Shown here: in pieces, positions 1-64,000 of the stretch
Layout of the letters: each line of letters opens with the position of its first letter
Numbering within the stretch: the first letter of the stretch is position 1
Position numbers and translations under genes: made by a program
The notes under the pieces: generated by a model
The model's database searches: none
What the model saw: the letters and a program-made list of their open reading frames with translations, nothing else
Told to the model about the DNA's origin: nothing
Source: Candidatus Levyibacteriota bacterium
Lineage (GTDB): Bacteria; Patescibacteriota; Microgenomatia; Levybacterales; UBA12049
Assembly: GCA_016432345.1 (NCBI GenBank)
Contig: CP066685.1
Coordinates: 368,236 to 432,235, forward strand
Length of the DNA stretch: 64,000 nucleotides
Direction: 5' to 3'

Positions 1-153
1 AAGATTATCTTTCTATGGGTAGTTACGTATAGCATTTTACTGTCTATCGGTAATACCACAACTCGTTATTTTTTACCACTTTTACCATTTATTTATATTT
101 TAGCAGTTTCAGCAGTGGTTAAAATGATTAATTTGTATTTTGATACAGACTAG
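1..153 (+). CDS. 3' end of an upstream membrane-protein gene (partial; the start lies outside the window)
   Basis: Frame 1 is open from base 1 to TAG at 151-153. It translates to the hydrophobic tail KIIFLWVVTYSILLSIGNTTTRYFLPLLPFIYILAVSAVVKMINLYFDTD, which resembles the terminal helices of the GT-C-type proteins that follow. Confidence 0.4.
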   Translation, partial: KIIFLWVVTYSILLSIGNTTTRYFLPLLPFIYILAVSAVVKMINLYFDTD

Positions 154-166
154 ATAAAAATAAAAG

Positions 167-2407
167 ATGAAACAATTTGTTAATAAATTCTGGCCATTTT
201 TTTTTCTATTTTCTGTTTGGTTTGTTTTTGCAAATCCGTATTTTATAAAGGGAAAAGTACTGTATGCTTCAGATTACCAGGTTAATTTTTTTCCTCCTTG
301 GAGCCATTATCAAAAATTCGCTGGGCCGGTTAAAAATAACGCCATGCCAGATGTACATGGACAGATATACCCCTGGAAAAAATTTACCATAGATACCTTT
401 AAGCAACGTCAAATTCCTTTTTGGAACCCGTATAATTTTTCAGGTAATCCTCATTTAGCAAATTATCAATCCGCAGTTCTTTCCCCATTTAACATTTTAT
501 TTTTTATTTTCCCTTTTATTGATGCATGGAGTATTAGCATTTTACTGCAGCCACTTTTAGCAGGACTCTTTATGTATTTTTTTGTCCGACAGCTTATGGT
601 AAGTAAAGTTGGATCGTTAGTAAGCGCTGTTAGTTTTATGTTTTGTGGATTTATTGTTGTATGGATGGCATATGGGACACTTGCGTACGCAATTTTGTAT
701 TTGCCGCTTGCTTTATATGCTATAGAAAAATATTTGCAAACAAAAAAACTGCTTTTTCTTTTTCTTCTTGCAACAACAATACCGTTGTCGTTTTTCTCCG
801 GTCATTTTCAAATAAGCCTATATTTCTTTTTGTCAATTGTTCTTTATATCTTTTTCAAAGGAGTTATCGTGAGAAAACTATACGCTATACGCTATACGCT
901 ATACGCTGTTTTTGTTGGTTTGGTTCTTTCGCTTCCTCAACTTTTACCAGCGCTTGAACTTTACAAGCAAGCAATTCGTAGCGAGCTTTTTTTGCTTAGC
1001 GAAGTTATTCCATTTCAGTACCTAATAACAGGTATAGCTCCAGACTTTTTTGGTAATCCGGTAACTCGTAATGATTGGTTTGGGCATTATGCGGAGTGGG
1101 CATCGTTTATAGGGATATGGCCATTTTTATTTGCAATTTATACTGTGGTAAGAGTAGAAAATAAAAAGAAGTTTTTCTTTGTATTTCTTGGTTTATCAGC
1201 ATTGATCTTTGCAGTGAATAGTGCGCTTTCTCCTGTTATTATTTCCCTTAAAATTCCAGTTTTATCAACAAGTGCTTTTTCTCGAATTATTGTTCTTTTT
1301 AGCTTCTCTTTTGCAGTCCTTTCAGGATTTGGATTTGATGCTCTTTTAAAAGATATAGAAAAAAAAGAAAGGAAAAAAATTATCTCACTTTTGTCAGTAA
1401 CAGCGGTTTTTATGATTATTGTGTGGGTAATAATACTTTTTAGTAAATTATATCCATATGAATGGTTGATTGTAGCTAAAAGGAATTTTATTCTTCCTAC
1501 GATGTTATTTATCGGAGGGTCATTTTTACTTTTTGTATCGATATTCATCAGATCTAAAGTATTTTTACTACTTACTGTTTGTTATTTACTATTTGCTGCT
1601 TCGTTTGATAGTTTACGTTTTGCCCAAAAATGGATGCCATTTGGAAACCGTGAATTTGTTTTTCCCGACGTTCCAATTATTGAAGGAATTAGAAAAAATA
1701 TTGGCTATGGGAGAATCTATGGCAATATCGGCGCAGAGCTTACTACCTATTATGGTTTTCCCTCAATTGAAGGATACGACCCATTATATATTGGAAGATA
1801 CGGTGAATTTATTCGGAGTGCAGACACAGGGGAGTTTCAAAAAGGGGAGCGGTCTGTAGTAAAACTTTCCAGAGGCGGAAAATATACTAATAGAGTGCTT
1901 GATGTTTTAGGGGTTTCGCTTATTTTTAATCCAATCCCGGATACAAACCAAGATTGGGCGTATCCTGTGTGGAAAGATCAAGCGCGAAATATTATTATCT
2001 ATAAAGATGATAAATTTGAGCTTTATAAAAATACCCAAAGTATGTCTCGAGTAAGCCTTTTTTATAATGTTGAAGTGATTAAAAACGATAGAGAAATTAT
2101 AAAAAGATTTTATAGCGATAATTTTGATTTTAAACAAACCTTGCTTCTTGAAGAAAATATAGGGCAGTTTAAGCAAGGCTCAGGTAGCGCGCGCATTTTG
2201 TTTTATACGCCAAATAAAATAGATATAGAAACAACATCAAGTGCTCCTGCAATTCTTTTCTTGTCTGACAATTTCTACCCAGGATGGATAGCGAAAGTGA
2301 ATAAGAAAGAAACAAAAATTTTTAGAGCTGATTATACATTTCGAGCAGTTGTTGTCCCATCTGGAAGATCAACTGTAGAATTTATATATGAAAATTGGAA
2401 TTTTTGA
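167..2407 (+). CDS. YfhO-family polytopic membrane glycosyltransferase (GT-C type), paralog A1
   Basis: 746-aa ORF with a multi-helix hydrophobic body. Motifs FWNPYNFSGNPHLANYQSAVLSPFNILFF, IAPDFFGNP, IEGYDPLY and the C-terminal FLSDNFYPGWIAKVNKKETKIFRADYTFRAVVVP match what I recognise as the YfhO family. Paralogs at 3458 and 18246. Confidence 0.75.
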   Translation: MKQFVNKFWPFFFLFSVWFVFANPYFIKGKVLYASDYQVNFFPPWSHYQKFAGPVKNNAMPDVHGQIYPWKKFTIDTFKQRQIPFWNPYNFSGNPHLANYQSAVLSPFNILFFIFPFIDAWSISILLQPLLAGLFMYFFVRQLMVSKVGSLVSAVSFMFCGFIVVWMAYGTLAYAILYLPLALYAIEKYLQTKKLLFLFLLATTIPLSFFSGHFQISLYFFLSIVLYIFFKGVIVRKLYAIRYTLYAVFVGLVLSLPQLLPALELYKQAIRSELFLLSEVIPFQYLITGIAPDFFGNPVTRNDWFGHYAEWASFIGIWPFLFAIYTVVRVENKKKFFFVFLGLSALIFAVNSALSPVIISLKIPVLSTSAFSRIIVLFSFSFAVLSGFGFDALLKDIEKKERKKIISLLSVTAVFMIIVWVIILFSKLYPYEWLIVAKRNFILPTMLFIGGSFLLFVSIFIRSKVFLLLTVCYLLFAASFDSLRFAQKWMPFGNREFVFPDVPIIEGIRKNIGYGRIYGNIGAELTTYYGFPSIEGYDPLYIGRYGEFIRSADTGEFQKGERSVVKLSRGGKYTNRVLDVLGVSLIFNPIPDTNQDWAYPVWKDQARNIIIYKDDKFELYKNTQSMSRVSLFYNVEVIKNDREIIKRFYSDNFDFKQTLLLEENIGQFKQGSGSARILFYTPNKIDIETTSSAPAILFLSDNFYPGWIAKVNKKETKIFRADYTFRAVVVPSGRSTVEFIYENWNF
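878..907 (+). repeat. Perfect heptanucleotide tandem repeat (CTATACG)x4 + CT inside the YfhO-type CDS
   Basis: Read directly: ctatacg ctatacg ctatacg ctatacg ct. It encodes LYAIRYTLYA. The unit length is not divisible by 3. Confidence 0.95.
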
Positions 2408-3458
2408 TCCATATTTAGATACATTGGGCGGCGGAGAAAAGTATATGCTTGTTCTTGCGCAAGTATTATCGGAAAAACACGATGTGTGTATTTTTTGGGA
2501 TAAAAAAAAAGAAGACGAAATAAAAGCCGGAGCAATGCAGCGCTTTGGATTAAATCTAAATACAATTAATTTCCTAGATAATATTTTTTCAATTAAAACC
2601 CCGTTTCTTAAAAGGCTTTGGGAATTACAAAAATATGACGTTATTGTGTATCTAAGTGATGGAAGTATTCCATTCTCACTTAAAAAAAATTTAATTATCC
2701 ATTTTCAGTTTCCTGTTGAGCGGGTAAAGCCATCTTTGTTAGGTAGAGTAAAATTTTTAAGTGTAAAGCAAGTTATTTGTAATTCTAAATTTACAAAGTC
2801 ATATATTGATAAAAAATTTTATATAGATAGTAAGATTTTATATCCTCCGGTCGATATTATGAAAAATACCACATACAAAAAAGAAAATATTATTCTGCAT
2901 GTTGGGAGGTTTAGTTTAGATACTAAAGGCAACAACTTTAAAAAACAGGATTTTATGATTGATGTGTTTAAGAAAATTGCAACAAAAATAACAGATTGGC
3001 GATTTATTCTTATTATTAGCGTTAAGAAGGAAGACAAAGAAAAAATAAAAAGTTTAAGAGAGCGGGCAAAGGGTTTTCCGATCGAAATTATCGAGAATCC
3101 ATCAAACGAAAAACTTTGGCAGATGTATCAAAAAGCAAAAATTTATTGGCATGCTTCTGGTTTTGGAGAAAACTTAGAAAAAAATCCAGAGAAAGCAGAA
3201 CATTTTGGCATAGCAACTGCCGAGGCAATGGGCGCTGGCGCGGTGCCGGTTGTTATAAATGCCGGAGGCCAGCCAGAAATAGTAATGAATGGGAAGAATG
3301 GATTTCTCTGGGATACAGAAGAAGAATTTATTACCAGAACAAAACAGATTATTTCAAATAATACCCTTTGGCAAGAATTTTCTAAAGAGGGACAACAGGC
3401 GGTTATAAAATTTAATAAAGAACGGTTTTGTGAAGAAATAAAAGGAATTGTCGAATAA
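2388..3458 (+). CDS. Glycosyltransferase family 4 (GT-B fold)
   Basis: 356 aa. The N-terminus is MKIGIFDPYLDTLGGGEKY and the C-terminal signature is EHFGIATAEAMGAGAVPVV (E-x7-E). It overlaps the upstream gene end by 20 nt. Confidence 0.85.
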   Translation: MKIGIFDPYLDTLGGGEKYMLVLAQVLSEKHDVCIFWDKKKEDEIKAGAMQRFGLNLNTINFLDNIFSIKTPFLKRLWELQKYDVIVYLSDGSIPFSLKKNLIIHFQFPVERVKPSLLGRVKFLSVKQVICNSKFTKSYIDKKFYIDSKILYPPVDIMKNTTYKKENIILHVGRFSLDTKGNNFKKQDFMIDVFKKIATKITDWRFILIISVKKEDKEKIKSLRERAKGFPIEIIENPSNEKLWQMYQKAKIYWHASGFGENLEKNPEKAEHFGIATAEAMGAGAVPVVINAGGQPEIVMNGKNGFLWDTEEEFITRTKQIISNNTLWQEFSKEGQQAVIKFNKERFCEEIKGIVE

Positions 3459-5683
3459 TGAAAGTAAAGAAGTTCATGCCAATTATTTTTTTAACAGTGT
3501 TTGTTGTGATTTTTTTTAAGGCTTTTTTTCTGCAAAATAAATTACCAATTCCTGCAGATACTATTATTGGACTCTACCATCCTTTCCGCGACCTTTATGC
3601 TAAGCAGTATCCTCGCGGCATTCCTTTTAAAAATTTTTTAATTACCGATCCAGTTAGGCAGCAATATCCCTGGCGGCAGCTTGCCATATCTTTAGAAAAA
3701 AAAATTCAGCTTCCGCTCTGGAATCCTTATAATGCAGCAGGAGCGCCGCTTTTGGCAAATTTCCAAACTGCGGCGTGGTATCCATTTAATATCTTATTTT
3801 TTATTTTCCCATTTTCTTTTGCTTGGTCGGTTCTTGTTGTATTACAGCCGTTGCTTGGGGGAGTATTTTTGTATTTTTACCTTCGGCAGTTATTTATTAA
3901 TAAATGGGGTAGTATACTTGGGGCAATTGCGTTTTCTTTTTCGGGTTTTAGTATTGCATGGCTTGAGTGGAATACGATAGGACATGCAATGTTATGGTTG
4001 CCTTTATTACTTTTATCTATAGATAAAATAGTATTGCGTAATAAACCGCTTATTTGGTCTGTGGTTTTTCTTTTTTCACTTTGCTCATCTTTTTTTGCTG
4101 GACATCTGCAGACATTTTTTTACCTTTTTTTGATTACGCTTACGTATTTTATTGTTCGTTGGATACAAAACAGGAGAGATAAAAAAATAATTTCTTTATT
4201 CATTATTCTTTATTCATTATTCTTTATTGTCACAGCAATACAATGGATTCCCACTCTGCAATTTGTTGGGGAGAGCGCGCGTAGCATTGACCAAGCAGAT
4301 TGGCAAAAAGAAGGATGGTTTATCCCATGGCAACATCTTTTACAATTTGTGGCTCCAGATTTTTTTGGAAATCCTACGACGCTAAATTACTGGGGGGTGT
4401 GGAATTACGCGGAGTTTATTGGCTACGTTGGAATTTTTCCTCTAATTATGGCCTTGTATGCCCTTTTTTTTCGCCGCGACAAAAAAACACTTTTTTTTGG
4501 TACATTTCTTTTTTTATCTTTAATCTTTTCATTGCCAACCTTTTTTGCCAAAATTCCATATTTATTTAATATCCCCTTTTTGTCAACCGCCCAGCCAACC
4601 AGATTGTTATTTATTACAGATTTTTCTTTAGCAGTACTTTGCGCATTAGGATTTGATTACTTTCTTCGTCATAAAAAAGGAATATTGTCTGCAATAAGTT
4701 TTATTGGCATTGTTTTTGTCGGAGCTTGGCTTTTTGCTTCAACTCAAAGTCTTGCCGTGGCAAAGCAAAACCTATTTTTGCCGTCATTTATCTTTGTTAG
4801 CGCGTCATCTTTACTTATTTTTCTTTGGAAATTATCAAAAATAAATCAACGCATCATTATAATGATATATATCATTATAGTTGGTATAACAGTTTTTGAT
4901 TTACTAAGATTCGGTCAAAAGTTTACTCCTATTACTAATAAAGAATATCTCTTTTCACAATCATCAGCTATTTCTTTTTTACAGCAACAGAAAGGATATT
5001 TTAGGATTATGACAACAGATGATCGTATATTGCCACCAAATTTCTCCACTATTTATAGATTACAAAGCATAGATGGATATGATCCTTTGTATCTACTGCG
5101 TTATGGAGAACTTATTGCCGCATCAGAACGAGGAAAACCCGATATTTCTCCACCTTTTGGTTTCAATCGAATCATTACGCCACACGTTTACAACTCAAAA
5201 ATTATTGATCTTCTTGGAGTAAAATATATTTTGAGTCTTTCAGATATTAAATCGCCAAAACTCGTAAAAGTTTTTCAGGAGGGGCAAACCAGAATATACG
5301 AGAATACCAGCGCATTACCCCGAACGTTTTTTGTGTCTAAGATTCATCAGGGATTTGTAAAGGAAGATCTAATAAAGTTTTTATTTAATGACAGTGTTAA
5401 TTTTCGTGATGAAGCTATTTTAGAGGGAGAAGGTGGATTTCCGATGAGTAAAGAGGTAGAAAAAAATAAAGCAGAAATAATACAATATACAGAAAATAGT
5501 ATTAGTATTAAAACCGAAAATTTTGGACAGTCCTTTCTTGTTTTGACAGATATGTATTATCCTGCTTGGCACGCATATATTGATGGTAAAGAAACAAAAA
5601 TATATAGAACAAATTATACTTTTAGAGGAGTATTTGTACCAAATGGTAAGCACATTATAGAGTTTAATATTGGTTTATTATGA
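3458..5683 (+). CDS. YfhO-family polytopic membrane glycosyltransferase, paralog A2
   Basis: 741 aa. Motifs LWNPYNAAGAPLLANFQTAAWYPFNILFF, VAPDFFGNP, IDGYDPLY and the C-terminal LTDMYYPAWHAYIDGKETKIYRTNYTFRGVFVP. TAATG stop/start overlap with the upstream GT4. Confidence 0.75.
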   Translation: MKVKKFMPIIFLTVFVVIFFKAFFLQNKLPIPADTIIGLYHPFRDLYAKQYPRGIPFKNFLITDPVRQQYPWRQLAISLEKKIQLPLWNPYNAAGAPLLANFQTAAWYPFNILFFIFPFSFAWSVLVVLQPLLGGVFLYFYLRQLFINKWGSILGAIAFSFSGFSIAWLEWNTIGHAMLWLPLLLLSIDKIVLRNKPLIWSVVFLFSLCSSFFAGHLQTFFYLFLITLTYFIVRWIQNRRDKKIISLFIILYSLFFIVTAIQWIPTLQFVGESARSIDQADWQKEGWFIPWQHLLQFVAPDFFGNPTTLNYWGVWNYAEFIGYVGIFPLIMALYALFFRRDKKTLFFGTFLFLSLIFSLPTFFAKIPYLFNIPFLSTAQPTRLLFITDFSLAVLCALGFDYFLRHKKGILSAISFIGIVFVGAWLFASTQSLAVAKQNLFLPSFIFVSASSLLIFLWKLSKINQRIIIMIYIIIVGITVFDLLRFGQKFTPITNKEYLFSQSSAISFLQQQKGYFRIMTTDDRILPPNFSTIYRLQSIDGYDPLYLLRYGELIAASERGKPDISPPFGFNRIITPHVYNSKIIDLLGVKYILSLSDIKSPKLVKVFQEGQTRIYENTSALPRTFFVSKIHQGFVKEDLIKFLFNDSVNFRDEAILEGEGGFPMSKEVEKNKAEIIQYTENSISIKTENFGQSFLVLTDMYYPAWHAYIDGKETKIYRTNYTFRGVFVPNGKHIIEFNIGLL
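4192..4228 (+). repeat. 14-nt tandem repeat (TTCTTTATTCATTA) x2.6 inside YfhO-type paralog A2
   Basis: Read directly: ttctttattcatta ttctttattcatta ttctttatt. It encodes SLFIILYSLFFI. The unit is 2x7 nt and is not divisible by 3. It lies at the position homologous to the CTATACG tract of paralog A1. Confidence 0.9.
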
Positions 5684-6579
5684 AAGTAAGTATTATTATT
5701 CCAAATTATAACGGCGCAGAATTGTTGAAAAAAAATTTACCGAAGGTAATGACAGCTTCTGGCAATGCAGAGATTATCGTTGTTGATGATTGTTCCACCG
5801 ATAACTCTATAGAGATACTTGAGGATTTTCCTGTAAGTGTTATTCGTAATGAAAAGAATCTTGGATTTTCGCCAACGGTAAATAAAGGGGTTAAGGAAGC
5901 AAGCGGGGAAATTGTTGTACTACTCAATACCGATGTTTCTCCAGAAAAAGATTTTTTAATTCCATTACTCGATCATTTTAAGGATGAAAAAGTTTTTGCT
6001 GTTGGGTGTATGGATAAAAGTATAGAGGGTTCGAAAACAGTTTTACGGGGAAGGGGCTTAGGAAAATGGGAAAGAGGATTTCTGGTTCATAGGCGTGGAG
6101 ATGTAGATAAAACAAATACCCTTTGGGTAAATGGAGGAAGCGGAGCATTTAGAAAATCTATTTGGGAAAAACTAGGTGGGTTTAACGAACTTTACAGCCC
6201 ATTCTATTGGGAAGACATAGATATTTCTTATCGAGCATTAAAGTCTGGTTACGGCATTTTTTTTGAACAGAAAAGTATTGTTATCCACGAACATGAAAAA
6301 GGAGCAATAAAAAATAAATATTCACAGTTTAATATAAAAACGATTGCTTACAGAAATCAATTTATTTTTGTTTGGTTAAACATTACTGATTTTTCCCTGG
6401 TTCTATCACATATTTTTTGGCTCTCTTATCATTTTATAAACGCAATTAGAAGAAAAGACTCCGCCTTTTTTTTGGGCTTTATGAAAGCATTGTTGCTTTT
6501 TGTTAAGATATTAGAATCAAGAAGAAAGATAAAAGGCTTGTTTAAAAGAAAGGACAAAGAAATTTTTATTTTGTCGTAG
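5680..6579 (+). CDS. Glycosyltransferase family 2 (GT-A fold) with a hydrophobic C-terminal tail
   Basis: 299 aa. Motifs VSIIIPNYNG, VVDDCSTDNS, LLNTDV and WEDIDISYR. ATGA start/stop overlap with the upstream YfhO-type gene. Confidence 0.8.
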   Translation: MKVSIIIPNYNGAELLKKNLPKVMTASGNAEIIVVDDCSTDNSIEILEDFPVSVIRNEKNLGFSPTVNKGVKEASGEIVVLLNTDVSPEKDFLIPLLDHFKDEKVFAVGCMDKSIEGSKTVLRGRGLGKWERGFLVHRRGDVDKTNTLWVNGGSGAFRKSIWEKLGGFNELYSPFYWEDIDISYRALKSGYGIFFEQKSIVIHEHEKGAIKNKYSQFNIKTIAYRNQFIFVWLNITDFSLVLSHIFWLSYHFINAIRRKDSAFFLGFMKALLLFVKILESRRKIKGLFKRKDKEIFILS

Positions 6580-6581
6580 TC

Positions 6582-7292
6582 ATGAAGTTATCAATTATAA
6601 TTCCTGTTTTTAACGAAGAAAAAACAATAACGCAGGTGTTGGAGAAAGTTGTTTTATTAAAACTTCCTGGTGTAGAAAAAGAGATTATTGTTGTTGATGA
6701 CGGATCTACAGATAGTTCAAAGTTTAAAATTCAAAATTTAAAGTTTATGGAAATAAAGTTTTTTTCTCACGAAAAAAATCAGGGGAAAGGCGCGGCGGTG
6801 AAGACAGGAATAAAAAATGCCACAGGAGATTACATTATAATTCAAGATGCAGATTTAGAATACAATCCTAAAGATATACAAAAGCTAATGGAACCAATTT
6901 TAAATGGAAAAGCAAAAGTTGTTTATGGAACAAGGTTAAAACGATTGCCAAATTTTTCAAAAGATGAAAAAAAATTAAGATTTTTTGTTCATTATCTTGG
7001 CAATAAATTTTTAAGTTTATTGACAAGTATACTGTATAGGCAGTGGATTACAGACATGGAGACAGGTTATAAACTTATACCAAGGGGTGTCTTACAAAAA
7101 ATCACACTTCATGCTAGAAGTTTTGATTTTGAGCCAGAAATTACCGCCAAAATTCTAAAAAACCATATAAAAATTCTTGAAATTCCAATTTCTACAAATC
7201 CAAGAGGATATGACCAAGGTAAAAAACTTAATACGGTAAAGGATGGTATTTTTGCTTTTATGACTCTGCTTAAATATAGGTTTTTTGAATAA
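6582..7292 (+). CDS. GT2, polyprenyl-phosphate sugar synthase-like (DPM1/GtrB/CsbB/ArnC type)
   Basis: 236 aa. Motifs LSIIIPVFNEEKTI, VVDDGSTDSS, GKGAAVKTGIKNATGDYIIIQDADLEYNP. The small size and motif set are typical of Pren-P-hexose synthases. It sits directly upstream of a GT-C gene. Confidence 0.7.
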   Translation: MKLSIIIPVFNEEKTITQVLEKVVLLKLPGVEKEIIVVDDGSTDSSKFKIQNLKFMEIKFFSHEKNQGKGAAVKTGIKNATGDYIIIQDADLEYNPKDIQKLMEPILNGKAKVVYGTRLKRLPNFSKDEKKLRFFVHYLGNKFLSLLTSILYRQWITDMETGYKLIPRGVLQKITLHARSFDFEPEITAKILKNHIKILEIPISTNPRGYDQGKKLNTVKDGIFAFMTLLKYRFFE

Positions 7293-8800
7293 TGATAGAA
7301 AAGATAAAACCCCTTTTTTCTTATTGGTTTACCATAGCCGTATGTATTATTATTGCAATTTCAACATTGCTGCGTTTTTATAATTTCGAGAATAGATGGG
7401 GATTTGCAAATGATCAAGCGCGAGACGTTATTGTAGCGAGAGAAGCGCTTGCGTTGCACAAACTTCCTCTTATCGGTCCTTTTTCATCTGCTGGTCAGTT
7501 TGTGTATGGTCCACAATGGTTATGGATTCTTATGCTTTTTATTATAGTTAATCCAAAATGGATTTTATGGCCATGGATTGTGCAAGCGTTTTTATATGTT
7601 TTATCTGTTGGTGCGATAATAGCTATCGGAAAGAAAATTGAAGGGAGGATATTTGCTGTTATTGTAGGTCTGCTCGCAGCAGTTTCACCAGCACAAATAT
7701 CTCATGCCACCAATCTTACTTCTCCTTCTATGGTTGGTTTTCTTTCAATGATTATTGTATTACTTTTTATTTACACTATTAGCGATAGGAAAAAATGGCA
7801 CAGTTTTGTTTTGGGTTTTTTTATTACATCAGCTGTTATGGTTCATTTTCAGGCTATTGGTCTGTTAGTTCTGTTGCCGTTAAGTCTTTTATTTGGAGAA
7901 AAAACAAAAAGTCGTATCTTTTTACTTTTATTGGGGGCGTTTTTGCCGCTTATGCCGCTTATGTATTTTGATGTAACAAATAATTTTTTTGAAACGAGAG
8001 GTATTCTTGATTATTATTTCCACGGACAATACAATATATACGTTCCAAATAGATGGTTAACATATATTGGTGTTTTTTGGCCGGGTGCTTGGGCACGAAT
8101 TGTTGGTGGGGAAAAACTATTTTCAGTTTTAATCATGTTATTTTTTCTTTGCAGTATTATTTTCCAATTAAAAAGGCATGCCAGATTTAAGAAAGAATGG
8201 ATTGCGCTGTTTGTGGGATTTTTTCTTATGTTTGTAATGTTTCGATATTATCGAGGTATACGTTATGATGGATATATTGTTTTTTTACATCCTTTTATCT
8301 TATTGTTTACGGGGTGGACAGTTGTGCAAATTATAAAAACAAAATTTTATTTAGGTGTGGTTTTTTTGTGTCTTTTAATCTTTGGAGGATTAAAGATGTC
8401 TTTACATGATATAAATACAGCGACAAATACAATGTATGGTTTAACAAATCGTTGGATTAGATTATTCGATAACACTTACCCTCAAAATAAATATACAATG
8501 TTTGATTATAAATATACTGCAATTGGATTTACTATGCCGCTTGTTTTGGTTTTGGATTATAAAAATAAAATTGACAGCGATGGATACGGAGTAGGACTTT
8601 CATATTTTGAAGAATTGCCACCAATTAATAAAAATATAAAACTACAATATAGTGAGATAATCGGAAATAGAAAAGTACTCTCATTTTTTGACGTAAATAA
8701 TGCCTCAAAACAATTCCTTGCCAATAATTCCTGGGCGCTTGTAACACCTGAAACTGTTTATATGACCACTGTTGAATGGTACAAAGAAAAGAAATTATGA
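7292..8800 (+). CDS. ArnT/PMT-like GT-C membrane protein, family C paralog C1
   Basis: 502 aa and polytopic. The first-loop acidic motif RWGFANDQARDVIVAREALALHKLPLIGPFSSAGQFVYGPQWLW is shared with ORFs at 27657, 30526 and 34425. TAATG overlap with the upstream GT2. Confidence 0.55.
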   Translation: MIEKIKPLFSYWFTIAVCIIIAISTLLRFYNFENRWGFANDQARDVIVAREALALHKLPLIGPFSSAGQFVYGPQWLWILMLFIIVNPKWILWPWIVQAFLYVLSVGAIIAIGKKIEGRIFAVIVGLLAAVSPAQISHATNLTSPSMVGFLSMIIVLLFIYTISDRKKWHSFVLGFFITSAVMVHFQAIGLLVLLPLSLLFGEKTKSRIFLLLLGAFLPLMPLMYFDVTNNFFETRGILDYYFHGQYNIYVPNRWLTYIGVFWPGAWARIVGGEKLFSVLIMLFFLCSIIFQLKRHARFKKEWIALFVGFFLMFVMFRYYRGIRYDGYIVFLHPFILLFTGWTVVQIIKTKFYLGVVFLCLLIFGGLKMSLHDINTATNTMYGLTNRWIRLFDNTYPQNKYTMFDYKYTAIGFTMPLVLVLDYKNKIDSDGYGVGLSYFEELPPINKNIKLQYSEIIGNRKVLSFFDVNNASKQFLANNSWALVTPETVYMTTVEWYKEKKL

Positions 8801-8804
8801 TGGT

Positions 8805-10028
8805 ATGAAAAAAATAAAACTAGACTCTATTCTATTATTTTCTTTTGTAATCCCCTTTATTATGACAGTTAGATTAGGCCCTAAAGATACACCTTATTGG
8901 TTTTTTTCTCTTATCTTCTTATTGCTTCTTGTTTATCTTGTTTTAGATATTGCAAGACTTTCTGAAAAAACATATGCAATGCTTAAGAAAAGTATTTTGT
9001 GGGGAATAATCATTTTTGTTTTAGGAAGCGCATTTTCATCTGCAATAATAGTGCGTCATCAGACGCATCCAGTTTATCAAATTCATGATATGCCGCTACA
9101 GCAGGAAATAGCAATTAGGTTTTTGCTTGATGGTAAAAATCCATATAATACTTCTTATTTTGGAACATTTTTAGAGCAATGGCATTATTCAGATACCGAA
9201 ATAAACCCAGCTTTATATCATTTTGTTTTGCCGCCATTTTATATTCTTTTTGCTATCCCATTTTATTTTTTAAGTAATCATACTATTGGATATTTCGATG
9301 CCCGTATACCTCTTTTATTTCTAAACTTTTTTCTGCTTATTACAGGATCGTTATTTGTTAAAAATGAAGACAAAAAAAGATCGTTCCTAATGTTTCTTGC
9401 GTTTAATCCGGCTATGCTTTTGTACACCCTTGAAGGGAGATCGGATATATTTATGTTGGCGTTTTTTGTTTTTGGGCTTTGGCTTTTGCAGAAAAAGAGA
9501 TATGGCTTTGCCGGAGTATTTATGGCTTTGGCTTTTGCTATAAAGCAATCCGTATGGCCGTTTTTCCCTTTTTATGCTTCGTACGTATATTTTCAAACAA
9601 AAAATATAAAACAAACAATAATTTATTTTGTGCCTTTTGCCATCACGTTTTTTGCGATTGTAGCGCCATTTTTCTTCTGGAATAGCAAGGCATTTTTAGA
9701 TAGTGTTATTTTTTATCTTTCAGGCGCGACTACTCAAAGTTACCCAATTTCTGGATATGGATTTGGCATGATGCTTCGTGAATTTAATTTTATTAAAGAC
9801 GTTCATGCATATTATCCGTTTATTGTTTGGCAAATTATTTTTGGTTTGCCTCTATTATATATTCTTATAAAGTTTTTATGGTCGAAACCAACAATACAAA
9901 GACTTCTTATCTCGTATGGAATTTTTCTTTTTGTATTTTGGTATCTTTCCCGCTATTTTAACAACAGCCATCTTGCTTACCTTTCTGTTGTATTTATCAT
10001 TGCCTACTTTTGGCCAGATGAAAAATAA
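8805..10028 (+). CDS. Polytopic membrane protein, DUF2029/GT87-like (tentative), paralog E1
   Basis: The track ORF starts at 8772. I prefer the in-frame ATG at 8805 (MKKIKLD), just after the upstream stop. Motifs LLDGKNPYNTSYF, HFVLPPFY and EGRSDIFMLAFFVFGLWLL...AFAIKQS are shared in pattern with 36476 and 42025. Confidence 0.45.
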   Translation: MKKIKLDSILLFSFVIPFIMTVRLGPKDTPYWFFSLIFLLLLVYLVLDIARLSEKTYAMLKKSILWGIIIFVLGSAFSSAIIVRHQTHPVYQIHDMPLQQEIAIRFLLDGKNPYNTSYFGTFLEQWHYSDTEINPALYHFVLPPFYILFAIPFYFLSNHTIGYFDARIPLLFLNFFLLITGSLFVKNEDKKRSFLMFLAFNPAMLLYTLEGRSDIFMLAFFVFGLWLLQKKRYGFAGVFMALAFAIKQSVWPFFPFYASYVYFQTKNIKQTIIYFVPFAITFFAIVAPFFFWNSKAFLDSVIFYLSGATTQSYPISGYGFGMMLREFNFIKDVHAYYPFIVWQIIFGLPLLYILIKFLWSKPTIQRLLISYGIFLFVFWYLSRYFNNSHLAYLSVVFIIAYFWPDEK

Positions 10029-10036
10029 ACTGCCAT

Positions 10037-11650
10037 ATGAGGAATTTTATACTTATTCTTATATTTATTCATGCTTTGTTTTTGTTTCCTTTTTTAAAAC
10101 CTGGTATTCCTCTTTCCCATGACGGTGCTGGTCACGTCGCAAGAATGGGGGCCTATTATAAAGCCCTCAAAGATGGTCAAGTTCCTCCGCGTTGGGCAGG
10201 AGATCTAAACTTTAGATACGGAACGCCGGTTTTTATTTTCAATTATAATTTGCCGTATTTTGCCGGGACGTTATTTTATATGCTTGGATTGAATTTAGAG
10301 GATTCATTCAAACTTATGCTTGGTATGGCATTTATTCTTTCTGGGGTAGGATTTTTTCTTTGGGCTTTACAAATAGTTAACAGAAATGCAGCTTTTATAG
10401 GAGCGCTGCTTTTTGGATTGTCGCCATACCATTTTCTCAATGTTTTTGTTCGAGGCGCATTGGGAGAGATAATTGGACTTGCCATAGTCCCTTTTATTTT
10501 TTGGCAAATTGAAAGGATGATAAAAGAAAATAAGTTATCAAATATCTTCTTGGCAGGAATTCTCTATGGATTTTTAATTTTGTCGCATAATGGAAGTGCC
10601 GTCATATTTTCGCCAGTTTTTCTCCTTTATTTTATCTTTAGAACGAAAAGAAAATTCCAGCTCGTGTCTCTTTTTACTTTTTTTACAATCGGGTTTCTTA
10701 TCTCTGCGTATTTTTGGCTGCCAGCTATTTTGGAATCCAAGTATGTACAGGGGGTTTCAGCCATAGGTGAGATGTATAAGCAACATTTTCCACCTTTTTC
10801 CTATCTTCTGTACAGCAATTGGGATTTTGGTCCAGATGTAAATGCTACAAACGGCCTATCGCCACAGGTAGGGATCATTTTATTTGTTTTTGTTTTTGTC
10901 GCAACATTAAAGTTTTTTAAGCATAGAGATAATACATTAGGCTTTTGGCTAGTTATATTTGCCGTTTCAATTTTTTTAACCACCTCTTTATCTAATGTTA
11001 TATGGAGTAATATCATATTCTTGAAGATACTTGAGTTTCCTTGGCGATTTACAGCTTTATCCAGTTTAACAGCAGCGATAATTGCCAGTTTAATAATAAA
11101 TTCGATGAAAAACCAAAAAATAGTTTATTTGGTAATTATTACGTTGTTATTAACTAGCTTTTTGTTCACAAAGACAAATGTACAAAATAAAAAAGATGAC
11201 GCTTATTATTATTCGTACACTGGATCCACTGTGTATCGTGGGGCAACAAGCACGATATGGTCGGGAGTCCCTTTTGAGATACCTGGAAACAGAGTAGAAA
11301 TAATATCAGGGAATGGACAAATAAGTAATCTTTTTATTAAATCTAATCTTCATTCGTTTAGAGTTACCGCAGATTCCGATGTAAGAATTCTTGATAATAC
11401 TTTTTACTTTCGGGGGTGGAGGGTAAAAATTGATGGTCAAAAAGCGCCAATAGAATTTCAAGATATTAATCATAGAGGTCTTATTACATTTTACGTTCCG
11501 CAGGGAGAGCATAGAGTTGAGGTTATTTTTGAAGAATCTCCTATTCGGTTTGTATCAAATGTTATTTCATTAATTGCCATTGTTGGCATCCTGCTTCTGT
11601 TTGTATGCTTTTATTACTTCTGTAATGTAATAGATTTTTTCTTCCGATAA
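10037..11650 (+). CDS. Polytopic membrane protein of the HDGxxH..PRW type (COG5617 / 'PTPS-related' membrane family), paralog D1
   Basis: 537 aa. N-terminal motif [49 protein letters not shown], then EFPWRF, then the C-terminal [15 protein letters not shown]...[16 protein letters not shown]. Paralogs at 32037 and 40410. Confidence 0.55.
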
Positions 11651-12697
11651 ATGAGGATACATTGGTAGCGATAATATCTTATGAGCATATTTTTCAGAAA
11701 TCGGAAATCTCCCCTCTCTTTTACCAACAAATCGGTAAGCTTTTTGTAAATGAATGGGAATCGGGTAATGAATTCCTACTGCAATTCCTTTTTCTTCTAG
11801 ATATTTTAGCAATCTGTCGCGGCCGTCAATTTGAATAACATACAGATGATATACATGGATGGTAATTGGATCATGGTAAGGAATTATAATATTAGCATCT
11901 TTTAAAAGCTTGTTATATATATGTGCATTCTTAACTCTTTGTTTATTCCACCTGTCAAGATACTTTAATTTTACTCTTAGAATTGCCGCTTGGAGTGTGT
12001 CAAGCCTTCTATTCCATGCAATAAAATCATGATGATATTTTGCTGACTGTCCATAATTTCTCATTTTTTTAACAGTTTCATAGATTTGTTTATCATTCGT
12101 TACCAATGCGCCCGCGTCGCCAAATGCTCCAAGATTCTTTCCTGGATAAAAAGAAAAAGCAGCAAACACCCCAAAAGAACCTACGCGTAACCCATCATAT
12201 TCGGCTCCGTGTGCTTGACATGCGTCCTCAATAACATGTAGTTTATGTTTTTTTGCGATTTCAAGAATAGTTGTCATCTCTGCTGGTTGGCCATAAAGAT
12301 GCACCGGCATAATGGCTTTTGTTTTTTTGGTAATTTTGTTTTCAATTTTTGTGGGATCAATATTATATGTTTTTGCGTCACAATCAACCCATACAGGTAT
12401 TGCTCCCACCATTGAAATAGAGGAGGTAGAGGCAATAAAGCTATTGACGGGAGTAATTACTTCATCTCCTTTGCCTATATTCAAAGCTCTCATTCCTAGC
12501 TCTAAAGCCGATGTGCCATTATCTAACCCAACACAATACTTTACGCCGCAATACCTTGCAAATTCTTCCTCAAACTTATCTATCTCTTCTCCTAAAATAT
12601 ACGAGGATGAGTGAATTATTTGATTGATACGTTCTTTTACTTCCAATGCAATCCCAAGGTGACGGATATTTATATCAGCGAAAGGTATTTTTTCCAT
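11570..12697 (-). CDS. DegT/DnrJ/EryC1/StrS-family PLP-dependent sugar aminotransferase (WlbC/WbpE-like)
   Basis: 375 aa. Motifs [32 protein letters not shown] and [16 protein letters not shown] (PLP lysine context). Confidence 0.9.
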
Positions 12698-13181
12698 GAG
12701 TTTTTTTAGGATTTTTTTTTAGCTTTTTTGCTGGATTACCAGCGACAGTAAAGCTCGCTGGTACGTCCTTTGTGACAACAGCGCCAGCCCCCACGACTGC
12801 ATTTTTACCTATAATCACCCCTCCTAAAATGGTTGCATTACTTCCTATTACCGCACCTTTTTTAACCAATACTTTTTCAAGCTTCCATGTTTTGTTAAGA
12901 GCCTTTTTGATAGTAGGATTGTTATCATTAATAAATATAACACCATGACCGATAAAAACATCGTCTTCAATCGTTACTCCATTGCATAGAAACGAGTGTG
13001 ATTGTATGCGACAACGTCTCCCTATTTTTACCCGTTCTTGCATTTCAACAAATGCGCCAATTTGTGTATCATCCCCGATTTCACATTTATATAAATTAAC
13101 AAAGTCATAGATTTTTACATTTTCTCCCACTAAAACATTACGAATGGCTTTTTTTGGCTCATTAATCGAAATTATCTTCAT
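12675..13181 (-). CDS. Left-handed beta-helix (hexapeptide) sugar N-acetyltransferase (WlbB/WbpD-like)
   Basis: 168 aa. Hexapeptide periodicity in [46 protein letters not shown] and [25 protein letters not shown]. Confidence 0.85.
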
Positions 13182-13184
13182 ATA

Positions 13185-14210
13185 TTACGTTATTTTTATC
13201 ACACGCGAATGCTTATGTAAAGATTCTTGCGCCGCCTCGAGCAGTCGTATAACTTTCAATCCGCTTTTTCCATCTGTGATAGGATTTTTATTCTCAATAA
13301 TGCAAGAAATAAAATGATTCACCTCTTCTTTTAACGGTTCTTTGTCCACAATTCCTGGAATTCTTGTTCCTCCTGAATGGAGCGCAATTTGGAATTCTGC
13401 AAAGGTGATACCACGGGTATTTTTAATGACATTCGCGTTTTTATCAAAAATCTTTACTTTTCCTGAAATCTGCACGTCATCAAATAATACCATTTTTTTA
13501 GCACCAACAATTGTTATCTCTCGTATTTTGATAGGGTCAATCCAGCTTAGTATGAGGTTTGCAAAAATATTATTTTCAAATTTGATTGAGACATTGACAA
13601 TATCCTCAATATTTTTTTGTAAATAGCATTCTCCCGAAGCCACAACAGTGAGTGGTTTCTCATTCACAAAATATAATAGCATTGAAAAATCATGCGGGGC
13701 TAGATCCCATAAAACATTTACGTCTTTTCGAATAGGGCCGAGACTTCTTCGTTGGAAATGCAAATGCCTAATTTTCCCAAGCGCCCTTTTTAGCAGAAGA
13801 TTTTTTATATAGATAACAGAAGAGTTAAAATGAAAAACATGTCCTACCATTAGCTTCAAATTGTTTCCGTTTGCGATTTTGATTAATTCGCGACATTCAT
13901 TGGAAGAGTAAGCGAGAGGTTTTTCTATAAAAACGTGTTTTTTAGCAAGTAGACAGTTTTTGGCAATGTTAAAATGCGTTCTTGTCGGCGTTACTACGAA
14001 AATAGCATCAATAGATGAATCGTGTAAAATATCGAGATAGTTGTTTGTTATTTTGATATGCTTATATAGCCGTTTTATGTCTTGTAAAGCCTTGCTATTG
14101 AGATCTGCGCAATAGACAAGGCTGGCGTCTGAAGATTCATTAATGACTCTCGCGATATTTGGTCCCCAATATCCGTAGCCAATAATTCCAACTCTTACCA
14201 GATTGCCCAT
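13185..14210 (-). CDS. Gfo/Idh/MocA-family NAD-dependent sugar oxidoreductase (WlbA/WbpB-like)
   Basis: 341 aa. N-terminal Rossmann motif VRVGIIGYGYWGPNIARV and the EKP motif (VFIEKPLA). Confidence 0.85.
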   Translation of the reverse strand: MGNLVRVGIIGYGYWGPNIARVINESSDASLVYCADLNSKALQDIKRLYKHIKITNNYLDILHDSSIDAIFVVTPTRTHFNIAKNCLLAKKHVFIEKPLAYSSNECRELIKIANGNNLKLMVGHVFHFNSSVIYIKNLLLKRALGKIRHLHFQRRSLGPIRKDVNVLWDLAPHDFSMLLYFVNEKPLTVVASGECYLQKNIEDIVNVSIKFENNIFANLILSWIDPIKIREITIVGAKKMVLFDDVQISGKVKIFDKNANVIKNTRGITFAEFQIALHSGGTRIPGIVDKEPLKEEVNHFISCIIENKNPITDGKSGLKVIRLLEAAQESLHKHSRVIKIT

Positions 14211-14248
14211 ATTGCAATTTTTGTTAGTAAGTATATACTACCATAAAT

Positions 14249-14953
14249 ATGGATAAATTTCCTTTGGCCATTGATCTTACAATTATAATTCCATGTTTTA
14301 ACGAATCAATGGAATTAAAAGATACAGTAAAAACAAATATTGATGATGCAAATAAATACTTGCGTAAGTTCGAAGTTATTATTGTCGATGATGGTAGTAC
14401 GGATGATTCTTTACGTATTGCGCAGCTGCTTGTGAAAAAACATTCTCATGTTCGGGTCGTTAAGCACCAAAAGAATCTTGGACTGGGAGCCGCAATTCTT
14501 TCTGGGACCAAAGGCGCCAGCTACGATTTTATTACGTATCTACCAGGGGATGGGCAGGCATATGTTCGAGATATTATATCAGGACTTCGAAAGACAGAAA
14601 ATGCCGATTTAGTTTTAACATATCGTACAAAAAGGACTGACTACACATTATATAGAAAATTTCTCTCTCGATGTCTTACGATTTTGTTAAGAATGCTGTT
14701 TGGTCTTGGCTTCAGAGATTATAATTGGGTTCATATATATAGAAAAAATATTTTTTCAAAAATAGATATCAAATCAAGAGGAGTTTTCTTTTTGGCGGAG
14801 ATCGTTATAAAAGCTCATAGACTTGGTCTAAAAATTGTTGAGGCAGAATCAGTCTATAGACCACGACTATCTGGAACATCAAAAACAGTAAAGTTTAAAT
14901 CGGTATGTAAGGCTTCTTTGGATATGTTGAGAATTTGGTTTGAATCTCTTTAA
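14249..14953 (+). CDS. GT2, polyprenyl-phosphate sugar synthase-like
   Basis: 234 aa. Motifs LTIIIPCFNES, IVDDGSTDDS, NLGLGAAILSGTKGASYDFITYLPGDGQ. It sits immediately upstream of two GT39-type genes. Confidence 0.7.
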   Translation: MDKFPLAIDLTIIIPCFNESMELKDTVKTNIDDANKYLRKFEVIIVDDGSTDDSLRIAQLLVKKHSHVRVVKHQKNLGLGAAILSGTKGASYDFITYLPGDGQAYVRDIISGLRKTENADLVLTYRTKRTDYTLYRKFLSRCLTILLRMLFGLGFRDYNWVHIYRKNIFSKIDIKSRGVFFLAEIVIKAHRLGLKIVEAESVYRPRLSGTSKTVKFKSVCKASLDMLRIWFESL

Positions 14954-14955
14954 TC

Positions 14956-16608
14956 ATGCGAAAGCTAAATCTTGCGCTTCTTTTGCTATTTCTTCTTACA
15001 GCCTTGTTGCGATTTTACCGACTTGGAGATATTCCTGTAGGTTTTCACAGAGATGAAGCGTTTTTGGGTTATAATGCGTTCTCACTTCTAAAAACAGGTC
15101 GGGATATGACTGGTAATGTACTACCTTTGCATCTTGAGTCATTTTTGTATAGCCCAGCGGGATATTCATATTTTTCAATTCCTTTTATTGCTCTTTTTGA
15201 TCTTTCTGCTTTTTCTGTACGATTTGCCTCGGCCTTATTTGGAAGTCTGACAGTAATTGCATTCTTTTTTTTAGTTCGTATCACTTTAGAAAATACAAAG
15301 TCAAAAATACCTTTAATTGCCGTATCATTTCTGGCCATTTCTCCCTGGCACGTTAATCTATCCCGAACTGCAACAGAAAACACCCTGGTTTTATTTTTTA
15401 TAATAGTTGGAGTTTTATTATTTTATCTTTGGAAAAAAAGGGAAAGATCTGCATTCCTCTTTTTTTCATTTGCGTCTTTTGGATTGACAATGTTTCTTTA
15501 TCAGGCGTCTCGAGCATTTTTGCCTTTATTCGTACCATTTCTTGTTTGGGTACTAATTTCTAAAACGCAGTTAAAAAAAAATATAATTAGCATTGCCTTT
15601 TTGTATATATTTTTTATTTTATTCCCAACTATTATAATTTTACTTTCTTATAATCTTTCTTTACGGATGAGAACCGTTAGTATTTTTGCAGGAGAGCAAA
15701 CTCAATTGGTGCTTGACGAACAAATTCGCGGAGACGGTGTGTCTAGTGCGTCTTTAGTATTAACAAAGCTGTTTCACAATAAGGCCGTTGGGTATTCAGA
15801 ACAATTTCTAGAAAACTATTTTAATCATTTTACCTATAATTATTTATTTGCAGATTATGGATTACCGGGCAGATATAAAGTTCCGCTTGTTGGGTTATTA
15901 TATATTTTCCAGCTTCCATTTCTTATGATTGGATTGACTTTAACTATGATAGAGAAAAAACGTATTGGGATGTTTTTTATTGGCTGGCTGGTTTTGGTTC
16001 CTATTGGAAGCGCATTTACCTTTGACGATGTGCCAAATTTGCAGCGAACGTTACTAATGGTTCCTTGTTTTTCATTTTTTTCTTCTGCTGGATTAGTGTG
16101 GTTTTATTCTTTTTTGAAGAGGCATAAGCGGCAGACATTATTCTGTGTTATTTTTGGGATATTTGTAGTATGGAATGTTACTTATTACCTGCATCAATAT
16201 TATGTGCATTTTAATAGTTACCGCCCTTGGTATCGCCAGCAGGGTTATGCGCAGCTTGTCTCAAAAGTAGACATCCTTTTACCGAAATATAAAAAAATTG
16301 TTATAACAAATCATGAATCTGCTCCAACCATATTTTTTCTTTTTTACAAAAAATACGATCCAGTAATGTTTCAAAAGCAAATTGAAAATAAAGCATTAGA
16401 TAACTACGATAGAATTAACTTTGATAAATACACCTTTTCTCAAGAAGAGTGTCCATTGCGGCAAGCGCCAGACAAAAAGATTATAGGCGAAAAAGGAGTC
16501 TTATATGTTGATGGAAGTGGTTGTAAATTGCCAACTGGCGCTTATTTAGTGGACACTGTTTATAGGTTAGATAATTCGGTTGCTTTTCAAATTATGTCTT
16601 TAAACTAA
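14956..16608 (+). CDS. PMT_2/GT39-type GT-C glycosyltransferase, paralog B1
   Basis: 550 aa. Motifs FYRLGDIPVGFHRDEAFLGYNAFSLLKTGRDMTGNVLPLH (acidic DE in the first loop), VRFASALFGSLTV, ISPWHVNLSR and DDVPNLQRT. Confidence 0.75.
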   Translation: MRKLNLALLLLFLLTALLRFYRLGDIPVGFHRDEAFLGYNAFSLLKTGRDMTGNVLPLHLESFLYSPAGYSYFSIPFIALFDLSAFSVRFASALFGSLTVIAFFFLVRITLENTKSKIPLIAVSFLAISPWHVNLSRTATENTLVLFFIIVGVLLFYLWKKRERSAFLFFSFASFGLTMFLYQASRAFLPLFVPFLVWVLISKTQLKKNIISIAFLYIFFILFPTIIILLSYNLSLRMRTVSIFAGEQTQLVLDEQIRGDGVSSASLVLTKLFHNKAVGYSEQFLENYFNHFTYNYLFADYGLPGRYKVPLVGLLYIFQLPFLMIGLTLTMIEKKRIGMFFIGWLVLVPIGSAFTFDDVPNLQRTLLMVPCFSFFSSAGLVWFYSFLKRHKRQTLFCVIFGIFVVWNVTYYLHQYYVHFNSYRPWYRQQGYAQLVSKVDILLPKYKKIVITNHESAPTIFFLFYKKYDPVMFQKQIENKALDNYDRINFDKYTFSQEECPLRQAPDKKIIGEKGVLYVDGSGCKLPTGAYLVDTVYRLDNSVAFQIMSLN

Positions 16609-16612
16609 TTAT

Positions 16613-18241
16613 ATGAAAAAAGAACATTTAATTCTTGGTGTCATTATTTTTTTTGGTATTTTTTTGCGCTTTTGGCATGTTAGCGATATACCTCCAAGTC
16701 TCTCTCATGACGAAGTCGCTATTGGATATAATGCCTATTCCCTGTTAAAAACAGGGAAAGATGAATACGGCAGTCAATTTCCTCTACTTTTTAGATCGTT
16801 TGACGATTACAAGCTGCCGGGAATGGTATATTCGACAGTTGTTTCAATTGCGCTTTTTGGACTTAATGAATTGGGAGTTCGGTTTCCTTCTGCTTTTTTT
16901 GGATCATTAACTGTTATTGTTTTTTATTTTTTTATTAGAAATTTTTATGAAAAGAAAAATTATTTTTTTATACTTTTGCCAACATTCTTTTTTGCTTTTT
17001 CAATCTGGCACATTAATTTCTCAAGACAACTTTTCGAATCTAACGGCGCCTTGTTTTTTCTTTTATGTGGAGCTTACTTCCTTTTTTTATTTCCACAAAA
17101 ACCCCAAAAAATTGTCGCCGCTGCCTTTTTCTTAGCGCTTTCTATCTACTTTTATTACTCGGTCCGTTTAGTGTTGCCTTTTATTCTTTTGGCATTTCTA
17201 TTTATACATAAGAATATCTTAAAACAACACTTTAGATATTTGCTTATGGCTTTTTTTGTTGGTTTTTTTGTTTTGTTGCCGCTTTTTCCTTCTCTTTTTT
17301 CAAATGGAGGTTTGTCCAGGATCAGCACAGTAAGCGTGATTAACGATAAAAATTATCTTATGCTGCAAAAGACATTTGCTCAAAAGAGTCTTCAGACACA
17401 ATCTCCTTTGTCAAAATTTCTCTACAACAGAAGAGTTGCGCTTTTTATTACCGCAGCAGAAAATTACTTCAAAAATGTTTCCTTCCAGCACATATTTTTA
17501 TCTGGCACTGGCCCTTTAGGACTTTTATATATTGTTGAGGCGCCATTTTTCTTTTGGGGGATCTATTGCCTTTTTAAACGTAAAGAAAAAAAGAAATGGC
17601 TTATTTTTGCCTGGGCTTTATCAGTTCCGCTGGCAGGAGCTGTTACTACCGATCAGCCAAATGCGCTTCGCACACTGTTAAACGCTCCAATCTATTCTTT
17701 CATTTCAGGATTGGGACTTGCAACTTTTTTATCGGTATTTAAAAAAACAGAATGGAAAATAGTCTTTTTAGGGATTTTTGTTTTTTCATTTTTGTTATCT
17801 TTTTTACAATTTTTTCAGACATATTTTTATATTACTCCTCAAAAAAACTCGCTTCATTTTGGTGACGGATACAAACAAATGGCCGCTTTTGTAAAAGCAA
17901 ATGAAAAAAACTACGATCGCATATATATTTCGGGGTATTACTGGAGACCATACATATTTATTCTTTTTTGGGATGCATATAGTCCGCAGCGCTATCAAAA
18001 AAAAGGAAGTCCCAGCGGATTTGGTAAATATAGTTTTGGTTCGGCAAGCTGGGATTCAAGCGGAATATTTTTTGGTGATACAAAATTTGATATAAAAAAT
18101 TTGGTAGCTGTAAATAAAAGAAAAACGCTTTTTATTTTTGCTCCAGAAGAGTACGCGGTGCATAAAGATAATTTTATTGAATTAGCAATGATAGATGGTA
18201 AATACGCAAAAGATGTTTTTGTTGCATCTATCGCAAAGTAG
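16613..18241 (+). CDS. PMT_2/GT39-type GT-C glycosyltransferase, paralog B2
   Basis: 542 aa. Motifs FWHVSDIPPSLSHDEVAIGYNAYSLLKTGKDEYGSQFPLLFRSFDDYKLPG, VRFPSAFFGSLTV, SIWHINFSR and TDQPNALRT. Confidence 0.75.
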   Translation: MKKEHLILGVIIFFGIFLRFWHVSDIPPSLSHDEVAIGYNAYSLLKTGKDEYGSQFPLLFRSFDDYKLPGMVYSTVVSIALFGLNELGVRFPSAFFGSLTVIVFYFFIRNFYEKKNYFFILLPTFFFAFSIWHINFSRQLFESNGALFFLLCGAYFLFLFPQKPQKIVAAAFFLALSIYFYYSVRLVLPFILLAFLFIHKNILKQHFRYLLMAFFVGFFVLLPLFPSLFSNGGLSRISTVSVINDKNYLMLQKTFAQKSLQTQSPLSKFLYNRRVALFITAAENYFKNVSFQHIFLSGTGPLGLLYIVEAPFFFWGIYCLFKRKEKKKWLIFAWALSVPLAGAVTTDQPNALRTLLNAPIYSFISGLGLATFLSVFKKTEWKIVFLGIFVFSFLLSFLQFFQTYFYITPQKNSLHFGDGYKQMAAFVKANEKNYDRIYISGYYWRPYIFILFWDAYSPQRYQKKGSPSGFGKYSFGSASWDSSGIFFGDTKFDIKNLVAVNKRKTLFIFAPEEYAVHKDNFIELAMIDGKYAKDVFVASIAK

Positions 18242-18245
18242 GCTT

Positions 18246-20603
18246 ATGAAGAATAATATCTGGTTTATTGTTATTTTTTTTGTTATTGCTACAGGCATTA
18301 TCTTTCGCAGTTATTTTATCTCCGCTCAAGTGCCGTTTCCTGCGAATTTGCTAGTGCAGTTTTATCAACCGTGGGCATCTTATCCAAAGGCTGATTATAT
18401 TATTGGGCCAACTCAAAAACCACTTGGATTTGATAGCTTACGGATTTTTTATCCTACTCGAAGAATAGTTGTTGACCAATTGTCGCATGCTATAATTCCG
18501 CTTTGGAATCCTTATAGTTTTTCCGGAAATGTTTTGCATGCCACCTATCAATCTGCGGTTTTTTTCCCGCTTAGCTTTTTATTTTTTATTCTTCCCCCAA
18601 TTGATGCGTGGTCTGTTATTGTGATGCTTTCACCGATACTAACAGGAGTTTTTACCTATCTATTTTTGCAGGAATTATCTCTTGGTAAAAAGGCTAGTTT
18701 TTTTGGGGCAATCACTTACGCTTTTTGCGGAATTATGATTGTTTGGTGGGAGGAAATGTTTATGGCAGTCTATGCAATGCTTGTTTTACCTCTTGTTTGT
18801 TATTCAATTCATAGATTGTACAGAAATACAAAGCGTTTAGATTTTATAATTCTTTTTGGAGCATTGAGCAGTTCTATTTTTGCGGGTTGGTTTCAAGCAA
18901 CATTATATGTTTTTGTTTGCGGATTGTTATGGGCAATTTTTCTTTATTTTTTCTATTTTAGAAATAAAAGGAGTGCCAGACTTATTGCAATCGCATTCTT
19001 CTTATCAATTTTATTTTCTGCGGTACAACTTATTCCTGCTTTAGAAGTATATCTACATTCTTCGCGTCAATATCTAGATACTAAAGAGATATTTAACAAT
19101 TTTCTCTCACCAACATCGCAATTAATAACATTTATTGCTCCAGACTTTTTTGGTAATCCTGGAGCTTACAATTATTTTGGTAAAGGTTTTTATCACGAAA
19201 AAACGCTTTGGATTGGCATTTCGGCATTATTATTTGTGCTCTACGAATTACTTTCTCGCAAAAAAACAAAGATCGTTAGTTTTTTTCTGCTTTTGGGAGC
19301 GGCCACGTTATCGCTTGGTTTTAATCTTCCTACAACGTGGTTTTTTCTTTATACCTTGCACCCGCCATTTATTTCTGAAACAACACCGGGTAGAATCTTT
19401 TTCCTTTCCTCGTTTTGCTTTGCTGTTGCTGCTGCTTATGGCATGCAGCGGTATTTAAAAAAAGCAAGTTTTTTCCCAATGTTGTTTTCCGTAATTTGTA
19501 TAGGTATATTATTTATTTTCTCTTATGTTTTTTTATTTTCCTCATTAAAGGATAGATCTTACAGTATCGCATTGCATAATATGATTTTGCCTACAATTAT
19601 TTTTGTCTTAGCGGCAGCGGTAGTATTTGTTGGATTTTACAAAAGACTTCGCAGTGCCGCATGGATAGGTATTGTTATTATTTCACTTATCGGAATTTTT
19701 TATTTTGCCAATAAATATCTTTATTTTTCACAGAGGAGGTTTGTATTTCCTCAAAGCCCAGTTTTTTACAAATTGCAAGAAGTAGCAGGAATAGATCGTT
19801 TTTGGAGTTTTGGAAATGGTAGAATATTTAGCAATTTCTCAAACATTTATGGTTTGTATTCGGTTGAGGGATACGATTCTTTAAATATTGCTCGGTATAA
19901 TGAGTTGCTTTTTTCTTCTCACACAAAAGGTAGATTTATCAAATTTGTGCCACGAAATGATGCAACTTTGTATCCAGCAAACACCTGGAAAGATATTTAT
20001 GGCGATAATTACAGGAAGCGTTTACTTTCGCTTTTGGGCGTAAAGTATATAGCCTCTCTTCACGCGACTGATTCAGCTTCTCTATCAAACAAAACATTCC
20101 AAAGAATTTGGACAGATGGCGTGTATGATATCTCCTCTTACGAGGATGCTATTCCTCGATATTTTCTTGCAAACGAATATATTGTTGAAAAAGATAACCA
20201 AAAAATTTTAAGTTTGATATATGATAATAATTTTGATATGCTAAAAACCCTTATTTTAGAAGAAGAACCAGACTCATTTGTGGGGAATAAAAAAAACTTA
20301 GGTAAAGTAACATTGTTGTCGTATACGCCAAACAAAATTTCCTTCCAAGTAAATACAATTTTTGATGCACTGTTGTTTCTTTCTGATAATTATTATCCAG
20401 GATGGAAGTCATTTATAGATAACAAAGAAAGAAAAATATATCGGGCGGATTATAGTTTTCGATCAGTTGTTATTCCTGCTGGAACACATACTGTAACTTT
20501 TGCTTTTCAACCAAGATCTTTTTATGCAGGAGTTATTTTAACTTTAGCTGGTTTTATATTATTTTTACTTTTGCTTGTTAAAAAAGTTTGGAGAATGATA
20601 TAA
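18246..20603 (+). CDS. YfhO-family polytopic membrane glycosyltransferase, paralog A3
   Basis: The track ORF starts at 18195, inside the upstream gene. The in-frame ATG at 18246 (MKNNIWFIV) follows the upstream stop. Motifs LWNPYSFSGNVLHATYQSAVFFPLSFLFF, IAPDFFGNP, VEGYDSL and the C-terminal LSDNYYPGWKSFIDNKERKIYRADYSFRSVVIP. Confidence 0.75.
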   Translation: MKNNIWFIVIFFVIATGIIFRSYFISAQVPFPANLLVQFYQPWASYPKADYIIGPTQKPLGFDSLRIFYPTRRIVVDQLSHAIIPLWNPYSFSGNVLHATYQSAVFFPLSFLFFILPPIDAWSVIVMLSPILTGVFTYLFLQELSLGKKASFFGAITYAFCGIMIVWWEEMFMAVYAMLVLPLVCYSIHRLYRNTKRLDFIILFGALSSSIFAGWFQATLYVFVCGLLWAIFLYFFYFRNKRSARLIAIAFFLSILFSAVQLIPALEVYLHSSRQYLDTKEIFNNFLSPTSQLITFIAPDFFGNPGAYNYFGKGFYHEKTLWIGISALLFVLYELLSRKKTKIVSFFLLLGAATLSLGFNLPTTWFFLYTLHPPFISETTPGRIFFLSSFCFAVAAAYGMQRYLKKASFFPMLFSVICIGILFIFSYVFLFSSLKDRSYSIALHNMILPTIIFVLAAAVVFVGFYKRLRSAAWIGIVIISLIGIFYFANKYLYFSQRRFVFPQSPVFYKLQEVAGIDRFWSFGNGRIFSNFSNIYGLYSVEGYDSLNIARYNELLFSSHTKGRFIKFVPRNDATLYPANTWKDIYGDNYRKRLLSLLGVKYIASLHATDSASLSNKTFQRIWTDGVYDISSYEDAIPRYFLANEYIVEKDNQKILSLIYDNNFDMLKTLILEEEPDSFVGNKKNLGKVTLLSYTPNKISFQVNTIFDALLFLSDNYYPGWKSFIDNKERKIYRADYSFRSVVIPAGTHTVTFAFQPRSFYAGVILTLAGFILFLLLLVKKVWRMI

Positions 20604-20612
20604 TACAGGAAA

Positions 20613-22331
20613 ATGAGATTTATTGCTTCTGTTAAAAGAGTATCGTTTTGGAATGTTATAATTTTTGGTTTTATTGTTTTTGCATTTTTTGTAAATGCCT
20701 TGCACGAAAGCTATCCAGACGAGTTCGATAATATCTTAGGTGGTTGGTATATTTTGCAGGGAAGACTTCCTTATATTGGATTTTTTACCCATCACGGTCC
20801 TGTTCCATATTTTATTGCTTCCATAGTTGCATTATTTAGCGGAGAATCTTTTGTCCGTTTTCGTATTTTTTATGCCTTTTTTCTTCTTTTTACTTTTGGG
20901 AGTATTTATTGGATTCTCAAAAAAACTATAGGAAAAGAGCATATTTTGTTTTATCCGCTGTTTATAGCATTTGTAGGAATAGAGTCAACTTATTATTGGA
21001 TGCAAATGCTTCTGGCCGATAATATTGCTGCCATCGCTTTTTTACCAGTCTATGCAATTATTTTACTAAAGGCATTTTATAAAAAATCTATCACAATACA
21101 AGATGTTGGACTAGTTGCAATTTTTTCCTCAATTGGATTATATTCGTCACTTACATATTCGTATCTTTTTATTATCGTCTCTTTTTCTATTCTATTTCTT
21201 TATTTTAAAGAGAATGGATTTCATCGACCGTTTTTTTCGCTGCGCAATGCCCGTCCTTTTATTATTCTTGCTGTTCCTCATCTGTTATTTTTTTTGTATT
21301 TATTAATAACAGGCAGTTTGCCAGATTACTTTTATCAAAATTACGTCTTTAATACGAAATACTATATATATAACTATCCTAGATCTCCCGAGTCTTCATT
21401 TATTAACCCTGTTCGGTATGCAATTCTTATTGCTCATTGGTTTTTTGTAAATTTCTATACGCTTTTAATCGGAGTTAAAACATTTGATTTTTCATTTCCG
21501 GTAAATATGACGATGGCTATGGGAGATACGTCGCTTTTTTTATATCTCTTATTAAGGAAACGTTATAAGCTTGCTGTTTTTACCCTTTTGGTTATGGTTT
21601 TTACCAATATTCGTAGCAATCCCATTCAGTCGGGTGAAAAGGATTATCAAGCTGGCGTATATAATTTTCTTTCGTTTTTTAATATTTTCTTTGTTTTGCC
21701 AGTACTTTGTAAATCAATAAGTGATGCAAAAGAAGAAACTGGAAGAAAAGTTGGTTATGGTTTTCTTATGGTGCTGACTGCTCTGTATTTCTTTTTTGGA
21801 TTTTCACATTTGTTGTTTAAATTCAATGAAAAAACCGTCTCCAAATATATGGGAGATCAAGCTCTTATTTATGATCGCCCCCAGCTTTCGCCAATTATTA
21901 ATAGTATCTTAACAAAAGAAGAGTATGCTTGGATTGGACCTTTTGAGTTTGAAGATCTTTTTTATCTTCATACCAAAATTCCTTCCAAATACCATATTCT
22001 TATTCCAGGAGTAGCAGAATCAGATAAATTACGTAACGAGATGCTGACAGATTTTGTGAAAAACAAACCCGTTATTGTCATATTAGAAACGCGTTTTACC
22101 TACTTAGGTAATGGGATTAATAACTACGGGGTTTTCTTTTTTGATTTTCTTAATAAAAATTATATAACATTGCTTAATTATAAAAATGAGAAAATAGCTT
22201 ATCGTTCGGTTGCTCCTGTAACATCGAGGGTGGATATTGAGACAAAAATGTTTATTCGAAAAGACAAGGTTAAGGAAGTGGTTCAGAAACTGCTCCGAAA
22301 TAATTATATAAAAGAAATTAATTCAAAATGA
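20613..22331 (+). CDS. Polytopic membrane protein with a C-terminal soluble domain, possible GT-C (unclassified)
   Basis: 572 aa. AGGA lies upstream of the ATG. The first loop is HESYPDEFDNILGGWYILQGRLPYIGFFTHHGPVPYF (an acidic DE motif). Many hydrophobic helices are followed by a polar tail of about 170 aa. No family recognised. Confidence 0.4.
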   Translation: MRFIASVKRVSFWNVIIFGFIVFAFFVNALHESYPDEFDNILGGWYILQGRLPYIGFFTHHGPVPYFIASIVALFSGESFVRFRIFYAFFLLFTFGSIYWILKKTIGKEHILFYPLFIAFVGIESTYYWMQMLLADNIAAIAFLPVYAIILLKAFYKKSITIQDVGLVAIFSSIGLYSSLTYSYLFIIVSFSILFLYFKENGFHRPFFSLRNARPFIILAVPHLLFFLYLLITGSLPDYFYQNYVFNTKYYIYNYPRSPESSFINPVRYAILIAHWFFVNFYTLLIGVKTFDFSFPVNMTMAMGDTSLFLYLLLRKRYKLAVFTLLVMVFTNIRSNPIQSGEKDYQAGVYNFLSFFNIFFVLPVLCKSISDAKEETGRKVGYGFLMVLTALYFFFGFSHLLFKFNEKTVSKYMGDQALIYDRPQLSPIINSILTKEEYAWIGPFEFEDLFYLHTKIPSKYHILIPGVAESDKLRNEMLTDFVKNKPVIVILETRFTYLGNGINNYGVFFFDFLNKNYITLLNYKNEKIAYRSVAPVTSRVDIETKMFIRKDKVKEVVQKLLRNNYIKEINSK

Positions 22332-24263
22332 TCCGGTTTTGATTCTGATGGAGGTGAGTATTTGATCCACTGCCTTTTCTATTTCTTTTGCGCGGTCATT
22401 TTTTATTTGTGACGGGCTGTTTGGTAAAAGTATAGCATGGAAAATATAAGATGCGGCTAGAAATGATTCGTAAGATGTCCCGCACCAATATTTTTCTTTG
22501 GTAACGCACCTTTTTTTTTGATAATTTTTTCCCAAAGTATTCATTTTAGAAACAATAGCGTTTGTAGAGAGCGAATTATTTTGAGCGGTGTTTGTGATAT
22601 TTAAAAGAGACAATGTTACTTCATCAGAGTACACAGATATTTTTTTGGGATATTCTTCTTTTACTTGCCAATACGACGGATACTCAAAGGCAATTGGAAA
22701 CCCGCTTTTTATAAAAGCTCTTTTTAACATCTCGTCAAGATATAAGTTGTACATTTGTTGATAAATTGATCTAAAACCCGGGATATCATTTGCTTTTTGT
22801 CTAAGCAAAATCATTGTTGGCAAATTTATTTTTTGTCTAAAATAAGCTGTTAATTCAATTTGCGTTAATATATCATCAGGAGTATCTTTTAATTTTGCTT
22901 CCAGCAAAGTTAGTTTTTTTTCAGTTTCTTGTGTTGGGTATAGCATTTTGGCAAGAGATGGATTTTGTGTCATTGCCGAAGGCGGCACGAAATATGTAAT
23001 TATGATCTCTGGATAATTCTTTGAGCTTATAAAACCGGCAAGGGCTTTTTTACTATTTTTCTGGTTTTGGGAAAAAATGCCGCCATAATCACCCCTTGTT
23101 CCATTGTGAATTTTAAGAAATGAAATAAAGGCTAAATTAAAAATGCCGTAGGCGATAATAAGAGAAATAAAAAGTATGGAAAATAAAATTTTTGACAATT
23201 TAATTTTTTTTAGAAAATAAACGAATGTATAGGATAAGAAAAGGAAAAGAAGAGGAAGCGCTGTAATATAGTAGTGCATAAGCGGTTCAACCCTGAAAAA
23301 GTAATACATAATAGATACCGCAATGGTTGTATAAATAAGAAAACGAGATTTCTTGTTTTGTTTATAGAAAAGGCACATGCCAATCGGTAAAAGTAAATAT
23401 GTAAGATAAAAAAGATATCGTATGATGTAGGTAAAAGGAAATGATTGTTTAAACACTAAAAAATCTTCTGTGCCAAATACAAAATTAAAATAGCCTGTTC
23501 CTAAAATTTGCAAGTTTCGCATAAAAACTGTTGCAGATGAAACAGCGGCAACTTTTTTTGCGGCAGCAGCAATTGCAAAACAATCAGGACAGCCGTTGTG
23601 TATTTCGTAATACAAAAAAGGAAGAAGCGGCAATAACCCAAGTAAGAATCCTAAAAAAGCATATTGAAGGGAAAATGACGATCGTTTTTCCACTAACAAA
23701 AAAATAGTAAGTGGCGCAATAAAAAATAAAGTGGATTGGTGAAGCTGTATTAGCAAAAGCGATAAGAATATGTATAGCGCCCAATACTTTTTTTTATTAT
23801 CAAAAACAATTACGTGGCTGCTCCATAAAAGACCAATTAGAAATGGCATAATTAGATCAGGCGCCCAAATTTTTCGAGAAAAAAGAATAGCCCAAGGCGA
23901 GACTGCCAAAAAGACTGCCGTAATAAAACCAGTAAGCGTTCCGTAGTAGCGTTTTATAAAAAGAAAAATTAAACCGATTGTTAAAGTGTTAACAAATCCA
24001 ATAAAAAAAGTTATGCCGATTGGATTAGTCGTAAAAAAAACAATAGGGAAGAGTAAATAATTAAAAAGCGGCGGATTTGGAATGCCCACGCTTGATACGG
24101 TTCCTAAAGCCGCAAAAGGATGTCCAAATAGCGGACGGGCTGCTAAGAATACATTAAGAGCTTCGTCTACTTTAAATTCAATCAGATCAAGGTTGCTAAG
24201 GCGAAAATATCCAGCCAGGCTAACAATAGCAATAAAGATAAAAATTGTATTTCTTTTCGACAT
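22323..24263 (-). CDS. ArnT/GT39-like GT-C membrane protein with a large C-terminal soluble domain (divergent paralog)
   Basis: 646 aa on the minus strand. Motifs YFRLSNLDLIEFKVDEALNVFLAARPLFGHPF and VSPWAILFSRKIW, then about 250 polar C-terminal residues. It overlaps the 3' end of 20613..22331 by 9 nt (convergent). Confidence 0.6.
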   Translation of the reverse strand: MSKRNTIFIFIAIVSLAGYFRLSNLDLIEFKVDEALNVFLAARPLFGHPFAALGTVSSVGIPNPPLFNYLLFPIVFFTTNPIGITFFIGFVNTLTIGLIFLFIKRYYGTLTGFITAVFLAVSPWAILFSRKIWAPDLIMPFLIGLLWSSHVIVFDNKKKYWALYIFLSLLLIQLHQSTLFFIAPLTIFLLVEKRSSFSLQYAFLGFLLGLLPLLPFLYYEIHNGCPDCFAIAAAAKKVAAVSSATVFMRNLQILGTGYFNFVFGTEDFLVFKQSFPFTYIIRYLFYLTYLLLPIGMCLFYKQNKKSRFLIYTTIAVSIMYYFFRVEPLMHYYITALPLLFLFLSYTFVYFLKKIKLSKILFSILFISLIIAYGIFNLAFISFLKIHNGTRGDYGGIFSQNQKNSKKALAGFISSKNYPEIIITYFVPPSAMTQNPSLAKMLYPTQETEKKLTLLEAKLKDTPDDILTQIELTAYFRQKINLPTMILLRQKANDIPGFRSIYQQMYNLYLDEMLKRAFIKSGFPIAFEYPSYWQVKEEYPKKISVYSDEVTLSLLNITNTAQNNSLSTNAIVSKMNTLGKNYQKKRCVTKEKYWCGTSYESFLAASYIFHAILLPNSPSQIKNDRAKEIEKAVDQILTSIRIKTGSF

Positions 24264-24306
24264 ACTCTGTTTATATTATACGCTGTTTTTTTTGTATAAT
24301 AGAGGA
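24264..24306. promoter_or_regulatory. 43-bp divergent intergenic region with back-to-back -10 elements
   Basis: On the + strand, an extended -10 TGTATAAT at 24293-24300 lies exactly 6 nt before the GTG at 24307. On the - strand, TATAAT (+ coordinates 24275-24280) lies 11 nt before the ATG at 24263. A T8 tract (24286-24293) lies between them. The call is based on sequence pattern only. Confidence 0.3.
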
Positions 24307-25959
24307 GTGAGGTATTTTCTATTAGTTTGCATAATCATTTTAGCCATATTTCTTCGTTTTTTTCAGCTTGGACAAAATCCGTCATCACTCACCTGGGACG
24401 AAGTTGCATGGGGTTATAATGCCTATACTCTTGGTATAGACGGAAGAGACGAGTTTGGCCGTTTTTTACCGCTTGATTACCTTGAATCTTTTGGTGATTT
24501 TAAGCCGCCTCTTTATGCTTACCTTGTGATAATTCCTGTCAAAATATTCGGTCTTAATGAGTTTGCAGTACGTTTTCCATCTGCGTTTTTTGGCGTTTTA
24601 ACTGTATTTGCAACATATTTTTTAACTAAAGAGTTATTTAATAAATCACCTTATTCATTAAAAATTAGAAATTTGAAATTAGAAATTTCAGAAGTAGCAG
24701 CGCTGCTTTTGGCGGTTTCGCCCTGGCATGTCAATCTTTCTCGGGCGGCTTTTGAGGCAAATATTTCCACATTTTTTATTGTAGTTGGGGTTTTATTTTT
24801 CCTTTTATGGAGAAACAAAAATTATGGTTATGCATTGCCAACTTCGATAGTTTCATTTGTCCTTTCTCTTTATGTGTTTAATACTGCGCGTGTAGTTTCA
24901 CCATTGTTATTTCTTGTTTTGGCCATTGTATCATTGAAACAGTTTTGGAATCGCAAAATACAGGTAGCTATTGCAGTTATTGTTGGGGGTATAATTCTTT
25001 TTCCTCTTTTAAAATTTCTTTTTACACCTCAAGCAAGCCTTCGTTTTCAAGAAGTAAACATTTTTTCCGATATTGGGATAGTTCAGAGAGCAAATACCTA
25101 TATAGAAAATGATGGCAATACCACAATTTCAAAAATTATTCATAATCGCCGATGGGGTTATACAATTGAATTTTTACGTCATTATTTTGATCATTTTTCC
25201 GCTCGTTTCCTTTTTCTTCGAGGAGATGGAAATCCAAAATTTTCCACCCAAGATGTTGGAAGTATGTATTTATGGGACCTACCATTTTTTATTATTGGAG
25301 TACTTTTCCTTTTTCGCTATCGCCCTGGGCATTGGTGGTTAGTGCCGGTGTGGTTGCTGATAGGCATTGTTCCTGCGGCAACAGCAAGAGAAACACCACA
25401 TGCATTACGTATAGAAACGACTCTGCCAACATTTCAGATATTTGTTGCTTTTGGCATTGTTATTTTTTATCAGTGGATTTTTTCGATTAAAAATAGATTA
25501 AAAAGGAGAACAGTGATCAATGTCAGTATAGCGCTTCTCTTTTTACAAATTTTATACTATCTTCATGGATATTACATACATTATCCAAGAGAATATTCAG
25601 GCCAGTGGCAATATGGTTACAAAGAGGCAATAGCATACATACAAAATGTTGAAAAAAACTATGATGCGATTTATTTCACCGATAGTCTTGGAAGACCGCA
25701 TATATACTATGCATTTTATGCAAAAATTTATCCATCATTGTATAGAAAAGATGCAGTAGTTTGGAGAGAAATGCCTTATGGTTTTGTGCATGTAGATAAA
25801 ATAGGAAAAGTATATTTTATGAGAGATTTAATTCCAAAAGATACAAAAAAGAGAAATCTCTATATTGATGATCCAAGAAATGTTCCGTCAGACGCAAAAA
25901 TACTAAAAAATTTTAAGCTGCTTAACGGCGAAGACAGTTTAATTGCTTATACTAAATAG
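24307..25959 (+). CDS. PMT_2/GT39-type GT-C glycosyltransferase, paralog B3
   Basis: The track ORF (24082) extends 225 nt antisense into the neighbouring gene. The only plausible in-frame start after that gene is GTG 24307 (VRYFLLVCIIILAIFLRFFQLG), which gives an N-terminus the same length as the paralogs. Motifs TWDEVAWGYNAYTLGIDGRDEFGRFLPLDYLESFGDFKPPLY, VRFPSAFFGVLTV, VSPWHVNLSR and ETPHALR. Confidence 0.7.
   Translation: MRYFLLVCIIILAIFLRFFQLGQNPSSLTWDEVAWGYNAYTLGIDGRDEFGRFLPLDYLESFGDFKPPLYAYLVIIPVKIFGLNEFAVRFPSAFFGVLTVFATYFLTKELFNKSPYSLKIRNLKLEISEVAALLLAVSPWHVNLSRAAFEANISTFFIVVGVLFFLLWRNKNYGYALPTSIVSFVLSLYVFNTARVVSPLLFLVLAIVSLKQFWNRKIQVAIAVIVGGIILFPLLKFLFTPQASLRFQEVNIFSDIGIVQRANTYIENDGNTTISKIIHNRRWGYTIEFLRHYFDHFSARFLFLRGDGNPKFSTQDVGSMYLWDLPFFIIGVLFLFRYRPGHWWLVPVWLLIGIVPAATARETPHALRIETTLPTFQIFVAFGIVIFYQWIFSIKNRLKRRTVINVSIALLFLQILYYLHGYYIHYPREYSGQWQYGYKEAIAYIQNVEKNYDAIYFTDSLGRPHIYYAFYAKIYPSLYRKDAVVWREMPYGFVHVDKIGKVYFMRDLIPKDTKKRNLYIDDPRNVPSDAKILKNFKLLNGEDSLIAYTK
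24662..24689 (+). repeat. Imperfect heptamer array (AAATTAG AAATTTG AAATTAG AAATTTC), equivalent to a 14-mer x2, in GT39 paralog B3
   Basis: Read directly. It encodes KIRNLKLEI. It lies at the same loop as the perfect AAATTGG array of paralog B4. Confidence 0.85.
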
Positions 25960-25962
25960 CTC

Positions 25963-27648
25963 ATGTTTAAAAAAATTATTATATTTATTTTTATTGTTTT
26001 TATCGCAAGTGTTTTGCGTTTGTGGCAATTAGGAAATATTCCTCCCTCTCCAGATTGGGATGAAGCAGCGCTTGCTTATAGTGCGTATTCGATTATGCAG
26101 ACTGGAAAGGACGAGTATGGTATTTCTTTTCCTATTATTCTTCGATCGTTTGATGATTACAAACCGGCACTTTACTCATATATAGCAATTCCCTTTATTA
26201 AGATTTTTGGTTTGAATGTTATTGCAATTCGTCTTCCATCTGCTGTTTTTGGCATTACAACTATTATCGCAGTATATTTTTTAATGAAAGAATTGTTTAA
26301 GAATACCACCTTAAAATTGGAAATTGGAAATTGGAAATTGGAAATTCCAGAAGTAGCTATGCTGCTTCTGGCTATTTCCCCATGGCATTTGCAATTTTCC
26401 CGTATCGCTTTTGAATCAAATCTTGGCTTGTCTCTTAATATTTTTGCCATATTTTTATTTGTTAAAGGATTAAAAAAACCAATGCTGCTGCCATTTTCAG
26501 CTTTTTTTCTAGGATTAAGTCTTTATGCTTATCAGAGTGAAAAAGTATTTGTTCCGCTGCTTTGTCTAATTCTTGTTTTGGTGTATAGAAAAACATTTTT
26601 CAGATTGCCCAAAAAATACATAATATTTGCATTTTTTATTGGTATAGCGCTTACAGTTCCTATTGCTTATTACACTTTTACTCAAAAAGCGGCATTAGCC
26701 AGAGCGCAGGGGGTGAGTATTTTTACAGAAAGTACGCCGTTTGTCAAACAATATACAAAAAGAATTGTTATAGACAAAAAAAATCATGACATTTTTGGTT
26801 TTTTTGTTGATAACAGAAGAATAGCTTATGTAAAGGCTGTAATTGACGGATATTTGTCTCATTATAATTTATATTGGCTATTTCTTTCCGGGGATATTTC
26901 CCGTCATCATGCGCCAGAAATGGGTCTTTTGTATCTTTGGGAACTGCCGTTTTTGTTTATAGGAATTTATCAAATGGTATTTGGTTTTTTTCCAAAAAAC
27001 ACTAAATATTTAATTTTTTTGTGGTTTTTTGCCGCTCCAATTCCTGCCTCTGTAACAACTGGCGTGCCGCACGCTGTAAGAACACTCAATTTTTTGCCTA
27101 CTTTTCAGATTTTTATTGCGATAGGACTTATTGCCGCTTTTGCAAAAATATCAAGTATTAAATATCAAGTATTAAATATAATAGGTTTGCGATATACACT
27201 TATTTCCTGTTTTTTGTTAATGTTCACTTTTAATTTTTTGTATTATTTAAATCAATATTTTGTGCAGCAAAACAATTTTTATTCCGAAAGTTGGCAATAT
27301 GGTTATAAAGAAGCAATAGACGATGTAAAAAAGATAGAAAATAGATATCAAAAAGTTATTGTTTCAAATCAGCCTCATTTAGACCAGTCATATATGTTTT
27401 TTCTTTTTTATCTTCAGTATCCACCAAATCTTTACCAGGAGGAAGCAAAGAAAAATAATTCTGGTGGTTTTGCCGAAACGCACCAGTTTGGCAAGTATAT
27501 TTTCCGTCCGATTGTTTGGGAAAACGAAAAAAAAGACGGTAAAACTCTATATGTTGGAAGGCAGGAAGACTTTCACGATTCAGCACATGTTATAAAAAAA
27601 ATTTTCTTTCTTAATGGAAAGGCGGCAATTTCTATAGTTGATGGATAA
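25963..27648 (+). CDS. PMT_2/GT39-type GT-C glycosyltransferase, paralog B4
   Basis: 561 aa. Motifs LWQLGNIPPSPDWDEAALAYSAYSIMQTGKDEYGISFPIILRSFDDYKPALY, IRLPSAVFGITT, ISPWHLQFSR, GVPHAVRT and WQYGYKEAI. Confidence 0.75.
   Translation: MFKKIIIFIFIVFIASVLRLWQLGNIPPSPDWDEAALAYSAYSIMQTGKDEYGISFPIILRSFDDYKPALYSYIAIPFIKIFGLNVIAIRLPSAVFGITTIIAVYFLMKELFKNTTLKLEIGNWKLEIPEVAMLLLAISPWHLQFSRIAFESNLGLSLNIFAIFLFVKGLKKPMLLPFSAFFLGLSLYAYQSEKVFVPLLCLILVLVYRKTFFRLPKKYIIFAFFIGIALTVPIAYYTFTQKAALARAQGVSIFTESTPFVKQYTKRIVIDKKNHDIFGFFVDNRRIAYVKAVIDGYLSHYNLYWLFLSGDISRHHAPEMGLLYLWELPFLFIGIYQMVFGFFPKNTKYLIFLWFFAAPIPASVTTGVPHAVRTLNFLPTFQIFIAIGLIAAFAKISSIKYQVLNIIGLRYTLISCFLLMFTFNFLYYLNQYFVQQNNFYSESWQYGYKEAIDDVKKIENRYQKVIVSNQPHLDQSYMFFLFYLQYPPNLYQEEAKKNNSGGFAETHQFGKYIFRPIVWENEKKDGKTLYVGRQEDFHDSAHVIKKIFFLNGKAAISIVDG
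26314..26346 (+). repeat. Perfect heptanucleotide tandem repeat (AAATTGG)x4 + AAATT inside GT39 paralog B4
   Basis: Read directly: aaattgg aaattgg aaattgg aaattgg aaatt. It encodes KLEIGNWKLEI. The unit is not divisible by 3. Confidence 0.95.
27146..27179 (+). repeat. 14-nt tandem repeat (AAATATCAAGTATT) x2.4 inside GT39 paralog B4
   Basis: Read directly: aaatatcaagtatt aaatatcaagtatt aaatat. It encodes KISSIKYQVLNI. The unit is not divisible by 3. Confidence 0.9.
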
Positions 27649-27656
27649 CCTAAAAA

Positions 27657-28889
27657 ATGAAATTTATTATACTTTTTTTTATTTTTTTATGTTTTATTTT
27701 TTTCCGTTTTTATGATATCGGGCGCATAAATCAATTTGGTTGGGATCAGGTTGACAACGCCTGGGCGGCAAAAAATATTATAATTGACCATAAATTGCCG
27801 CTTGTGGGTATGCCTGTCAAAGGGAGTAGCGGATTTTATATTGGTCCGGCATATTATTATCTTATTTCGGTTTTTTATTTCTTTACCATGCTTGATCCGA
27901 TTGCTTCAGGACTTTTTGTCGGTTTCACTAGCATTTTTACTTTTTGGATTTTTTATTTTGTTACAAAAAAAATTTTTTCTACTGTTGTTGCGTTTTTGGC
28001 TGTTTTTATTTATACATTTTCATGGCCACTTATACAAGCAGATAGAATTCAATGGCCGGTTAACTTTATTGCCCCCATTTCTTTTATTGTTTTTTTTGCT
28101 TTGTATAAGATTATTACAGGAAAAGAAAAATACTTGTTGCTATTGGCAACAGCGTTTGGTTTTTCCTTACATATCCATTTCACTTCGATTTTTTACTTTA
28201 TTATTGTACTTTTAGCTTTGCCATTTTTTCCATGGAAGAAAACAATCTGGAAATATGCGCTTATTGCAATTCCTCTTTTTTTGATTTGGTTAATCCCAAA
28301 TGCAATCTTCGAATTTAATACAAAAGCAGCATCAGGGAAAAGTTTAACAACTTATATTTCCACTTATTATCATGGGTTTCATGCAAGAAGGTTTTTACAA
28401 CTCCTACCAGACGCATTTATAAAGTTTGAATCTGTCTTAACATTTAGGATGATAAAACCATTGTCTTATATCTTGCTGCCAATTTTTTATTTTTTATATT
28501 ACTCCGAAGTTAGATCAAATCAGCGATTAAAACTTTGTTATTTAATACTACTTTGGTTTCTGGTTCCATGGGTGATTTTTTCAACATATAGCGGCGAAAT
28601 AAGTGATTATTATTTTTTTCTAACCATGCCTATAGTTATTATAGTTTTGTCTTATATTACAAGCAGAGTTTTTCAAATTAATAATATGTTGCCTAAAATT
28701 GCTATAGTTATTTTTTGGTCGTATTATGCCTTGTTTTCAGCGCAAAATTTTGCACAATATCCATCTGCTGGTTTGGCTAAAAGCAGAGTTAATGTGACAG
28801 AAGCAATTAAACAGGGCAGGGTAATAGAATTTGTTCATGGAAGCGCAGACTCATATTTATACTATATTTATACAAGAAATAAAAAATGA
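27657..28889 (+). CDS. ArnT/PMT-like GT-C membrane protein, family C paralog C2
   Basis: 410 aa and polytopic. First loop INQFGWDQVDNAWAAKNIIIDHKLPLVGMPVKGSSGFYIGPAYYY, matching the family C pattern. Confidence 0.5.
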   Translation: MKFIILFFIFLCFIFFRFYDIGRINQFGWDQVDNAWAAKNIIIDHKLPLVGMPVKGSSGFYIGPAYYYLISVFYFFTMLDPIASGLFVGFTSIFTFWIFYFVTKKIFSTVVAFLAVFIYTFSWPLIQADRIQWPVNFIAPISFIVFFALYKIITGKEKYLLLLATAFGFSLHIHFTSIFYFIIVLLALPFFPWKKTIWKYALIAIPLFLIWLIPNAIFEFNTKAASGKSLTTYISTYYHGFHARRFLQLLPDAFIKFESVLTFRMIKPLSYILLPIFYFLYYSEVRSNQRLKLCYLILLWFLVPWVIFSTYSGEISDYYFFLTMPIVIIVLSYITSRVFQINNMLPKIAIVIFWSYYALFSAQNFAQYPSAGLAKSRVNVTEAIKQGRVIEFVHGSADSYLYYIYTRNKK

Positions 28890-30529
28890 AGAAAATTAAA
28901 AAATTCAATCTATTTTTCTTTGTTATTATAATTGCTATTTTTTTTCGTTTTTATCATCTTTCTTTTGCGCCTCCGAGTGTTTCTTTAGACGAAGCATCCA
29001 TTGGCTACAATGCTTATTCAATTCTCAAAACAGGAGCGGACGAATACGGAAATAAATTTCCTATTTTACTTCGCGCTTATGATGATTGGAGACCTGCCTT
29101 ATATGTTTATTTAGTTATGCCATTTGTTCAGTTATTTGACCTTACGGCATTTGCTGTTCGTTTACCTTCAGTAATTTTGTCGGTAATAACTGTTATAGCA
29201 GTCTATTTTTTAACTAAAGAGCTTTTTAAAAATTCATTGAAAATTTCAGAAGTAGCTATGCTGCTTCTGGCAATATCGCCCTGGCATATATACATTTCCC
29301 GGCTTGGCCATGAGGTAAATCTTTCTCTTTCATTTTGGATTTTTGGGCTATTATTTTTTTTCAAGGGTATTAATAAAAATACCGAAAAGTTTAACTGGAA
29401 AAAGGTTTGCTACTATTCAATTAGCGCTCTATTTTTTGCTATTTCTTTTGGAAGTTACCAAAGCGCAAAACTTTTTATTCCCATAATGGTTCTAATTTTA
29501 ATAGTGCTTTACCACAAAGAATTATTTGCGAGAAAGAAAGAAATCATCTTGCCTTTTGTGATTGGCGTCGTATTTTTACTACCAACTGTTTTATCCTCAT
29601 TTGAGCCAAATGCACTTATTCGTTTACAGGGCACAAATATATTTGCCGTAGAAAAAAACCGTTACTATCAGGAATCATTATTACTAAAAAAAGCAAAAGA
29701 AGATGGTGATATTATTGGCGAGATTGTTCACAATAGACGAATATTAACAACAAGAATCTTTTTCGAACAATACATAAGTCATTTTAATTACAAATGGCTT
29801 TTTGCGAATAGTGGAAAAGAAAATCATAAAACTTCTGGAGTGGGGCTATTTTATTCCTGGGAAGCAGTTTTTATACTTTTAGGTTTTTTAGTCTTTTTCA
29901 AAGAAAAAATTCCTTTAAAAATAAAACTATTTCTTATATTTTGGATTGCTGTAGCGCCGTTATCTTCAGCCATAACCACAGATGCTCCGCATGCAATGCG
30001 TACATATTCTGTTTTGCCTGCCCCTCAAATTATTGAAGCATATGGTATTTATTATATTTTTTCTTTGTTTAAGAAATATTCTAAACTAATTTATACCTTA
30101 TTTTATTTAATAATGATAGGAACAATTTTTTATTTTGCAAGACACTATTTTTTTATTTTTCCAAAAAAAGAATCTTCTTCATTTCAATATGCGCTTTATC
30201 AGGCAGTACCTTTTGTTTTATCTTGCGAGAATAGATATAATAGAATTGTTTTTTCAAATAAAGATAATTTGTATCAATCCTATATGTTTTTCTTGTTCTA
30301 TAGCCGATATGATCCAAAAAAATATCAAATGCAAGACGGGACAATTTCGGGGGGATTTGCAAAAACGCATGCCTTTGATAAATATGAGTTCCGATCAATA
30401 GCGTATGACATTGAGAAAGAAAAATCATTACTTATTGGTAATAAATCAGATTTTCCAAAAGATAAAAAGCCTCTTGCGGTATTTAAAGATCTTGATGGAA
30501 AGGAAGCTATTGCAGCAGTAGAAAGATGA
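28886..30529 (+). CDS. PMT_2/GT39-type GT-C glycosyltransferase, paralog B5
   Basis: 547 aa. Motifs FYHLSFAPPSVSLDEASIGYNAYSILKTGADEYGNKFPILLRAYDDWRPALY, VRLPSVILSVITV, ISPWHIYISR and DAPHAMRT. ATGA overlap with the upstream gene. Confidence 0.75.
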   Translation: MKKIKKFNLFFFVIIIAIFFRFYHLSFAPPSVSLDEASIGYNAYSILKTGADEYGNKFPILLRAYDDWRPALYVYLVMPFVQLFDLTAFAVRLPSVILSVITVIAVYFLTKELFKNSLKISEVAMLLLAISPWHIYISRLGHEVNLSLSFWIFGLLFFFKGINKNTEKFNWKKVCYYSISALFFAISFGSYQSAKLFIPIMVLILIVLYHKELFARKKEIILPFVIGVVFLLPTVLSSFEPNALIRLQGTNIFAVEKNRYYQESLLLKKAKEDGDIIGEIVHNRRILTTRIFFEQYISHFNYKWLFANSGKENHKTSGVGLFYSWEAVFILLGFLVFFKEKIPLKIKLFLIFWIAVAPLSSAITTDAPHAMRTYSVLPAPQIIEAYGIYYIFSLFKKYSKLIYTLFYLIMIGTIFYFARHYFFIFPKKESSSFQYALYQAVPFVLSCENRYNRIVFSNKDNLYQSYMFFLFYSRYDPKKYQMQDGTISGGFAKTHAFDKYEFRSIAYDIEKEKSLLIGNKSDFPKDKKPLAVFKDLDGKEAIAAVER

Positions 30530-32034
30530 AGAAATTATACATTTTTTTACTTACCTTGTTGGTAATATTTTTAAGTCTAGTTCCTCGAGTTACGGATTTG
30601 CTAAGTGGAAATTACCTTTTTTCATATGATCAAGGAAGAGATTATTTAGCTGTAAAAAGTATTGTTGTTGATAAAAAACTAACTCTTATTGGTTCAGAAA
30701 TTGGCGCTGGAATGGCCTACTTTAGAGGAATTTTCCATGGCCCTTTCCATTACTATTTTCTGGCTGTTCCTTTTATACTTTTAAATGGCGATCCGTATGG
30801 AGGTATTGTTTTAACTTTTTTATATGGCATGCTTGCAGTAATATTTAGTTTTTATTTAGGAAAAAAACTGTTTGGTTTATATGGAGGATTAATGGTTGCG
30901 CTTCTTGTTGCAATATCTCCTCCTCTTATTTCTTCTTCCAGATTTGTATGGAACTCGCATGGGGCTGTTGTATTTATTTTGCTTGCTTTTATATGTGTAT
31001 ATAAAATTTCTTTTAATAAAAAATATATGGGCAGATACATTTTTTTAGCCGCGTTTTTTTCTGGTTTTGTTTACAATTTTCAACTAGCTATTGCAATTCC
31101 AATGTGTTTGGCGCTGTTTATTTACAGCGCTTTAATTTTAAAAATAAAAGATTATAAACTATATCTCTTATTGTTTATCGGCTTTTTTTTAGCTTTTTCC
31201 CCTTTTTTTCTATTTGAAATTAAACATGATTTTGGAGCATTGAGAGGTATTACTGAATACTCATTTGAGAATAAAATTCCCCTTACGTCAAAGCTTATTG
31301 AGCGTATCACAAAAGAACGAATTGGACTTTTCCAATATAATTTTTTAGATACTTTTCCGCGTGTTTCCTATATTAATACAGATGTTTCGTTGGTAGTTTT
31401 TATTGGTATATATTTATATTTATTTTTTTTGGAGAGAGATATCAAGATAAAAAGATATTTGTCGTATTTAGGGATTTTACCTTTATCGCATTTTTTTATA
31501 CTATATATTTTAAGAACCACGGCGTATGTTTATTTTCTTATAGATCTTAATTTTGTATATATCTTCTTATTTGCTTATGTTATAGTTTCTGCTTATAGAA
31601 ACAAGAATAATTTTTTATATTTTGTACTTATTGTGGTTTTTTCGGCCTTAGTTGCTCAAGGGATAAAAAGCGCGATTAAGACATTTCAGTATGATTACCA
31701 AGACTATGGCGGAATTGCAAAAATTATTGGCAAAAAAGATTTAATTGATTTTATCTATAAAAATGCAAAAGGTGAAAAGTTTGGAGTGCTTTTTTTTAGT
31801 CCGCCTATCTATACATATCCTTATAATTATATAGTGTGGTGGTACGGATCTAGAAAATATCATTATGTGCCGCATCAAGAAAAAAAGGGATTATTTTATT
31901 TGGCCATAGAGCCAGATGGGTCAAAACTCTGGAGCTATAATGGTTGGTTAGAGACAGTAATAAAAACAGGAAAGATTATAGAAACAAAAACATTGCCAAG
32001 TGGGTTTATTGTTCAAAAAAGAATTGGAGAATAA
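30526..32034 (+). CDS. ArnT/PMT-like GT-C membrane protein, family C paralog C3
   Basis: 502 aa and polytopic. First loop YLFSYDQGRDYLAVKSIVVDKKLTLIGSEIGAGMAYFRGIFHGPFHYY. ATGA overlap with the upstream gene. Confidence 0.5.
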   Translation: MKKLYIFLLTLLVIFLSLVPRVTDLLSGNYLFSYDQGRDYLAVKSIVVDKKLTLIGSEIGAGMAYFRGIFHGPFHYYFLAVPFILLNGDPYGGIVLTFLYGMLAVIFSFYLGKKLFGLYGGLMVALLVAISPPLISSSRFVWNSHGAVVFILLAFICVYKISFNKKYMGRYIFLAAFFSGFVYNFQLAIAIPMCLALFIYSALILKIKDYKLYLLLFIGFFLAFSPFFLFEIKHDFGALRGITEYSFENKIPLTSKLIERITKERIGLFQYNFLDTFPRVSYINTDVSLVVFIGIYLYLFFLERDIKIKRYLSYLGILPLSHFFILYILRTTAYVYFLIDLNFVYIFLFAYVIVSAYRNKNNFLYFVLIVVFSALVAQGIKSAIKTFQYDYQDYGGIAKIIGKKDLIDFIYKNAKGEKFGVLFFSPPIYTYPYNYIVWWYGSRKYHYVPHQEKKGLFYLAIEPDGSKLWSYNGWLETVIKTGKIIETKTLPSGFIVQKRIGE

Positions 32035-32036
32035 TA

Positions 32037-33686
32037 GTGCAAACAAAGAAAAATTTTCTTTATATTTCTTTTATTATTTTTTTTGGCGTCGTAGCGATTT
32101 TGGATTTTTTTCATCCTGGTTTGCCAATAACCCATGATGGGCAGGATCACGTTGCTCGAATTGCAAATTTTTATCAAAATTTGACTGAGGGAAGTATTAT
32201 TCCAAGATGGGCCGCAAATCTTAATTGGGGATATGGGCACCCAATTTTGATGTTTTTGTATCCGTTACCCTCCTATATTGCATCGCTTTTTCATTTTTTG
32301 GGATTTTCATTGATTGATAGTTTAAAGATTGTTTTTGGCATGTCGTTTATTGCAAGCGGTTTTGCTATGTATTTGTGGATAAAAGAATTATTGGGAGAGG
32401 AGCCAGGACTAGTAGCTGGAATTTTATATATGTTTGCACCTTATCGTTTTGTAGATTTATATGTGCGCGGAGCAATAGGCGAACATGTTGCTTTTGTTTT
32501 TCCGCCGCTTATTTGCTACTTTCTTTTAAAAATGTCAAAGAAATATTCATATTGGTATGTAGTTGGTGGAGCAGTATCGCTTGCCAGTCTTGTTCTTTCG
32601 CATAACGCGATAACAATTATGTTTGTGCCAGTAATAATACTTTATGCCGTTTATTTAATTTATCAAAACGATGATAAAAAACTAATCGCTATACGCTATA
32701 TGCTTATTGCTATCTTTGGTTTTGGCCTTTCTGCTTTTTTTGGGTTTCCTGCTTTCTTTGAGGGAAAGTATACATTACGGGATATTGTTACAAAAAATGA
32801 ATATGCAAAAAGCTTTGTTAATTGGAAAGATTTTCTTTATGGTTTATGGAGTTATGGCGGTACGGGATTATTTACCGTACAGATCGGTATTGTTCAGTGG
32901 TTTGTAGTCATTTGCATGACTCCACTTGTTATATTTTATAGGCAGAAGAGAAATATACAATTGCTTATTGTAAGTACTTTTATTCTTTTCTTTTCGACAC
33001 TTTTTCTCATGATCTCGCAATCAAAAGTAGTATGGGAAACATTAACGATATTGCAAAAATTTCAGTTTCCTTGGAGATTTCTTTCAATCATAGTGTTTCT
33101 AGCCGCGGTCAGCGGAGGTTTTTTTATTTTTTGTTTGCCTAAAAAATTTAAATCTGGAGCAATAGTTCTTATTATTTGCTTTTCTCTTTTCTTCAATAAA
33201 GACTATTGGCATGCAAAAGGATTTCTGCAAAAAGATCAAGCGTTTTTTAAGAGTATTTATAATGGTACAACAGACACGGGCGAAAGCGCTCCAGTTTGGT
33301 CGGTTCGTTTTATGGAAAAAATGCCAAAAGCGCATAGCGAAGTGATAAGCGGAAAAGCGACCATAAAAGAAGTAGAGCGTACTTCGATAAAACATGTATA
33401 TGAAATAGAGGTTAATAGCGATTCTGCGCGAATAAGAGAGAATACTCTATATTTTCCTGGCTGGAAAATTATTAATAACAAAAAAAATATAACTCCTGAA
33501 TTTCAGGACCCTGCGAATAGAGGTCTTATGACATATTTTCTTGGAAAAGGGAAATACACTGTTTTTATAATGTTTGAAGAAACAAAGCTGCGTTTTGCGG
33601 CAGACATAATAAGCGTTTTTAGTTTGGTATCTATAATTATTTTAGGTATACTTAAAAAGAGGATACTATGCCTTCGCTTTCGGTAG
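32037..33686 (+). CDS. HDGxxH..PRW-type (COG5617/'PTPS-related') polytopic membrane protein, paralog D2
   Basis: The track ORF (31944) overlaps the upstream gene by 91 nt. GTG at 32037 is preceded by GGAGA (32026-32030). Motifs THDGQDHVARIANFYQNLTEGSIIPRWAANLNWGYGHPILMFLYPLPSY, QFPWRF and the C-terminal NTLYFPGWKIINNKK. Confidence 0.55.
   Translation: MQTKKNFLYISFIIFFGVVAILDFFHPGLPITHDGQDHVARIANFYQNLTEGSIIPRWAANLNWGYGHPILMFLYPLPSYIASLFHFLGFSLIDSLKIVFGMSFIASGFAMYLWIKELLGEEPGLVAGILYMFAPYRFVDLYVRGAIGEHVAFVFPPLICYFLLKMSKKYSYWYVVGGAVSLASLVLSHNAITIMFVPVIILYAVYLIYQNDDKKLIAIRYMLIAIFGFGLSAFFGFPAFFEGKYTLRDIVTKNEYAKSFVNWKDFLYGLWSYGGTGLFTVQIGIVQWFVVICMTPLVIFYRQKRNIQLLIVSTFILFFSTLFLMISQSKVVWETLTILQKFQFPWRFLSIIVFLAAVSGGFFIFCLPKKFKSGAIVLIICFSLFFNKDYWHAKGFLQKDQAFFKSIYNGTTDTGESAPVWSVRFMEKMPKAHSEVISGKATIKEVERTSIKHVYEIEVNSDSARIRENTLYFPGWKIINNKKNITPEFQDPANRGLMTYFLGKGKYTVFIMFEETKLRFAADIISVFSLVSIIILGILKKRILCLRFR
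32682..32716 (+). repeat. Decayed CTATACG-type heptamer array in paralog D2
   Basis: Read directly: ctaatcg ctatacg ctatatg cttattg ctatctt. It encodes LIAIRYMLIAIF. It lies at the position homologous to the perfect arrays at 878 and 41043. Confidence 0.7.
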
Positions 33687-34435
33687 TGCTTGCTACTTAT
33701 AATGAAGAAAAAAATCTTCCAGACTGCTTAAAATCTGTAAGAGGTATTACAGACGAGATTGTTGTTGTTGATGGCGGATCAAAAGATAAGACAGTGGATG
33801 TTGCAAAGAAGTACGGAGCGAGAGTAATAATAACCACAAATCCTTCAATATTTCATATTAATAAGCAAAAAGCCATAGATATAGCAACAAAAGATTGGAT
33901 TTTACAACTGGATGGAGACGAACGCGTCACACCAGAGCTAAAAAAAGAAATTCTAGATGTGTTAGATAAGAAACCTGAAACCAATGGATATTGGATGCCT
34001 AGAAAAAATTGGTTTCTAGGCAGGTTTCTTATGAAGGGTGGTCAATATCCAGATTATACATTGCGGTTATATAGAAAAGGTAAAGGAAGACTGCCTCAAA
34101 TGAGTGTGCATGAACAAGCAATTGTAGAAGGCAATGTTGAGTATCTAAAAAATCCTCTTCTTCATATAGCGTACCCAAGTTTTTCTGGTTATCTTACAAG
34201 ATTAGATCGTTATACCAATTTAATTGCTAGCGAGTTAAGAGTAAATAAGGTTGGTTACAGTCCAATTATTAGTGTCAAATACATGCTTTTTTTACCATTG
34301 TGGTGGTTTTTTCTAACCTATTTTAGGCATAAGGGATTTATGGATTCGTGGCAAGGATTAATTTTTTCCTTTTTCTCTGCTTTGAGATTTCCTATTGCAT
34401 ATATAAAATTTATAAAGAAGATAAATGAAAATTAA
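33668..34435 (+). CDS. Glycosyltransferase family 2 with a C-terminal membrane anchor
   Basis: 255 aa. Motifs LSVVLATYNEEKNL, VVVDGGSKDKT and LQLDGDERV, with a hydrophobic tail LFLPLWWFFLTYF. It sits directly upstream of a family C GT-C gene. Confidence 0.75.
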   Translation: MPSLSVVLATYNEEKNLPDCLKSVRGITDEIVVVDGGSKDKTVDVAKKYGARVIITTNPSIFHINKQKAIDIATKDWILQLDGDERVTPELKKEILDVLDKKPETNGYWMPRKNWFLGRFLMKGGQYPDYTLRLYRKGKGRLPQMSVHEQAIVEGNVEYLKNPLLHIAYPSFSGYLTRLDRYTNLIASELRVNKVGYSPIISVKYMLFLPLWWFFLTYFRHKGFMDSWQGLIFSFFSALRFPIAYIKFIKKINEN

Positions 34436-35939
34436 TATCTACAAAATTAAACGAGAGTATATTTTTCTTGCGATTATTATTCTTATTGCTTTATTTTTTC
34501 GTTTCTATAATTTTCCGTTTCGGTATGGTTTAGGAGATGAAACAGTAAGAGATGCGGTAATAGGTATTGAAGGCGCAAGAGAATTGCAGTTTCCTCTGAC
34601 TGGAGCATTTTCATCAGCAGGTGCTTTTACATTTGGTCCATGGTTTTATTATCAGTTAATTTTGTTTCACTTATTTTTTCCATCTCTTTATTCCTCGTGG
34701 ATTTATCTAAGTATTGGTTCTGTATCTTGTGTTTTTGTTTTGTATAAAATAGGTAAACTTCTTGAGGGGGAAATACTTGGTTTACTTCTTGCGTTTTTCG
34801 CAAGCCTTTCTCCGGCGCTAATTATTGCTGGTACTCATTTGACTACACAAAATATGACAAACATTTTTGCATTATTAGCAGTTTGGATATTTCTAAAAAT
34901 TGCTTTAAAAAATGTAACATATTGGTGGTATATTTTTCTTGGCATAATTTTAGGTATAGGAGTGAATCTTCATTATCAAATGGCTGGGTTGTTTATTCTA
35001 CCTATTGTTTTGATTATATATAAAAAACAAATATTATATTTTTTCCTTTCTATTGTCGGTGTTGTTGTCACCTTTTTACCCCTTCTTTTTTTTGACTTGA
35101 ATAATCATTGGTTTACTTTTCGTAATATGTTGTATTATCTTCAGCATGGCAAAGAAACAATGTACGTGCCTAATAGATGGCTTTTTTATCTTAGGGATTT
35201 CTGGCCTGCAGTTTGGGGAGATGTATTGGGAGTGCCGCAGATTATCGCAGCTGCGATAATTATTTCTTTTGTCTGTGTTGTTGCATGGCAGATTAGGAAG
35301 AAAACACTCCCTGTATATATGATTTTATTACTTGCCGCTTTTTTATTTAATTTTATTCTTTTGCGTTATTATTGGGGGCCTCGTTTCTTTGGGTATCTAA
35401 ATTTTTTGCGGCCATTTGTTTTTATTTTTACAGGTTATGTTTTAGTATTTATATACAATACTAAACGAATTAGACATATATTTTATTTAGTTGTTTTAGT
35501 ATTAGCTGCTATGATCTTTCCAAAAGCTTTAGAGATGCTTCCAAAAGACCCACTTACATTATTAATGTACGATAAATTATCGATATTTGAAAGAAAATTT
35601 CCTAATCAAAAATTACAAATATATACATGTTCAAACGATACAAAAAACAACAATACAATTATTCATTCGGCATTATTTTTATTGGATTACAAACATAAAT
35701 TGAGCGTTAATGGTTTGCCAATAGGTATCATGCCGACAGGTAATACATGTGGTTATGTCCTGCAGTATAAAGCAAAAGATAAAAATGCGTATATATTGTT
35801 GAAAAGTAGACTATCGGATAATTTGATTAATCTTTCGGATACTAAAAGAGATGAATTAACTAATTTTGGATGGAGACTGGTTACTTTTAACTCTATTTAT
35901 GAAACTACTGTACGTTGGTGGTTTATAGAGAGACCATAG
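34425..35939 (+). CDS. ArnT/PMT-like GT-C membrane protein, family C paralog C4
   Basis: 504 aa and polytopic. First loop RYGLGDETVRDAVIGIEGARELQFPLTGAFSSAGAFTFGPWFYY. The later YVPNRWL..FWP motif is shared with 7292 (YVPNRWLTYIGVFWP). Confidence 0.55.
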   Translation: MKINIYKIKREYIFLAIIILIALFFRFYNFPFRYGLGDETVRDAVIGIEGARELQFPLTGAFSSAGAFTFGPWFYYQLILFHLFFPSLYSSWIYLSIGSVSCVFVLYKIGKLLEGEILGLLLAFFASLSPALIIAGTHLTTQNMTNIFALLAVWIFLKIALKNVTYWWYIFLGIILGIGVNLHYQMAGLFILPIVLIIYKKQILYFFLSIVGVVVTFLPLLFFDLNNHWFTFRNMLYYLQHGKETMYVPNRWLFYLRDFWPAVWGDVLGVPQIIAAAIIISFVCVVAWQIRKKTLPVYMILLLAAFLFNFILLRYYWGPRFFGYLNFLRPFVFIFTGYVLVFIYNTKRIRHIFYLVVLVLAAMIFPKALEMLPKDPLTLLMYDKLSIFERKFPNQKLQIYTCSNDTKNNNTIIHSALFLLDYKHKLSVNGLPIGIMPTGNTCGYVLQYKAKDKNAYILLKSRLSDNLINLSDTKRDELTNFGWRLVTFNSIYETTVRWWFIERP

Positions 35940-35951
35940 GCATTTTTGATT

Positions 35952-36479
35952 ATGAAAGTAAAACTTTTATTTTTTATTTCAATATGTTTATTTTTTTTAG
36001 TTTTGCCTAAAGTAGGCTATGCTGAATCTAATTATGTTTTACCATATCCATCTTTTATGCCGGGTACAGCATTATACAAATTGCATATTCTCTATGAACA
36101 TATACAAAAGTATTGGTATTTTGGTAATTTTAGCCAATTTAGCTATAATTTAAATCTTTCGAATAAGTATTTAGTCGAAGCAAAAACACTTTTTGAATAC
36201 AAACAATATCTTTTAGCACATCAGGCGCTATACAAATCTAATGAGTATTTTACTGAAGCATACCGCTTTTTAGGAAGATCAAAGCAAGAAGGGAAAGATA
36301 CAAATCAAAGAGTGGCTACGCTTAAAAATGCTTCAGAAAAGCATAGAGAAGTTCTATGGCAAATTAAAACAGAAATTCCAGAAATATATATATGGAAACC
36401 AGAAAAAGAAAAACAAACAACTCTTTTTTTATGGAAGCAAATTGATAAGGCGATAGAAATTAGAAAAAACAGCGCATGA
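35952..36479 (+). CDS. Secreted protein, DUF5667-like (tentative)
   Basis: ATG at 35952 (the track uses TTG at 35946). Signal peptide KVKLLFFISICLFFLVLPKVGYA, then ESNYVLPYPSFMPGTALYKL and a predicted helical, K/E-rich body. Paralog at 60042. Confidence 0.5.
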   Translation: MKVKLLFFISICLFFLVLPKVGYAESNYVLPYPSFMPGTALYKLHILYEHIQKYWYFGNFSQFSYNLNLSNKYLVEAKTLFEYKQYLLAHQALYKSNEYFTEAYRFLGRSKQEGKDTNQRVATLKNASEKHREVLWQIKTEIPEIYIWKPEKEKQTTLFLWKQIDKAIEIRKNSA

Positions 36480-37591
36480 AAAAAATTATAATTGTTGTAT
36501 ATTTAATTACACTTTTCTTATTTACTGTTTTTTCTTATCTGTTTATAGATCAAAATCTCTTTTATCTTAAAGATTTTTTTACAGGCATTGCTTTTAACTA
36601 TAGAGAAGTTACAACTTTTATATACCTAACTTTAATTTTTTTATTCTCTATTTTTTATTATTTATTTCTGTGGTTGATTAATACAAAAAAGCTTTCAATG
36701 TTCGAAGCTAAATGGTTAATAGGTATAACTGTAGGTATTCTATTTTTTTCTTATCCTGCAATGCTTTCTTATGACATATTTAATTATCTTACCACTTCAA
36801 AAGTCGCCTTTTATTATCATGAAAATCCTTATGTCGTTATGCCGATAGAATTTGTAAACGAGCCGTTTCTTTCTTTTACCCGCGCGGCAAATAAAATAGC
36901 TTTATATGGTCCAGTGTGGATATTTCTTACAGGGATTCCTTATTATTTATCATTTGGAAATTTTATATTTTTATTATTTGGGTTTAAATTATTTATTACT
37001 TTATTTTTTGTTTTGACAATAATTCTTATTTGGAAAATGACGAAAAATCTTTTTCAAGTAGCACTTTTTGCTCTAAACCCTTTAGTGCTTATTGAGACAT
37101 TAATGAGCGGACATAACGATATAGTTATGATATTTTTTGCACTTTTTTCTTTTTATTTTTTGCATCGTAGGAACATCCTGTTTGCGGCATTTTTTTTATT
37201 TTTGTCTGTTTTTATTAAATACGCAACTATTTTTTTAATTCCTGTATTTTTGTATTGTCTGTGGCAAATGTATACAAAGCAAAGAGTGGAATGGGAAAAA
37301 ATATATCAATTTTCAGCACTTTTAATGATTTTTGTATTTTTTCTTTCCCCAGTTCGTGAAGAAATTTATTCATGGTATGCAATTTGGTTTTTAGGATTTA
37401 TTTCGCTAGTGTCTATTAAAAAATTTATTTATCAAGCAAGTATTATTTTTTCATTCTCCTTATTGCTTCGATATATGCCATACATGTTATTTGGAACGTA
37501 TCTTGCGCCAGTGCCAGCATTAAAAAATATCCTTACATTTATTCCTCTTTTTTTATTTACAATTTATTATGTTCTTAAAAAGAAAATTTGA
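36476..37591 (+). CDS. Polytopic membrane protein, DUF2029/GT87-like (tentative), paralog E2
   Basis: 371 aa. Motifs SYDIFNYLTTSKVAFYYHENPY and SGHNDIVMIFFALFSFYFL...SVFIKYAT. ATGA overlap with the upstream gene. Confidence 0.45.
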   Translation: MKKIIIVVYLITLFLFTVFSYLFIDQNLFYLKDFFTGIAFNYREVTTFIYLTLIFLFSIFYYLFLWLINTKKLSMFEAKWLIGITVGILFFSYPAMLSYDIFNYLTTSKVAFYYHENPYVVMPIEFVNEPFLSFTRAANKIALYGPVWIFLTGIPYYLSFGNFIFLLFGFKLFITLFFVLTIILIWKMTKNLFQVALFALNPLVLIETLMSGHNDIVMIFFALFSFYFLHRRNILFAAFFLFLSVFIKYATIFLIPVFLYCLWQMYTKQRVEWEKIYQFSALLMIFVFFLSPVREEIYSWYAIWFLGFISLVSIKKFIYQASIIFSFSLLLRYMPYMLFGTYLAPVPALKNILTFIPLFLFTIYYVLKKKI

Positions 37592-39164
37592 ACTGTTTTT
37601 GATTAGCTGTTTTTTGGTTTTTTCCTTGTGGTTAATGAATAAATCTTTTGGATATGATAACACGAATCATACATTTAGGCTTGCAAGAAATGAAATTGGA
37701 GATTTCGGACTCCATCTATCTTTAATACGATCATTCTCATGGGGAAATAATTTTCCTCCAGAATCTCCATTTTTCCCAGGACGGCCGCTTCCGTATCATT
37801 ATTATTTTGATTTTATCGTTGGATTGTTGGAAAGAAGTGGTATTCCTATTAATTATGCTTTTAATGGTTTGAGTGCTATGTTTTTTACTTTACTTCTTTT
37901 TTTGCTTTATAAACTTCCGCAGAGAATTTTTTTTAAGAGTAAAATGCTTGGAGTCATTTCAGTTTTACTTTTTGTGTTTCATAGTGGATTTACATTCGTT
38001 GATTTTTTAAAACAATATGGTTTTTCTTTTTACTCGTTTTGGCACTTGCCAGATTATATAGACAAAGGACCATTCGATGGTTCACTTATTTCAATTTTTT
38101 TTACCTTAAATGTATATCTTAATCAACGACATCTTGTTGCTGGATTAGTATTGAGTTTTGGAATCTTTTATTTTTTACTTCCGTATTTCTTAGATAAAAA
38201 TAAACCTTCATTTAAAAAAATTTTGTTGTGCGGATTTATTCTAGGAATTTTATCGGGAATTCATACACTTATTTTTTTTATCACAATACTTATGTTATTT
38301 TTAATGATGCTTCTTTTTAGAAAATTTTATTTTTTAATTCCCTTGTTTTTTCCTGCTTTTGCACTTTTTTCTATTCATGTGAAAGACATCATTAATCAAA
38401 ATTTACAACATCTTTATTTTAACCCAGGGTTTCTTTCTGAAAAACCCATTACTCTTCAGAGTTTTTTCATATTTTGGTTTGTAAATACTGGTATTGCATT
38501 TTTTATTATTCCTCTGAGCGTGTTTTTTTCCAACAAGAAACAAAAAATTTTATTTGTGGCTTTTTTACCACTTTTTATTATTGGTAATATTTTTCAATTA
38601 AGTTTTCGGATTGAACACAATCATTCAATTTTTAACTATTTTTTTATTTTTGGCAATTTTTATATTGCATTTTTTCTCGTACGTTTTTTTTCAAATGGGG
38701 TAAAGAGAAAAATAGTATTGTTAATTTTTCTATTTTTTTTGACAGCATCAGGAGTTATAGACCTTATGGCAGTAAAAAATGATTTTCAATTATCTTTGCC
38801 AGACGCTCCGGCAAATAAATTTATGTTGTGGATTAAAAACGATACAAAGAAAGATAGTATTTTTCTTTCCAAGCAGGAAATTTTGGATCCAATAACGTTT
38901 TCCGGCAGAAAGAACTATTTAGGTCACACATACTATTTATCTGTAATGGGATACAATTTCCAAGAAAGACAAAAACAAGCAGCGTCTTATTTTGAAGCAA
39001 ATTCAACTGATAAGCTAATCTCAATGAGAAAAGCAGGAATTAACTATATTGTAATACCGAAAGGTCATGTTGTTGATTTTAACTATAATATTAACCAGAG
39101 TTTTTTTGATAAAAATTTACAAAAGGTGTATCAGGATAAATCTGTAAGTGTTTATAAATTATGA
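37569..39164 (+). CDS. Polytopic membrane protein with a C-terminal soluble domain (unclassified, possible GT-C)
   Basis: 531 aa. The first loop is GDFGLHLSLIRSFSWGNNFPPESPFFPGRPLPYHYYFDF. There are more than 10 hydrophobic segments and a polar tail of about 130 aa. No family recognised. Confidence 0.4.
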   Translation: MFLKRKFELFLISCFLVFSLWLMNKSFGYDNTNHTFRLARNEIGDFGLHLSLIRSFSWGNNFPPESPFFPGRPLPYHYYFDFIVGLLERSGIPINYAFNGLSAMFFTLLLFLLYKLPQRIFFKSKMLGVISVLLFVFHSGFTFVDFLKQYGFSFYSFWHLPDYIDKGPFDGSLISIFFTLNVYLNQRHLVAGLVLSFGIFYFLLPYFLDKNKPSFKKILLCGFILGILSGIHTLIFFITILMLFLMMLLFRKFYFLIPLFFPAFALFSIHVKDIINQNLQHLYFNPGFLSEKPITLQSFFIFWFVNTGIAFFIIPLSVFFSNKKQKILFVAFLPLFIIGNIFQLSFRIEHNHSIFNYFFIFGNFYIAFFLVRFFSNGVKRKIVLLIFLFFLTASGVIDLMAVKNDFQLSLPDAPANKFMLWIKNDTKKDSIFLSKQEILDPITFSGRKNYLGHTYYLSVMGYNFQERQKQAASYFEANSTDKLISMRKAGINYIVIPKGHVVDFNYNINQSFFDKNLQKVYQDKSVSVYKL

Positions 39165-40405
39165 AACAATTTTTTATTCCATTGTGCATTTTTTTTGTGG
39201 TTTTTTTTATTTATTTTGGAGTCGGGTCTCAGTTTTCTTTTAAGCCAAAATGGGCATTAGATTATTTTAATCCGTTAGCATTTTCACTTCTTAATATGCG
39301 TTTTGATATACCAATTCAAGGAGACAACCATGATCTTATATATTTTCATGGCAAGTGGTATGTGCCTTGGGGCGTTTTGCCAGCATTACTACTTATTCCT
39401 TTTCAATTGTTATTAGGCAGGTATATTCCGGAATTTTATATTACTTTATTTCTTGGAAGTGTAAATGTTGTTTTTATATACCTATTACTTTTAAGAATAA
39501 AAAAAGAATTTTTTCCACATATAAGTAGATTTACAATACTATCTATCGTAATATTTTTTGCTTTTGGCACAACTCATTTTTATGTGGGTACACTTGGCAG
39601 TTCGTGGCATGTTAGCCAAATGGTAAGTTCCTCCCTTGGTATACTTGGTATTTTTGCAGTGTTTCGGAAACATCCAAAAACAATCCATTTTTTATTGAGC
39701 GCAGTATTTATTTGTTTGGCTATGTTGGGGAGACAAACTGTTATATTTTTGATTTCTTTACCAATTTCTTTATATCTTTTTCAGAGTTTTTACAAACAAA
39801 AAGAAATAATAAATAAAAAAAAGATTGTAGTAAATGGATTACTTATATTTGGTTTGCCTTTTATTATTTGTGTTTCCTGGTTTTTTTACTATAACTATCT
39901 TAGATTTGGAGATATATTTCAAACAGGATACCAATATATTAAGGAAGACGCAGTCTTATCGGAAATAAGAAAAACAAATGGCATGTTTTCTATTCGCAAT
40001 ATTCCAACTAATCTATGGTATATGATTTTTGAAATTCCAAAATTTCATTGGATTAACAATAAAATTACACTTGGTATTAATCTGTATGGAAATTCTGTTT
40101 TCTTTTTATCGCCGCCTCTTCTTTTTTCATTTTTGGCATTGCCCCTTCAGAAAAAAAAGAATGCATTTTTTTTTAATCCGTTTGTCACCTCTTTGTGGAT
40201 TGGGATATTGATAACGATTATTCCAATTCTTATGTATTATAGTAGTGGTTGGATACAGTTTGGCTATCGGTATGCGCTTGATATTATGGTGTCTCTTATA
40301 CTGCTTTCTGTATTTGCGCTTAAAGGAAAACTAAATACATTGTACATTGTTGGAATTTTTTTCTCTATTTTTGTTCATGTTTTAGGTATATATTCTCTGA
40401 TGTAG
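39161..40405 (+). CDS. Polytopic membrane protein (unclassified, possible GT-C)
   Basis: 414 aa. N-terminal loop NHDLIYFHGKWYVPWGVLPALLLIPF, which resembles lipid-carrier-dependent glycosyltransferases. ATGA overlap with the upstream gene. Confidence 0.4.
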   Translation: MKQFFIPLCIFFVVFFIYFGVGSQFSFKPKWALDYFNPLAFSLLNMRFDIPIQGDNHDLIYFHGKWYVPWGVLPALLLIPFQLLLGRYIPEFYITLFLGSVNVVFIYLLLLRIKKEFFPHISRFTILSIVIFFAFGTTHFYVGTLGSSWHVSQMVSSSLGILGIFAVFRKHPKTIHFLLSAVFICLAMLGRQTVIFLISLPISLYLFQSFYKQKEIINKKKIVVNGLLIFGLPFIICVSWFFYYNYLRFGDIFQTGYQYIKEDAVLSEIRKTNGMFSIRNIPTNLWYMIFEIPKFHWINNKITLGINLYGNSVFFLSPPLLFSFLALPLQKKKNAFFFNPFVTSLWIGILITIIPILMYYSSGWIQFGYRYALDIMVSLILLSVFALKGKLNTLYIVGIFFSIFVHVLGIYSLM

Positions 40406-40409
40406 TTAT

Positions 40410-42038
40410 ATGAAAGGATTTCTTTCTATTTTTTTAGTTTTGTTTTTTTCTTTTGTTGCTGCAAGATCTTTACTAGCTCCAGGATTGCCGCCAACACATG
40501 ATGGAGAATATCATATTATTAGATTTTACGAATTTGACAAGACTTTAAGAGCAGGAGATTTATACCCCCGCTGGGCGCAGGATTTAAATAATGGATATGG
40601 CGTTCCATTATTTAACTATGTCTACCCGTTACCAAATTATATTGCCTCTTTTTTTCATCTATTCGGAGTAAGTTTTATTGATGCATTTAAATTAAGCATG
40701 TTTTTTGCCGCAATAGTAGGTTCAATAGCAATGTATTTATGGGCAAAGATTTTTTGGGGAGAAGTGGGTGGTGTTGTCTCATCTGTTTTTTATACTTTTG
40801 CCCCATATCACTTTGTTGATATATATGTCAGGGGTTCTGTTGGTGAAGTATGGGCATTAGCGTTTTTCCCTGCATTTCTTTGGTCAGCAACAGTATTTAT
40901 AAAAGAAAGAAGACCAAGATTTGTCGTTTTGTCCGGGATTTTTCTCTCTCTAATTATATTTTCTCATAATATTTTAGCATTAATGTTTTTTCCCTTCGCT
41001 CTTTTTTATGTTCTCTTTTTAATTTTTTTTAGCAAAGAAAAACTATACGCTATACGCTATACGCTATACGCTATTTTTTTGGGTCTAGGTTTGTCTGCAA
41101 TTTTTTGGTTGCCCGCCATTTTTGAAGCAAATTATGTTAAAGGGTTACAAATATATGATATTGAAAATAATTTTCCAGAATTGTATCAACTATTTATTCC
41201 ATCGTGGGGGTCTGGTTTTTCAAATGATGATTTACCGAATCAAATGTCTCCTCAAATAGGAATTGCAAACATATTTTCTTTATTAGGGACAGTTATCGTA
41301 TTGATTATTCTTTTGAGGAGAAAACAAAAAAGTGTTTCATTACTAATTTTGTTTTTTCTTTTATGGTTTACTGTCGTATTTTTTTTACTGCTTCCTGCAT
41401 CTTTGCCAATTTGGTTGCATGTACCTTTGATGAATTATTTTCAATTTCCGTGGCGTCTGTTGAGTCTTGAGATTTTATTTTTGGCATTTCTAGCCGGGAG
41501 TATGATAATGATTTGGAAGAATAAGATCTTTCTGGCGCTGATGGTTATTTTTCCAATAGTGTTAGGTGTTGGCTATGCAAAGCCGCCATTCTATTTTAAT
41601 AGAGATGATATATATTATATTTCCAGATCAAATTTTATTGATGGAACAAACAGTCCAGGAGATTTATTTAATACGGTATGGTTTAATAAGGGTTTAAAAA
41701 AACAAAAAGAAAAAATTTTAGTAGGGCATGGTATGTTGACAGATGTCCAAATAAATCCTACAAAATATTTATTACGTGTTGAAGTAAATTCAGATTCTCA
41801 GGTAACAGTGAATACAGTATATTTTCCTGGATGGACGGCAATGATTAATAAAAAAGAAATAGATACAAAACCTGATAATAATGGTTTAATTACTTTTTTT
41901 GTCCCTGAAAGTACGAATTATATTGTGCTTTTTTTTAAAAATACTTTTGTTAGAATGATTGCAACAAGTATTTCTTTGGTATCTTTTTTTTCGATAATAC
42001 TGTATTTAGTATTATATTTTCGTTATGAAAAAAAATAA
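40410..42038 (+). CDS. HDGxxH..PRW-type (COG5617/'PTPS-related') polytopic membrane protein, paralog D3
   Basis: 542 aa. Motifs THDGEYHIIRFYEFDKTLRAGDLYPRWAQDLNNGYGVPLFNYVYPLPNY, QFPWRL and the C-terminal NTVYFPGWTAMINKKE...GLITFFVPE. Confidence 0.55.
   Translation: MKGFLSIFLVLFFSFVAARSLLAPGLPPTHDGEYHIIRFYEFDKTLRAGDLYPRWAQDLNNGYGVPLFNYVYPLPNYIASFFHLFGVSFIDAFKLSMFFAAIVGSIAMYLWAKIFWGEVGGVVSSVFYTFAPYHFVDIYVRGSVGEVWALAFFPAFLWSATVFIKERRPRFVVLSGIFLSLIIFSHNILALMFFPFALFYVLFLIFFSKEKLYAIRYTLYAIFLGLGLSAIFWLPAIFEANYVKGLQIYDIENNFPELYQLFIPSWGSGFSNDDLPNQMSPQIGIANIFSLLGTVIVLIILLRRKQKSVSLLILFFLLWFTVVFFLLLPASLPIWLHVPLMNYFQFPWRLLSLEILFLAFLAGSMIMIWKNKIFLALMVIFPIVLGVGYAKPPFYFNRDDIYYISRSNFIDGTNSPGDLFNTVWFNKGLKKQKEKILVGHGMLTDVQINPTKYLLRVEVNSDSQVTVNTVYFPGWTAMINKKEIDTKPDNNGLITFFVPESTNYIVLFFKNTFVRMIATSISLVSFFSIILYLVLYFRYEKK
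41043..41074 (+). repeat. Perfect heptanucleotide tandem repeat (CTATACG)x4 + CTAT inside paralog D3
   Basis: Read directly: ctatacg ctatacg ctatacg ctatacg ctat. It encodes LYAIRYTLYAI. The unit and copy number are identical to 878..907 in a different gene family. Confidence 0.95.
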
Positions 42039-43152
42039 ATCTGATTCGGAGTGGATTTTTTGGACAACTATTACCATTAGTTTTGTTATGCTTATTCATA
42101 ATGGAACAGAACCTCTTTTTTTATTTGCTTATGCAAGTATCCCTATTCTTATTGTTTTGTTCTATCTTAAAAAAAGTTTATTTCCGATCGTACTATACCT
42201 TTTGTTTGTAGGTACGGTTGGAAGAATTACACAATATTATCATTCGACATATGGATCTGATACATTACTGGCAGTTCGCGATTTTATCGGATATTTTGTA
42301 CATGGTTACAATGTATATAAAGAAATGACTATGTCAACAACAGGGTTGCAACCTTTTACTTATTTGCCTTTTAGCCTTTTTTGGTATCTGCCAGCTTATG
42401 GATTAAAAATGGACTTGCGTTTTTTTGAAATGCTCGTATCTTGTTTTGTACCTGTTATCTTAGCTTTTTATGGAAAAATTATAAATAGAGTACAAATATT
42501 ACCAATACTTGCAGTGATATCGCTTGCGCCATTTCTTATTGATTTATCTGCAGATGGAAGTAATGACAACAGCGCAATTTTTATATTGCTTTTATCTATT
42601 TTGTCTTTTGTTTACGCCAAAAAAATAAAAAGCCGCAACGTTGCTATTTTGAGCGCAGTAATTTTAGGTTTTGCCGCGTCTTTTAAGCATTATGTATTTT
42701 TTTATGTTTTATTTTTCTTTATGTATTTAATACAAAACAAAAAAATACTTCCAATTTCTGGGGGCAGATACATTTTTTATACTGTATTGACAATTATTAT
42801 TGTAAGCGGGCCTTTTATTCTTTCTGAGCCAGAAGGTTTTCTGCGCAGCCTTGCTTTTATTCAGTTACCTGCTGGACATGGAACTTGGGGTTGGAATATA
42901 TGGGTAGCATTAAGAGATTTATTGCAAATAACAATTACCAGTGGTCAAATGTCAGGTGTACGTATAATACTTACTTTATTAACTTTTTTTCTGTTGTTTC
43001 GATATTTCCGGATTAATGCATTAAACAAAGTTTTTATTGCTTCAGGACTAACTATGTTGGTATATTTTGCATTTAGTCAATGGACAACGATTGCGTATTT
43101 TACATTTCTTCTTCCCCTGTTTTTTTTAAGCGCGTTTAAGATTGAAGATTAG
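42025..43152 (+). CDS. Polytopic membrane protein, DUF2029/GT87-like (tentative), paralog E3
   Basis: 375 aa. Motifs GSDTLLAVRDFIGYFVHGYNVY and ADGSNDNSAIFILLLSILSF...AASFKHY. It overlaps the upstream gene by 14 nt. Confidence 0.45.
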   Translation: MKKNKSDSEWIFWTTITISFVMLIHNGTEPLFLFAYASIPILIVLFYLKKSLFPIVLYLLFVGTVGRITQYYHSTYGSDTLLAVRDFIGYFVHGYNVYKEMTMSTTGLQPFTYLPFSLFWYLPAYGLKMDLRFFEMLVSCFVPVILAFYGKIINRVQILPILAVISLAPFLIDLSADGSNDNSAIFILLLSILSFVYAKKIKSRNVAILSAVILGFAASFKHYVFFYVLFFFMYLIQNKKILPISGGRYIFYTVLTIIIVSGPFILSEPEGFLRSLAFIQLPAGHGTWGWNIWVALRDLLQITITSGQMSGVRIILTLLTFFLLFRYFRINALNKVFIASGLTMLVYFAFSQWTTIAYFTFLLPLFFLSAFKIED

Positions 43153-43165
43153 GGTACATAAATAC

Positions 43166-43173
43166 TGTATAAT
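43166..43173 (+). promoter_or_regulatory. Extended -10 element TGTATAAT, 6 nt upstream of the ATG at 43180
   Basis: Read directly in the 27-nt gap (ggtacataaatacTGTATAATaaaataATG). The octamer and spacing are the same as at 24293-24300. Sequence pattern only. Confidence 0.3.
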
Positions 43174-43179
43174 AAAATA

Positions 43180-44250
43180 ATGAATATTGTTCTTGATATA
43201 TCTCCGCTGACTGACGACTCAAAAATTTCACACAGAGTAAGAGGAACGGGGTTTTATATTAAAAACTTAAAAAGATCTTTATTGGAATTCTTTCCAAATA
43301 ATAGATACACTTTTTTTAGCAGGGGGCAATCAATACCTCATGATATAGATATAGTTCATTATCCTTATTTTGAACCATTTTTTTTAACGTTACCATTCAG
43401 AAAAAAATATAAGACTGTCGTCACTGTTCACGATTTAACACCTTTTGTTTTTTCTGATAAATTTCCAATAGGAATAAGAGGGCGCATTAAATGGCTTCTG
43501 CACAGAAGAAATCTTAGAAATGTGGATGCAATTATAGCTGATTCGCAAGTCTCAAAAAAAGATATTATAAAATATGCAGGAATACCAGAGTCAAAGATTA
43601 CCGTTGTTTATTTAGCGGCAGGAGAAGAATTCAAAAGAATCAGAAATGAAGAATTAGGAATAAATAGTCTCCGTAATAAATATAACCTGCCGGAGAAATT
43701 TGCATTGTATGTGGGAGATGTAACATGGAATAAGAATTTGCCAAGACTAATTAGAGCAGTTAAAAAAACAAATATACCATTAGTAATGGTAGGAAAAGCT
43801 CTTCTTCAAAAAGAATTTGATAAAGAAAATGCATGGAATCAAGATTTAATTATAATACAAAATCTTATAAAAAATGATAAGCAAATTACCTCTATCGGTT
43901 TTGTTCCCACGGAGGAATTAGTTCTACTTTATAATATTGCAACTGTTTTTGTAATGCCTTCTTTGTATGAAGGTTTTGGCTTACCGATTTTAGAAGCTAT
44001 GCAATGTGGTTGTCCTGTTATTACAACGAAAGAAGGATCGCTTAAAGAAATTACTGGAGATGCGGTTTTTTTTGTTGATGCGTATGATATCGAAAGCATA
44101 GCTTCGGGAATTGAACGAGTAATAAAGAATAAAAGACTGCAAAGAGAACTTTCTGAAAAAGGTTTAATACAGGCAAAAAAATTCTCTTGGAAAGAAACTG
44201 CTAGAAAAACGATGCAGGTATACAAAAAAATTTATGAGAAAACTCATTAA
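43180..44250 (+). CDS. Glycosyltransferase family 4 (GT-B fold)
   Basis: 356 aa. Motifs VHDLTPF and the C-terminal MPSLYEGFGLPILEAMQCGCPVITT (E-x7-E). Confidence 0.85.
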   Translation: MNIVLDISPLTDDSKISHRVRGTGFYIKNLKRSLLEFFPNNRYTFFSRGQSIPHDIDIVHYPYFEPFFLTLPFRKKYKTVVTVHDLTPFVFSDKFPIGIRGRIKWLLHRRNLRNVDAIIADSQVSKKDIIKYAGIPESKITVVYLAAGEEFKRIRNEELGINSLRNKYNLPEKFALYVGDVTWNKNLPRLIRAVKKTNIPLVMVGKALLQKEFDKENAWNQDLIIIQNLIKNDKQITSIGFVPTEELVLLYNIATVFVMPSLYEGFGLPILEAMQCGCPVITTKEGSLKEITGDAVFFVDAYDIESIASGIERVIKNKRLQRELSEKGLIQAKKFSWKETARKTMQVYKKIYEKTH

Positions 44251-45496
44251 TGTTGCAATTCAAAATCCATTAATTTCCGGCAGCGGCGTAATCTTTTTAG
44301 GTTCTCTTTTAGCCAATCCTTTAAATTTTTTGTTTAACCTTTTTATGACAAAAAATCTCACTGTTGCTGATTATGGAACGTTGGCAAGTCTTATATCGCT
44401 TTCTACGCTAGCAACAATTCCTGCTGGATCAATGTCTCCAACAATTATTAAATTTGCTGCTTCCTATTTTGCAAAGGGAGAGTTGGATATGGTTAAAGGA
44501 TTATTTTTTAAGGTTAGTAGGCTTGCCGTTTCACTTGGATTGATAGTTTTTTTAATTTTTGTTATTGTTCAACAACAAATAAATCAATTCTTTCATATCG
44601 GAAATGGTTTGCTGGTATTGTTGGCGGGGGTACTTGTTGCTTTTAATTTTATTAGCGTTCCGAATCAACCAATTTTGCAGGCAAAACTTGCGTTTCGATT
44701 TATTTCTTTTAATGCGATATTTGGGGCTCTGCTAAAATTATTATTTGGAATATTACTCGTATCGCTTGGTTTTTCTGTTTGGGGCGCATTGTTAGCATTG
44801 ACTATTTCATCTGTTATTCCATACCTTTTTAGCTTTACTCAACTTACATTTCTTCTTAAAAAAGAGGTACAGAATCCTCATATTAGTATAAAAAAATTGA
44901 TTTCATACGGTATACCTTCGACAATTACCCTTTTTGCTTTAACAGCATTTACATCTACAGATATAATTCTTGTAAAACATTTTTTTAATACTACCGATGC
45001 AGGTCTCTATGCAGGAGTTTCGCTAATTGGAAGAATAGTTTTTTTTCTTTCTGCCCCAATTGGCACAGTCATGTTTCCTTTAATTGTCCAAAAGCATACA
45101 AGGAAAGAAAATTTTCATACCGATTTTAGAATAGCTATGTTATTGGTCATTGTTCCATCATGTTTTGTTATTGTTTTGTATTATTTTATACCGGATTTTG
45201 TTCTGACTGTTTCTACGAAGAAGGAATTTACTTCGGTTTCTTCTTTGCTTTGGTTATTTGGGATTTTTTCTGCAATTTATGGTTTATTAACTGTTATGAC
45301 AAATTTCTATTTATCCATAGAAAAAACAAAAATTTTTATTCCTATAGGTATGTGTGCAATTCTTCAAGTAGTATTACTGTGGTTTTTTCATGAGACTTTC
45401 TTGCAGGTATTGACGATTTCTCTTGTTATTACAAGTTTACTTCTCTTTGGTCTTTTGCTATATTACTGGAAACTGTATGGGAAAAATACAAGATAG
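44234..45496 (+). CDS. MOP-superfamily polysaccharide flippase (Wzx/RfbX-like)
   Basis: 420 aa with about 12 hydrophobic segments. The N-terminus LISGSGVIFLGSLLANPLNFLFNLFMTKNLTVADYGTLASL is typical of polysaccharide biosynthesis/export proteins. It is embedded among GT genes. Confidence 0.6.
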   Translation: MRKLINVAIQNPLISGSGVIFLGSLLANPLNFLFNLFMTKNLTVADYGTLASLISLSTLATIPAGSMSPTIIKFAASYFAKGELDMVKGLFFKVSRLAVSLGLIVFLIFVIVQQQINQFFHIGNGLLVLLAGVLVAFNFISVPNQPILQAKLAFRFISFNAIFGALLKLLFGILLVSLGFSVWGALLALTISSVIPYLFSFTQLTFLLKKEVQNPHISIKKLISYGIPSTITLFALTAFTSTDIILVKHFFNTTDAGLYAGVSLIGRIVFFLSAPIGTVMFPLIVQKHTRKENFHTDFRIAMLLVIVPSCFVIVLYYFIPDFVLTVSTKKEFTSVSSLLWLFGIFSAIYGLLTVMTNFYLSIEKTKIFIPIGMCAILQVVLLWFFHETFLQVLTISLVITSLLLFGLLLYYWKLYGKNTR

Positions 45497-46298
45497 TAAA
45501 TCTACTATTATTTCAGTTATTGTACCAACATACAAACAAGAAGCAATAATTGAAGAAAATCTCCTTCAGATCAAAAACGTTATGGATCAGATGCGTTATG
45601 ATTACGAAATTATTGTAGTGGTTGATGGATTTGTAGATAAAACGTACGAACGAGCAAAAAAATTGAAGTTTTCTAAAATTATTGTTGTTGGGTATAAACA
45701 TAATCATGGTAAAGGAAATGCTGTTCGTTATGGTATGGCAAAAGCAAAAGGAAATATTATTGCGTTTATTGATTCTGGAATGGATATTAACTCAAATGGT
45801 TTGTCAATGCTATTGGAACATTTTGAATGGTATAACGCAGATATTGTTGTAGGTTCAAAACTTCATCCCGTCTCGAAAGTCAATTATCCTCTGCAGAGGA
45901 AGATTTTATCGTTTGGATACAGAGCGCTTGTAAAAATTTTATTTGGTCTGCATATAAGGGATACGCAAGTAGGACTTAAATTTTTTCGAAGAAAAGTTTT
46001 AGAGGATGTTTTACCTCGGTTACTTGTTAAACAATATGCATTTGATATCGAAATTTTGGCAGTAGCTTATTATCTTGGGTACAAACGAATATTTGAGGCT
46101 CCGGTGGAACTAGATTTTAAGGAAAAAAGTTCTATAGCTCCTGTTGTTTCGGTGAGTTTTTGGAAAACTATACTTCATATGCTTTGGGATACACTTGCCG
46201 TGTTCTATAGATTAAAAATTATTCATTATTATAATAATAAAGGTAAAAGAAAACGAAAGCTTGATCCGGAGCTTGATTTTAAAGTCAACATTACTTAG
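45477..46298 (+). CDS. Glycosyltransferase family 2 (possibly a Pren-P sugar synthase type)
   Basis: The track ORF starts at 45423. I prefer ATG 45477 (MGKIQDSKSTIISVIVPTYKQ). Motifs VVVDGFVDKT and GKGNAVRYGMAKAKGNIIAFIDSGMDIN. Confidence 0.75.
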   Translation: MGKIQDSKSTIISVIVPTYKQEAIIEENLLQIKNVMDQMRYDYEIIVVVDGFVDKTYERAKKLKFSKIIVVGYKHNHGKGNAVRYGMAKAKGNIIAFIDSGMDINSNGLSMLLEHFEWYNADIVVGSKLHPVSKVNYPLQRKILSFGYRALVKILFGLHIRDTQVGLKFFRRKVLEDVLPRLLVKQYAFDIEILAVAYYLGYKRIFEAPVELDFKEKSSIAPVVSVSFWKTILHMLWDTLAVFYRLKIIHYYNNKGKRKRKLDPELDFKVNIT

Positions 46299-46300
46299 TT

Positions 46301-47338
46301 ATGAAAATTTTAATTACTGGAGGAGCAGGATTCATTGGAATTAATGCTGCAGATTATTATCTAAAGAGGGGATTTAAGGTAATTATACTTGACAATTTTT
46401 CAAGAAAAGGCGGCAGAGAGAATATAGAATGGTTTAAAGAAAAACATAGCTCTAATTTAATTGTTATTAAGGCTGATGTGCGTTATGGTCAGAAAAAGTT
46501 ACAGAATATAATAGAAAAGGTAAATATAGTTTTACATCTTGCAGGGCAGGTTGCTGTAACTAGTTCAGTTGAAAATCCACGCGAAGATTTTGAAAGTAAT
46601 ACATTAGGCACATTTAATGTACTTGAAGCAACTAGACTTTCTGGGAATAATCCAATTTTTATTTATAGTTCAACAAATAAAGTATATGGAGAATTAGACG
46701 ATCTAAAAATTATTGAGACTGAAAATAGATATAAATTTAAAAGTTTACCATTTGGTATTCCCGAGACAAGAGCGCTTGATTTTCACTCACCGTATGGCTG
46801 CAGCAAGGGAGCGGCTGAACAATACGTACGAGATTACGCGCGTATTTATGGACTTAATACGATAGTTTTTAGGCAATCTTGCGTCTATGGTCGGCGGCAA
46901 TTTGGCATTGAAGATCAGGGATGGATAGCGTGGTTTATAATCGCGTTGACCATAGGCAAAAAAATTACCATTTTTGGGAACGGAAAACAGGTACGGGATT
47001 TGCTTTTCATAGATGATTTACTTGATGCATATTTTATGGCAGCAAAGAATATTAAAAAAACACGAGGGCAAATTTACAATATAGGCGGAGGAATAAAAAA
47101 TACAATTTCAATTTGGCTTGAATTAAAGCCAGTCCTTGAAAAACTTTTTAAGAAAGAAATTAATATGTCAACATTAAACACAAGACCAGGGGACCAGCCA
47201 ATATTTATTTCAGATATCAGGAAAGCAAAAAAAGATTTCGATTGGGAACCCAAAGTAGATGTTAAAAAGGGGATTGAAAAGCTATATGCATGGATACAAG
47301 AAAATAAGAGCATGTTCCAGAAACTTTTTGCCTCATGA
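46301..47338 (+). CDS. Extended SDR NAD-dependent sugar epimerase/dehydratase (CDP-paratose/tyvelose 2-epimerase-like)
   Basis: 345 aa. Motifs ILITGGAGFIGINAADYYL, SSTNKVYG and YGCSKGAAEQY (YxxxK). Confidence 0.75.
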   Translation: MKILITGGAGFIGINAADYYLKRGFKVIILDNFSRKGGRENIEWFKEKHSSNLIVIKADVRYGQKKLQNIIEKVNIVLHLAGQVAVTSSVENPREDFESNTLGTFNVLEATRLSGNNPIFIYSSTNKVYGELDDLKIIETENRYKFKSLPFGIPETRALDFHSPYGCSKGAAEQYVRDYARIYGLNTIVFRQSCVYGRRQFGIEDQGWIAWFIIALTIGKKITIFGNGKQVRDLLFIDDLLDAYFMAAKNIKKTRGQIYNIGGGIKNTISIWLELKPVLEKLFKKEINMSTLNTRPGDQPIFISDIRKAKKDFDWEPKVDVKKGIEKLYAWIQENKSMFQKLFAS

Positions 47339-48438
47339 ATATACTTATATTAAATTGGCGAGATATAAAAAATCCAAAGAGCGGGGGAGCAGAAATTATT
47401 CTCTATGAGTTAAGTAAACGATTTATAAAAGAAGGCCATTCAATTATATGGTTTTGTAGCTCCTTTGATAAAGCATTACCTCAAGAGACGTTTGAAGGAA
47501 TAACAATTATACGAAGAGGCAATAAATTTTCTGTCTATTTAGAAGCCTTATGGTATTATAAACAACTTTCTCAAAAACCAGATATAGTTCTTGACTGCGT
47601 CAATACAATCTGTTGGCAGACTCCTTTTTATGTTGAGCGGCAAAAGATAATACTTTATACTAATCAATCAGCAAGAAAGGTATTTTTTTATGAATATCCA
47701 TGGCTTTTTGCATTGGTAGGATTTCTCCTTGAGCCCCTTCAGTATCTCTTTTACAAGAGAGTTAAAACAATATGTTATAGCAATAGTATCAAGAGTGATC
47801 TTATGTCTTTTGGTCTTTCAAAAGAGAATATTAGCGTATTTCCATTGGGAATTGACCATGCAAGGTATAAACCTGGGAAAAAGTTTCCACAACCAACTTT
47901 TATCTTTGTGGGAAGATTTGTAAAAAATAAGAGACCTGATTTAATTGTTATGTCTTTGAAAGCAGTCGCAAAAAAGTACCCACTTGCCCACTTGTATCTT
48001 ATAGGATATGGTGAAGAGGAAAAGAACCTACGATCACTTATTGCCAATATGGGTCTTGACAGAAATGTTTCTATAGTTAATAAAAACAACGTTTTTTTTG
48101 CAAAAGATAAAAAAGATATGAAAGTAGCCCTTATGCAGGCTGCTTGGGCTATTATCGTGCCATCGGTGAAAGAAGGATGGGGAATGGTGGTAACAGAGGC
48201 CGCTTCTTGCGGTACACCTGCGATTGTTTCAAACGTTACTGGGTTACGAGATTCGGTTATCCATAATAAAACCGGTATAATATTGTCTGGTGATCCAACA
48301 CCCCAGGAATTAAGCAATGCCATGCTGACCATCATTAAGGATATTGGATTTAGGAATAAGCTAGGGAAAGGCGCAGTATTATGGAGTAAAAAATTTTCCT
48401 GGGAAAGTTCATACGAGGCATTCAAAAAATTGTTATAA
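47335..48438 (+). CDS. Glycosyltransferase family 4 (GT-B fold)
   Basis: 367 aa. Motifs NILILNWRDIKNPKSGGAE and the C-terminal VPSVKEGWGMVVTEAASCGTPAIVS (E-x7-E). ATGA overlap with the upstream gene. Confidence 0.85.
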   Translation: MNILILNWRDIKNPKSGGAEIILYELSKRFIKEGHSIIWFCSSFDKALPQETFEGITIIRRGNKFSVYLEALWYYKQLSQKPDIVLDCVNTICWQTPFYVERQKIILYTNQSARKVFFYEYPWLFALVGFLLEPLQYLFYKRVKTICYSNSIKSDLMSFGLSKENISVFPLGIDHARYKPGKKFPQPTFIFVGRFVKNKRPDLIVMSLKAVAKKYPLAHLYLIGYGEEEKNLRSLIANMGLDRNVSIVNKNNVFFAKDKKDMKVALMQAAWAIIVPSVKEGWGMVVTEAASCGTPAIVSNVTGLRDSVIHNKTGIILSGDPTPQELSNAMLTIIKDIGFRNKLGKGAVLWSKKFSWESSYEAFKKLL

Positions 48439-48451
48439 TAGATCACTTTTT

Positions 48452-49273
48452 ATGGAAATGCCACTTATATCTGTAGTAATTGCTACATATAGTTGTGAAC
48501 GCACTATTGAAAAGTGTTTGATATCTATAAAAGAACAGAAATATCCAAATGTAGAGACAATTGTTGTTGATAGCATTAATTATAAAATGGATGAAAAATA
48601 TAAAAAGATAATAAAGAAATATGCAAGATATTTATCTGATGGTCCGGAAAGAAGTATTCAGCGTAATAGGGGCATACATGAAGCAAAAGGGGAATATGTA
48701 TTAGTACTTGATCAGGATATGTATTTGACCTCCAAGGTGCTCGAAGACTGCTATAAAAGAATAAATGACAATATAGCCTTAATAGTGCCTGAAATTTCTA
48801 TTGGCGTTGGGTATTGGACAAAATGTGTTGCATTTGAGCGATATATTAGTATTTTTTTAGAGGAAGGGATGAATGAATGCTGTAGGTTTTTTAAAAAAAA
48901 AGATGCCTTAGCTATTGGAGGGTATGATCCTACTATTGTAGGTGCGGAAGATTCGGATTTCCATTATCGAATGAAAAAGATTGGCAGTATAGGGAAAATC
49001 AAAAATCACTTATATCATGATGAAGGAAGAATAAATTTTTTTGGGAGAGTTAAGAAAAAGTATTACTATAGTAAAGCGTTCAGTGAGTTTCTTAAGCGGC
49101 ATCCAGACATCGCCGTTGCCCAGTTTTTTCCAATTAAAAAAGCTTACATAAAACATTTTGATTTATTATTGAGACATCCATTTTTAACAGCAGGACTTGT
49201 ATTACTACGATCTGGAGAAGTTTTGGCGGGACTTCTTGGTATGTTGGTTTCCCCGGCGCTTGAGTCGTCTTAA
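48452..49273 (+). CDS. Glycosyltransferase family 2
   Basis: 273 aa. Motifs ISVVIATYSCERTI, IVVDS and VLDQDM (DxD). Confidence 0.75.
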   Translation: MEMPLISVVIATYSCERTIEKCLISIKEQKYPNVETIVVDSINYKMDEKYKKIIKKYARYLSDGPERSIQRNRGIHEAKGEYVLVLDQDMYLTSKVLEDCYKRINDNIALIVPEISIGVGYWTKCVAFERYISIFLEEGMNECCRFFKKKDALAIGGYDPTIVGAEDSDFHYRMKKIGSIGKIKNHLYHDEGRINFFGRVKKKYYYSKAFSEFLKRHPDIAVAQFFPIKKAYIKHFDLLLRHPFLTAGLVLLRSGEVLAGLLGMLVSPALESS

Positions 49274-49310
49274 GCCTTATGGTATAACTACTATGAAGGA
49301 GGGAGCAAAA

Positions 49311-50264
49311 ATGTCTTTTTGGCAACAAAGAGTAGTACTGGTAACAGGCGCTAGTGGTTTTGTTGGATCACGCCTTGTTAATCTACTAAATAAAAAAAAA
49401 TCAAAAGTAATTGCCTTATCCAACAAGGAGATAAAATCCATAAGAGGAATAATTGACGTAAGAGGATCAGTTGAAAATTTTCAGTTGTTAAATGAGATAA
49501 TAAAGAAATATAAAGTTAACACAATTTTTCATCTAGCAGCTCAGTCAATAGTAGAGATTGGTCAAGATAATCCCATTAAGACCTTTGAGGTAAATATTAG
49601 AGGTACATGGAATATATTAGAATGCGCAAGGGAAAATAATATACAAAAAGTAGTAATTGCATCTACAGTTCATGTTTATGGCGATAATCCAAAAGTTCCA
49701 TTCAAAGAAGAATATTTTCCTCAGCCATCAAGACCATATGAGACATCTAAAGCTTGCGCAGATTTGCTAGCACAATCTTTTGCCGACACTTATGATTTAT
49801 CAGTTGAGATTCCCAGATTTGTTAATATTTATGGACCGGGAGACCTTAATTTCTCACGTTTAATTCCAAAAGTTATTAAAAGTATTTTACAGGGCAAGCA
49901 ACCAGAAGTTTGGGATGTGGGTTCAATACGTGACTTTCTTTATATTGATGATGCCATTACTGCCTATCTTATGATTGCTGAAAAAAGGGTAGATAATAAA
50001 AAAAGATTAAGAATTTTTAATTTTGGTACCGGAAACCAGATTAAAATTTATGATCTAGTGCAAAAAATAATTCAAATAATGGCAAAAGGAATAAAAGTTA
50101 GAATAGAACAGCTACCCCAAGATAGATCTAATGAGATAAAAAAACAATATGTATCAATTGCAAAAGCAAAAAGAGAATTAGGATGGTATCCAAAAGTAAC
50201 CTTAGATAACGGCCTTTCAAAAACTATTACATGGTATCAAGGGAATTCCCACCTTTTTATATGA
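49311..50264 (+). CDS. Extended SDR NAD-dependent sugar epimerase/dehydratase
   Basis: The track ORF starts at 49197, inside the upstream gene. ATG 49311 is preceded by GAAGGAGGGA (49296-49305). Motifs VLVTGASGFVGSRL and YETSKACADLL (YxxxK). Confidence 0.8.
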   Translation: MSFWQQRVVLVTGASGFVGSRLVNLLNKKKSKVIALSNKEIKSIRGIIDVRGSVENFQLLNEIIKKYKVNTIFHLAAQSIVEIGQDNPIKTFEVNIRGTWNILECARENNIQKVVIASTVHVYGDNPKVPFKEEYFPQPSRPYETSKACADLLAQSFADTYDLSVEIPRFVNIYGPGDLNFSRLIPKVIKSILQGKQPEVWDVGSIRDFLYIDDAITAYLMIAEKRVDNKKRLRIFNFGTGNQIKIYDLVQKIIQIMAKGIKVRIEQLPQDRSNEIKKQYVSIAKAKRELGWYPKVTLDNGLSKTITWYQGNSHLFI

Positions 50265-51391
50265 GGAATCATGTCCTAATTATATCCATTGGCTTTTTGC
50301 CTAATATAGGAGGACTTGAGACACATCTTAAGGATTTAATAGATGAACTAACTAAAAAAGATTGGATAGTTACAGTTCTTACTTATCAGCCGCTTAATAC
50401 TCCAGAATTGGGAAAATGGATAGAAAAAAGGAAAAATTTAATTGTCTTTAGATTGCCTATTGTGAGAGGAGTGTTTTATAAGTTATACAAAAAACCTTTC
50501 CTGGAATTTTTATTCTTAGAGCCGTTACTTTTTTTGGTAACCCCGTTAGTGTTGTTAACGTATTCGAGTATTAATGTGGTTAATGCTCAAGGTCTCATTG
50601 CAGGATTTTCAGCAAGTTTCTGGACAAAAATTTTTAGAAAACGATATGTAGTTTCTGCTCAATCTATTTATCATTTTCCCAAAAAAGGCTTTTACAGACA
50701 AATTTGCAAGTGGATTTTTAGTTCAGCTGATAAAATTATTGCTATTTCCAAGCAGAGCAAGAAAGACATAGAAACTTTAGGAGTATCTTCCCAAAGTGTT
50801 CAGATTTATACTAATTGGGAAAACAGTGATTTATTCAAGCCCATAGAAAAAGAAACTGCCAAAAAAGAAGTGGGATTTACAAATAAATTCGTGGTTTCTT
50901 TTTTTGGTAGACTGATTGAGGAAAAAGGCGTAAAGGTGATTATCGATGCAGTTAAATTATCAGATAGAAGAATCACCTTTGTAATATATGGCGAGGGCCC
51001 TCTGGTTGATTATGTAAAAAAAGCCGTCCAAGAATATCCCAATGTCACTTATATGGGAACAATTTCACCTAATCTTTTACCTACCCACTATAGCGCGGCT
51101 GATATAATCTTAATGCCGACATTAAATGAGGAAGGTTTTGGAAGAGTGGCTGCGGGAGCATTGTTTTGTGGCACACCGGTGATTGCCTCAAACAGAGGGG
51201 CATTACCTACGATTGTGAACGATTCAGTAGGAAAGATTATAGAGCCTACTCCTCAAGAGATTACAAAGGTAGTTAATTTCTATTTTCATAACCGCCATGT
51301 ATTGAAAAAATCCGCTCAAAATGCCAGAAAATACGCTTTAAGTAAATTTAGTAAAAAAAACGTAGAAGCTATTATTAGTAGTTATATTTAG
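50261..51391 (+). CDS. Glycosyltransferase family 4 (GT-B fold)
   Basis: ATG 50261 forms an ATGA overlap with the upstream stop (the track start 50231 lies inside the upstream gene). Motifs ISIGFLPNIGGLETH and the C-terminal MPTLNEEGFGRVAAGALFCGTPVIAS. Confidence 0.8.
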   Translation: MRNHVLIISIGFLPNIGGLETHLKDLIDELTKKDWIVTVLTYQPLNTPELGKWIEKRKNLIVFRLPIVRGVFYKLYKKPFLEFLFLEPLLFLVTPLVLLTYSSINVVNAQGLIAGFSASFWTKIFRKRYVVSAQSIYHFPKKGFYRQICKWIFSSADKIIAISKQSKKDIETLGVSSQSVQIYTNWENSDLFKPIEKETAKKEVGFTNKFVVSFFGRLIEEKGVKVIIDAVKLSDRRITFVIYGEGPLVDYVKKAVQEYPNVTYMGTISPNLLPTHYSAADIILMPTLNEEGFGRVAAGALFCGTPVIASNRGALPTIVNDSVGKIIEPTPQEITKVVNFYFHNRHVLKKSAQNARKYALSKFSKKNVEAIISSYI

Positions 51392-51447
51392 TGGTGGAAT
51401 GTGAGGATTAACTGTGTTAATATGTATCACAAGTTACTAAAAACTTT

Positions 51448-52272
51448 ATGGTGGATGAAGCAAAACTTGAATTACTTCTTGCAAATACCGGCGATATGTG
51501 TCTCAAAAGACGCGCCAAACTTCTTGTAAGAGAACTAGATCCTCAAAAGAACGATAAGATTTTGGATGTTGGTTGTGGTGACGGATTTTTTTTATATCTT
51601 CTATCACGTTTGGGAAATTATACTCTAACTGGTATTGATAGTGACAAAGGAGCAATTACCAATGCCAAAAAACAAGTTGGTTCTAAAAACGTTCATTATA
51701 TAGTAGGTGATATATACAAAATGCCATTTAAAGATGGGCAGTTTAATAAAATAATTGGCAGTGAAGTACTTGAACATTTACCGGATGAGGGACAAGGCTT
51801 GTTGGAGATTAGGAGAGTACTTGCCAAAAATGGCACATTGTGTGTTACTGTTCCTCATTGGAATTACCCTTTCTTTTGGGATCCGATTAATTACATTTTG
51901 CAACGCATCTTTAAAACACATGTTAAATCAGGCTTTTGGGCGGGAATTTGGAATTTTCATGAAAGGCTATACAAAGTATCAGAACTTCGTAAATTGTTAA
52001 AAGATATGGGTTTTTCTATTGAGCGACTTGAGTGCGTAATGCACTTCGCATTACCATTTAACCATCACTTTGCTAATATTGGTTTTCGTCTTCGAACCTC
52101 AAAGAATGTTCCCCAAACTATGCGCGCTACACTTAGCAAATTTAAAGGTGATAAGAAAACATGGTTTTCCCTCATCTTAACTTTTATCAACTGGCTTGAC
52201 AAACGAAACAATAGAAAATTCTCAGAGCAAGTATCAACAGTTGGAATTTTTTTGAAAGCAAAAAAAGTGTAA
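51448..52272 (+). CDS. Class I SAM-dependent methyltransferase
   Basis: 274 aa. Motif I ILDVGCGDGFF, then IGSEVLEHLPD. Confidence 0.8.
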   Translation: MVDEAKLELLLANTGDMCLKRRAKLLVRELDPQKNDKILDVGCGDGFFLYLLSRLGNYTLTGIDSDKGAITNAKKQVGSKNVHYIVGDIYKMPFKDGQFNKIIGSEVLEHLPDEGQGLLEIRRVLAKNGTLCVTVPHWNYPFFWDPINYILQRIFKTHVKSGFWAGIWNFHERLYKVSELRKLLKDMGFSIERLECVMHFALPFNHHFANIGFRLRTSKNVPQTMRATLSKFKGDKKTWFSLILTFINWLDKRNNRKFSEQVSTVGIFLKAKKV

Positions 52273-52281
52273 TTCAATTAT

Positions 52282-53394
52282 ATGAACAAAATGTATTATA
52301 AAAATATTTTTATGTATTCAAATCATCAATCAACGGCAACTTCTAACATAGAAGAGTATTTTGTTTTGCATACAAATAAGCTTGTTGTTTTCGTTTTAGA
52401 TTATCGAAAATTGGATACAAGCTTAGTGCGACTTTATAAGAATGGAAGTTTGGTTGAAGAAAAAAAAGTCAAACTTTCCCAAAACAGATTCGGTTATTAC
52501 CTGTTATGGTATGTTAATTATCTTATTTTTCTTATGACGTATTTCACAAGTAAAGAAAAAGTAATTGTCATCTCGTGGAGTCCAATCTCTTTTTTTGGAA
52601 TGTTCTTACAAAAAAAGTTAAGAAATATAGATTTCCTTTTTTGGGACGGAGATTATTTTCCTCCTGTAAATATTTCGCTTAGATTATTTGAAGGACTTAA
52701 AAGATATTATAACCAAAAGGTAAAATATGCCTTCTATTCGGGAGATTTAATAAATGAAAAAATGAATGGTAAGGTACTCAATACCCCTTATAGAAAAACC
52801 GCTTTGTGGGGAGTAATGCCTAGAAATATTAAACGAAAACTTGATAAAAAAAATCTTACAATTTTATTTGTAGGTTTTATCAAAGATTCTCAAGATTTGG
52901 AGTTTTTATTTGATTTTCTAAAGGGACAAAAGAATTATAAACTTAAAATAATTGGAATGTGCGATGGGGATTTAGATAAAAAATACAATAGGATAATAAA
53001 AGAAAATGGGATAGAGAATCAAGTTTATTTTCCAAACAGATTTTTTTCCGATAAAGAATTAGAAGATGTATCAAAAACCTGTCAGGTGGGTATTGCTCTT
53101 TATGATATTACACCAACAAATGGCACCTATTATACAGATCCCGGCAAAGTTAAAACCTATGCTTCGTTTGGTTTACCAATCATTATGTCTGACATGTCCG
53201 CAATAGCGCCATATATAAAACGATTTAATTGCGGTATCCTCATTAAAAAAAATGATACGGAATTGGGTGATGCACTTTTAGATATGAGAAAAAATTATAC
53301 AAAATATCTCAAAGGGTTAGAAAAATTTAACGACTATTTTTATTACGAAACGCACTATCGGAAGGCACTTCGTATTTTAGAAAAAAATGACTAA
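52282..53394 (+). CDS. Divergent GT-B-like glycosyltransferase (tentative)
   Basis: 370 aa. The C-terminal half has a Rossmann-like layout (ILFVGFIKD..., KLKIIGMCDG, FGLPIIMSD), but there is no clean E-x7-E motif. Genomic context is GT genes. Confidence 0.35.
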   Translation: MNKMYYKNIFMYSNHQSTATSNIEEYFVLHTNKLVVFVLDYRKLDTSLVRLYKNGSLVEEKKVKLSQNRFGYYLLWYVNYLIFLMTYFTSKEKVIVISWSPISFFGMFLQKKLRNIDFLFWDGDYFPPVNISLRLFEGLKRYYNQKVKYAFYSGDLINEKMNGKVLNTPYRKTALWGVMPRNIKRKLDKKNLTILFVGFIKDSQDLEFLFDFLKGQKNYKLKIIGMCDGDLDKKYNRIIKENGIENQVYFPNRFFSDKELEDVSKTCQVGIALYDITPTNGTYYTDPGKVKTYASFGLPIIMSDMSAIAPYIKRFNCGILIKKNDTELGDALLDMRKNYTKYLKGLEKFNDYFYYETHYRKALRILEKND

Positions 53395-54367
53395 AAAAAA
53401 TAAGATAGAACCAGTAACAATAGTACTGCCAACAAGAAATGCCGCAACAACTGTTTTATTATCGTTGCAAAGCATACATAAGCAAACATACCCTATAAAA
53501 GAAGTTATTGTTGTTGATAATGCGTCTTCTGATGATTCTATAAAAATTGTTAGAAATTTTGCCAAAAAATCAAGAATACCCATTCGTATTGTTTCACGCC
53601 AAAAAAACTATGGACTTGGTGCAAGTTTTAATTTTGGAGTGGAATCTTCGAAAACATCGCTTGTGATCTTAATGCATTCAGATTGTATTTTGCCAACAGC
53701 AGGTGAACTGGATAAGTTAACAAGGCCTTTAATAGAAAATAACGATATTATTGCTACATACCCAACACTTTTTTTGCCAGAAAGTGTCTGGCAAACATAC
53801 AGTTTCTGGGAAAAATGTTTTTTTTCTCGTAAAGTAGGAAAAGGAGCTGCTGGCCTTCTAACAAAATTTGATTGTATAAGAAAAAAAGCGTATCAAGATG
53901 TTGGAGAAATTGATGTAAAAAATTTTGGTTTTGGTGGGTTTGATGCGGATATGCATGATAAACTACGTAAAATTGGTTTCGTTGCTAAAAGCGAAGCGGT
54001 AGTTATGCATTTACACTATTTGGGCGAAGGTTTTTCCTTAGGTAAATTGCTCGCTAAACTAAGAATGGATTCTAGAACCAATGGAAGGTGCATTCGTATG
54101 AGAGGGTTGTCATTGATACACGATGGCCTTTTTTTATTGATAAGGCCTAGTTTAGCAATTTTACCTTTTATACCCTATTTACATACTATTGGTATTGTAA
54201 TGTTGATCATCTACTCTTTTTTGTATACACATAAAGTGTTTATAACCAGATCTACGTTCCAAGATCCTAGAATAATTCTTTTGCCCTTGCTAAATGTTTT
54301 TCTTCTTTATTACGAAACTTTTTGGACCATAGAGGCTTTCTTATTTGGAAAAAATAAAATAGAATAA
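53387..54367 (+). CDS. Glycosyltransferase family 2 with C-terminal transmembrane segments
   Basis: 326 aa. Motifs VTIVLPTRNAA, IVVDNASSDDS and LMHSDC, with a hydrophobic tail LAILPFIPYLHTIGIVMLIIYSFLY. Confidence 0.75.
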   Translation: MTKKNKIEPVTIVLPTRNAATTVLLSLQSIHKQTYPIKEVIVVDNASSDDSIKIVRNFAKKSRIPIRIVSRQKNYGLGASFNFGVESSKTSLVILMHSDCILPTAGELDKLTRPLIENNDIIATYPTLFLPESVWQTYSFWEKCFFSRKVGKGAAGLLTKFDCIRKKAYQDVGEIDVKNFGFGGFDADMHDKLRKIGFVAKSEAVVMHLHYLGEGFSLGKLLAKLRMDSRTNGRCIRMRGLSLIHDGLFLLIRPSLAILPFIPYLHTIGIVMLIIYSFLYTHKVFITRSTFQDPRIILLPLLNVFLLYYETFWTIEAFLFGKNKIE

Positions 54368-54372
54368 TATAT

Positions 54373-55359
54373 ATGGAAGAGAAGGTTTTAATTACTGGAA
54401 TTACTGGTTTTACTGGATCGCATATGGCTGATTATATCCTAAGTAAAGGGATAAAAGTCTATGGTTTAAAGCGGTGGAATTTGTCTCGGCTTCGAAATAT
54501 TGCCCATATACTTTCTGAAGTAGAATTTTTTGATTGCGATTTAACAGATCCAATAGGAATAAGCAATATTATTGAAAAAATAAAACCGACAAAAATTTTT
54601 CACTTTGCTGCAGAAAGTGGTCTTGGTCCATCATGGACTCACCCAAGTCATTATATGGATGTGAATTATAAAGGAACGCTCAACCTTTTAGAAGCAGTGA
54701 GAAAAGCAAATATAACTCCAAAAATACTTATCTCAAGCAGTGTTGCGATGTATGGCGATATTCCCAAAGAGCATTTACCAATGAGAGAAGAAACGCCACT
54801 TAATCCTTTAAATCCTTATGCTGTGTCAAAAATAGCACAGGATTATATTGGTTATGTCTATCACAAAACGTATGGTCTTCATATTGTTCGCACTCGGGCT
54901 TTTAATATAGAAGGGCCAAGACGTGATAATATATTCGGTCTTCCATGGTATGCCTACCAGATTGCGCTTATTGAAGCAGGAAAACAAAAGTCAATACTCG
55001 AAAGCGGATATGTTTTGGCAAAACGGAATTTTATTCACGTAAAAGATATTGTTAATGCGTATTGGTTGGCTTTAAAACATTGCAAGCCGGAAGTATACTT
55101 GGTCGGTTCCGATAAGAAGGAAAATATCGGTACGTTTGATGAGGTGATAAAAAGCTTGATAAAAAAATCTACATTCAAAGGGGAAATAGAGCACAAGGTA
55201 ATTGAAAAATTTATTCGCGTCACGAATGAAACTGTTGTTATTGGAGATTGTAGAAAATTTTATGCAGCCACTGGTTGGAAACCTAAACTATCTTTTGAAG
55301 ATATTATTGACGACGTTTTGGTCTACTGGCGTAATTTTGTTAAAAAAGATCTCTACTAA
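54373..55359 (+). CDS. Extended SDR, GDP-mannose 4,6-dehydratase/reductase-like nucleotide-sugar enzyme
   Basis: 328 aa. Motifs VLITGITGFTGSHMADYIL, GLKRW...HI and YAVSKIAQDY (YxxxK). The overall layout resembles the GMD/Rmd family, but I could not see a clear dehydratase T-[DE] signature (SSSVAMYG). Confidence 0.65.
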   Translation: MEEKVLITGITGFTGSHMADYILSKGIKVYGLKRWNLSRLRNIAHILSEVEFFDCDLTDPIGISNIIEKIKPTKIFHFAAESGLGPSWTHPSHYMDVNYKGTLNLLEAVRKANITPKILISSSVAMYGDIPKEHLPMREETPLNPLNPYAVSKIAQDYIGYVYHKTYGLHIVRTRAFNIEGPRRDNIFGLPWYAYQIALIEAGKQKSILESGYVLAKRNFIHVKDIVNAYWLALKHCKPEVYLVGSDKKENIGTFDEVIKSLIKKSTFKGEIEHKVIEKFIRVTNETVVIGDCRKFYAATGWKPKLSFEDIIDDVLVYWRNFVKKDLY

Positions 55360-55374
55360 TCTATGTAATAATAT

Positions 55375-55920
55375 ATGAAGTTTACTGAAACCGAAATTAG
55401 TGGTGTATATATTATAGAACCAGAACCGAAGAATGATCACAGAGGTTACTTCGAAAGAATTTACTGTTTAGATGAATTTAATCGAAAAAGAATCAACTTT
55501 AAAATTGCCCAGATGAATCGTTCTTTATCTTTTCGTAAAGGTACTATAAGAGGAATACATATGCAAAAATCTCCAAAATCAGAAGATAAATTAATTTCTT
55601 GTATACAAGGAGCGGTATTTGATGTTGTTATTGATTTAAGAGAAGAATCTAAAACATTTGGCAAATGGATCGGCAATACATTGAGTTTTGAAAATAAAAA
55701 AATGGTATTTGTTCCTAAAGATGTTGCGCATGGGACACAATCTTTACAAGATAATACTGTAGTACAATATCCTGTTTCAGAATTTTATTCTCCAGAACTT
55801 GCAACCGGTATTCGCTGGAACGATCCGTATTTTAAAATTACCTGGCCGATACAAGAAAATGTAATAGTATCAGATATTGATGCGAGTTGGCAGCTTTTTT
55901 CTCCTCATCATGAAAAATAA
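55375..55920 (+). CDS. RmlC-like cupin nucleotide-sugar 3,5-epimerase
   Basis: 181 aa. Motifs GVYIIEPEPKNDHRGYFERIY, RGIHMQ and FVPKDVAHGTQSL, the hallmark of dTDP-4-dehydrorhamnose 3,5-epimerase-type enzymes. Confidence 0.85.
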   Translation: MKFTETEISGVYIIEPEPKNDHRGYFERIYCLDEFNRKRINFKIAQMNRSLSFRKGTIRGIHMQKSPKSEDKLISCIQGAVFDVVIDLREESKTFGKWIGNTLSFENKKMVFVPKDVAHGTQSLQDNTVVQYPVSEFYSPELATGIRWNDPYFKITWPIQENVIVSDIDASWQLFSPHHEK

Positions 55921-56854
55921 CTTTTTATTAACAGGAGCTACAGGATTTATAGGTTCAAATTTAGCTAGGGAGCTAGTGAGGCAAGAGCAAAACGTGAGTG
56001 TTATTGTAAGAAATAAAGAACTAAATTGGAGGTTAAAAGATATAGCAGATAAGCTTGATATTTATGAATGCAATATACAAGATGAAAAACTTCTAGAAAT
56101 AGTAAATAGAGTTAAGCCAGACTACATTTTCCACTTAGCTCGTTATGGTAACTTACCTCAGGAAGAAGATATTTTAAAAATGATAGATATAAACTTTAAA
56201 GGAACAGTAAATCTTATTAATGCTGCCAAACAAAATCCCTTTAAACTCTTGATTAATACGAGCAGTTGTATTGAATATGGAGTGAAAGAGCAAAGCATGA
56301 AAGAAACTGATTATCTTGTTCCTATAAACAATTTTGGAGTTGTAGCAGCTGGAATAACTCTTTATGCTCAAAAAGAAGCAATAAGAAATAACCTTCCCAT
56401 TATTACATTACGATTATTTACTCCCTACGGATACTATGAAGATGGTTTTCGTCTTATTCCATCGGTTATCAAAAGTGCGATAGAAAACGAACTCATTAAA
56501 GTTTCTACTCCGGAAAATGTCAGGGATTTCATTTTTATAGAGGATGTTGTAGATGCTTACATAGGTGCAACGGGGATAAGACATAATCCTGGAGAAATAT
56601 ATAATATTGGAAGCGGTAGGCAACATTCTATTGGAGATATTGTACGATTGATACTTGAAATTACAAAAAGTAAGTCAAATGTTCAGTGGGGTGCAGTAAA
56701 AAAACAGACGAGATACATAGAGCCAGCAAAATGGCAGGCTAATATATCAAAAACAAAAAAAATACTCCGTTGGGAACCAAAAAATTCTATAGAATTTGGT
56801 CTACAGAAAGCCATACAATGGCTTAATCTACACAAAGATCTATATAATAATTAA
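55910..56854 (+). CDS. Extended SDR-like protein lacking the canonical YxxxK at the expected position
   Basis: ATG 55910 (MKNNFLLTGATGFIGSNL). The track start 55877 lies inside the upstream gene. At the position where the paralogs have P-x3-Y-x3-K, this protein reads PINNFGVVAAG. Confidence 0.65.
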   Translation: MKNNFLLTGATGFIGSNLARELVRQEQNVSVIVRNKELNWRLKDIADKLDIYECNIQDEKLLEIVNRVKPDYIFHLARYGNLPQEEDILKMIDINFKGTVNLINAAKQNPFKLLINTSSCIEYGVKEQSMKETDYLVPINNFGVVAAGITLYAQKEAIRNNLPIITLRLFTPYGYYEDGFRLIPSVIKSAIENELIKVSTPENVRDFIFIEDVVDAYIGATGIRHNPGEIYNIGSGRQHSIGDIVRLILEITKSKSNVQWGAVKKQTRYIEPAKWQANISKTKKILRWEPKNSIEFGLQKAIQWLNLHKDLYNN

Positions 56855-58083
56855 TGAAAGCAATTCAGCAGGCAGTAATTCTAGCGGGTGGTTTGGGTAC
56901 CCGCATGAGACCTCTAACAAATATTACTCCTAAGCCTATGATACCAATTCATGGCAAGCCATTTCTGGCGTATCTTATGGAACTTTTGAAAAATAATGGA
57001 ATTGAGGAAGTTATTATTTTGGTTGGGTACCTACATGAACAGATTGAGGAATATTTCGGCAATGGCAAAAAGTTTGGCTTAAAAATTACATACTCGTATG
57101 ATCCAGTAGAAGCAGATACGGGAACTCGCGTACGAAACGCATCACGACTTTTTGCTAAGCATTTTCTTCTGTTGTATGGAGATAATTATTGGCCACTTAA
57201 TCTATCAGTGCTAACAAGATTTTATGAAGATAAAAAAAAGAAAGCGTCAACAGTAGTATTTAGCAATTTTGATAATTCAACAAAAAATAATATGCTCATA
57301 AATGAAAACGCAATTGTAGAAATATATGATAGGGAAAGAAAAAAGAAAAATCTTAATGGTGTTGATATTGGATTTTTTATTCTCGATAGAGATGTTTTAA
57401 CGTTGTTACCAAGCGGAAACTTTTCTTTTGAAGAAGTTATATTACAAAAACTTATTAAAAATCGTCAATTGGCTGGGTTTTTAACTAATCATAAATATTA
57501 CAGCTTAACCAATCAGGATAGAATAAAGGGGATAGAAACATATTTTGAGAAGAAAAAGGTAATTTTTTTGGATCGGGATGGCGTCATCAACAAAAAACCA
57601 CCAAAAGCCCAATATGTGACAAAATGGAAAGATTTTCTTTTTTTGCCAAAAGCAAAAGAAGCGCTGATACTTTTGAAAAAGAAAAAATACATGATATTTA
57701 TTCTTTCGAATCAACCTGGGGTTGCAAGAGGTATGATGACAGTTCCTCAATTGGAGGATATCCATAGTCATCTCAGAGGTGAATTAGATAGTATTGGTGT
57801 AATGCTTGATGGAATATACAGCTGTATGCATGGGTGGGATGATAGTTGTTTTTGTCGAAAACCTAGTCCTGGTCTTTTTTTTGAGGCGGCAGCAGAACAC
57901 TTTATAAATCTTTACGATAGCTATTGCGTTGGGGATGATCCCCGCGATATAATAGCGGGGTCATTGGCTGGATGCAAAACTATTTTTTTGACGAGCAGAA
58001 AAGACAAACTAGAAAATTTTGGGAAACAACAACCTACTATGATTACGAAAGATTTGTATAGCATTAGCCAGAAATTACCATGA
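56854..58083 (+). CDS. Fusion of a sugar-1-phosphate nucleotidyltransferase (HddC-like) and D,D-heptose 1,7-bisphosphate phosphatase (GmhB, HAD)
   Basis: 409 aa. N-terminal motif AVILAGGLGTRMRPLT..PKPMIPI. C-terminal motifs VIFLDRDGVIN, SNQPGVARG, CFCRKPSPGLF and VGDDPRDIIAG. Confidence 0.8.
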   Translation: MKAIQQAVILAGGLGTRMRPLTNITPKPMIPIHGKPFLAYLMELLKNNGIEEVIILVGYLHEQIEEYFGNGKKFGLKITYSYDPVEADTGTRVRNASRLFAKHFLLLYGDNYWPLNLSVLTRFYEDKKKKASTVVFSNFDNSTKNNMLINENAIVEIYDRERKKKNLNGVDIGFFILDRDVLTLLPSGNFSFEEVILQKLIKNRQLAGFLTNHKYYSLTNQDRIKGIETYFEKKKVIFLDRDGVINKKPPKAQYVTKWKDFLFLPKAKEALILLKKKKYMIFILSNQPGVARGMMTVPQLEDIHSHLRGELDSIGVMLDGIYSCMHGWDDSCFCRKPSPGLFFEAAAEHFINLYDSYCVGDDPRDIIAGSLAGCKTIFLTSRKDKLENFGKQQPTMITKDLYSISQKLP

Positions 58084-59060
58084 TAATTTCTCGAACACCT
58101 CTTAGAATTAGTTTTGTTGGCGGTGGAAGTGATATTGCTGCTTTTTATCAACATACCCCGGGCGCCGTTGTTACTACAGCTGTTAATAAATATGTGTATA
58201 TAGCGGTGAATAAGCAATTTGATGGAAGAATTCTTATCAATTACTCAAAAACAGAAATAGTAAATAAGGTTTCAGATATCGAGAATAATTTAGTTAGGGA
58301 AGCATTAAAGTTGACAGGTGTTATGGGGGGTATTCATATTACATCTGTTGCAGATATTCCATCCGAAGGTACAGGAATGGGCTCTTCTAGTTCTTACCTT
58401 GTCGGGTTGCTAAATGCACTTTATGCTTTTCAGGGAAAACATGTTAATGCAGAGAGATTAGCTAGGGATGCGAGTAAAATAGAAATAGATATTTTAAAAA
58501 AACCTATTGGAAAACAAGACCAATATATTGCGGCATATGGTGGTTTGCAGTTTATGCAGTTTAATTCTGATAGTAGTGTTTATGTTGATCCAATTATTTG
58601 TAAAGCAGAAATAAAAAGATTATTAGAAAAGCGCTTATTGCTTTTTTATACAGGTATAACAAGATCATCAGATCCAATTCTGGCAAAACAGACAAATAAT
58701 ATGGCCACTCAAAAAAAGAAGAGACAGATAATGAGAAGAATGGTATTGCTTGCAAAAAAAATGCAGATTGCAATAAACAAAAACAATTTAGCTTCATTTG
58801 GAGAAATGCTTCATGAAAACTGGACATTAAAAACACAAATGGCAGAGGGAGTTACAAATTTTCAGATAAATAAGTGGTATGAAACAGGCCGTAAAAATGG
58901 AGCTCTTGGAGGAAAACTTTTGGGAGCAGGGGGTGGAGGATTTCTTCTGTTTTATGCTATAGAAGAAAAACATAAGAAAATTATTCATGCGCTCTCGGAT
59001 TTAATTTATCAAGATCTTACTTTAGAACCACAGGGAAGTAAGATTGTATTTATTGATTGA
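58080..59060 (+). CDS. hddA: GHMP-family D-glycero-alpha-D-manno-heptose 7-phosphate kinase (HddA-like)
   Basis: 326 aa. Motifs IISRTPLRISFVGGGSDI and the GHMP motif PSEGTGMGSSSS, then GGKLLGAGGGGF. ATGA overlap with the upstream gene. Confidence 0.75.
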   Translation: MIISRTPLRISFVGGGSDIAAFYQHTPGAVVTTAVNKYVYIAVNKQFDGRILINYSKTEIVNKVSDIENNLVREALKLTGVMGGIHITSVADIPSEGTGMGSSSSYLVGLLNALYAFQGKHVNAERLARDASKIEIDILKKPIGKQDQYIAAYGGLQFMQFNSDSSVYVDPIICKAEIKRLLEKRLLLFYTGITRSSDPILAKQTNNMATQKKKRQIMRRMVLLAKKMQIAINKNNLASFGEMLHENWTLKTQMAEGVTNFQINKWYETGRKNGALGGKLLGAGGGGFLLFYAIEEKHKKIIHALSDLIYQDLTLEPQGSKIVFID

Positions 59061-59743
59061 TGAAAAATAAAAATATCATCATAAAAAAAGATATTGAACT
59101 AGATCCAAAAGATTTTATAAATGGATATCTTTTGGAAATAACACGCTGTCTTGCATCTATTGACAAAACAAAAATAGAGCTTGTTATTGATGCACTCGTT
59201 GATGCATACAAGAAAGATAGAAAAGTATTTATTCTCGGAAACGGTGGGAGCGCATCGACTGCTTCCCATATGGCATGCGATTTTGGAAAAGGAACATTGC
59301 AGCGAGTATATGACAATACAGAGCGGAGATTTCGCGTGATATCTCTTACCGATAATGTAGCGCTTATGACTGCTTTTGCCAATGATCTAACTTTTGACGA
59401 TATTTTTGTTCAGCAGTTGCGAAATTTGGTTGAGACAGACGATGTTGTCATAGCGCTTTCCGGCAGTGGAAATAGTCTAAATGTAGTCAAAGCAATAGAA
59501 TATGCAAAAACATGCGGAGCAAAAACAATTGGAATTTTAGGTTTTAAAACAGGAGGTAAAGTTGGTAGTATTGTTGATTATTCAATAATTGTTGATAGTA
59601 ATCATTATGGTCCAATCGAAGATATTCAATTAGTTATCAACCATATGATTGCCGCTTGGATTGCAAAAGTTAAACACATTTATGATAAAAATCTACAGGG
59701 TGTTAATGAGAATAAGGCTGTGCCTTTCACTTTCGGTGCGTAA
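59057..59743 (+). CDS. gmhA: SIS-domain phosphoheptose (sedoheptulose-7-phosphate) isomerase
   Basis: 228 aa. Motifs FILGNGGSASTASHMACDF and ALSGSGNSLNVVKAIEYAK. ATGA overlap with the upstream kinase. Confidence 0.8.
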   Translation: MMKNKNIIIKKDIELDPKDFINGYLLEITRCLASIDKTKIELVIDALVDAYKKDRKVFILGNGGSASTASHMACDFGKGTLQRVYDNTERRFRVISLTDNVALMTAFANDLTFDDIFVQQLRNLVETDDVVIALSGSGNSLNVVKAIEYAKTCGAKTIGILGFKTGGKVGSIVDYSIIVDSNHYGPIEDIQLVINHMIAAWIAKVKHIYDKNLQGVNENKAVPFTFGA

Positions 59744-59766
59744 TTATATCCATTTTTGAATAGAAT

Positions 59767-60045
59767 ATGGAGGAATTAATTTCTTTATACGACAACGTAT
59801 TAATTTATTATCCAAACGTTTTTTTACTAGTACTATTTTTCCTTAGTATTTTAGGAATAATTAAGGTAAGAAGAGTTGTTGAAGAAGCAAAAAGAGAATT
59901 AAATAACAAAAAAAAGAAATCCTCTTTCGTTTCGATCGCAAGAGTATTTCTTATTCGAATAAATACATTATTAGCACGGCATGAGATACAAATAAAAAAA
60001 ATAGTTAAAAAGGTAGGAAAACAAGTATTAATTGAAAATAAATGA
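59767..60045 (+). CDS. Small single-pass membrane protein, unknown function
   Basis: 92 aa. One hydrophobic helix (VFLLVLFFLSILGIIKV) followed by a K/R-rich tail. ATGA overlap with the downstream gene. Confidence 0.4.
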   Translation: MEELISLYDNVLIYYPNVFLLVLFFLSILGIIKVRRVVEEAKRELNNKKKKSSFVSIARVFLIRINTLLARHEIQIKKIVKKVGKQVLIENK

Positions 60046-60551
60046 AAAAAATAAGTATCTTATTTATTATTTGTTATTTTATATTTTTGCCAAAAGCGTT
60101 TGCATCCACAGAGTATACTTTTCCCTGGCCAGGAATATTGCCGGACAACAAATTGTATAAAATAAAAGTTTTAAGAAATAAAATTATTGAAAAGATGATT
60201 GTGAGTCCTGTAAAAAAGGTCGAGTTTGATTTACTCATGGCAGATAAAACAATTTATGCCAGCAAATTATTAGTAGATAAAGGAGAGATTGACTTGGCTA
60301 AAGATATTGCCTTAAAAGGCGAGAATTACTACAGCATTCTTGCGCAAGATTACAATAAATCCCTTCAGCAAAAGAAAAAAATTCCCGTCCAGCTAGATCG
60401 GAAAATAACATTGGCTGCTATAAAACATCAGGAAGTTTTTAAGCAACTTGAAGATGCAGTTGCAGGTGAAAATAAGAAGACTTTTCAAATTGCAAGTAGA
60501 TTTTCAAAAATTAACTACGATTTCATCGTAAGTTTAAGAAATCGTAAATAA
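60042..60551 (+). CDS. Secreted protein, DUF5667-like (tentative), paralog of 35952..36479
   Basis: 169 aa. Signal peptide MKKISILFIICYFIFLPKAFA, then STEYTFPWPGILPDNKLYKIK and a helical body. Confidence 0.5.
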   Translation: MKKISILFIICYFIFLPKAFASTEYTFPWPGILPDNKLYKIKVLRNKIIEKMIVSPVKKVEFDLLMADKTIYASKLLVDKGEIDLAKDIALKGENYYSILAQDYNKSLQQKKKIPVQLDRKITLAAIKHQEVFKQLEDAVAGENKKTFQIASRFSKINYDFIVSLRNRK

Positions 60552-60552
60552 T

Positions 60553-61407
60553 ATGTCAATGTTGTCTAATGAGACTGCAGTTATTACTGGGGGAGCAAGA
60601 GGAATTGGTTTTGAAATAGCTAAAGAATTAGTTGATCAAGGCGCAAAAGTTGTTATTTGCTCCCGCACAAAATCAGATCTGGAAAAAGCGCTTAAACTAT
60701 TAAATAGAAAAAAGGAGGTAGCATATGGTAGGATTTGCGATGTATCCTCCCCGCGTGACTGTAAAAAATTGATTACATTTGCCCAAAAAAAATTACGAAA
60801 GGTAGATATCTTAGTAAATAATGCAGGTATTTATGGTCCCATTGACTCTTTTGAGAAAATTAATATAAACGACTTCCAAAAAACAATTGAAATAAATCTT
60901 ATGGGTATGGTTTATTGCTCATATTTTGTTATTCCGATTATGAAAAGAAATGGCAATGGAAAAATTATTAATTTATGCGGAGCTGGTGTGGGAGGCGGTA
61001 CGCTCCCTAAGTTTGCCGCCTATTTTACTTCCAAATTTGCTGTTGCGGGATTTACAGAAGTTTTATCAGACGAGCTTAAAGAAAAAAATATCCAGGTAAA
61101 CGCAATATCTCCTGGTCCTGTTAATACATATTTAAATAAATATCTTATCGAGCAGGGATCTGAAAAAAGCGGTAAAGAAATATATGAAAATGCCGTCAAA
61201 CAACAAAAAGATGGTGGGGCGTCACCGCAATTGGCTGCTGAACTAGTCGCTTATTTAGTTTCACCCGAGGCAAATCATATTACCGGAAGATTGCTAAGCG
61301 CTAAATGGAATCCATCTGAAAAGTTAAAAAATATAACAGAGTTTGGCAGTAATCTATATAAGCTAAGAAAAATTAATGAAGAACAGTATTATGAAAAAAA
61401 AGAATGA
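60553..61407 (+). CDS. Classical short-chain dehydrogenase/reductase (SDR)
   Basis: 284 aa. Motifs AVITGGARGIGFEIA, NNAGI and YFTSKFAV (YxxxK). Confidence 0.8.
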   Translation: MSMLSNETAVITGGARGIGFEIAKELVDQGAKVVICSRTKSDLEKALKLLNRKKEVAYGRICDVSSPRDCKKLITFAQKKLRKVDILVNNAGIYGPIDSFEKININDFQKTIEINLMGMVYCSYFVIPIMKRNGNGKIINLCGAGVGGGTLPKFAAYFTSKFAVAGFTEVLSDELKEKNIQVNAISPGPVNTYLNKYLIEQGSEKSGKEIYENAVKQQKDGGASPQLAAELVAYLVSPEANHITGRLLSAKWNPSEKLKNITEFGSNLYKLRKINEEQYYEKKE

Positions 61408-62677
61408 TATATCTATTGGGATATTAGGTCTATGGCATTTAGGTTTAGTATATGGCGTTTCTCTTGCTAAATCAGGATACAGTGTTTTGGGGTTTGACCA
61501 AGATATTGAAAATATTGCTAAATTAAATAAAGGTGATTTGCCTATTTATGAGCCGAATCTTACAAAATACTGCAAAAAATATTTGCACAAAAACCTACGC
61601 TTTAGTAGCAACGCAGAAGAAGTTATCAAGGGCAAAGATTACATTTTTATTACATTAGATACGCCTGTTAATAATTTAGACGAAATAAACCTAGATTCAT
61701 TGCATTCATTATTTTACTTAGTCGCAAAGTATTCTTCAAAAAAGACTACTATTGTTATTTCAAGTCAGGTTCCAGTTGGTACTACTAGATCATTTATAAA
61801 AAAATTACATCCTAAATCAAAGGTAATTTACTTTCCTGAAAATTTAAAATTAGGAACTGCAATTAATGACTTTCTTAAACCATCAGCAATTGTTTTGGGT
61901 TGTGATGATAAAAAAGTAACAAAGCAGTTTCTAAAAGATTTCCCCATTTTTAGATGCAAAGTTTTGGAATTATCTTTTGAAAGTGCCGAGATGGTAAAAC
62001 ATGCTTTAAATTCTTTTTTGGCCATGAATATAAGTTTTGCCAGTGAAATTTCTGACCTTTGTGAATTATTAAAGGCTGACGCAACAGAAGTATTTTTGGG
62101 ATTAAAAAGTGATCCAAGAGTGAGTTCTACAGCTCCTATCTCTCCAGGTATGGGATTTGCTGGAGGAACTTTGGGTAGAGATATTAAAATATTGATAAAT
62201 CTTGCAAATAATGCAGTCTACAAGACTAAATTACTTAATGCAATTTATGAGGTTAATCAGGATAGACTAAGTTATCTTTTGGGAAAAATAAAAAAAGTCT
62301 ACCCAATACTTAATGGTAAGAAAATTGGCATATTGGGTTTAACGTATAAACCAAATACAAATACGTTGCGGCGATCCCGATCTCTCGAGTTAGCTAATTT
62401 GCTCTTTGGTGAAAAAGCAAAAATAAAAGGTTTTGATCCCGCAATTAACGATCGAGAGTTAGAATCTTTACAAGTTGTCAACTCGTACGAAGAATTGTTA
62501 AAAGATTTAGATTTATTAATTCTTATGACAGAGTGGCCACAATTTAGAAATATCAATCCCAAAACCGCATCCAGTTTAATGGCGGAAAAAATCATTATAG
62601 ATACAAGGAATTTTCTTGATAGACAAAAATATGTAGACAATGGGTTTATCTATTTCGGGAGAGGAAAAGGAGAATGA
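61391..62677 (+). CDS. Nucleotide-sugar 6-dehydrogenase (UDP-glucose/GDP-mannose dehydrogenase family)
   Basis: Start at ATG 61391, or possibly 61376. Motifs IGILGLWHLGLVYG, SAEMVKHALNSFLAMNISFASEISDLCE and GLTYKPNTNTLRRSRS. Confidence 0.75.
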   Translation: MKKKNDISIGILGLWHLGLVYGVSLAKSGYSVLGFDQDIENIAKLNKGDLPIYEPNLTKYCKKYLHKNLRFSSNAEEVIKGKDYIFITLDTPVNNLDEINLDSLHSLFYLVAKYSSKKTTIVISSQVPVGTTRSFIKKLHPKSKVIYFPENLKLGTAINDFLKPSAIVLGCDDKKVTKQFLKDFPIFRCKVLELSFESAEMVKHALNSFLAMNISFASEISDLCELLKADATEVFLGLKSDPRVSSTAPISPGMGFAGGTLGRDIKILINLANNAVYKTKLLNAIYEVNQDRLSYLLGKIKKVYPILNGKKIGILGLTYKPNTNTLRRSRSLELANLLFGEKAKIKGFDPAINDRELESLQVVNSYEELLKDLDLLILMTEWPQFRNINPKTASSLMAEKIIIDTRNFLDRQKYVDNGFIYFGRGKGE

Positions 62678-63660
62678 ATGTCGCGATAATAGGCGCGGGT
62701 CTTATAGGCAGGAAAAGAGCACTAGCCTTGCCAAAAAATGTACACCTGGCGATTGTGTGCGATGTTGATAAAAAAAGAGCAGAAACATTAGCTGCCGAAT
62801 TTGGATGTGGAAGCGAGTGTGATTGGAAAAAGATTATTACAAATCCGCAAATCCATGCTCTTATTATTTCTACTACCAATAAGTATCTTTCAATAATCGG
62901 AGAAGCTGCTATTTTGGCTGGTAAGCATATATTGGTCGAAAAACCAGGAGCGAAGAATTCTAAAGAATTAGAAAAAATTGTTAAAGCCTATCGCAGAAAA
63001 AAGGTGGTAGTCATGTTTGGATTTAATCATCGTTATCACCCGGCAATAGTACAGGCTAAAAATATAATTGATTCCAACAAGTATGGCAACGTTATGTTTA
63101 TTAGAGCCAGGTATGGTCATGGTGGAAGACTGGATTATGAAAAAGAATGGAGGTTTGACAAAAAAATAGCTGGCGGAGGAGAACTCTTGGATCAAGGATC
63201 TCATTTAATTGATTTAGTTAATTTTTTCTGTGGTAAAATGGATAATGTGATTGGTATCACATCTAGTTTTTATTGGAAATCACAACTAGAAGATAGCGCT
63301 TTTTTTATCTTAAGTAATAAAAAGGGACAAGTAGCTCATCTCTGTGCCACTTGTTGCGAATGGAATAATGTTTTTTCTCTGGAGATAATGTTACAGAAAG
63401 CAAAAATTCAGGTGGAGGGTTTAGGAAGAAGTTACGGTAGAGAAAAACTTATCCTTTACAAAAGGAAACCCGAAATGGGTCCAACAGATGCGGAAGAAAT
63501 GCTATTTGATGAAAAAGATGTGTCTTTCGAAATTGAGAACAATTTGTTTTTTCAACGTATTAAAGAGAGAAAATATAGCGATGAAGGCATTCAAGATGCA
63601 TTGTATGTTTTAGATACTGTAGAAAAATTGTATAAAAAAAATCATAGATTTGCATACTAG
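62674..63660 (+). CDS. Gfo/Idh/MocA-family oxidoreductase (second copy)
   Basis: 328 aa. Motifs VAIIGAGLIGRKR and the EKP motif (LVEKPGA). ATGA overlap with the upstream gene. Confidence 0.8.
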   Translation: MNVAIIGAGLIGRKRALALPKNVHLAIVCDVDKKRAETLAAEFGCGSECDWKKIITNPQIHALIISTTNKYLSIIGEAAILAGKHILVEKPGAKNSKELEKIVKAYRRKKVVVMFGFNHRYHPAIVQAKNIIDSNKYGNVMFIRARYGHGGRLDYEKEWRFDKKIAGGGELLDQGSHLIDLVNFFCGKMDNVIGITSSFYWKSQLEDSAFFILSNKKGQVAHLCATCCEWNNVFSLEIMLQKAKIQVEGLGRSYGREKLILYKRKPEMGPTDAEEMLFDEKDVSFEIENNLFFQRIKERKYSDEGIQDALYVLDTVEKLYKKNHRFAY

Positions 63661-63678
63661 GTAATGACAGTTTATAAT
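63650..63678 (+). promoter_or_regulatory. Candidate sigma70-type promoter TTGCAT-17 nt-TATAAT
   Basis: TTGCAT at 63650-63655, a 17-nt spacer and TATAAT at 63673-63678. AGGAAA (63691-63696) lies 5 nt before the ATG at 63702. This is the only junction downstream of 43180 where I saw both hexamers. Such a match can arise by chance in AT-rich DNA. Confidence 0.35.
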
Positions 63679-63701
63679 TACGTTTCTGTCAGGAAATTAA
63701 T

Positions 63702-64000
63702 ATGATTACAACAAGAACTCCTTTGAGGATACCAATTGGCGGCGGTGGAACAGACTTGCCAGGTTTCTATTCTAAATACGGCTCTTTCTTTATAAGTGCT
63801 GCAATTGATTATTATATATACATTGTCGTAAAACGCCGCCCAGTTAGAGGGATAAAAGTAGCCTATATGCAAACAGAAGAGGTGCAAAGAATAGAAGAGA
63901 TCAAACATCGTATAGCTAAGGCTGCTTTACAATATTTGCATATCAGTGTAGATCGGGGTCTTGAAATTGTGTCTATAGGTGATTTTCCGGCTGGAACTGG
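63702..64000 (+). CDS. GHMP-family sugar kinase, second HddA-like paralog (partial; the 3' end lies outside the window)
   Basis: It is not in the ORF track because it has no stop in the window. ATG 63702 gives MITTRTPLRIPIGGGGTDLPGFYSKYG, matching the N-terminal signature of 58080..59060. Confidence 0.7.
   Translation, partial: MITTRTPLRIPIGGGGTDLPGFYSKYGSFFISAAIDYYIYIVVKRRPVRGIKVAYMQTEEVQRIEEIKHRIAKAALQYLHISVDRGLEIVSIGDFPAGT

Follow-up and report, generated by a model that had tools for sequence, protein, structure and literature searches.

Twenty-two GT-C-type glycosyltransferase genes in 43 kb of a Candidatus Levybacteria genome, probably one half of a conserved envelope-glycan super-locus

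Glycosylation of wall polymers by transmembrane systems of several components has a precedent, and in its GacI/J/K/L variant a TM-less GT-A enzyme is paired with a Wzx-type flippase (PMC8035078). The locus described here holds soluble GT2 enzymes (ORFs 6582 and 14249) and a Wzx-type protein (ORF 44234). We analysed a 64-kb stretch of DNA, hereafter the window, in which ORFs are named by their lowest coordinate. It belongs to a 762,565-bp contig, a MAG of Candidatus Levybacteria (Candidatus Levyibacteriota, Microgenomates, CPR), a groundwater bacterium with a tiny genome. On balance, we read its first 43 kb as the GT-C half of a conserved envelope-glycan super-locus that works by the mechanism proposed below, a joint reading that we hold to be somewhat probable.

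The 22 ORFs of the preliminary description were all found between positions 167 and 43152, with lengths of 371-785 aa and a sum of 11,884 codons, that is, 35.65 kb of the 42,986-bp span. They are polytopic, with 6-14 hydrophobic peaks each and GRAVY values of 0.28-1.02; the nine ORFs interspersed among them have 0-2 peaks each. Longer ORFs can be called at 8772, 18195, 24082 and 31944, but the later starts at 8805, 18246, 24307 and 32037 match the paralog N-termini better. Because the ORFs have hundreds to thousands of homologues, the ORFs fall into families by BLAST and jackhmmer, and one enzyme superfamily accounts for 22 of 31 consecutive genes, the array is not a chance pattern.

Profile-HMM searches placed 14 of the 22 proteins above the Pfam gathering threshold (GA), namely YfhO (three), PTPS_related (three), PMT_2 (seven) and GT87 (one). 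Four more gave sub-threshold PMT_2 matches, and the remaining four were placed through profile-profile comparison. The reading as GT-C glycosyltransferases of several old paralog families was thereby supported, with no protein reassigned to a transporter or other fold. Five families, A to E, had been proposed; several GT-C families do exist, but on jackhmmer iteration A (YfhO) merges with D (PTPS_related) and B merges with C, both PMT_2-like, and 18 of the 22 proteins are joined into three GT-C groups. The letters are kept here as labels. Families A, D and E comprise the following genes:

167..2407, plus strand, YfhO-family GT-C (A), 746 aa; Pfam YfhO E 3.5e-15; conserved D62 in the first outer loop; NCBI name 'YfhO family protein'
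3458..5683, plus strand, YfhO-family GT-C (A), 741 aa; Pfam YfhO E 6.6e-33; conserved D64
18246..20603, plus strand, YfhO-family GT-C (A), 785 aa; Pfam YfhO E 2.5e-30; conserved D80 (numbering of the longer ORF)
10037..11650, plus strand, PTPS_related GT-C (D), 537 aa; Pfam PTPS_related E 1.2e-12; HDGxxH and PRW; conserved D29
32037..33686, plus strand, PTPS_related GT-C (D), 549 aa; Pfam PTPS_related E 8.7e-10; HDGxxH and PRW
40410..42038, plus strand, PTPS_related GT-C (D), 542 aa; Pfam PTPS_related E 6.4e-14; conserved D31
8805..10028, plus strand, GT87/DUF2029-family GT-C (E), 407 aa; Pfam GT87 26.1 bits (GA 25); conserved H105-D106; NCBI name 'DUF2029 domain-containing protein'
36476..37591, plus strand, GT87-like GT-C (E), 371 aa; hhalign 100% against the 8772 (=8805) profile; conserved S98-x-D100-IFNY

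ORF 167 is 33-34% identical to ORFs 3458 and 18246 (the latter as the longer ORF 18195), and the HDGxxH and PRW motifs described for family D are both present in its three members. Family E had been given three members, of which two are clear (8805 and 36476); the third did not hold, and ORFs 39161 and 42025 fit PMT_2-like profiles better than the GT87 profile by hhalign. The Pfam search gave no match for the window protein of ORF 36476; PF26314 (MptA_B_family) was found on the 36476 protein of a same-strain Logan contig (L078) and on the orthologue in locus L001. The PMT_2-like genes are:

14956..16608, plus strand, PMT_2 (GT39-like) GT-C (B), 550 aa; Pfam PMT_2 E 3.9e-11; D33-E34 100% conserved; SPWH present
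16613..18241, plus strand, PMT_2 GT-C (B), 542 aa; Pfam PMT_2 E 5.3e-8; D33-E34 conserved
24307..25959, plus strand, PMT_2/PMT GT-C (B), 550 aa; Pfam PMT_2 E 5.9e-8, PMT E 1.3e-6
25963..27648, plus strand, PMT_2 GT-C (B), 561 aa; Pfam PMT_2 E 1.9e-8; 100% identical to NCBI 'glycosyltransferase family 39 protein' of Ca. Levyibacteriota
28886..30529, plus strand, PMT_2 GT-C (B), 547 aa; Pfam PMT_2 E 2.4e-12; 40% identity to 25963
22323..24263, minus strand, divergent PMT_2 GT-C, 646 aa; Pfam PMT_2 E 6.1e-9; conserved D33
7292..8800, plus strand, PMT_2-like GT-C (C), 502 aa; Pfam PMT_2 E 0.021, jackhmmer PMT_2 group; conserved D41 in DQARD; 32% identity to 34425
27657..28889, plus strand, short PMT_2-like GT-C (C), 410 aa; Pfam PMT_2 E 0.0039, below GA, placed in the PMT_2 group by jackhmmer; conserved D30
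30526..32034, plus strand, PMT_2-like GT-C (C), 502 aa; Pfam PMT_2 E 6.4e-4, below GA; DQGRD, conserved D35
34425..35939, plus strand, PMT_2 GT-C (C), 504 aa; Pfam PMT_2 28.0 bits (GA 26.1); conserved E39 in GDETVRD

The acidic DE attributed to family B follows TM1 immediately, near residue 33, in six of six members, and SPWH is found in four of the five core members. The family C motifs are less uniform: DQxRD is found in ORFs 7292 and 30526, the remaining two carry GDETVRD and WDQVDN as variants, and PLxG is present in three of the four members but not in the fourth. The orthologues of ORF 22323 are also on the minus strand, and a search of its flanks for inverted repeats found none that was convincing. 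The four further members are:

20613..22331, plus strand, GT-C of a family without a Pfam model, 572 aa; NCBI 'hypothetical protein' HYV37_02125; H31, D36, E37 and D39 invariant
37569..39164, plus strand, DPY19/STT3/AftA-like GT-C, 531 aa; NCBI 'hypothetical' HYV37_02185; D45 invariant
39161..40405, plus strand, short GT-C of a large family without a Pfam model, 414 aa; hhalign 97.5%, E 7e-12 against the PMT_2 profile; D58 invariant
42025..43152, plus strand, orphan GT-C-like membrane protein, 375 aa; Pfam PMT_2 E 0.018

Among the 120 listed matches (of 309) to ORF 20613, none carries a Pfam domain; some homologues of ORF 37569 carry PF10034 (Dpy19) or PF10060; and the family of ORF 39161, with 2,327 representative clusters at E<=1e-3, is without a Pfam match in 51 of 53 members. 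Such proteins raise the question of whether many of the 22 are instead transporters, Wzy-like polymerases, O-antigen ligases or carrier-lipid recycling proteins, alike by hydrophobicity only, as might be argued from the eight proteins without an above-threshold Pfam match and from sequence-only PDB searches, which gave no match. We consider this highly improbable. By hhalign, ORFs 20613, 37569, 39161 and 42025 match a PMT_2-like profile at about 96-97.5%, in a register that is kept from the N-terminus and includes the loop after TM1, whereas the negative control, the Wzx-type protein 44234, reached <=3.5% against every GT-C profile. The two least-supported proteins were modelled with AF2 and fold as GT-C with high confidence, matching ArnT, STT3, DPY19, AftA, AftD, PglB and EmbC with probability 1.0; transporters appear in their Foldseek lists with probability <=0.16 only. 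The model of ORF 20613 (pLDDT 93.2) is closest to ArnT (5ezm, E 3.6e-5), then STT3, DPY19 and EmbC, and that of ORF 37569 (pLDDT 89.6) to CeDPY19 (7zli, E 1.6e-8), STT3, AftA (TM 0.55) and PglB. The acidic residue of the first outer loop, invariant in ORFs 20613, 37569 and 39161, is an Asp/Glu at least 90-100% conserved in 21 of the 22 proteins, and those that keep it are likely active enzymes. The weakest GT-C assignment is that of ORF 42025 (hhalign 95.9% with the profile of family C, 92.6% with that of GT87), in which the catalytic Asp could not be placed by profile comparison and for which no relative was found in 67 loci or in a metagenome scan. With identities of 30-40% between paralogs and median identities of 33-56% between orthologs, the array paralogs appear to be old and retained.

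The genes interleaved with the transferases, and the block that follows, are:

2388..3458, plus strand, cytoplasmic GT4 glycosyltransferase; Pfam Glycos_transf_1 E 4e-20; kept between two YfhO genes in related loci
5680..6579, plus strand, GT2 with two C-terminal TM helices (peaks at 228 and 260) and GtrB/CsbB-like architecture; Pfam Glycos_transf_2 E 3.5e-28; best PDB match DPMS 5mlz, N-terminal part only; probably a polyprenyl-phosphate sugar synthase
6582..7292, plus strand, soluble GT2 of the DPMS/AglJ/PpgS class; matches to NCBIfam AglJ (123.8 bits) and PpgS cover nearly the whole length and stay under the equivalog cut-offs; P. furiosus DPMS 5mlz E 5e-18 over residues 1-214 (whole catalytic domain), also ArnC and GtrB; candidate polyprenyl-phosphate hexose synthase
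11570..14210, minus strand, DegT-type aminotransferase, hexapeptide acyltransferase and GFO/IDH/MocA oxidoreductase for sugar-nucleotide modification; Pfam DegT_DnrJ_EryC1 E 4e-121, Hexapep E 2e-27, GFO_IDH_MocA E 4e-26
14249..14953, plus strand, soluble GT2 of the ArnC/DPMS/PpgS class; NCBIfam ArnC (66.5 bits, model 8-211) and PpgS; ArnC 9bhc E 2.6e-14, DPMS E 2e-12; candidate polyprenyl-phosphate sugar synthase
33668..34435, plus strand, GT2, 255 aa, partner of PTPS_related 32037 by synteny; Pfam Glycos_transf_2 E 6.5e-23
35946..36479, plus strand, DUF5667 protein with N-terminal TM anchor, 177 aa; Pfam DUF5667 E 4.6e-7
43180..44250, plus strand, GT4 glycosyltransferase, first gene of the conventional glycan block; Pfam Glycos_transf_1 E 1.4e-33
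44234..45496, plus strand, Wzx-type (MOP) flippase; Pfam Polysacc_synt_3 E 2.6e-12, Polysacc_synt E 6.9e-10
45423..63660, plus strand, sugar-nucleotide/glycosyltransferase block (Pfam scans)

The minus-strand trio presumably resembles the WbpB/D/E trio. Candidate donor-synthase and transferase genes are adjacent in three sets (YfhO-5680-6582, 14249-PMT_2 and PTPS_related-33668); the order of the first recurs across genomes, and the last pair is found in nearly all related loci. The interleaved DPMS/ArnC-like GT2 genes are consistent with glycosylation outside the membrane from polyprenyl-phosphate sugars. In the proposed mechanism, cytoplasmic GT2s of the DPMS/ArnC/GtrB class (6582, 14249 and probably 5680 and 33668) would load single sugars onto polyprenyl phosphate. 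Since no GtrA-family flippase gene fits within the array, the lipid-linked sugars would be flipped to the outer face by the Wzx-type 44234 or by an unlinked flippase. As many as 22 GT-C enzymes, every one specific for a linkage or acceptor of its own, would then decorate an extracytoplasmic glycopolymer whose core would come from the adjacent GT4/GT2/Wzx block, with dTDP-rhamnose-type, GDP-heptose-type and diamino-sugar-type precursors. With about 4-5 candidate donor synthases for 22 transferases, a one-donor-one-enzyme logic fails.

The preliminary description saw no phosphoglycosyltransferase, Wzy or ABC exporter in 167-43152, which Pfam scans bear out, and inferred that this did not look like a conventional O-antigen or capsule locus. 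However, only 28 bp downstream begins a conventional block of GT4, GT2 and sugar-nucleotide genes together with the Wzx-type flippase, and throughout the lineage this block is linked to the array by synteny. From 45423, the block holds three GT4, three GT2, epimerases/dehydratases, an RmlB-like dehydratase (54373), RmlC (55375), a methyltransferase, an NTP-transferase-HAD fusion, a GHMP kinase and a SIS isomerase, and ends with a second DUF5667 protein, a short-chain dehydrogenase, a UDP-sugar dehydrogenase and a GFO oxidoreductase; this content suggests dTDP-rhamnose and GDP-heptose pathways. An initiating phosphoglycosyltransferase, a polymerase, a ligase and an LCP enzyme were all absent from Pfam scans of the 64 kb, which leaves polymer assembly incomplete within the window.

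The array might instead be mainly a protein-glycosylation battery that O-, N- or C-glycosylates secreted or surface proteins (pilins, S-layer, adhesins), its many paralogs recognising different protein acceptors or extending protein-linked glycans. Protein glycosylation is the best-known role of PMT_2-, DPY19- and STT3-like folds, a point against a polymer acceptor. The largest family is PMT_2/GT39-like (GT39 being the NCBI name), ORF 24307 also passes the Pfam PMT model, and the C-mannosyltransferase DPY19 and STT3/PglB are the nearest structural matches of ORF 37569, whose C-terminal domain is weakly like the AglB globular domain (3vu0, probability 0.94); a conserved membrane-anchored DUF5667 protein also lies inside the array. 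However, PMT_2 is a broad model that includes lipid- and polymer-modifying enzymes, ArnT among them, and lipoglycans are the substrate of GT87 enzymes. Likewise, teichoic acids are the substrate of characterised YfhO enzymes, and GtlB, of lipoteichoic acid glycosylation, is listed with a PMT-2 domain (PMC8035078). No obvious OST-type WWDYG motif occurs among the invariant residues of ORF 37569, and the tight synteny with Wzx, GT4/GT2 and the sugar-nucleotide block points to a polymer. We therefore regard protein acceptors as possible, though not the probable main target, and keep the polymer reading.

The synteny extends well beyond this genome. In 34 related genomes, 6-12 such GT-C genes lie within +-10 kb of one ortholog and the same GT4-Wzx-GT2-GT4 block abuts the array, with GT4 43180 again following it; in the minimal loci (L012, L033 and L039), array and block are nearly contiguous. 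ORF 25963 has orthologues in 67 genomes, ORF 24307, among the two most conserved array members, is the best match in 54 related loci searched (median identity 56%), and the order 35946-36476 occurs in at least 19 loci. The array had been called unusually dense; the genome survey contradicts this, comparable density being routine in Levybacteria and other Microgenomates, although a full-text literature search found no paper describing such GT-C arrays. Since the frame of the locus is conserved while the set of enzymes changes from species to species, a surface glycan that varies across the lineage is the expected product. With 22 enzymes in 43 kb of a tiny genome and a layout common to relatives, an extracytoplasmic sugar coating of the cell surface looks central to the Levybacteria lifestyle.

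Four GT-C genes contain perfect short tandem tracts, detected with TRF:

878..907, plus strand, (CTATACG)x4.3 in ORF 167, 100% matches, encoding KLYAIRYTLYA; same-strain Logan contig L085 begins at 882
4192..4228, plus strand, 14-nt (7+7) tract x2.6 in ORF 3458; L085 terminates at 4224
26314..26346, plus strand, (AAATTGG)x4.7 in ORF 25963; contigs from three sequencing runs end or start at 26319-26342
41043..41074, plus strand, (CTATACG)x4.6 in ORF 40410; four Logan contigs from four different sequencing runs start at 41044-41051

These tracts may be phase-variation or slippage switches. The array could accordingly be a contingency repertoire, compatible with polymer and protein acceptors alike, in which each cell expresses a subset of the GT-C genes and slippage switches some of them, giving a clonal population many surface glycoforms that could serve phage evasion or host matching; we think this unlikely. 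The three 7-nt tracts lie in the first half of their ORFs, and orthologues of ORF 25963 have 7-nt tracts 1,150-1,250 nt into the gene, with a repeat unit that differs between species. Independent assemblies of the strain break in each of the four tracts, where Logan contigs that match the window with 0 mismatches over as much as 12.6 kb stop. A run of 34 identical nt common to the tracts at 878 and 41043 accounts for the breaks at these two; repeats within the window do not account for the breaks at 26314 and 4192, since no 31-mer of either tract recurs there, but identical tracts elsewhere in the genome could. A flank-anchored metagenome search gave no match and length variants were not found, and perfect tracts occur in only four of the 22 genes. 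Although 164 repeats with multiple-of-7 periods occur in 1.19 Mb of these loci, against 17-22 in six codon-shuffled controls (an enrichment of about 8-fold), tract density is alike in membrane genes and other genes (3.3 vs 2.9 per 100 kb), so the tracts reflect the style of the genome or of the locus as a whole and are not peculiar to GT-C genes.

With a GC content of about 0.33 the window is rich in AT, and nearly all of it is coding, mostly on the plus strand. All 22 ORFs previously described as GT-C type were found in their places between 167 and 43152; they are named here by their start coordinate, with (-) marking the minus strand. The later starts 8805, 18246, 24307 and 32037 fit the paralog N-termini better than the longer readings from 8772, 18195, 24082 and 31944, and with these starts the proteins are 371-785 aa long and sum to exactly 11,884 codons, or 35.65 kb of the 42,986-bp span. 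Each of the 22 is rich in hydrophobic helices (6-14 hydrophobic peaks, GRAVY 0.28-1.02), and the nine non-GT-C ORFs interspersed among them have 0-2 peaks. Neighboring array genes either touch or share a few bases, and no small genes are hidden between them, all ORFs of 50-150 aa being nested within larger genes. Over most of the array (1-43000) the AT skew lies below zero, at about -0.1 to -0.2, and it changes sign past roughly 46 kb, within the downstream block (43000-64000); the shift is likely caused by the T-rich codons of membrane proteins.

Based on the Pfam gathering thresholds, 14 of the 22 proteins match the YfhO (3), PTPS_related (3), PMT_2 (7) or GT87 (1) models, all members of the Pfam GT-C clan.

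Pfam assignment of the 22 array ORFs
167, 3458, 18246: YfhO, above threshold
10037, 32037, 40410: PTPS_related, above threshold
14956, 16613, 22323(-), 24307, 25963, 28886, 34425: PMT_2, above threshold
8805: GT87, above threshold
27657, 30526, 7292, 42025: PMT_2, sub-threshold
20613, 36476, 37569, 39161: no Pfam match

Only 24307 also passes the PMT model PF02366 (28.6 against a gathering threshold of 22.7), the other family B proteins matching the broader PMT_2 model. NCBI names retrieved for twelve of the proteins include three family names (YfhO family, DUF2029 domain and GT39 family), and the other nine (7292, 10037, 20613, 27657, 30526, 36476, 37569, 39161 and 42025) are called hypothetical protein; NCBIfam gave no match for five unassigned membrane proteins.

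All-against-all BLAST of the array proteins recovered the proposed families A (YfhO), B (PMT_2/GT39), C (PMT_2-like) and D (PTPS_related). Identity within families is about 30-40% for A, D and the five core B genes; the minus-strand B gene 22323 falls below this, as do 27657 and 30526 in family C. The motifs that had defined the families are likewise present: each of the six B-type proteins has a DE pair at about residue 33, right after TM1, and SPWH occurs in all but one of the five core B members; C has DQxRD or near variants together with PLxG, and the three D proteins all have HDGxxH and PRW. In an iterative search over the window and 67 related loci, the families collapse into three groups, namely YfhO with PTPS_related, all ten PMT_2-like proteins, and the pair 8805 and 36476, for which hhalign gives a probability of 100%. 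Each of the four proteins left over matches the PMT_2-like profile at 96-97% probability in N-terminal register; the polytopic Wzx protein 44234, used as a negative control, scores at most 3.5% in the profile-profile comparison.

Deeper alignments were built for three of these four. The 20613 type has 309 homologues, with H31, D36, E37 and D39 invariant and no Pfam domain among the 120 that were listed. Some homologues of 37569, in which D45 is invariant, carry Dpy19 or DUF2298. The 39161 family comprises 2,327 representative clusters at E<=1e-3, essentially without Pfam coverage, has D58 invariant and matches PMT_2 by profile at 97.5% (E 7e-12). The 20613 and 39161 types are thus two sizeable GT-C families outside the Pfam models, and both appear new in the literature searched. 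Some 39161 homologues reach about 600-640 aa, with roughly 230 extra residues at the N-terminus, and one is a TPR fusion.

Fold comparison was used because PDB sequence searches with 20613, 37569, 25963 and profiles A1-A3 returned only weak matches to GABA receptors and other transmembrane noise. The AlphaFold models of 20613 (pLDDT 93.2) and 37569 (pLDDT 89.6) are confident, and each shows 11-13 long helices and a small C-terminal alpha/beta domain. With these two models, Foldseek found GT-C structures at probability 0.99-1.0 and TM-scores of 0.4-0.55: ArnT, STT3 in OST complexes, CeDPY19 and EmbC (probability 0.99) for 20613, and CeDPY19, STT3, AftA, PglB, AftD and ArnT for 37569. Of the folds that had been proposed for comparison, ArnT was matched by both models and PglB by 37569; AftA and AftD were also matched by 37569 alone, and EmbC by 20613 alone. 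Transporters in the same lists reach a probability of at most 0.16, and we regard the idea that the array encodes proteins other than glycosyltransferases as essentially excluded.

An acidic residue in the first loop after TM1 is conserved (90-100%) in 21 of the 22 proteins.

Conserved acid of the first loop
YfhO genes: D62, D64, D80
PTPS_related genes: D29, D65, D31
Family B: D-E
Family C: D41, E39, D35, D30
22323(-): D33
8772 (the longer reading of 8805): D106
36476: D100
20613: D36-E37-x-D39
37569: D45
39161: D58

This loop would face outward. Because the acid is kept, these 21 proteins look, from their sequences, like active enzymes rather than decayed copies. The exception is 42025, in which the catalytic residue could not be placed and which had no relatives in any set searched, including the 67 loci and a metagenome scan.

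The nine non-GT-C genes inside the array are one GT4 gene, four GT2 genes, a minus-strand trio and one DUF5667 gene, and a conventional glycan block begins at 43180.

Selected genes accompanying the GT-C genes
2388, inside the array: GT4
5680, inside the array: GT2 with a GtrB/CsbB-like C-terminal TM helix pair
6582, inside the array: GT2, DPMS-like
11570-14210, minus strand, inside the array: DegT aminotransferase, hexapeptide acyltransferase and GFO oxidoreductase trio (Pfam domain content)
14249, inside the array: GT2, ArnC-like
35946-36479 and 60042-60551: two membrane-anchored DUF5667 proteins
44234, plus strand: Wzx-type flippase (Pfam)

The GT2 protein 6582 aligns along the entire catalytic domain with the dolichol-phosphate mannose synthase of Pyrococcus furiosus (E 5e-18), and it also matches ArnC and GtrB; 14249 matches ArnC (E 2.6e-14) and also DPMS. 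Both belong to the polyprenyl-phosphate glycosyltransferase class, a similarity at class level only, since the GT2 scores lie below the NCBIfam equivalog cut-offs. The interleaving of these DPMS/ArnC-like genes with the GT-C genes suggests that the latter may use polyprenyl-phosphate sugar donors. No GtrA-like small flippase gene was found in the array, which has no free small ORF. The DUF5667 gene at 35946 lies directly upstream of the GT87-like 36476, an arrangement kept in at least 19 related loci, and its product could be an acceptor-binding partner or the acceptor.

The block from 43180 on contains GT4, the Wzx-type 44234, further GT2 and GT4 genes, epimerases, an RmlB-like dehydratase, RmlC, a methyltransferase, an NTP-transferase-HAD fusion, a GHMP kinase, an SIS isomerase, the second DUF5667 gene, a short-chain dehydrogenase, a UDP-sugar dehydrogenase and a GFO oxidoreductase. 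The preliminary description had recognized no phosphoglycosyltransferase, Wzy/Wzz or ABC exporter in the array, and none was found in the whole 64 kb either; Bac_transf, Glycos_transf_4, Wzy_C and Wzz gave no match in a Pfam scan of the 52 distinct ORFs that reach 150 aa (not counting the minus-strand ORF nested at 47775-48446), and no ligase was found in the window. The view that this is not a conventional O-antigen or capsule locus stands as regards initiating enzyme, Wzy and Wzz, but has to accommodate the Wzx-type block; within the window, Wzx is the sole component of a conventional Wzx/Wzy locus, and the others could lie outside it. The sugar-nucleotide genes at 11570-14210 (-) (the trio) and 54373-63660 (+) (RmlB-like and RmlC; SIS, GHMP and NTP-transferase-HAD, then UDP-sugar dehydrogenase) suggest, from their domain content, unusual sugars, with SIS, GHMP and NTP-transferase-HAD forming a putative heptose-type pathway.

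On balance, we slightly favor a reading in which the array adds polyprenyl-phosphate-linked sugars to an outer-face glycopolymer whose core comes from the GT4/GT2/Wzx block. The DPMS/ArnC-like GT2 enzymes would make polyprenyl-phosphate monosaccharides, these donors would be flipped to the outer face, and the GT-C enzymes, presumably acting in sequence and with one linkage type each, would add the sugars to the polymer, the core of which would be supplied by the linked block. Donors, flippase, acceptor and sequential action are what we infer here from the observed enzyme class, the retained catalytic loop, the GT2 pairing and the synteny. The main rival is protein glycosylation, for which the PMT_2-, DPY19- and STT3-like folds speak; set against the glycopolymer reading, we consider it possible, if rather unlikely.

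The proposed glycopolymer assembly would share its mechanistic logic with the multi-component transmembrane glycosylation systems of Gram-positives and, at a greater scale, with the assembly of mycobacterial arabinogalactan and lipoarabinomannan. In mycobacteria and corynebacteria, EmbA-C, AftA-D, PimE and MptA-C, with Ppm1 and decaprenyl-phosphate donors, build glycans sequentially outside the membrane. The window shares with this set its GT87/MptA_B-type members and the structural alignment of 37569 to AftA and AftD and of 20613 to EmbC, although identity for these two models is just about 10-12% and no arabinose-donor pathway genes were seen in the window. In mycobacteria the GT-C genes are dispersed around a genome of some 4 Mb, whereas those of the window form one array in a 0.76-Mb contig. 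With the lipid A aminoarabinose system, the window has in common that ArnT (5ezm/5f15) is the top structural match of 20613 and that the ArnC-like 14249 lies directly upstream of a PMT_2 gene; it differs in that other arn genes are absent and 14249 scores 66.5 bits against an ArnC equivalog cut-off of 529. We know of no lipid A synthesis by CPR bacteria. Actinobacteria usually have one Pmt, whereas the window has six core paralogs and at least four divergent ones. Its likeness to the actinobacterial Ppm1/Pmt O-mannosylation system (GT39; PMC5882110, PMC11727336) lies in the DE after TM1, the PMT_2/PMT matches and a nearby DPMS-like synthase.

In the multi-component systems of Gram-positives (CsbB/GtcA/YfhO, GtlA/GtlB, GacI/J/K/L and the Csd pairs of L. 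lactis), a GT2 enzyme makes the polyprenyl-phosphate sugar and a YfhO- or PMT_2-type GT-C enzyme transfers it outside the membrane, the genes being adjacent (PMC8035078, PMC7389260); in one variant the GT-A enzyme lacks TM helices and works with a flippase of Wzx type (PMC8035078). The examples in PMC8035078 have a single GT-C gene with its partners, whereas the window has 22 in tandem with about 4-5 GT2 partners. Three YfhO genes, PMT_2-type genes, DPMS/ArnC-like GT2 genes and a Wzx-type candidate flippase are the shared elements, and a GtrA-family flippase gene is absent. Three-component and Gtr systems each add a single side-branch, whereas the scale of the window hints at a glycan of which a large part is made beyond the membrane. 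In these systems, three-component pentofuranose addition and Gtr-type O-antigen modification, a GT-C enzyme decorates a pre-made glycan outside the cytoplasm with a polyprenyl-phosphate sugar (PMC11127046).

The 25963 protein shares 100% of its residues with an NCBI entry of a Candidatus Levyibacteriota MAG, on a 762,565-bp contig whose locus tags have the form HYV37_02xxx. Orthologues of 25963 occur in 67 species-representative genomes at 32-62% identity, and those named by taxon are nearly all Levybacteria or unclassified Patescibacteria. About half of the 67 are titled 'uncultured Gammaproteobacteria' (TPA MAGs; loci L012, L014, L016, L020, L022-L024 and others), and arrays of Levybacteria type also appear under 'Pacearchaeota archaeon' or 'Saccharimonadales' (loci L006 and L018); such titles probably reflect placeholder naming or contigs binned wrongly. 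Of the related loci, 34 reach 20 kb or more; in the 10 kb to either side, 6-12 of their 14-19 ORFs are polytopic, and most of these best match GT-C paralogs of the window. A conserved frame is apparent, in the order YfhO, GT4, YfhO, GT2, GT2, variable GT-C genes, a 24307-type gene, a 25963-type gene, further variable genes, PTPS_related, GT2, epimerase, DUF5667, GT87-like, PTPS_related, GT4, Wzx, GT2 and GT4. In GCA_016182185.1, a 30-kb stretch carries 15 GT-C genes or more. Dense GT-C arrays, earlier described as unusual, are thus the norm for this lineage, and the 22-gene version of the window appears to be an expanded example. Median identity between orthologues (33-56%) is at least as high as that between paralogs (30-40%), indicating that the paralogs are old and individually retained.

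GCA_040960095.1 (locus L071) has the same right-hand array part, with a PF04188-like GT-C gene beside GT4, near the place of 42025. This gene (L071:15381-16478; Mannosyl_trans2, PIG-V-like) lies on the downstream side of GT4, where the window has Wzx, and 42025 lies on the upstream side of the same GT4 gene. Its 365-aa product was rejected as an orthologue of 42025 since BLASTP found no detectable homology; different GT-C genes thus stand beside GT4 in the two genomes. An invertible element around the minus-strand segment 22323-24263 was also rejected, only weak AT-rich inverted matches being present.

The GT-C coding sequence (35.6 kb) takes up 4.7% of the 762,565-bp contig, and the 64-kb window, nearly all devoted to glycan synthesis, 8.4%. 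CPR bacteria have minimal genomes, and their host recognition and attachment are little understood. The scale of this investment and the lineage-wide layout suggest that the surface glycan is a major, selected trait, at which lectin staining, glycomics and cryo-ET of Levybacteria enrichments could be aimed. The enzyme class and its chemistry are already known; the 22 tandem GT-C genes, their conservation across a CPR lineage and the fusion to a Wzx-type locus seem to be new, judging by the literature searched, where no relevant paper on GT-C arrays, glycosyltransferases, mannosyltransferases or lipoglycan in CPR, Patescibacteria, Microgenomates or Levybacteria was found. We know of no denser GT-C array. 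Compact and diverse GT-C enzymes, including the two families without a Pfam model, may also serve glycoengineering.

Four array genes contain perfect tandem repeats with a 7-nt periodicity, identified by TRF.

Heptanucleotide tracts in the array
878-907, in ORF 167: (CTATACG)x4.3
4192-4228, in ORF 3458: 14-nt (7+7) unit x2.6
26314-26346, in ORF 25963: (AAATTGG)x4.7
41043-41074, in ORF 40410: (CTATACG)x4.6

ORFs 167 and 40410 carry the same unit at a near-equal point of the protein (residue 238 versus 212), and a one-unit change in any of the four tracts would shift the frame in the first half of the gene. Over 1.19 Mb of Levybacteria loci, 164 of 335 TRF arrays have periods that are multiples of 7, compared with 17-22 in six codon-shuffled controls (about 8-fold enrichment), and period 7 alone accounts for 77 arrays compared with 6-7. 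The 25963 orthologues of 11 or more species have 7-nt tracts at 1,150-1,250 nt from the gene start, and the repeat unit varies from species to species. Tract density in membrane genes is similar to that in other genes, and the tracts are thus a property of the genome or locus and not GT-C-specific.

In independent Logan assemblies of the same strain (k=31), contigs from several runs agree with the window without a mismatch for as much as 12.6 kb but break off within each of the four tracts, and two contigs of one run together extend from tract to tract. A run of 34 nucleotides common to the tracts at 878 and 41043 accounts for the breaks there. For 26314 and 4192, no 31-mer recurs in the window, so the breaks there are not explained by window content; length heterogeneity is one possible cause, and the same tracts elsewhere in the genome, (AAATTGG)n or TTCTTTATTCATTA, are another. 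A flank-anchored metagenome search found no length variants of the 26314 tract.

The tracts may act as slippage switches, making the array a phase-variable repertoire. We regard this as doubtful: the tracts are present and strongly enriched, but the contig breaks are only a hint of variation, and no variant allele was seen. It is compatible with the other readings, including the outer-face glycopolymer. Our most speculative proposal, which we think improbable, is that Levybacteria, and probably other Microgenomates, bear a surface glycan coat built mostly outside the cell by 15-22 or more GT-C enzymes, at least two of whose families lie outside Pfam; the enzyme set would vary among species and be switched by hypermutable heptanucleotide tracts, so that clonal episymbionts would display a combinatorial glycan 'barcode', variable by phase, with which to attach to hosts or escape phages. 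Should the tracts be hypermutable, they would represent phase variation at contingency loci in CPR bacteria, for which, as for repeat-driven variation, the literature searched held no report.

Apparent frameshifted 'OFF' alleles in locus L053 (Shapirobacteria) were rejected, the frame breaks being masked N runs. In the same locus, the 24307-type and 25963-type paralogs are near-identical over about 75 nt around (GTTATCA)x3 (L053:8625-8700 versus L053:10320-10400), which suggests gene conversion between them. The longest perfect tract, (AGTTGAG)x6.3, lies at L029:1822-1865, in an unusually long 163-nt intergenic gap of another related locus just upstream of its 25963 orthologue, and is followed by further 7-nt-periodic AT-rich sequence; this tract may affect promoter spacing.

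What the first reader, a model, noticed from the sequence alone, without database searches (positions are those of the whole stretch)
878..907. Perfect (CTATACG)x4 tract in YfhO-type gene A1, with nearby stops in both shifted frames
Seen in sequence: ctatacg x4 + ct lies at about codons 238-247 of 746 and encodes LYAIRYTLYA, just before the conserved LPALE helix. The unit has no stop in any sense frame (codon cycle CTA TAC GCT ATA CGC TAT ACG) but contains TAG on the antisense strand.

By manual reading, gaining one unit shifts translation into the frame of the supplied alt-frame ORF 643..957, with a stop at 955-957. Losing one unit reaches TAA at 1023-1025.

Inference: a one-unit change would truncate the enzyme after about one third of its length.
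Basis: partly seen in the sequence, partly recalled or inferred. Interest (0 to 1): 0.7.

Follow-up and report, generated by a model that had tools for sequence, protein, structure and literature searches.

The report
Frameshift-switch heptamer tracts in glycosyltransferase genes
A perfect four-copy 7-base repeat sits inside a membrane glycosyltransferase gene of an uncultivated groundwater bacterium (Levybacteria), is one of at least four such tracts in the same sugar-coat gene cluster, and most likely acts as a slippage-prone on/off switch, although no off allele has yet been seen.

Summary
(CTATACG)x4+CT lies at 878-907, at codon 238 of a 746-aa YfhO/GT-C gene. Adding one unit stops translation at 955-957; losing one stops it at 1023-1025.

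The tract is not unique. The window's only three perfect tandem arrays are all heptamers inside GT-C genes. One, at 41043-41074, has the same unit in a different GT-C family at the homologous helix. A 14-mer array lies at the same alignment column in a YfhO paralogue.

The strongest evidence is comparative. A 71%-identical orthologue carries a perfect (CTTTTAT)x4+CT at the same codon 238, encoding a different peptide. Three other species keep decayed CTATACG tracts of identical length. So the repeat architecture persists, not the peptide, which implies repeated unit gain and loss.

Best reading: a slipped-strand frameshift switch, one of several in a surface-glycan locus of a Levybacteria (CPR) genome.

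Caveats: the tract has only four units. No length polymorphism or out-of-frame allele was found. Heptamer repeats are generically over-represented in bacteria, and the same unit also occurs in-frame in housekeeping genes of other phyla.

Verdict: a new member of a known kind, of moderate interest.

The parts
878..907 (+). The finding: perfect (CTATACG)x4+CT tract, codons 238-247 of gene A1, encoding LYAIRYTLYA
167..2407 (+). Gene A1, 746 aa, a YfhO-family GT-C-fold membrane glycosyltransferase (QQG41086.1). The tract encodes the first 10 residues of helix 238-266.
   Evidence: Pfam PF09586. AF2 model pLDDT 89.6. Foldseek hits to STT3/ArnT/AftD/PglB. Accession.
955..957 (+). Stop codon reached after gain of one unit (265-aa product)
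1023..1025 (+). TAA reached after loss of one unit (283-aa product)
41043..41074 (+). Second perfect (CTATACG)x4.6 tract, codon 212, phase 0, of a different GT-C gene. It shares 34 identical bases (AAAA + 30) with the A1 tract and has the same reading register.
40410..42038 (+). GT-C gene, 542 aa (Pfam PTPS_related PF10131; QQG40359.1), carrying the second tract. +/-1 unit gives 240/223 aa.
32682..32711 (+). Decayed tract CTAATCG CTATACG CTATATG CTTATTG CT at the homologous column of paralogue 31944..33686
4192..4228 (+). Perfect (TTCTTTATTCATTA)x2.6 array (two diverged heptamers per unit) in YfhO paralogue 3458..5683, at the same alignment column as the A1 tract. +/-1 unit gives 313/270 aa.
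26314..26346 (+). Perfect (AAATTGG)x4.7 tract, codon 118 of PMT_2-type GT-C gene 25963..27648. It is an insertion relative to three paralogues. +/-1 unit gives 152/128 aa.
24657..24687 (+). Decayed tract AAATTAG AAATTTG AAATTAG AAATTTC at the homologous column of adjacent paralogue 24082..25959
6714..6747 (+). Decayed heptamer tract (TCAAAGT TTAAAAT TCAAAAT TTAAAGT) at codon 44 of GT2 gene 6582..7292. The orthologue in another Levybacterium has a perfect (AATTCAA)x4.6 at the same codon.

Best explanation
The tract is a real, slippage-prone heptanucleotide simple-sequence repeat inside a non-essential surface-glycan enzyme gene. It works as a reversible frameshift switch.

With four units the 746-aa YfhO-type GT-C glycosyltransferase is made. 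Slipped-strand mispairing at replication that adds or removes one or two units shifts the frame. The product is then a 258-290-aa stump that lacks the C-terminal transmembrane helices and the periplasmic domain. A later slip restores the frame.

It is one of at least four such in-frame non-triplet tracts in a roughly 64-kb glycosylation locus of a complete 762-kb Candidatus Levybacteria (CPR) genome. Together these tracts would let a clonal population vary its surface glycans combinatorially.

Shown: the tract exists, the frame consequences hold, tracts recur at homologous positions, and the repeat architecture survives while the unit turns over. Inferred: an elevated switching rate, reversibility in vivo, and an adaptive role.
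For: 1. Frame arithmetic. Four tracts (878, 4192, 26314, 41043) are all in the ON frame, and every +/-1 or +/-2 unit change truncates the product.

2. Architecture is conserved, not the peptide. Orthologue P0002 (71% identical; L210) has a perfect (CTTTTAT)x4+CT at codon 238, phase 0, encoding LLSFIFYLLS instead of LYAIRYTLYA. Changing all four units in concert requires repeated unit gain and loss, each step passing through an out-of-frame state, or conversion.

3. Decayed tracts persist. Three further species keep CTATACG-type tracts of exactly 30 nt at the same codon. These are 87-90% identical to A1's tract, while the 60-nt flanks are only 53-70% identical. In the two closest orthologues the site is 23-47% identical against 62-77% for the flanks. 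This is replacement, not gradual drift.

4. Homologous columns in other GT-C families carry heptamer tracts with other units. The PTPS_related paralogue in another species has CTCTCAG CTCTCAG CTTTCAG CTCTCAA CT. The YfhO paralogue has a 14-mer array. In the PMT_2 loop, orthologues encode KLEIGNWKLEI, QFSIFNFQFSI (the reading of a CAATTTT repeat) and other variants, or have no insert. A GT2 gene has a perfect AATTCAAx4.6 in the orthologue.

5. The site is the most variable stretch of the N-terminal domain: 14 consecutive columns have no majority residue. It is the start of a transmembrane helix after a 3-residue loop, so many repeat-encoded peptides are tolerated.

6. The gene class fits. It has a GT-C fold and lies in a locus of about 22 GT-C-like genes plus GT2, GT4, a flippase and sugar-modifying enzymes.

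7. CTATACG arrays do change copy number between related populations elsewhere: L126 has 4.6 units against 3.6 in L148, and L138 has 3 against 4 in L150.

8. Intragenic heptanucleotide tracts that cause frameshifts are documented in Haemophilus influenzae (PMC2651432).
Against: - There are only four units. Experimentally studied phase-variable tracts are usually much longer (13-38 heptamers at hmw; PMC2651432), so the switching rate may be low.
- No length variant or out-of-frame allele was found. All 120 orthologues are gap-free at the site. All DNA orthologues have 30 nt there. The n+/-1 products are not in the protein collection. An exact-flank scan of JGI metagenomes found nothing.
- Several orthologues carry decayed tracts, so perfection is not required.
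- Heptamer repeats are generically over-represented in prokaryotes, which has been attributed to a polymerase slippage bias (Mrazek et al. 2007, as summarised in PMC4679880 and PMC4692102).
- The same unit occurs in-frame in housekeeping genes of other phyla (DapF, GcpE, PGI, NAD(P)HX dehydratase), where it can only be tolerated rather than used as a switch.
- Enrichment in GT-C genes cannot be shown within this window, because such genes fill about half of it.
Confidence: 0.6

Rival explanations
1. Neutral by-product. Bacterial replication favours slippage of 7-nt units, and the tract arose and persists only because it lies in a weakly constrained start of a transmembrane helix. With four units it switches too rarely to matter and has no adaptive role. 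Frameshift alleles are simply deleterious and are purged.
For: - A heptamer-specific excess is seen in unrelated genomes: 38 other heptamer arrays, against 1-10 for other unit lengths, in 830 kb. The excess is also known from the literature.
- (CTATACG)3 is no more frequent than permuted heptamers in viral contigs: 5 against 2, 10 and 5.
- In-frame tracts occur in DapF, GcpE and PGI elsewhere.
- The tract is short, and no length polymorphism was found.
- Decayed tracts occur in several orthologues.
Against: - If frameshift alleles were always purged, a whole-array change of unit (CTATACG to CTTTTAT) with length and position preserved would be hard to reach.
- Tract DNA is conserved well above its flanks, synonymous sites included, in three species.
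- Perfect tracts recur at the same columns in several gene families.
Confidence: 0.28
2. Ectopic conversion or recombination. The identical 34-nt stretches at 874-907 and 41039-41072 are kept identical by short-patch gene conversion between GT-C paralogues. The tracts matter as recombination substrates: in-register crossover would delete 40 kb and fuse the two genes. They would not act as slippage switches.
For: - There are 34 identical bases in the same codon register in two genes that are otherwise only 32% identical over 152 aa.
- Array-bearing orthologues are not monophyletic in rough NJ trees of either family, as expected if tracts are copied between genes.
Against: - Identity stops at the tract edges.
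- Conversion does not explain tracts with private units (AAATTGG, the 14-mer, CTTTTAT, CTCTCAG).
- A 40-kb deletion is irreversible and was not observed.
- 34 nt is near the lower limit for homologous recombination (general knowledge).
Confidence: 0.07
3. Selection on the encoded peptide. LYAIRYTLYA would be a functional helix motif, and the DNA periodicity would be incidental.
For: - Similar peptides occur in several orthologues of both families.
- The PTPS_related family consensus KKYLILNTLYII shares Y, I, T, L, Y and I with the repeat-encoded peptide.
Against: - The orthologue with a perfect CTTTTAT tract encodes an unrelated peptide, LLSFIFYLLS.
- Most orthologues have unrelated residues here.
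- Perfect 7-nt periodicity constrains synonymous positions, which peptide selection would not do.
Confidence: 0.03
4. Assembly or sequencing artefact.
For: Short-read contigs break inside the arrays.
Against: - Independent Logan assemblies of several runs are 100% identical to the window up to and into the tracts.
- The deposited complete genome encodes the same intact proteins.
- Orthologous tracts exist in other species.
Confidence: 0.01

Closest known systems
Simple-sequence-repeat contingency loci in glycosyltransferase genes of host-adapted pathogens. Examples are Haemophilus influenzae lic2A/lgtC/lex2A tetranucleotide tracts and Neisseria lgt poly-G tracts (own knowledge; review PMC11868660 was listed but not read).
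   Same: A non-triplet tandem repeat lies inside the 5' third of a glycosyltransferase ORF. Gain or loss of a unit shifts the frame and truncates the enzyme. Several such genes occur per genome.
   Different: - The unit is 7 nt and there are only about 4 copies.
- The enzymes are polytopic GT-C membrane proteins, and the tract encodes part of a transmembrane helix.
- The organism is an uncultivated groundwater CPR bacterium, not a pathogen.
- Switching has not been demonstrated.
Haemophilus influenzae heptanucleotide tracts: hmw1A/hmw2A promoter (TGAAAGA)13-38, and the intragenic (AATTTTG)14 in hmw1A of strain PittAA with a frameshift (PMC2651432).
   Same: The unit length is seven, and the intragenic example causes a frameshift.
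   Different: Those tracts are 3 to 10 times longer and vary between strains. Here the length is fixed at about 4.3 units in every orthologue examined.
Campylobacter jejuni poly-G phasome in capsule, LOS and flagellar-glycosylation genes (PMC6321876 and PMC8437040, listed; own knowledge).
   Same: Many tracts are concentrated in surface-glycan loci, allowing combinatorial ON/OFF states.
   Different: Those are mononucleotide tracts with experimentally measured switching.
Generic heptamer LSSRs of prokaryotes. These include Mrazek et al. 2007, cyanobacterial STRR, Xanthomonas/Nostoc GGGAATC repeats (PMC4692102) and TAACTGA repeats upstream of start codons in Beggiatoaceae, Cyanobacteria and Bacteroidetes (PMC4679880).
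   Same: Perfect short arrays of 7-nt units occur, the same unit appears at several loci and in several phyla, and some copies lie in-frame inside ORFs. The CTATACG arrays found in other phyla behave like this: they are mostly intergenic and often end 0-8 nt before an ATG.
   Different: The window's tracts are all intragenic, sit at positions conserved among orthologues and paralogues, and are frame-critical.
YfhO/GT-C enzymes that glycosylate teichoic acids (Bacillus subtilis YfhO with CsbB; Listeria GtlB/YfhO). This comparison rests on own knowledge and was not checked here.
   Same: A1 matches Pfam YfhO and has a GT-C fold, and GT2 genes of the CsbB/GtrB type lie nearby in the locus.
   Different: The substrate and acceptor in Levybacteria are unknown. 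No repeat-based switching is reported for those enzymes, to my knowledge.

Membership tests
SSR-mediated phase-variable (contingency) locus | Uninterrupted tandem repeat whose unit length is not a multiple of three, inside an ORF or its promoter | tested here: met
   Perfect 7-nt x4.3 tract at codons 238-247
SSR-mediated phase-variable (contingency) locus | Unit gain or loss toggles the gene between a full-length and a truncated product | tested here: met
   In silico: n=4 gives 746 aa; n=2, 3, 5 and 6 give 258-290 aa; n=1 and 7 are in frame
SSR-mediated phase-variable (contingency) locus | Tract length differs within a population or between close strains, including out-of-frame alleles | tested here: inconclusive
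   - No variant was found among orthologues, in the metagenome scan or in the protein look-up.
- All four ends of the two long short-read contigs of the same population fall inside tracts. For the two CTATACG tracts this is expected from the shared 34-mer.
- Reads could not be examined.
SSR-mediated phase-variable (contingency) locus | Evidence of recurrent slippage at the locus (concerted evolution or turnover of units) | tested here: met
   A perfect (CTTTTAT)x4+CT lies at the same codon in a 71%-identical orthologue. A CTCTCAG-type tract lies at the homologous site of a paralogue in another species.
SSR-mediated phase-variable (contingency) locus | Measured high, reversible switching rate | not testable with these tools
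   Needs read-level genotyping or a reporter assay
YfhO family / GT-C fold glycosyltransferase | Match to the family profile above the curated cut-off | tested here: met
   PF09586: 55.9 bits against a cut-off of 28.5, E=3.5e-15
YfhO family / GT-C fold glycosyltransferase | Polytopic N-terminal membrane domain with a GT-C fold plus a C-terminal soluble domain | tested here: met
   AF2 model with pLDDT 89.6 and pTM 0.89. Best PDB matches are STT3, ArnT, AftD and PglB, with probability 1.00.
YfhO family / GT-C fold glycosyltransferase | Lipid-linked sugar donor and glycosyl transfer activity | not testable with these tools
   No biochemical data for this protein
Intergenic heptamer repeats of the TAACTGA / STRR type | Arrays lie in intergenic DNA, typically a few nucleotides upstream of start codons | tested here: not met
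   All window tracts are 44-245 codons inside ORFs. CTATACG arrays in other phyla do fit this pattern.
Programmed -1 ribosomal frameshift site | Slippery heptamer of the form X XXY YYZ followed by a structure | tested here: not met
   CTATACG has no XXX or YYY run in any register (read directly from the sequence)

The most novel reading that the evidence does not exclude
Levybacteria, and perhaps other Microgenomates, keep a position-conserved set of about 4-unit heptamer tracts across many glycosylation genes (YfhO, PTPS_related, PMT_2, GT2). These tracts would be maintained by selection for mutability itself. The unit sequence drifts and is re-homogenised, while tract length, codon position and frame are preserved. 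The result would be a combinatorial surface-glycan phasome in an uncultivated, small-genome episymbiont lineage, where such bet-hedging has not been described.
Probability: 0.35. Interest if true: 0.72.

Novelty: new member of a known kind. Interest (0 to 1): 0.55.

Why it matters
CPR/Patescibacteria are thought to live attached to hosts and to be exposed to phages. Their genomes devote large loci to surface glycosylation, yet nothing is known about how they vary their surface.

If these tracts switch, a 762-kb genome could generate at least 16 glycan states from four tracts without any regulator. That would extend contingency-locus biology from pathogens to environmental ultra-small bacteria. 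My literature searches found no paper linking phase variation with Patescibacteria, apart from one incidental co-mention.

The comparative signature found here is a perfect tract at the same codon, with a different unit and a different peptide. It can be used to detect selected hypermutable tracts from single assemblies when read data are unavailable. It also makes the question directly testable, because public read sets of this same population exist.

Tried and rejected
1. A 'CTATACG is a special, cross-phylum element'. However, permuted heptamers are about as frequent in viral contigs (5 against 2, 10 and 5). Genomes with such arrays are rich in heptamer arrays of all kinds. The heptamer excess is already in the literature. 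I rejected this as an explanation of the window tract.

2. Origin of the tract from a conserved IRxT(L/F)Y motif, since ATA CGC NAT ACG is a proto-repeat. The register fits the PTPS_related family. In the YfhO family the motif is out of phase with the tract by 2 nt, and the alignment is gap-free. So it does not explain A1.

3. Exact-flank search for length variants of A1 in JGI metagenomes: 0 hits.

4. Exact look-up of the eight predicted n+/-1 products: none present. This is a weak negative, because short-read contigs break at the tracts.

5. A search for the repeat string in 8 million papers: no hit.

6. A1's apparent absence from the protein database briefly suggested a pseudogene annotation. 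In fact it is present as QQG41086.1, hidden behind a 36-aa cluster representative.

7. Contig breaks as proof of heterogeneity. The exact break positions (882, 26323) do not match simple n+/-1 alleles when the 31-mers are traced by hand. I therefore left this unexplained.

8. Ribosomal frameshifting: the unit is not a slippery heptamer.
Full report
OBSERVATION.

Window 878-907 reads CTATACG four times followed by CT, without a mismatch (TRF 4.3 copies, 100% matches). It begins at codon 238, phase 0, of ORF 167..2407 (746 aa) and encodes LYAIRYTLYA, just before VFVGLVLSLPQLLPALE.

- Five units give a 265-aa product ending at window 955-957.
- Three units give 283 aa, ending at the TAA at 1023-1025.
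- Two and six units give 258 and 290 aa.
- One and seven units stay in frame.

The tract is not a chance event. Shuffles give an expectation of 0.00 for a two-unit match. Thirty Markov simulations of the window produced no perfect heptamer array of 3 or more units, against three observed.

WHAT THE GENE IS.

- A1 matches Pfam YfhO (55.9 bits against a cut-off of 28.5).
- It is deposited as QQG41086.1, 'YfhO family protein', on a 762,565-nt contig of a Candidatus Levybacteria MAG.
- An AlphaFold model built from 62 homologues is confident (pLDDT 89.6, pTM 0.89). Its best solved-structure matches are STT3, ArnT, AftD and PglB, which is the GT-C fold.
- In the model, residues 238-247 are the first third of a long helix (238-266). 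This helix follows a three-residue loop after helix 214-234.
- The preceding residues are basic (VRK), and the helix runs into the conserved LPQLLPALE segment.
- In the alignment of 62 homologues this is the least conserved stretch of the N-terminal domain: 14 consecutive columns have no majority residue.

THE LOCUS.

The window is one large surface-glycan locus.
- It holds about 22 polytopic GT-C-like genes: three YfhO, three PTPS_related, about nine PMT_2, one GT87, and several without a Pfam match that are paralogous to these.
- It also holds GT2 and GT4 transferases, a Polysacc_synt flippase, a DegT aminotransferase, epimerases/dehydratases and a methyltransferase.

THE TRACT IS ONE OF SEVERAL.

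The window contains only three perfect tandem arrays of 3 or more units (unit length 2-12). All three are heptamers and all lie in GT-C genes.

- The second array, at 41043-41074, has the same unit, CTATACG x4.6. It lies at codon 212, phase 0, of ORF 40410..42038. That gene belongs to a different Pfam family (PTPS_related) and is only 32% identical to A1 over 152 residues.
- The two tracts share 34 identical bases and the same reading register.
- A paralogue of that gene (31944..33686) has a decayed copy, CTAATCG CTATACG CTATATG CTTATTG, at the same alignment column.
- The YfhO paralogue 3458..5683 carries a perfect (TTCTTTATTCATTA)x2.6 array at the same column as A1's tract.
- The third perfect heptamer array, (AAATTGG)x4.7 at 26314-26346, lies at codon 118 of PMT_2 gene 25963..27648. 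The adjacent paralogue has a decayed version at the same column, and three other paralogues lack these 9-10 residues.
- GT2 gene 6582..7292 has a decayed tract at codon 44. Its orthologue in another Levybacterium has a perfect (AATTCAA)x4.6 at the same codon.

All four perfect tracts in the window are in the ON frame. Every change of one or two units truncates the product.

COMPARATIVE EVIDENCE.

Among the 120 best A1 homologues (53-73% identity) there is no gap at the site. I read the DNA of seven orthologues.

Four orthologues, from three species, carry CTATACG-type tracts of exactly 30 nt at the same codon:
- L119/L120: CTATCCG CTATACG CTATACT TTATACG CT
- L121: CTTTACG CTATCCG CTATACG CTATCCG CT
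- L122: CTATACG CTATTCC CTATACG CTATTTG CT
- L123 is more decayed.

These tracts are 87-90% identical to A1's, whereas the 60-nt flanks are 53-70% identical.

The decisive case is P0002. It is 71% identical and comes from a run of the same groundwater sample series. Its site is GAT CTTTTAT CTTTTAT CTTTTAT CTTTTAT CT. This is a perfect four-unit tract plus CT at codon 238, phase 0, encoding LLSFIFYLLS, and +/-1 unit gives 285/283 aa.

The closest orthologue, P0001 (73% identical), shows only weak 7/14-nt periodicity. Thus identity at the site is either far above the flanks or far below them (23-47% against 62-77%). This is the signature of array turnover rather than gradual substitution.

The same pattern holds in the other families.
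- A PTPS_related paralogue in GCA_023245555.1 has CTCTCAG CTCTCAG CTTTCAG CTCTCAA CT at the homologous column.
- About ten orthologues of the 40410 gene encode KLYAIRY-type peptides, scattered among orthologues with the family consensus KKYLILNTLYII.
- In the PMT_2 family the site is an indel-hypervariable loop. About half of 120 orthologues have no insert. The others encode repeat-type peptides such as KLEVGNWKLEI, KFEIRNLKLEM or QFSIFNFQFSI, the last being the cyclic reading of CAATTTT. A few have longer inserts.

Array-bearing orthologues are not monophyletic in rough NJ trees.

INTERPRETATION.

What is conserved is the DNA architecture: four heptamers plus two bases, at a fixed codon and in frame. 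The encoded peptide is not conserved.

Replacing every unit of a four-unit array needs many unit gains and losses, or conversion from another array. With a 7-nt unit, each single gain or loss passes through a frameshifted, truncated allele. Lineages must therefore repeatedly have carried OFF alleles and returned to ON.

That is the behaviour of a slipped-strand contingency locus. It also fits a dispensable enzyme embedded among many paralogues.

The position explains why only n=4 is seen. The tract encodes the first turns of a transmembrane helix, so a 7-residue insertion or deletion (+/-3 units) would probably not be tolerated, while almost any hydrophobic 10-mer is.

I therefore rate 'reversible frameshift switch, one of several in a glycan locus' as the best explanation, at 0.6. 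The steps shown are the tract, the frame consequences, positional recurrence and unit turnover. The steps inferred are a high switching rate, reversibility in vivo and benefit.

EVIDENCE AGAINST, AND RIVALS.

- The tract has only four units. Studied heptanucleotide switches in Haemophilus have 13-38 (PMC2651432).
- I found no length variant. An exact-flank pattern with a variable gap found nothing in JGI metagenomes. The eight predicted n+/-1 products are absent from the protein collection.
- Heptamer arrays are generically over-represented in prokaryotes, possibly through a polymerase slippage bias (Mrazek et al. 2007, as summarised in PMC4679880 and PMC4692102). I saw the same excess: in 830 kb around other CTATACG arrays there are 38 further heptamer arrays, against 1-10 arrays for each other unit length.
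- (CTATACG)3 occurs in at least 118 places in many phyla, but most are intergenic.
- In viral contigs it is no more frequent than permuted heptamers.
- In other phyla, in-frame copies lie in DapF (two genomes, same position), GcpE, PGI and NAD(P)HX dehydratase. They also lie in DUF2298, Wzy_C and PMT_2 membrane enzymes. Tolerance alone can therefore explain some intragenic tracts.

The neutral-by-product rival gets 0.28. Conversion or recombination between the two identical tracts gets 0.07. It would explain the shared unit and the patchy phylogeny, but not the private units. Peptide selection is essentially refuted. An artefact is excluded by independent assemblies that are 100% identical to the window and by the orthologous tracts.

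A HINT OF HETEROGENEITY.

- Short-read (k=31) contigs of the same population are bounded by tracts. L202 spans window 882-4224, running from the CTATACG tract to the 14-mer array.
- Contig SRR12113419_30130 starts at 26323, inside the AAATTGG tract. By arithmetic (locus end at 40529 plus 539 further bases) it ends near 41068, inside the second CTATACG tract.
- Breaks at the two CTATACG tracts are expected from their shared 34-mer.
- Breaks at the other two tracts are not explained by the reference sequence. They could reflect length variants or further copies elsewhere in the genome.
- The exact break points do not fit simple n+/-1 alleles, so I leave this open.
- The four tract-bearing proteins are known only from the NCBI genome. 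Neighbouring genes of similar size are recovered intact from 3-6 short-read contigs.

COMPARISON WITH WHAT IS KNOWN.

In mechanism this is an ordinary SSR contingency locus, as in Haemophilus, Neisseria and Campylobacter glycosyltransferase genes. An intragenic heptanucleotide example exists ((AATTTTG)14 in hmw1A; PMC2651432).

It differs in four respects:
- unit number (about 4);
- enzyme class (GT-C membrane enzymes, with the tract inside a transmembrane helix);
- organism (a CPR bacterium from groundwater);
- conservation of tract position and length with turnover of the unit.

It is not a member of the intergenic heptamer-repeat class (TAACTGA, STRR), because the tracts are intragenic. It is not a ribosomal slippery site.

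Literature searches found no paper linking phase variation or SSRs with CPR/Patescibacteria beyond one incidental mention, and none containing the repeat string.

VERDICT.

- This is a new member of a known kind.
- Interest is 0.55.
- The most novel reading not excluded is a selected, position-conserved multi-gene glycan phasome in Levybacteria (probability about 0.35).

Noticed in passing
L001-L118 (genome-contig hits), e.g. L009, L048, L054, L063, L080, L098: (CTATACG)3-11 arrays occur in many phyla, including Omnitrophota, Planctomycetota, Patescibacteria and Bacteroidota isolates such as Croceitalea dokdonensis with 9.4 units. About 100 of 120 are not inside long ORFs. Fifteen of 120 end 0-8 nt before the ATG of an ORF of at least 100 aa on the sense strand, against 1 of 120 on the other strand. 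Twenty-three of 120 have phased inverted units (TAGCGTA, TAGCGGA, TAGCGTT) within 70 nt, giving a hairpin-like arrangement with an A/T-rich loop. This resembles the TAACTGA repeats of PMC4679880.
   Followed up: partly
L070:1521-2348 and L096:3613-4428; also L089, L087, L027: In-frame CTATACG tracts sit inside housekeeping genes of other phyla. Examples are diaminopimelate epimerase at the same residue (~220) in two different genomes, GcpE/IspG, NAD(P)HX dehydratase and phosphoglucose isomerase.
   Followed up: partly
L126 vs L148; L138 vs L150 (metagenome contigs): Orthologous intergenic CTATACG arrays differ by one unit between related populations: 4.6 (with one mismatch) against 3.6 units, and 3 against 4 units, with otherwise near-identical flanks.
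   Followed up: no
window 882, 4224, 26323, ~41068: The ends of the two long k=31 Logan contigs of this same population all fall inside tandem arrays. The break positions at the AAATTGG and 14-mer arrays are not explained by the reference sequence.
   Followed up: partly
window 26290-26360 and orthologues P0250-P0368: The loop after KELFK in PMT_2-type GT-C enzymes is an indel hotspot across Levybacteria. Inserts range from none, through 9-11 residues of heptamer-encoded peptide with various units, to about 40 residues containing KSEIRNTKQI-like low-complexity sequence.
   Followed up: partly
L119:8374-8394 and about 30 nt downstream; L122:1-29 and 6564-6593; L123:7066-7091: Other Levybacteria glycan loci carry further perfect heptamer arrays (AATATCA twice in one GT2 gene, ATATCAA, GTTATTT, TTTTTGC). 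Three of them coincide with contig ends.
   Followed up: no
window 1-64000: The whole window is one glycosylation locus with about 22 polytopic GT-C-like genes in several paralogue families. That is an unusually large share of a 762-kb genome.
   Followed up: partly
window 24082-24300 and 22323-24263: ORF 24082..25959 overlaps the convergent ORF 22323..24263 by about 180 nt. It aligns to its paralogues only from residue ~77-88, so its listed start is probably too far upstream.
   Followed up: no
L124, L128, L175, L179, L181 vs L145: A lipoprotein gene (signal peptide ...ILAGCLLTFLPGCA) is preceded by a CTATACG array of 4.0 units in five contigs. A sixth contig has 4.6 units and a completely different upstream flank, so the array lies at a junction of rearranged sequence.
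   Followed up: no

What the first reader, a model, noticed from the sequence alone, without database searches (positions are those of the whole stretch)
4192..4228. 14-nt repeat in YfhO paralog A2 at the position homologous to the CTATACG tract of A1
Seen in sequence: ttctttattcatta x2 + ttctttatt lies at about codon 245 of 741. It follows a basic patch (RRDKKII), just as the A1 tract follows REK. The sequence differs, but the unit class (14 = 2x7, non-triplet) and the location (before the IPTLQF helix) are the same. Paralog A3 (18246) has no repeat there.

Inference: this loop is a recurrent hotspot for non-triplet repeat formation.
Basis: partly seen in the sequence, partly recalled or inferred. 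Interest (0 to 1): 0.55.

Follow-up and report, generated by a model that had tools for sequence, protein, structure and literature searches.

The report
Seven-base coding repeat in a glycosyltransferase
A perfect 14-base (2 x 7) repeat that encodes the start of a membrane helix in a YfhO sugar-transferase of a Levybacteria genome is one case of a lineage-wide habit of keeping short 7-base repeats, always in frame, at fixed spots in cell-surface sugar genes; it looks like a frameshift on/off switch, but no switched-off copy has been seen.

Summary
Window 4192-4228 is TTCTTTATTCATTA x2.64, perfect, and is the top TRF score in the window. It lies at codons 245-257 of an intact 741-aa YfhO (GT-C) gene of a Ca. 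Levyibacteriota MAG, and it aligns with the CTATACG tract of paralog A1. Paralog A3 has no repeat there.

The tract is not chance. With the protein held fixed, 2000 synonymous shuffles reach a lag run of at most 17, against 23 observed.

It is not an isolated oddity. The window's five long perfect tandem repeats all have period 7 or 14. In 1 Mb of orthologous loci, long perfect repeats are almost only of period 7, 14 or 21.

Across 81 orthologs, codon 246 is the strongest lag-7 position in the gene. Units differ between lineages but are homogenised within each, and helix length is constant. That is concerted evolution in a 7-nt register.

A +-14 nt change truncates the protein at 270-313 aa. 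However, 62 of 64 tracts, 32 of 32 metagenome alleles and all orthologs are in frame, and no copy-number difference was seen.

Best reading: a slippage-maintained coding microsatellite that acts as a low-rate reversible frameshift switch. Phase variation is unproven. Novelty: a new variant of a known kind.

The parts
4192..4228 (+). The tract: TTCTTTATTCATTA x2.64 (equivalently TTCTTTA/TTCATTA alternating, x5.3). It covers codons 245-257 of A2.
3458..5683 (+). A2, an intact 741-aa YfhO-family GT-C membrane glycosyltransferase gene. It is 100% identical to an NCBI Ca. Levyibacteriota MAG protein.
4172..4186 (+). Basic patch RRDKK (codons 239-243). By the positive-inside rule it is a short, probably cytoplasmic, turn before the helix.
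   Evidence: inference from the positive-inside rule
4181..4276 (+). Predicted long helix, residues 242-273. Its hydrophobic core is 244-262 and the tract encodes its N-terminal part.
4241..4264 (+). Conserved QWIPTLQF motif just after the tract. Q262 and W263 are invariant in 36 orthologs.
878..907 (+). Homologous tract of paralog A1 (gene 167-2407): CTATACG x4.3, encoding LYAIRYTLYA.
41043..41074 (+). The same CTATACG tract (x4.6) at the homologous helix of a PTPS_related GT-C gene (40410-42038). It shares an identical 34-nt string with A1.
26314..26346 (+). AAATTGG x4.7 in PMT_2 GT-C gene 25963-27648. It belongs to the same repeat class.
27146..27179 (+). AAATATCAAGTATT x2.4, a second tract in gene 25963-27648.
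24657..24688 (+). Decayed copy (AAATTAG/AAATTTG) of the AAATTGG-type tract in paralog 24082-25959.
6714..6747 (+). Decayed heptamer tract just after DDGSTD in GT2 gene 6582-7292. Orthologs carry perfect tracts at this place.
18972..19028 (+). Homologous helix of paralog A3 (gene 18195-20603), without any 7/14 periodicity. It serves as a negative control.

Best explanation
The tract is a slippage-prone coding microsatellite in a 7-nt register (here two alternating heptamers, hence period 14). It encodes the first two thirds of a transmembrane helix of a YfhO-type GT-C glycosyltransferase.

Shown:
- It sits at the strongest heptamer-periodic site of the whole gene family.
- Its units are homogenised within each lineage but differ between lineages, while the helix length never changes.
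- Gain or loss of one 14-nt (or 7-nt) unit shifts the frame and truncates the enzyme right after the helix, at 270-313 aa instead of 741.

Inferred:
- Replication slippage repeatedly adds and removes units.
These ON -> OFF -> ON cycles are what keep the repeat perfect.
- The tract therefore behaves as a low-rate, reversible frameshift switch of one of many surface-glycan transferases. It works like the heptanucleotide switch of Neisseria pglE.

Whether switching is frequent enough to be adaptive phase variation is not shown.
For: - Perfect repeat far beyond chance.
- In the window, every perfect tandem run with at least 14 lag matches has period 7 or 14.
- In 1.0 Mb of orthologous loci, such runs number 26 for period 7, 9 for period 14 and 6 for period 21. 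Periods 8, 16 and 27 have 1 each and all others 0. Units that are multiples of 3, which coding regions normally tolerate best, are absent except 21 (3 x 7) and the single period-27 run.
- Lag-7 periodicity over 81 orthologs peaks at codon 246 (0.484 against 0.287; lag-6 0.38, lag-8 0.31).
- Concerted evolution: within-genome unit identity is 0.491, above 0.453 for the same position between genomes and 0.403 for different positions. Control periods 5, 6, 8 and 9 show no such excess.
- Sister lineage L118 is 70% identical in nucleotides, with third codon positions at 50%. It has TTCTTTCTTCATTA x2.2, the same unit with one substitution present in both copies. Its A1 ortholog has CTATCAT x4.9 where the window has CTATACG x4.3.
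- L004 has TGTTATT x5.1, L038 TGCTATT and L069 CTATTTA x4.3 at the same site.
- In-silico +-7, +-14 and +-28 nt alleles give products of 270-313 aa.
- All 33 tracts that could be assigned lie in glycan-synthesis ORFs and none in 143 kb of other ORFs (about 5 expected).
- Where the protein tolerates length change (the loop at codon ~193), heptamer tracts do add blocks of 7-10 aa between species.
- A heptanucleotide repeat controls phase variation of the glycosyltransferase pglE (PMC7157529).
Against: - No out-of-frame allele was seen. 62 of 64 period-7/14 tracts are in frame, and the other 2 are short stop/start overlaps. All 32 metagenome contigs found with a frame-blind pattern have a gap of 117 nt (one has 129).
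- No copy-number difference was seen between any close relatives or between samples carrying the same strain.
- Copy number is low (2.6 x 14 nt, or 5.3 imperfect heptamers). Described heptanucleotide switches in H. influenzae have 8-38 units (PMC2651432).
- The tract lies in a length-constrained helix, so only one ON length exists.
- Nothing explains why only 7-nt units occur.
Confidence: 0.45

Rival explanations
1. Mutational by-product without a switch. A lineage-specific replication or repair bias creates and homogenises 7-nt repeats in tolerant segments. Purifying selection removes every frameshifted intermediate, and homogenisation proceeds through in-frame 21-nt steps or intra-tract conversion. 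The tract then has no regulatory role.
For: - All tracts are in frame and of nearly constant length.
- Copy numbers are low.
- Period-21 remnants and loop length classes differing by 7-10 aa (about 21-30 nt) are seen.
- Perfect period-7 tracts are bimodal in length, at 15-20 and 29-37 nt, which fits steps of three units.
- The tract region is more conserved at the nucleotide level than the gene: about 1 difference per unit against 70% identity overall.
Against: - A neutral slippage bias should also produce repeats with units that are multiples of 3, which coding regions tolerate best. Apart from period 21 and one period-27 run, none are seen.
- +-7 aa variants of the helix are never seen among about 110 sequences.
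- The restriction to glycan genes fits selection better than a genome-wide bias, although only 143 kb of other ORFs were sampled.
Confidence: 0.33
2. Inter-paralog gene conversion. Tracts are copied between the many GT-C paralogs of one genome, so the perfect repeat is maintained by recombination with another locus carrying the same tract.
For: - A1 and the PTPS_related gene 40410-42038 share an identical 34-nt string, AAAA(CTATACG)4CT, although the genes are only distantly related.
- An independent assembly of the same strain breaks at 882 and at 4224. Under k = 31 logic this implies other sequences sharing 30 nt of each tract and then diverging.
Against: - No second copy of the A2 unit exists in the 64-kb window.
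- Conversion between paralogs does not by itself create a tandem repeat, nor the 7-nt exclusivity.
Confidence: 0.12
3. Protein-level selection for a 7-residue periodic helix (for example LFIILNS LFIILTS), or plain T-rich low complexity of membrane-helix codons, gives the appearance of a DNA repeat.
For: - Many orthologs have a 7-aa periodic peptide and period-21 DNA.
- The tract is 62% T.
Against: - A 7- or 14-nt period is out of register with codons, so selection on the peptide cannot produce it.
- With the peptide fixed, synonymous shuffles never reach the observed run (maximum 17 against 23 in 2000 trials).
- Tract peptides differ completely between sister lineages (LYAIRYT against LSSIIYH in A1) while tract geometry is kept.
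- Control periods show no excess.
Confidence: 0.05

Closest known systems
Intragenic heptanucleotide repeat of Neisseria pglE (protein-glycosylation glycosyltransferase), a slipped-strand phase-variation switch (PMC7157529)
   Same: A 7-nt unit lies inside the reading frame of a glycosyltransferase that decorates the cell surface. One unit more or less shifts the frame. It is one of several switchable glycan genes in a single genome.
   Different: pglE varies in copy number between isolates, and ON and OFF states are observed. Here no variation and no OFF allele was found. The tract is short, sits in a length-constrained membrane helix of a GT-C enzyme, and is conserved in position across species with only 50-70% protein identity.
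Simple-sequence contingency loci of Haemophilus influenzae, Campylobacter and Neisseria (tetranucleotide, poly-G and heptanucleotide tracts in LOS or capsule glycosyltransferases; PMC2651432, PMC6321876)
   Same: There is an excess of repeats whose unit is not a multiple of 3 in coding regions. They concentrate in surface-glycan genes, and one unit length is preferred per lineage.
   Different: Known loci have many more units (8-38 for H. influenzae heptamers). They are polymorphic between strains, and a sizeable share are OFF in any genome. Here tracts have 4-5 units, a fixed length and 0 OFF in about 100 sequences. The organism is an uncultured CPR bacterium, for which I found no report of such loci.
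Concerted evolution of short tandem arrays (coding microsatellites or minisatellites homogenised by slippage or unequal exchange)
   Same: Units within a genome are more alike than orthologous units between genomes. Substitutions spread to all copies.
   Different: Such coding arrays normally have units that are multiples of 3 and vary in length. Here the unit is 7 nt and array length is frozen, so each turnover step must pass through, or avoid, a frameshift.
YfhO of Bacillus and Listeria (GT-C enzyme for teichoic-acid glycosylation; PMC5836110)
   Same: The host gene matches Pfam YfhO above the gathering score, and its model resembles GT-C enzymes (ArnT, AftD, AftA).
   Different: No repeat tract or phase variation is described for YfhO in that paper or in the literature I could search. 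The substrate in Levybacteria is unknown.

Membership tests
SSR-mediated phase-variable (contingency) locus | Tandem repeat inside the ORF (or promoter) whose unit is not a multiple of 3 | tested here: met
   A 14-nt unit (7 + 7), perfect for 37 nt, at codons 245-257.
SSR-mediated phase-variable (contingency) locus | Gain or loss of one unit abolishes the full-length product | tested here: met
   In silico, +-7, +-14 and +-28 nt give 270-313 aa instead of 741.
SSR-mediated phase-variable (contingency) locus | Repeat number differs between strains or within a population | tested here: not met
   Logan contigs of the same strain are 100% identical where they cover the tract. 32 metagenome alleles and 81 orthologs all have the same segment length, apart from rare in-frame changes. 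Reads were not available, so minority alleles were not tested.
SSR-mediated phase-variable (contingency) locus | Both ON and OFF alleles occur in nature | tested here: not met
   0 real OFF among 64 tracts and 0 of 32 in a frame-blind scan.
SSR-mediated phase-variable (contingency) locus | Tract long enough to be hypermutable, with a measured switching rate | not testable with these tools
   The tract has 2.6 units of 14 nt, or 5.3 imperfect heptamers. Described heptamer switches have 8-38 units (PMC2651432). No rate can be measured in silico.
SSR-mediated phase-variable (contingency) locus | Over-representation of such repeats in surface-structure genes of the genome | tested here: met
   Only periods 7 and 14 (and 21) give long perfect repeats. 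33 tracts lie in glycan ORFs and 0 in 143 kb of other ORFs. The non-glycan sample is small.
YfhO family (Pfam PF09586), GT-C fold glycosyltransferase | Match to the family profile above the curated threshold | tested here: met
   114.5 bits against a cut-off of 28.5, E 6.6e-33. 2848 homologs have E <= 1e-20, and sources name them YfhO family.
YfhO family (Pfam PF09586), GT-C fold glycosyltransferase | GT-C architecture: multi-helix membrane domain plus a C-terminal soluble domain | tested here: met
   The AF2 model (pTM 0.72) has many helices followed by a beta-rich C-terminal domain. The best Foldseek PDB matches are ArnT, AftD and AftA, with probability 0.99-1.0 but low TM.
YfhO family (Pfam PF09586), GT-C fold glycosyltransferase | Glycosyl transfer from a lipid-linked donor to a cell-envelope polymer | not testable with these tools
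   No biochemical data. No solved structure is detectable by sequence.

The most novel reading that the evidence does not exclude
Levybacteria, and probably other Microgenomates, run a lineage-wide set of heptanucleotide coding repeats. These sit at conserved positions in dozens of GT-C, GT2 and GT4 surface-glycan genes. They would be either a genuine phase-variation repertoire (the first in the Candidate Phyla Radiation) or the product of an unknown 7-nt-specific slippage or templating mechanism that rewrites tracts without changing their length. The A2 tract would be one switch of that set.
Probability: 0.3. Interest if true: 0.8.

Novelty: new variant of a known kind. Interest (0 to 1): 0.6.

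Why it matters
CPR bacteria are tiny, uncultured episymbionts. Their surface glycans presumably mediate host attachment and phage recognition, yet nothing is known about how they vary their surface.

A conserved battery of frameshift-capable repeats in their glycosyltransferase genes would point to stochastic surface variation in this radiation, and it can be tested directly with existing read sets.

Independently of function, the repeats show several unusual properties. They use 7-nt units exclusively, keep a fixed array length and show concerted evolution across species. This is an odd mutational signature that may reveal a peculiarity of replication or repair in these reduced genomes.

The repeats also matter for annotation and assembly. 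An independent assembly of the same strain breaks at two of them.

Tried and rejected
- **Chance or low complexity.** Rejected by the lag-run spectrum and synonymous shuffles.
- **Assembly artefact.** Rejected. The same class of tract occurs in MAGs and contigs from many studies and assemblers, always in frame.
- **Insertion relative to orthologs.** Rejected. The peptide segment has the same length in nearly all orthologs.
- **Programmed ribosomal frameshift site.** AAATTTC fits X XXY YYZ, but most units (CTATACG, TGTTATT, TTCTTTA) do not, so this was rejected.
- **Sequence-specific protein or RNA binding array (for example GGA motifs).** Rejected, because units differ freely between lineages at the same site.
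- **Search for strain-level alleles.**
  - An exact look-up of A2 found nothing.
  - Neighbouring proteins did lead to same-strain Logan contigs, but none spans the tract.
  - One contig runs exactly from the A1 tract to the A2 tract. k-mer simulations show that the ends (882 and 4224) are not those expected for +-1-unit alleles, so this remains ambiguous.
- **Search with a 151-aa segment for truncated proteins.**
  - It gave a split YfhO gene (L125-L127), but that gene is broken in a T7 homopolymer 25 codons upstream, not at a heptamer tract.
  - It also gave a heavily fragmented region (L128, gene calls only) and an apparently unrelated locus (L129, no YfhO among its neighbours). Neither was examined further.
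- **Look-ups of ORF 25963-27648 and ORF 24082-25959.** Both found nothing, which is uninformative.
- **Literature.** Six full-text searches found no report of heptamer repeats or phase variation in Patescibacteria or Levybacteria, or in YfhO. PMC9426551 mentions Levybacteria and tandem repeats, but in unrelated contexts.
Full report
**1. What is at the coordinates**

Window 4192-4228 reads TTCTTTATTCATTA TTCTTTATTCATTA TTCTTTATT. Tandem Repeats Finder reports period 14, 2.6 copies, 100% matches and score 74, the highest score in the 64-kb window. It also reports a period-7 reading (TTCTTTA/TTCATTA, 5.3 copies, 86%).

The tract lies in the + strand ORF 3458-5683 (741 aa). This ORF matches Pfam YfhO (PF09586) at 114.5 bits. 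It is 100% identical to a protein that NCBI names 'YfhO family protein [Candidatus Levyibacteriota bacterium]', on a 762,565-bp contig.

The tract covers codons 245-257 (I-SLFIILYSLFF-I). It follows RRDKK directly and ends about 5 codons before the invariant QW of QWIPTLQF.

Residues 244-262 form one of the most hydrophobic 19-mers of the protein (Kyte-Doolittle 2.41). An AlphaFold2 model built on 36 orthologs (pTM 0.72) puts one long helix at 242-273, with pLDDT 90-95 over 241-260. The model's best PDB matches are the GT-C enzymes ArnT, AftD and AftA. The tract therefore encodes the start of a membrane helix, not a loop.

**2. It is more than chance**

The repeat gives 23 consecutive matches at lag 14. 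Over periods 1-30, the only perfect tandem runs with at least 14 lag matches in the window are five, and all have period 7 or 14:

| Position | Unit | Copies |
|---|---|---|
| 878 | CTATACG | x4.3 |
| 4192 | this tract | x2.6 |
| 26314 | AAATTGG | x4.7 |
| 27146 | AAATATCAAGTATT | x2.4 |
| 41043 | CTATACG | x4.6 |

Every other period peaks at 10-12. With the A2 protein held fixed and synonymous codons shuffled, the largest lag-7/14 run averages 7.8 and never exceeds 17 in 2000 trials.

**3. Positional homology**

A MAFFT alignment of the three YfhO paralogs (35% identity) places A1 KLYAIRYTLYAVF and A2 KKIISLFIILYSLF in the same columns, ahead of LPALE / IPTLQ. A3 has no periodicity at the homologous segment 18972-19028 (lag-7 run 2, lag-14 run 3). 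The A1 tract follows VRK, not REK.

**4. The wider picture**

The whole window is one glycan-synthesis locus. GT-C genes (YfhO, PMT_2, PTPS_related, GT87) with interspersed GT2 and GT4 genes fill the first 43 kb. GT4 genes, sugar-nucleotide enzymes and a polysaccharide-synthesis protein follow.

I fetched 80 orthologous loci from species-representative genomes, about 1.0 Mb in total, with 50-64% protein identity. Perfect tandem runs with at least 14 lag matches distribute as follows:

| Period | Runs |
|---|---|
| 7 | 26 |
| 14 | 9 |
| 21 | 6 |
| 8, 16, 27 | 1 each |
| all others | 0 |

All 33 assignable tracts lie in ORFs similar to the window's glycan genes. None lies in 143 kb of other ORFs, where about 5 would be expected. 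The tracts occupy fixed places:

- right after DDGSTD in GT2 enzymes;
- in the GT4 inter-domain linker;
- in a PMT_2 loop;
- in the YfhO loop at codon ~193;
- in the helix studied here.

Perfect period-7 tracts have a bimodal length distribution, at 15-20 nt and 29-37 nt. Other periods show only the short class.

**5. The site is the family's main heptamer hotspot**

I averaged lag-7 identity in 36-nt windows over 81 orthologs, in register with the protein alignment. The gene-wide maximum is at reference codon 246 (0.484 against a gene mean of 0.287; lag-6 0.38, lag-8 0.31). The second peak is at codon 193.

The DNA of this helix is visibly heptameric in many lineages, each with its own unit:

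- L004: TGTTATT x5.1
- L038: TGCTATT
- L069: CTATTTA x4.3
- L002, L018, L026, L060: TTAATAC
- L005-L012: TTATTCA/TAATTCT
- L028, L084, L096: perfect 14-nt repeats of 34 nt

L018 starts its tract with CTATACG TAATACT. A1 orthologs carry TAATACT/TTATACT. The A1 and A2 tracts therefore look like descendants of one old tract rather than independent inventions.

**6. Concerted evolution at constant length**

The peptide segment has the same length in nearly all of about 110 sequences. Heptamers within one genome are more alike (0.491) than heptamers at the same position in different genomes (0.453) or at different positions in different genomes (0.403). Control registers 5, 6, 8 and 9 show no excess.

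The two closest relatives are 70-71% identical in nucleotides, with third codon positions at 50%, which is saturated. Even so:

- L118 has TTCTTTCTTCATTA x2.2. This is the window's unit with one substitution present in both copies, giving two different amino-acid changes.
- L113 has an imperfect version of the same length.
- In the A1 ortholog of L118 the whole tract is CTATCAT x4.9, where the window has CTATACG x4.3. The copy number and position are about the same, but the peptide is entirely different: LSSIIYH against LYAIRYT.

So the repeat geometry is conserved, not the peptide. Substitutions spread through all copies. This requires repeated gain-and-loss or conversion events since the lineages split.

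Where length is free, in the loop at codon ~193, heptamer tracts do add blocks of 7-10 aa. The loop falls into length classes of 21-25, 28-32 and 39-42 aa.

**7. Does it switch?**

In silico, +-7, +-14 or +-28 nt gives products of 270-313 aa that lack the conserved QWIPTLQF region and everything after it. That is the anatomy of a slipped-strand switch. The evidence for actual switching, however, is negative or ambiguous.

- Of 64 period-7/14 tracts in the window and loci, 62 are in the frame that gives the longest product. The other 2 are short AAAATGA-type stop/start overlaps.
- I ran a frame-blind pattern over JGI metagenomes (HLQTFFY ... N{102,132} ... QWI). It found 32 contigs, all with a 117-nt gap except one with 129 nt. 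Only two of these 32 contigs (L084, L096) carry a long perfect tract at the site, so the test has little power for perfect tracts.
- Logan contigs from five runs (SRR12113419, 22, 25, 28, 31) are 100% identical to the window. None spans the A2 tract. One of them, L121, runs exactly from inside the A1 tract (882) to inside the A2 tract (4224).
  - A k = 31 de Bruijn simulation shows that a clonal genome already breaks at the A1 tract, because A1 and gene 40410-42038 share a 34-nt identical string.
  - +-1-unit alleles would end the contig at 878/885 and 4214/4221, not at 882/4224.
  - The observed ends imply other sequences that share 30 nt of each tract and diverge at 912 and 4194. These could be further paralogs or variant alleles. 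I cannot decide without reads.
- A split YfhO gene found in the same sample series is broken in a T7 homopolymer, not at a heptamer tract.

**8. Interpretation**

Shown: this is a non-random repeat in a 7-nt register, at a family-wide hotspot, evolving in concert at fixed length and always in frame.

Inferred: The tract would then be a low-rate reversible frameshift switch, working like the heptanucleotide repeat of Neisseria pglE (PMC7157529). I give this 0.45.

The main rival (0.33) is a mutational by-product that is homogenised through in-frame 21-nt steps or conversion, with no switching role. It is favoured by the total lack of OFF alleles and by the low copy number; H. influenzae heptamer switches have 8-38 units (PMC2651432). 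It is disfavoured by the absence of repeats with units that are multiples of 3 (other than 21 and one period-27 run) and by the restriction to glycan genes.

Inter-paralog conversion (0.12) is suggested by the A1 / 40410 identity. Peptide-level or low-complexity explanations (0.05) fail the shuffle and register controls.

Why only 7-nt units occur remains unexplained.

**9. Novelty**

Six full-text searches found no report of heptamer repeats or phase variation in Patescibacteria or Levybacteria, or in YfhO.

The kind of element, a repeat with a unit that is not a multiple of 3 inside a surface glycosyltransferase gene, is well known. The variant is new in five respects:

- 7-nt exclusivity;
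- 4-5 units;
- frozen length;
- cross-species positional conservation;
- occurrence in a CPR lineage.

Membership of the class of phase-variable loci is not established. Two defining features, copy-number polymorphism and OFF alleles, were tested and not met with the data available.

Noticed in passing
window 874-907 and 41039-41072: A1 (YfhO) and the PTPS_related GT-C gene 40410-42038 share an identical 34-nt string, AAAA(CTATACG)4CT. Both encode KLYAIRYTLYA at the homologous helix before the ..LPA.. motif, although the genes are only distant paralogs. This suggests gene conversion or tract transfer between paralogs.
   Followed up: partly
window 26314-26346 and 24657-24688: Tandem PMT_2 paralogs carry the same tract at the same place. 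It is perfect in one (AAATTGG x4.7) and decayed in the other (AAATTAG/AAATTTG). The L025 ortholog has ATTGGGA x4.3 there.
   Followed up: partly
window 27146-27179: A second perfect tract (AAATATCAAGTATT x2.4) lies in the same PMT_2 gene 25963-27648. One gene thus carries two frameshift-capable repeats.
   Followed up: no
window 6714-6747; L038 9444-9480, L005 6896-6929, L118 6694-6729: GT2 enzymes carry heptamer tracts immediately after the DDGSTD motif. The tract is decayed in the window but perfect in many orthologs (AATCTCA, AATTTCC, AAGCGCAAAGCTTA). The same unit sometimes appears in different species.
   Followed up: partly
A2 codons ~185-200 (window 4010-4057) and orthologous loci: A second YfhO hotspot lies in the loop after LLLSIDKI. 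Its length falls into classes of 21-25, 28-32 and 39-42 aa, and the extra blocks are heptamer tracts (for example L025 AAATTTC x4.6, L035 AATTTTC x3.9). The window's gene has the minimal loop without a tract.
   Followed up: yes
L121 = window 882-4224 (Logan SRR12113422): An independent assembly of the same strain yields a contig that begins 4 nt inside the A1 tract and ends 4 nt before the end of the A2 tract. The ends do not match those predicted for +-1-unit alleles. They imply other sequences sharing 30 nt of each tract.
   Followed up: partly
L125 2844-4303 (also L126, L127): Another organism in the same sample series has a YfhO gene split by a frameshift in a T7 run right after GHLQTFF and truncated at its C-terminus. 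It appears to be a pseudogene found in several samples.
   Followed up: yes
window + 84 loci (L001-L080, L084, L096, L113, L118), 1.1 Mb: Perfect period-7 tracts are bimodal in length, at 15-20 nt and 29-37 nt with almost nothing between. Period-14 tracts also cluster at 33-37 nt. No other period has a long class.
   Followed up: partly
window 1-64000: The entire window is a single, almost wholly + strand, glycan locus. It holds at least 14 GT-C membrane glycosyltransferase genes (three YfhO, eight with PMT_2 matches of which six reach the curated score, PTPS_related, GT87). GT2 and GT4 genes, a polysaccharide-synthesis protein and sugar-nucleotide enzymes complete it.
   Followed up: partly
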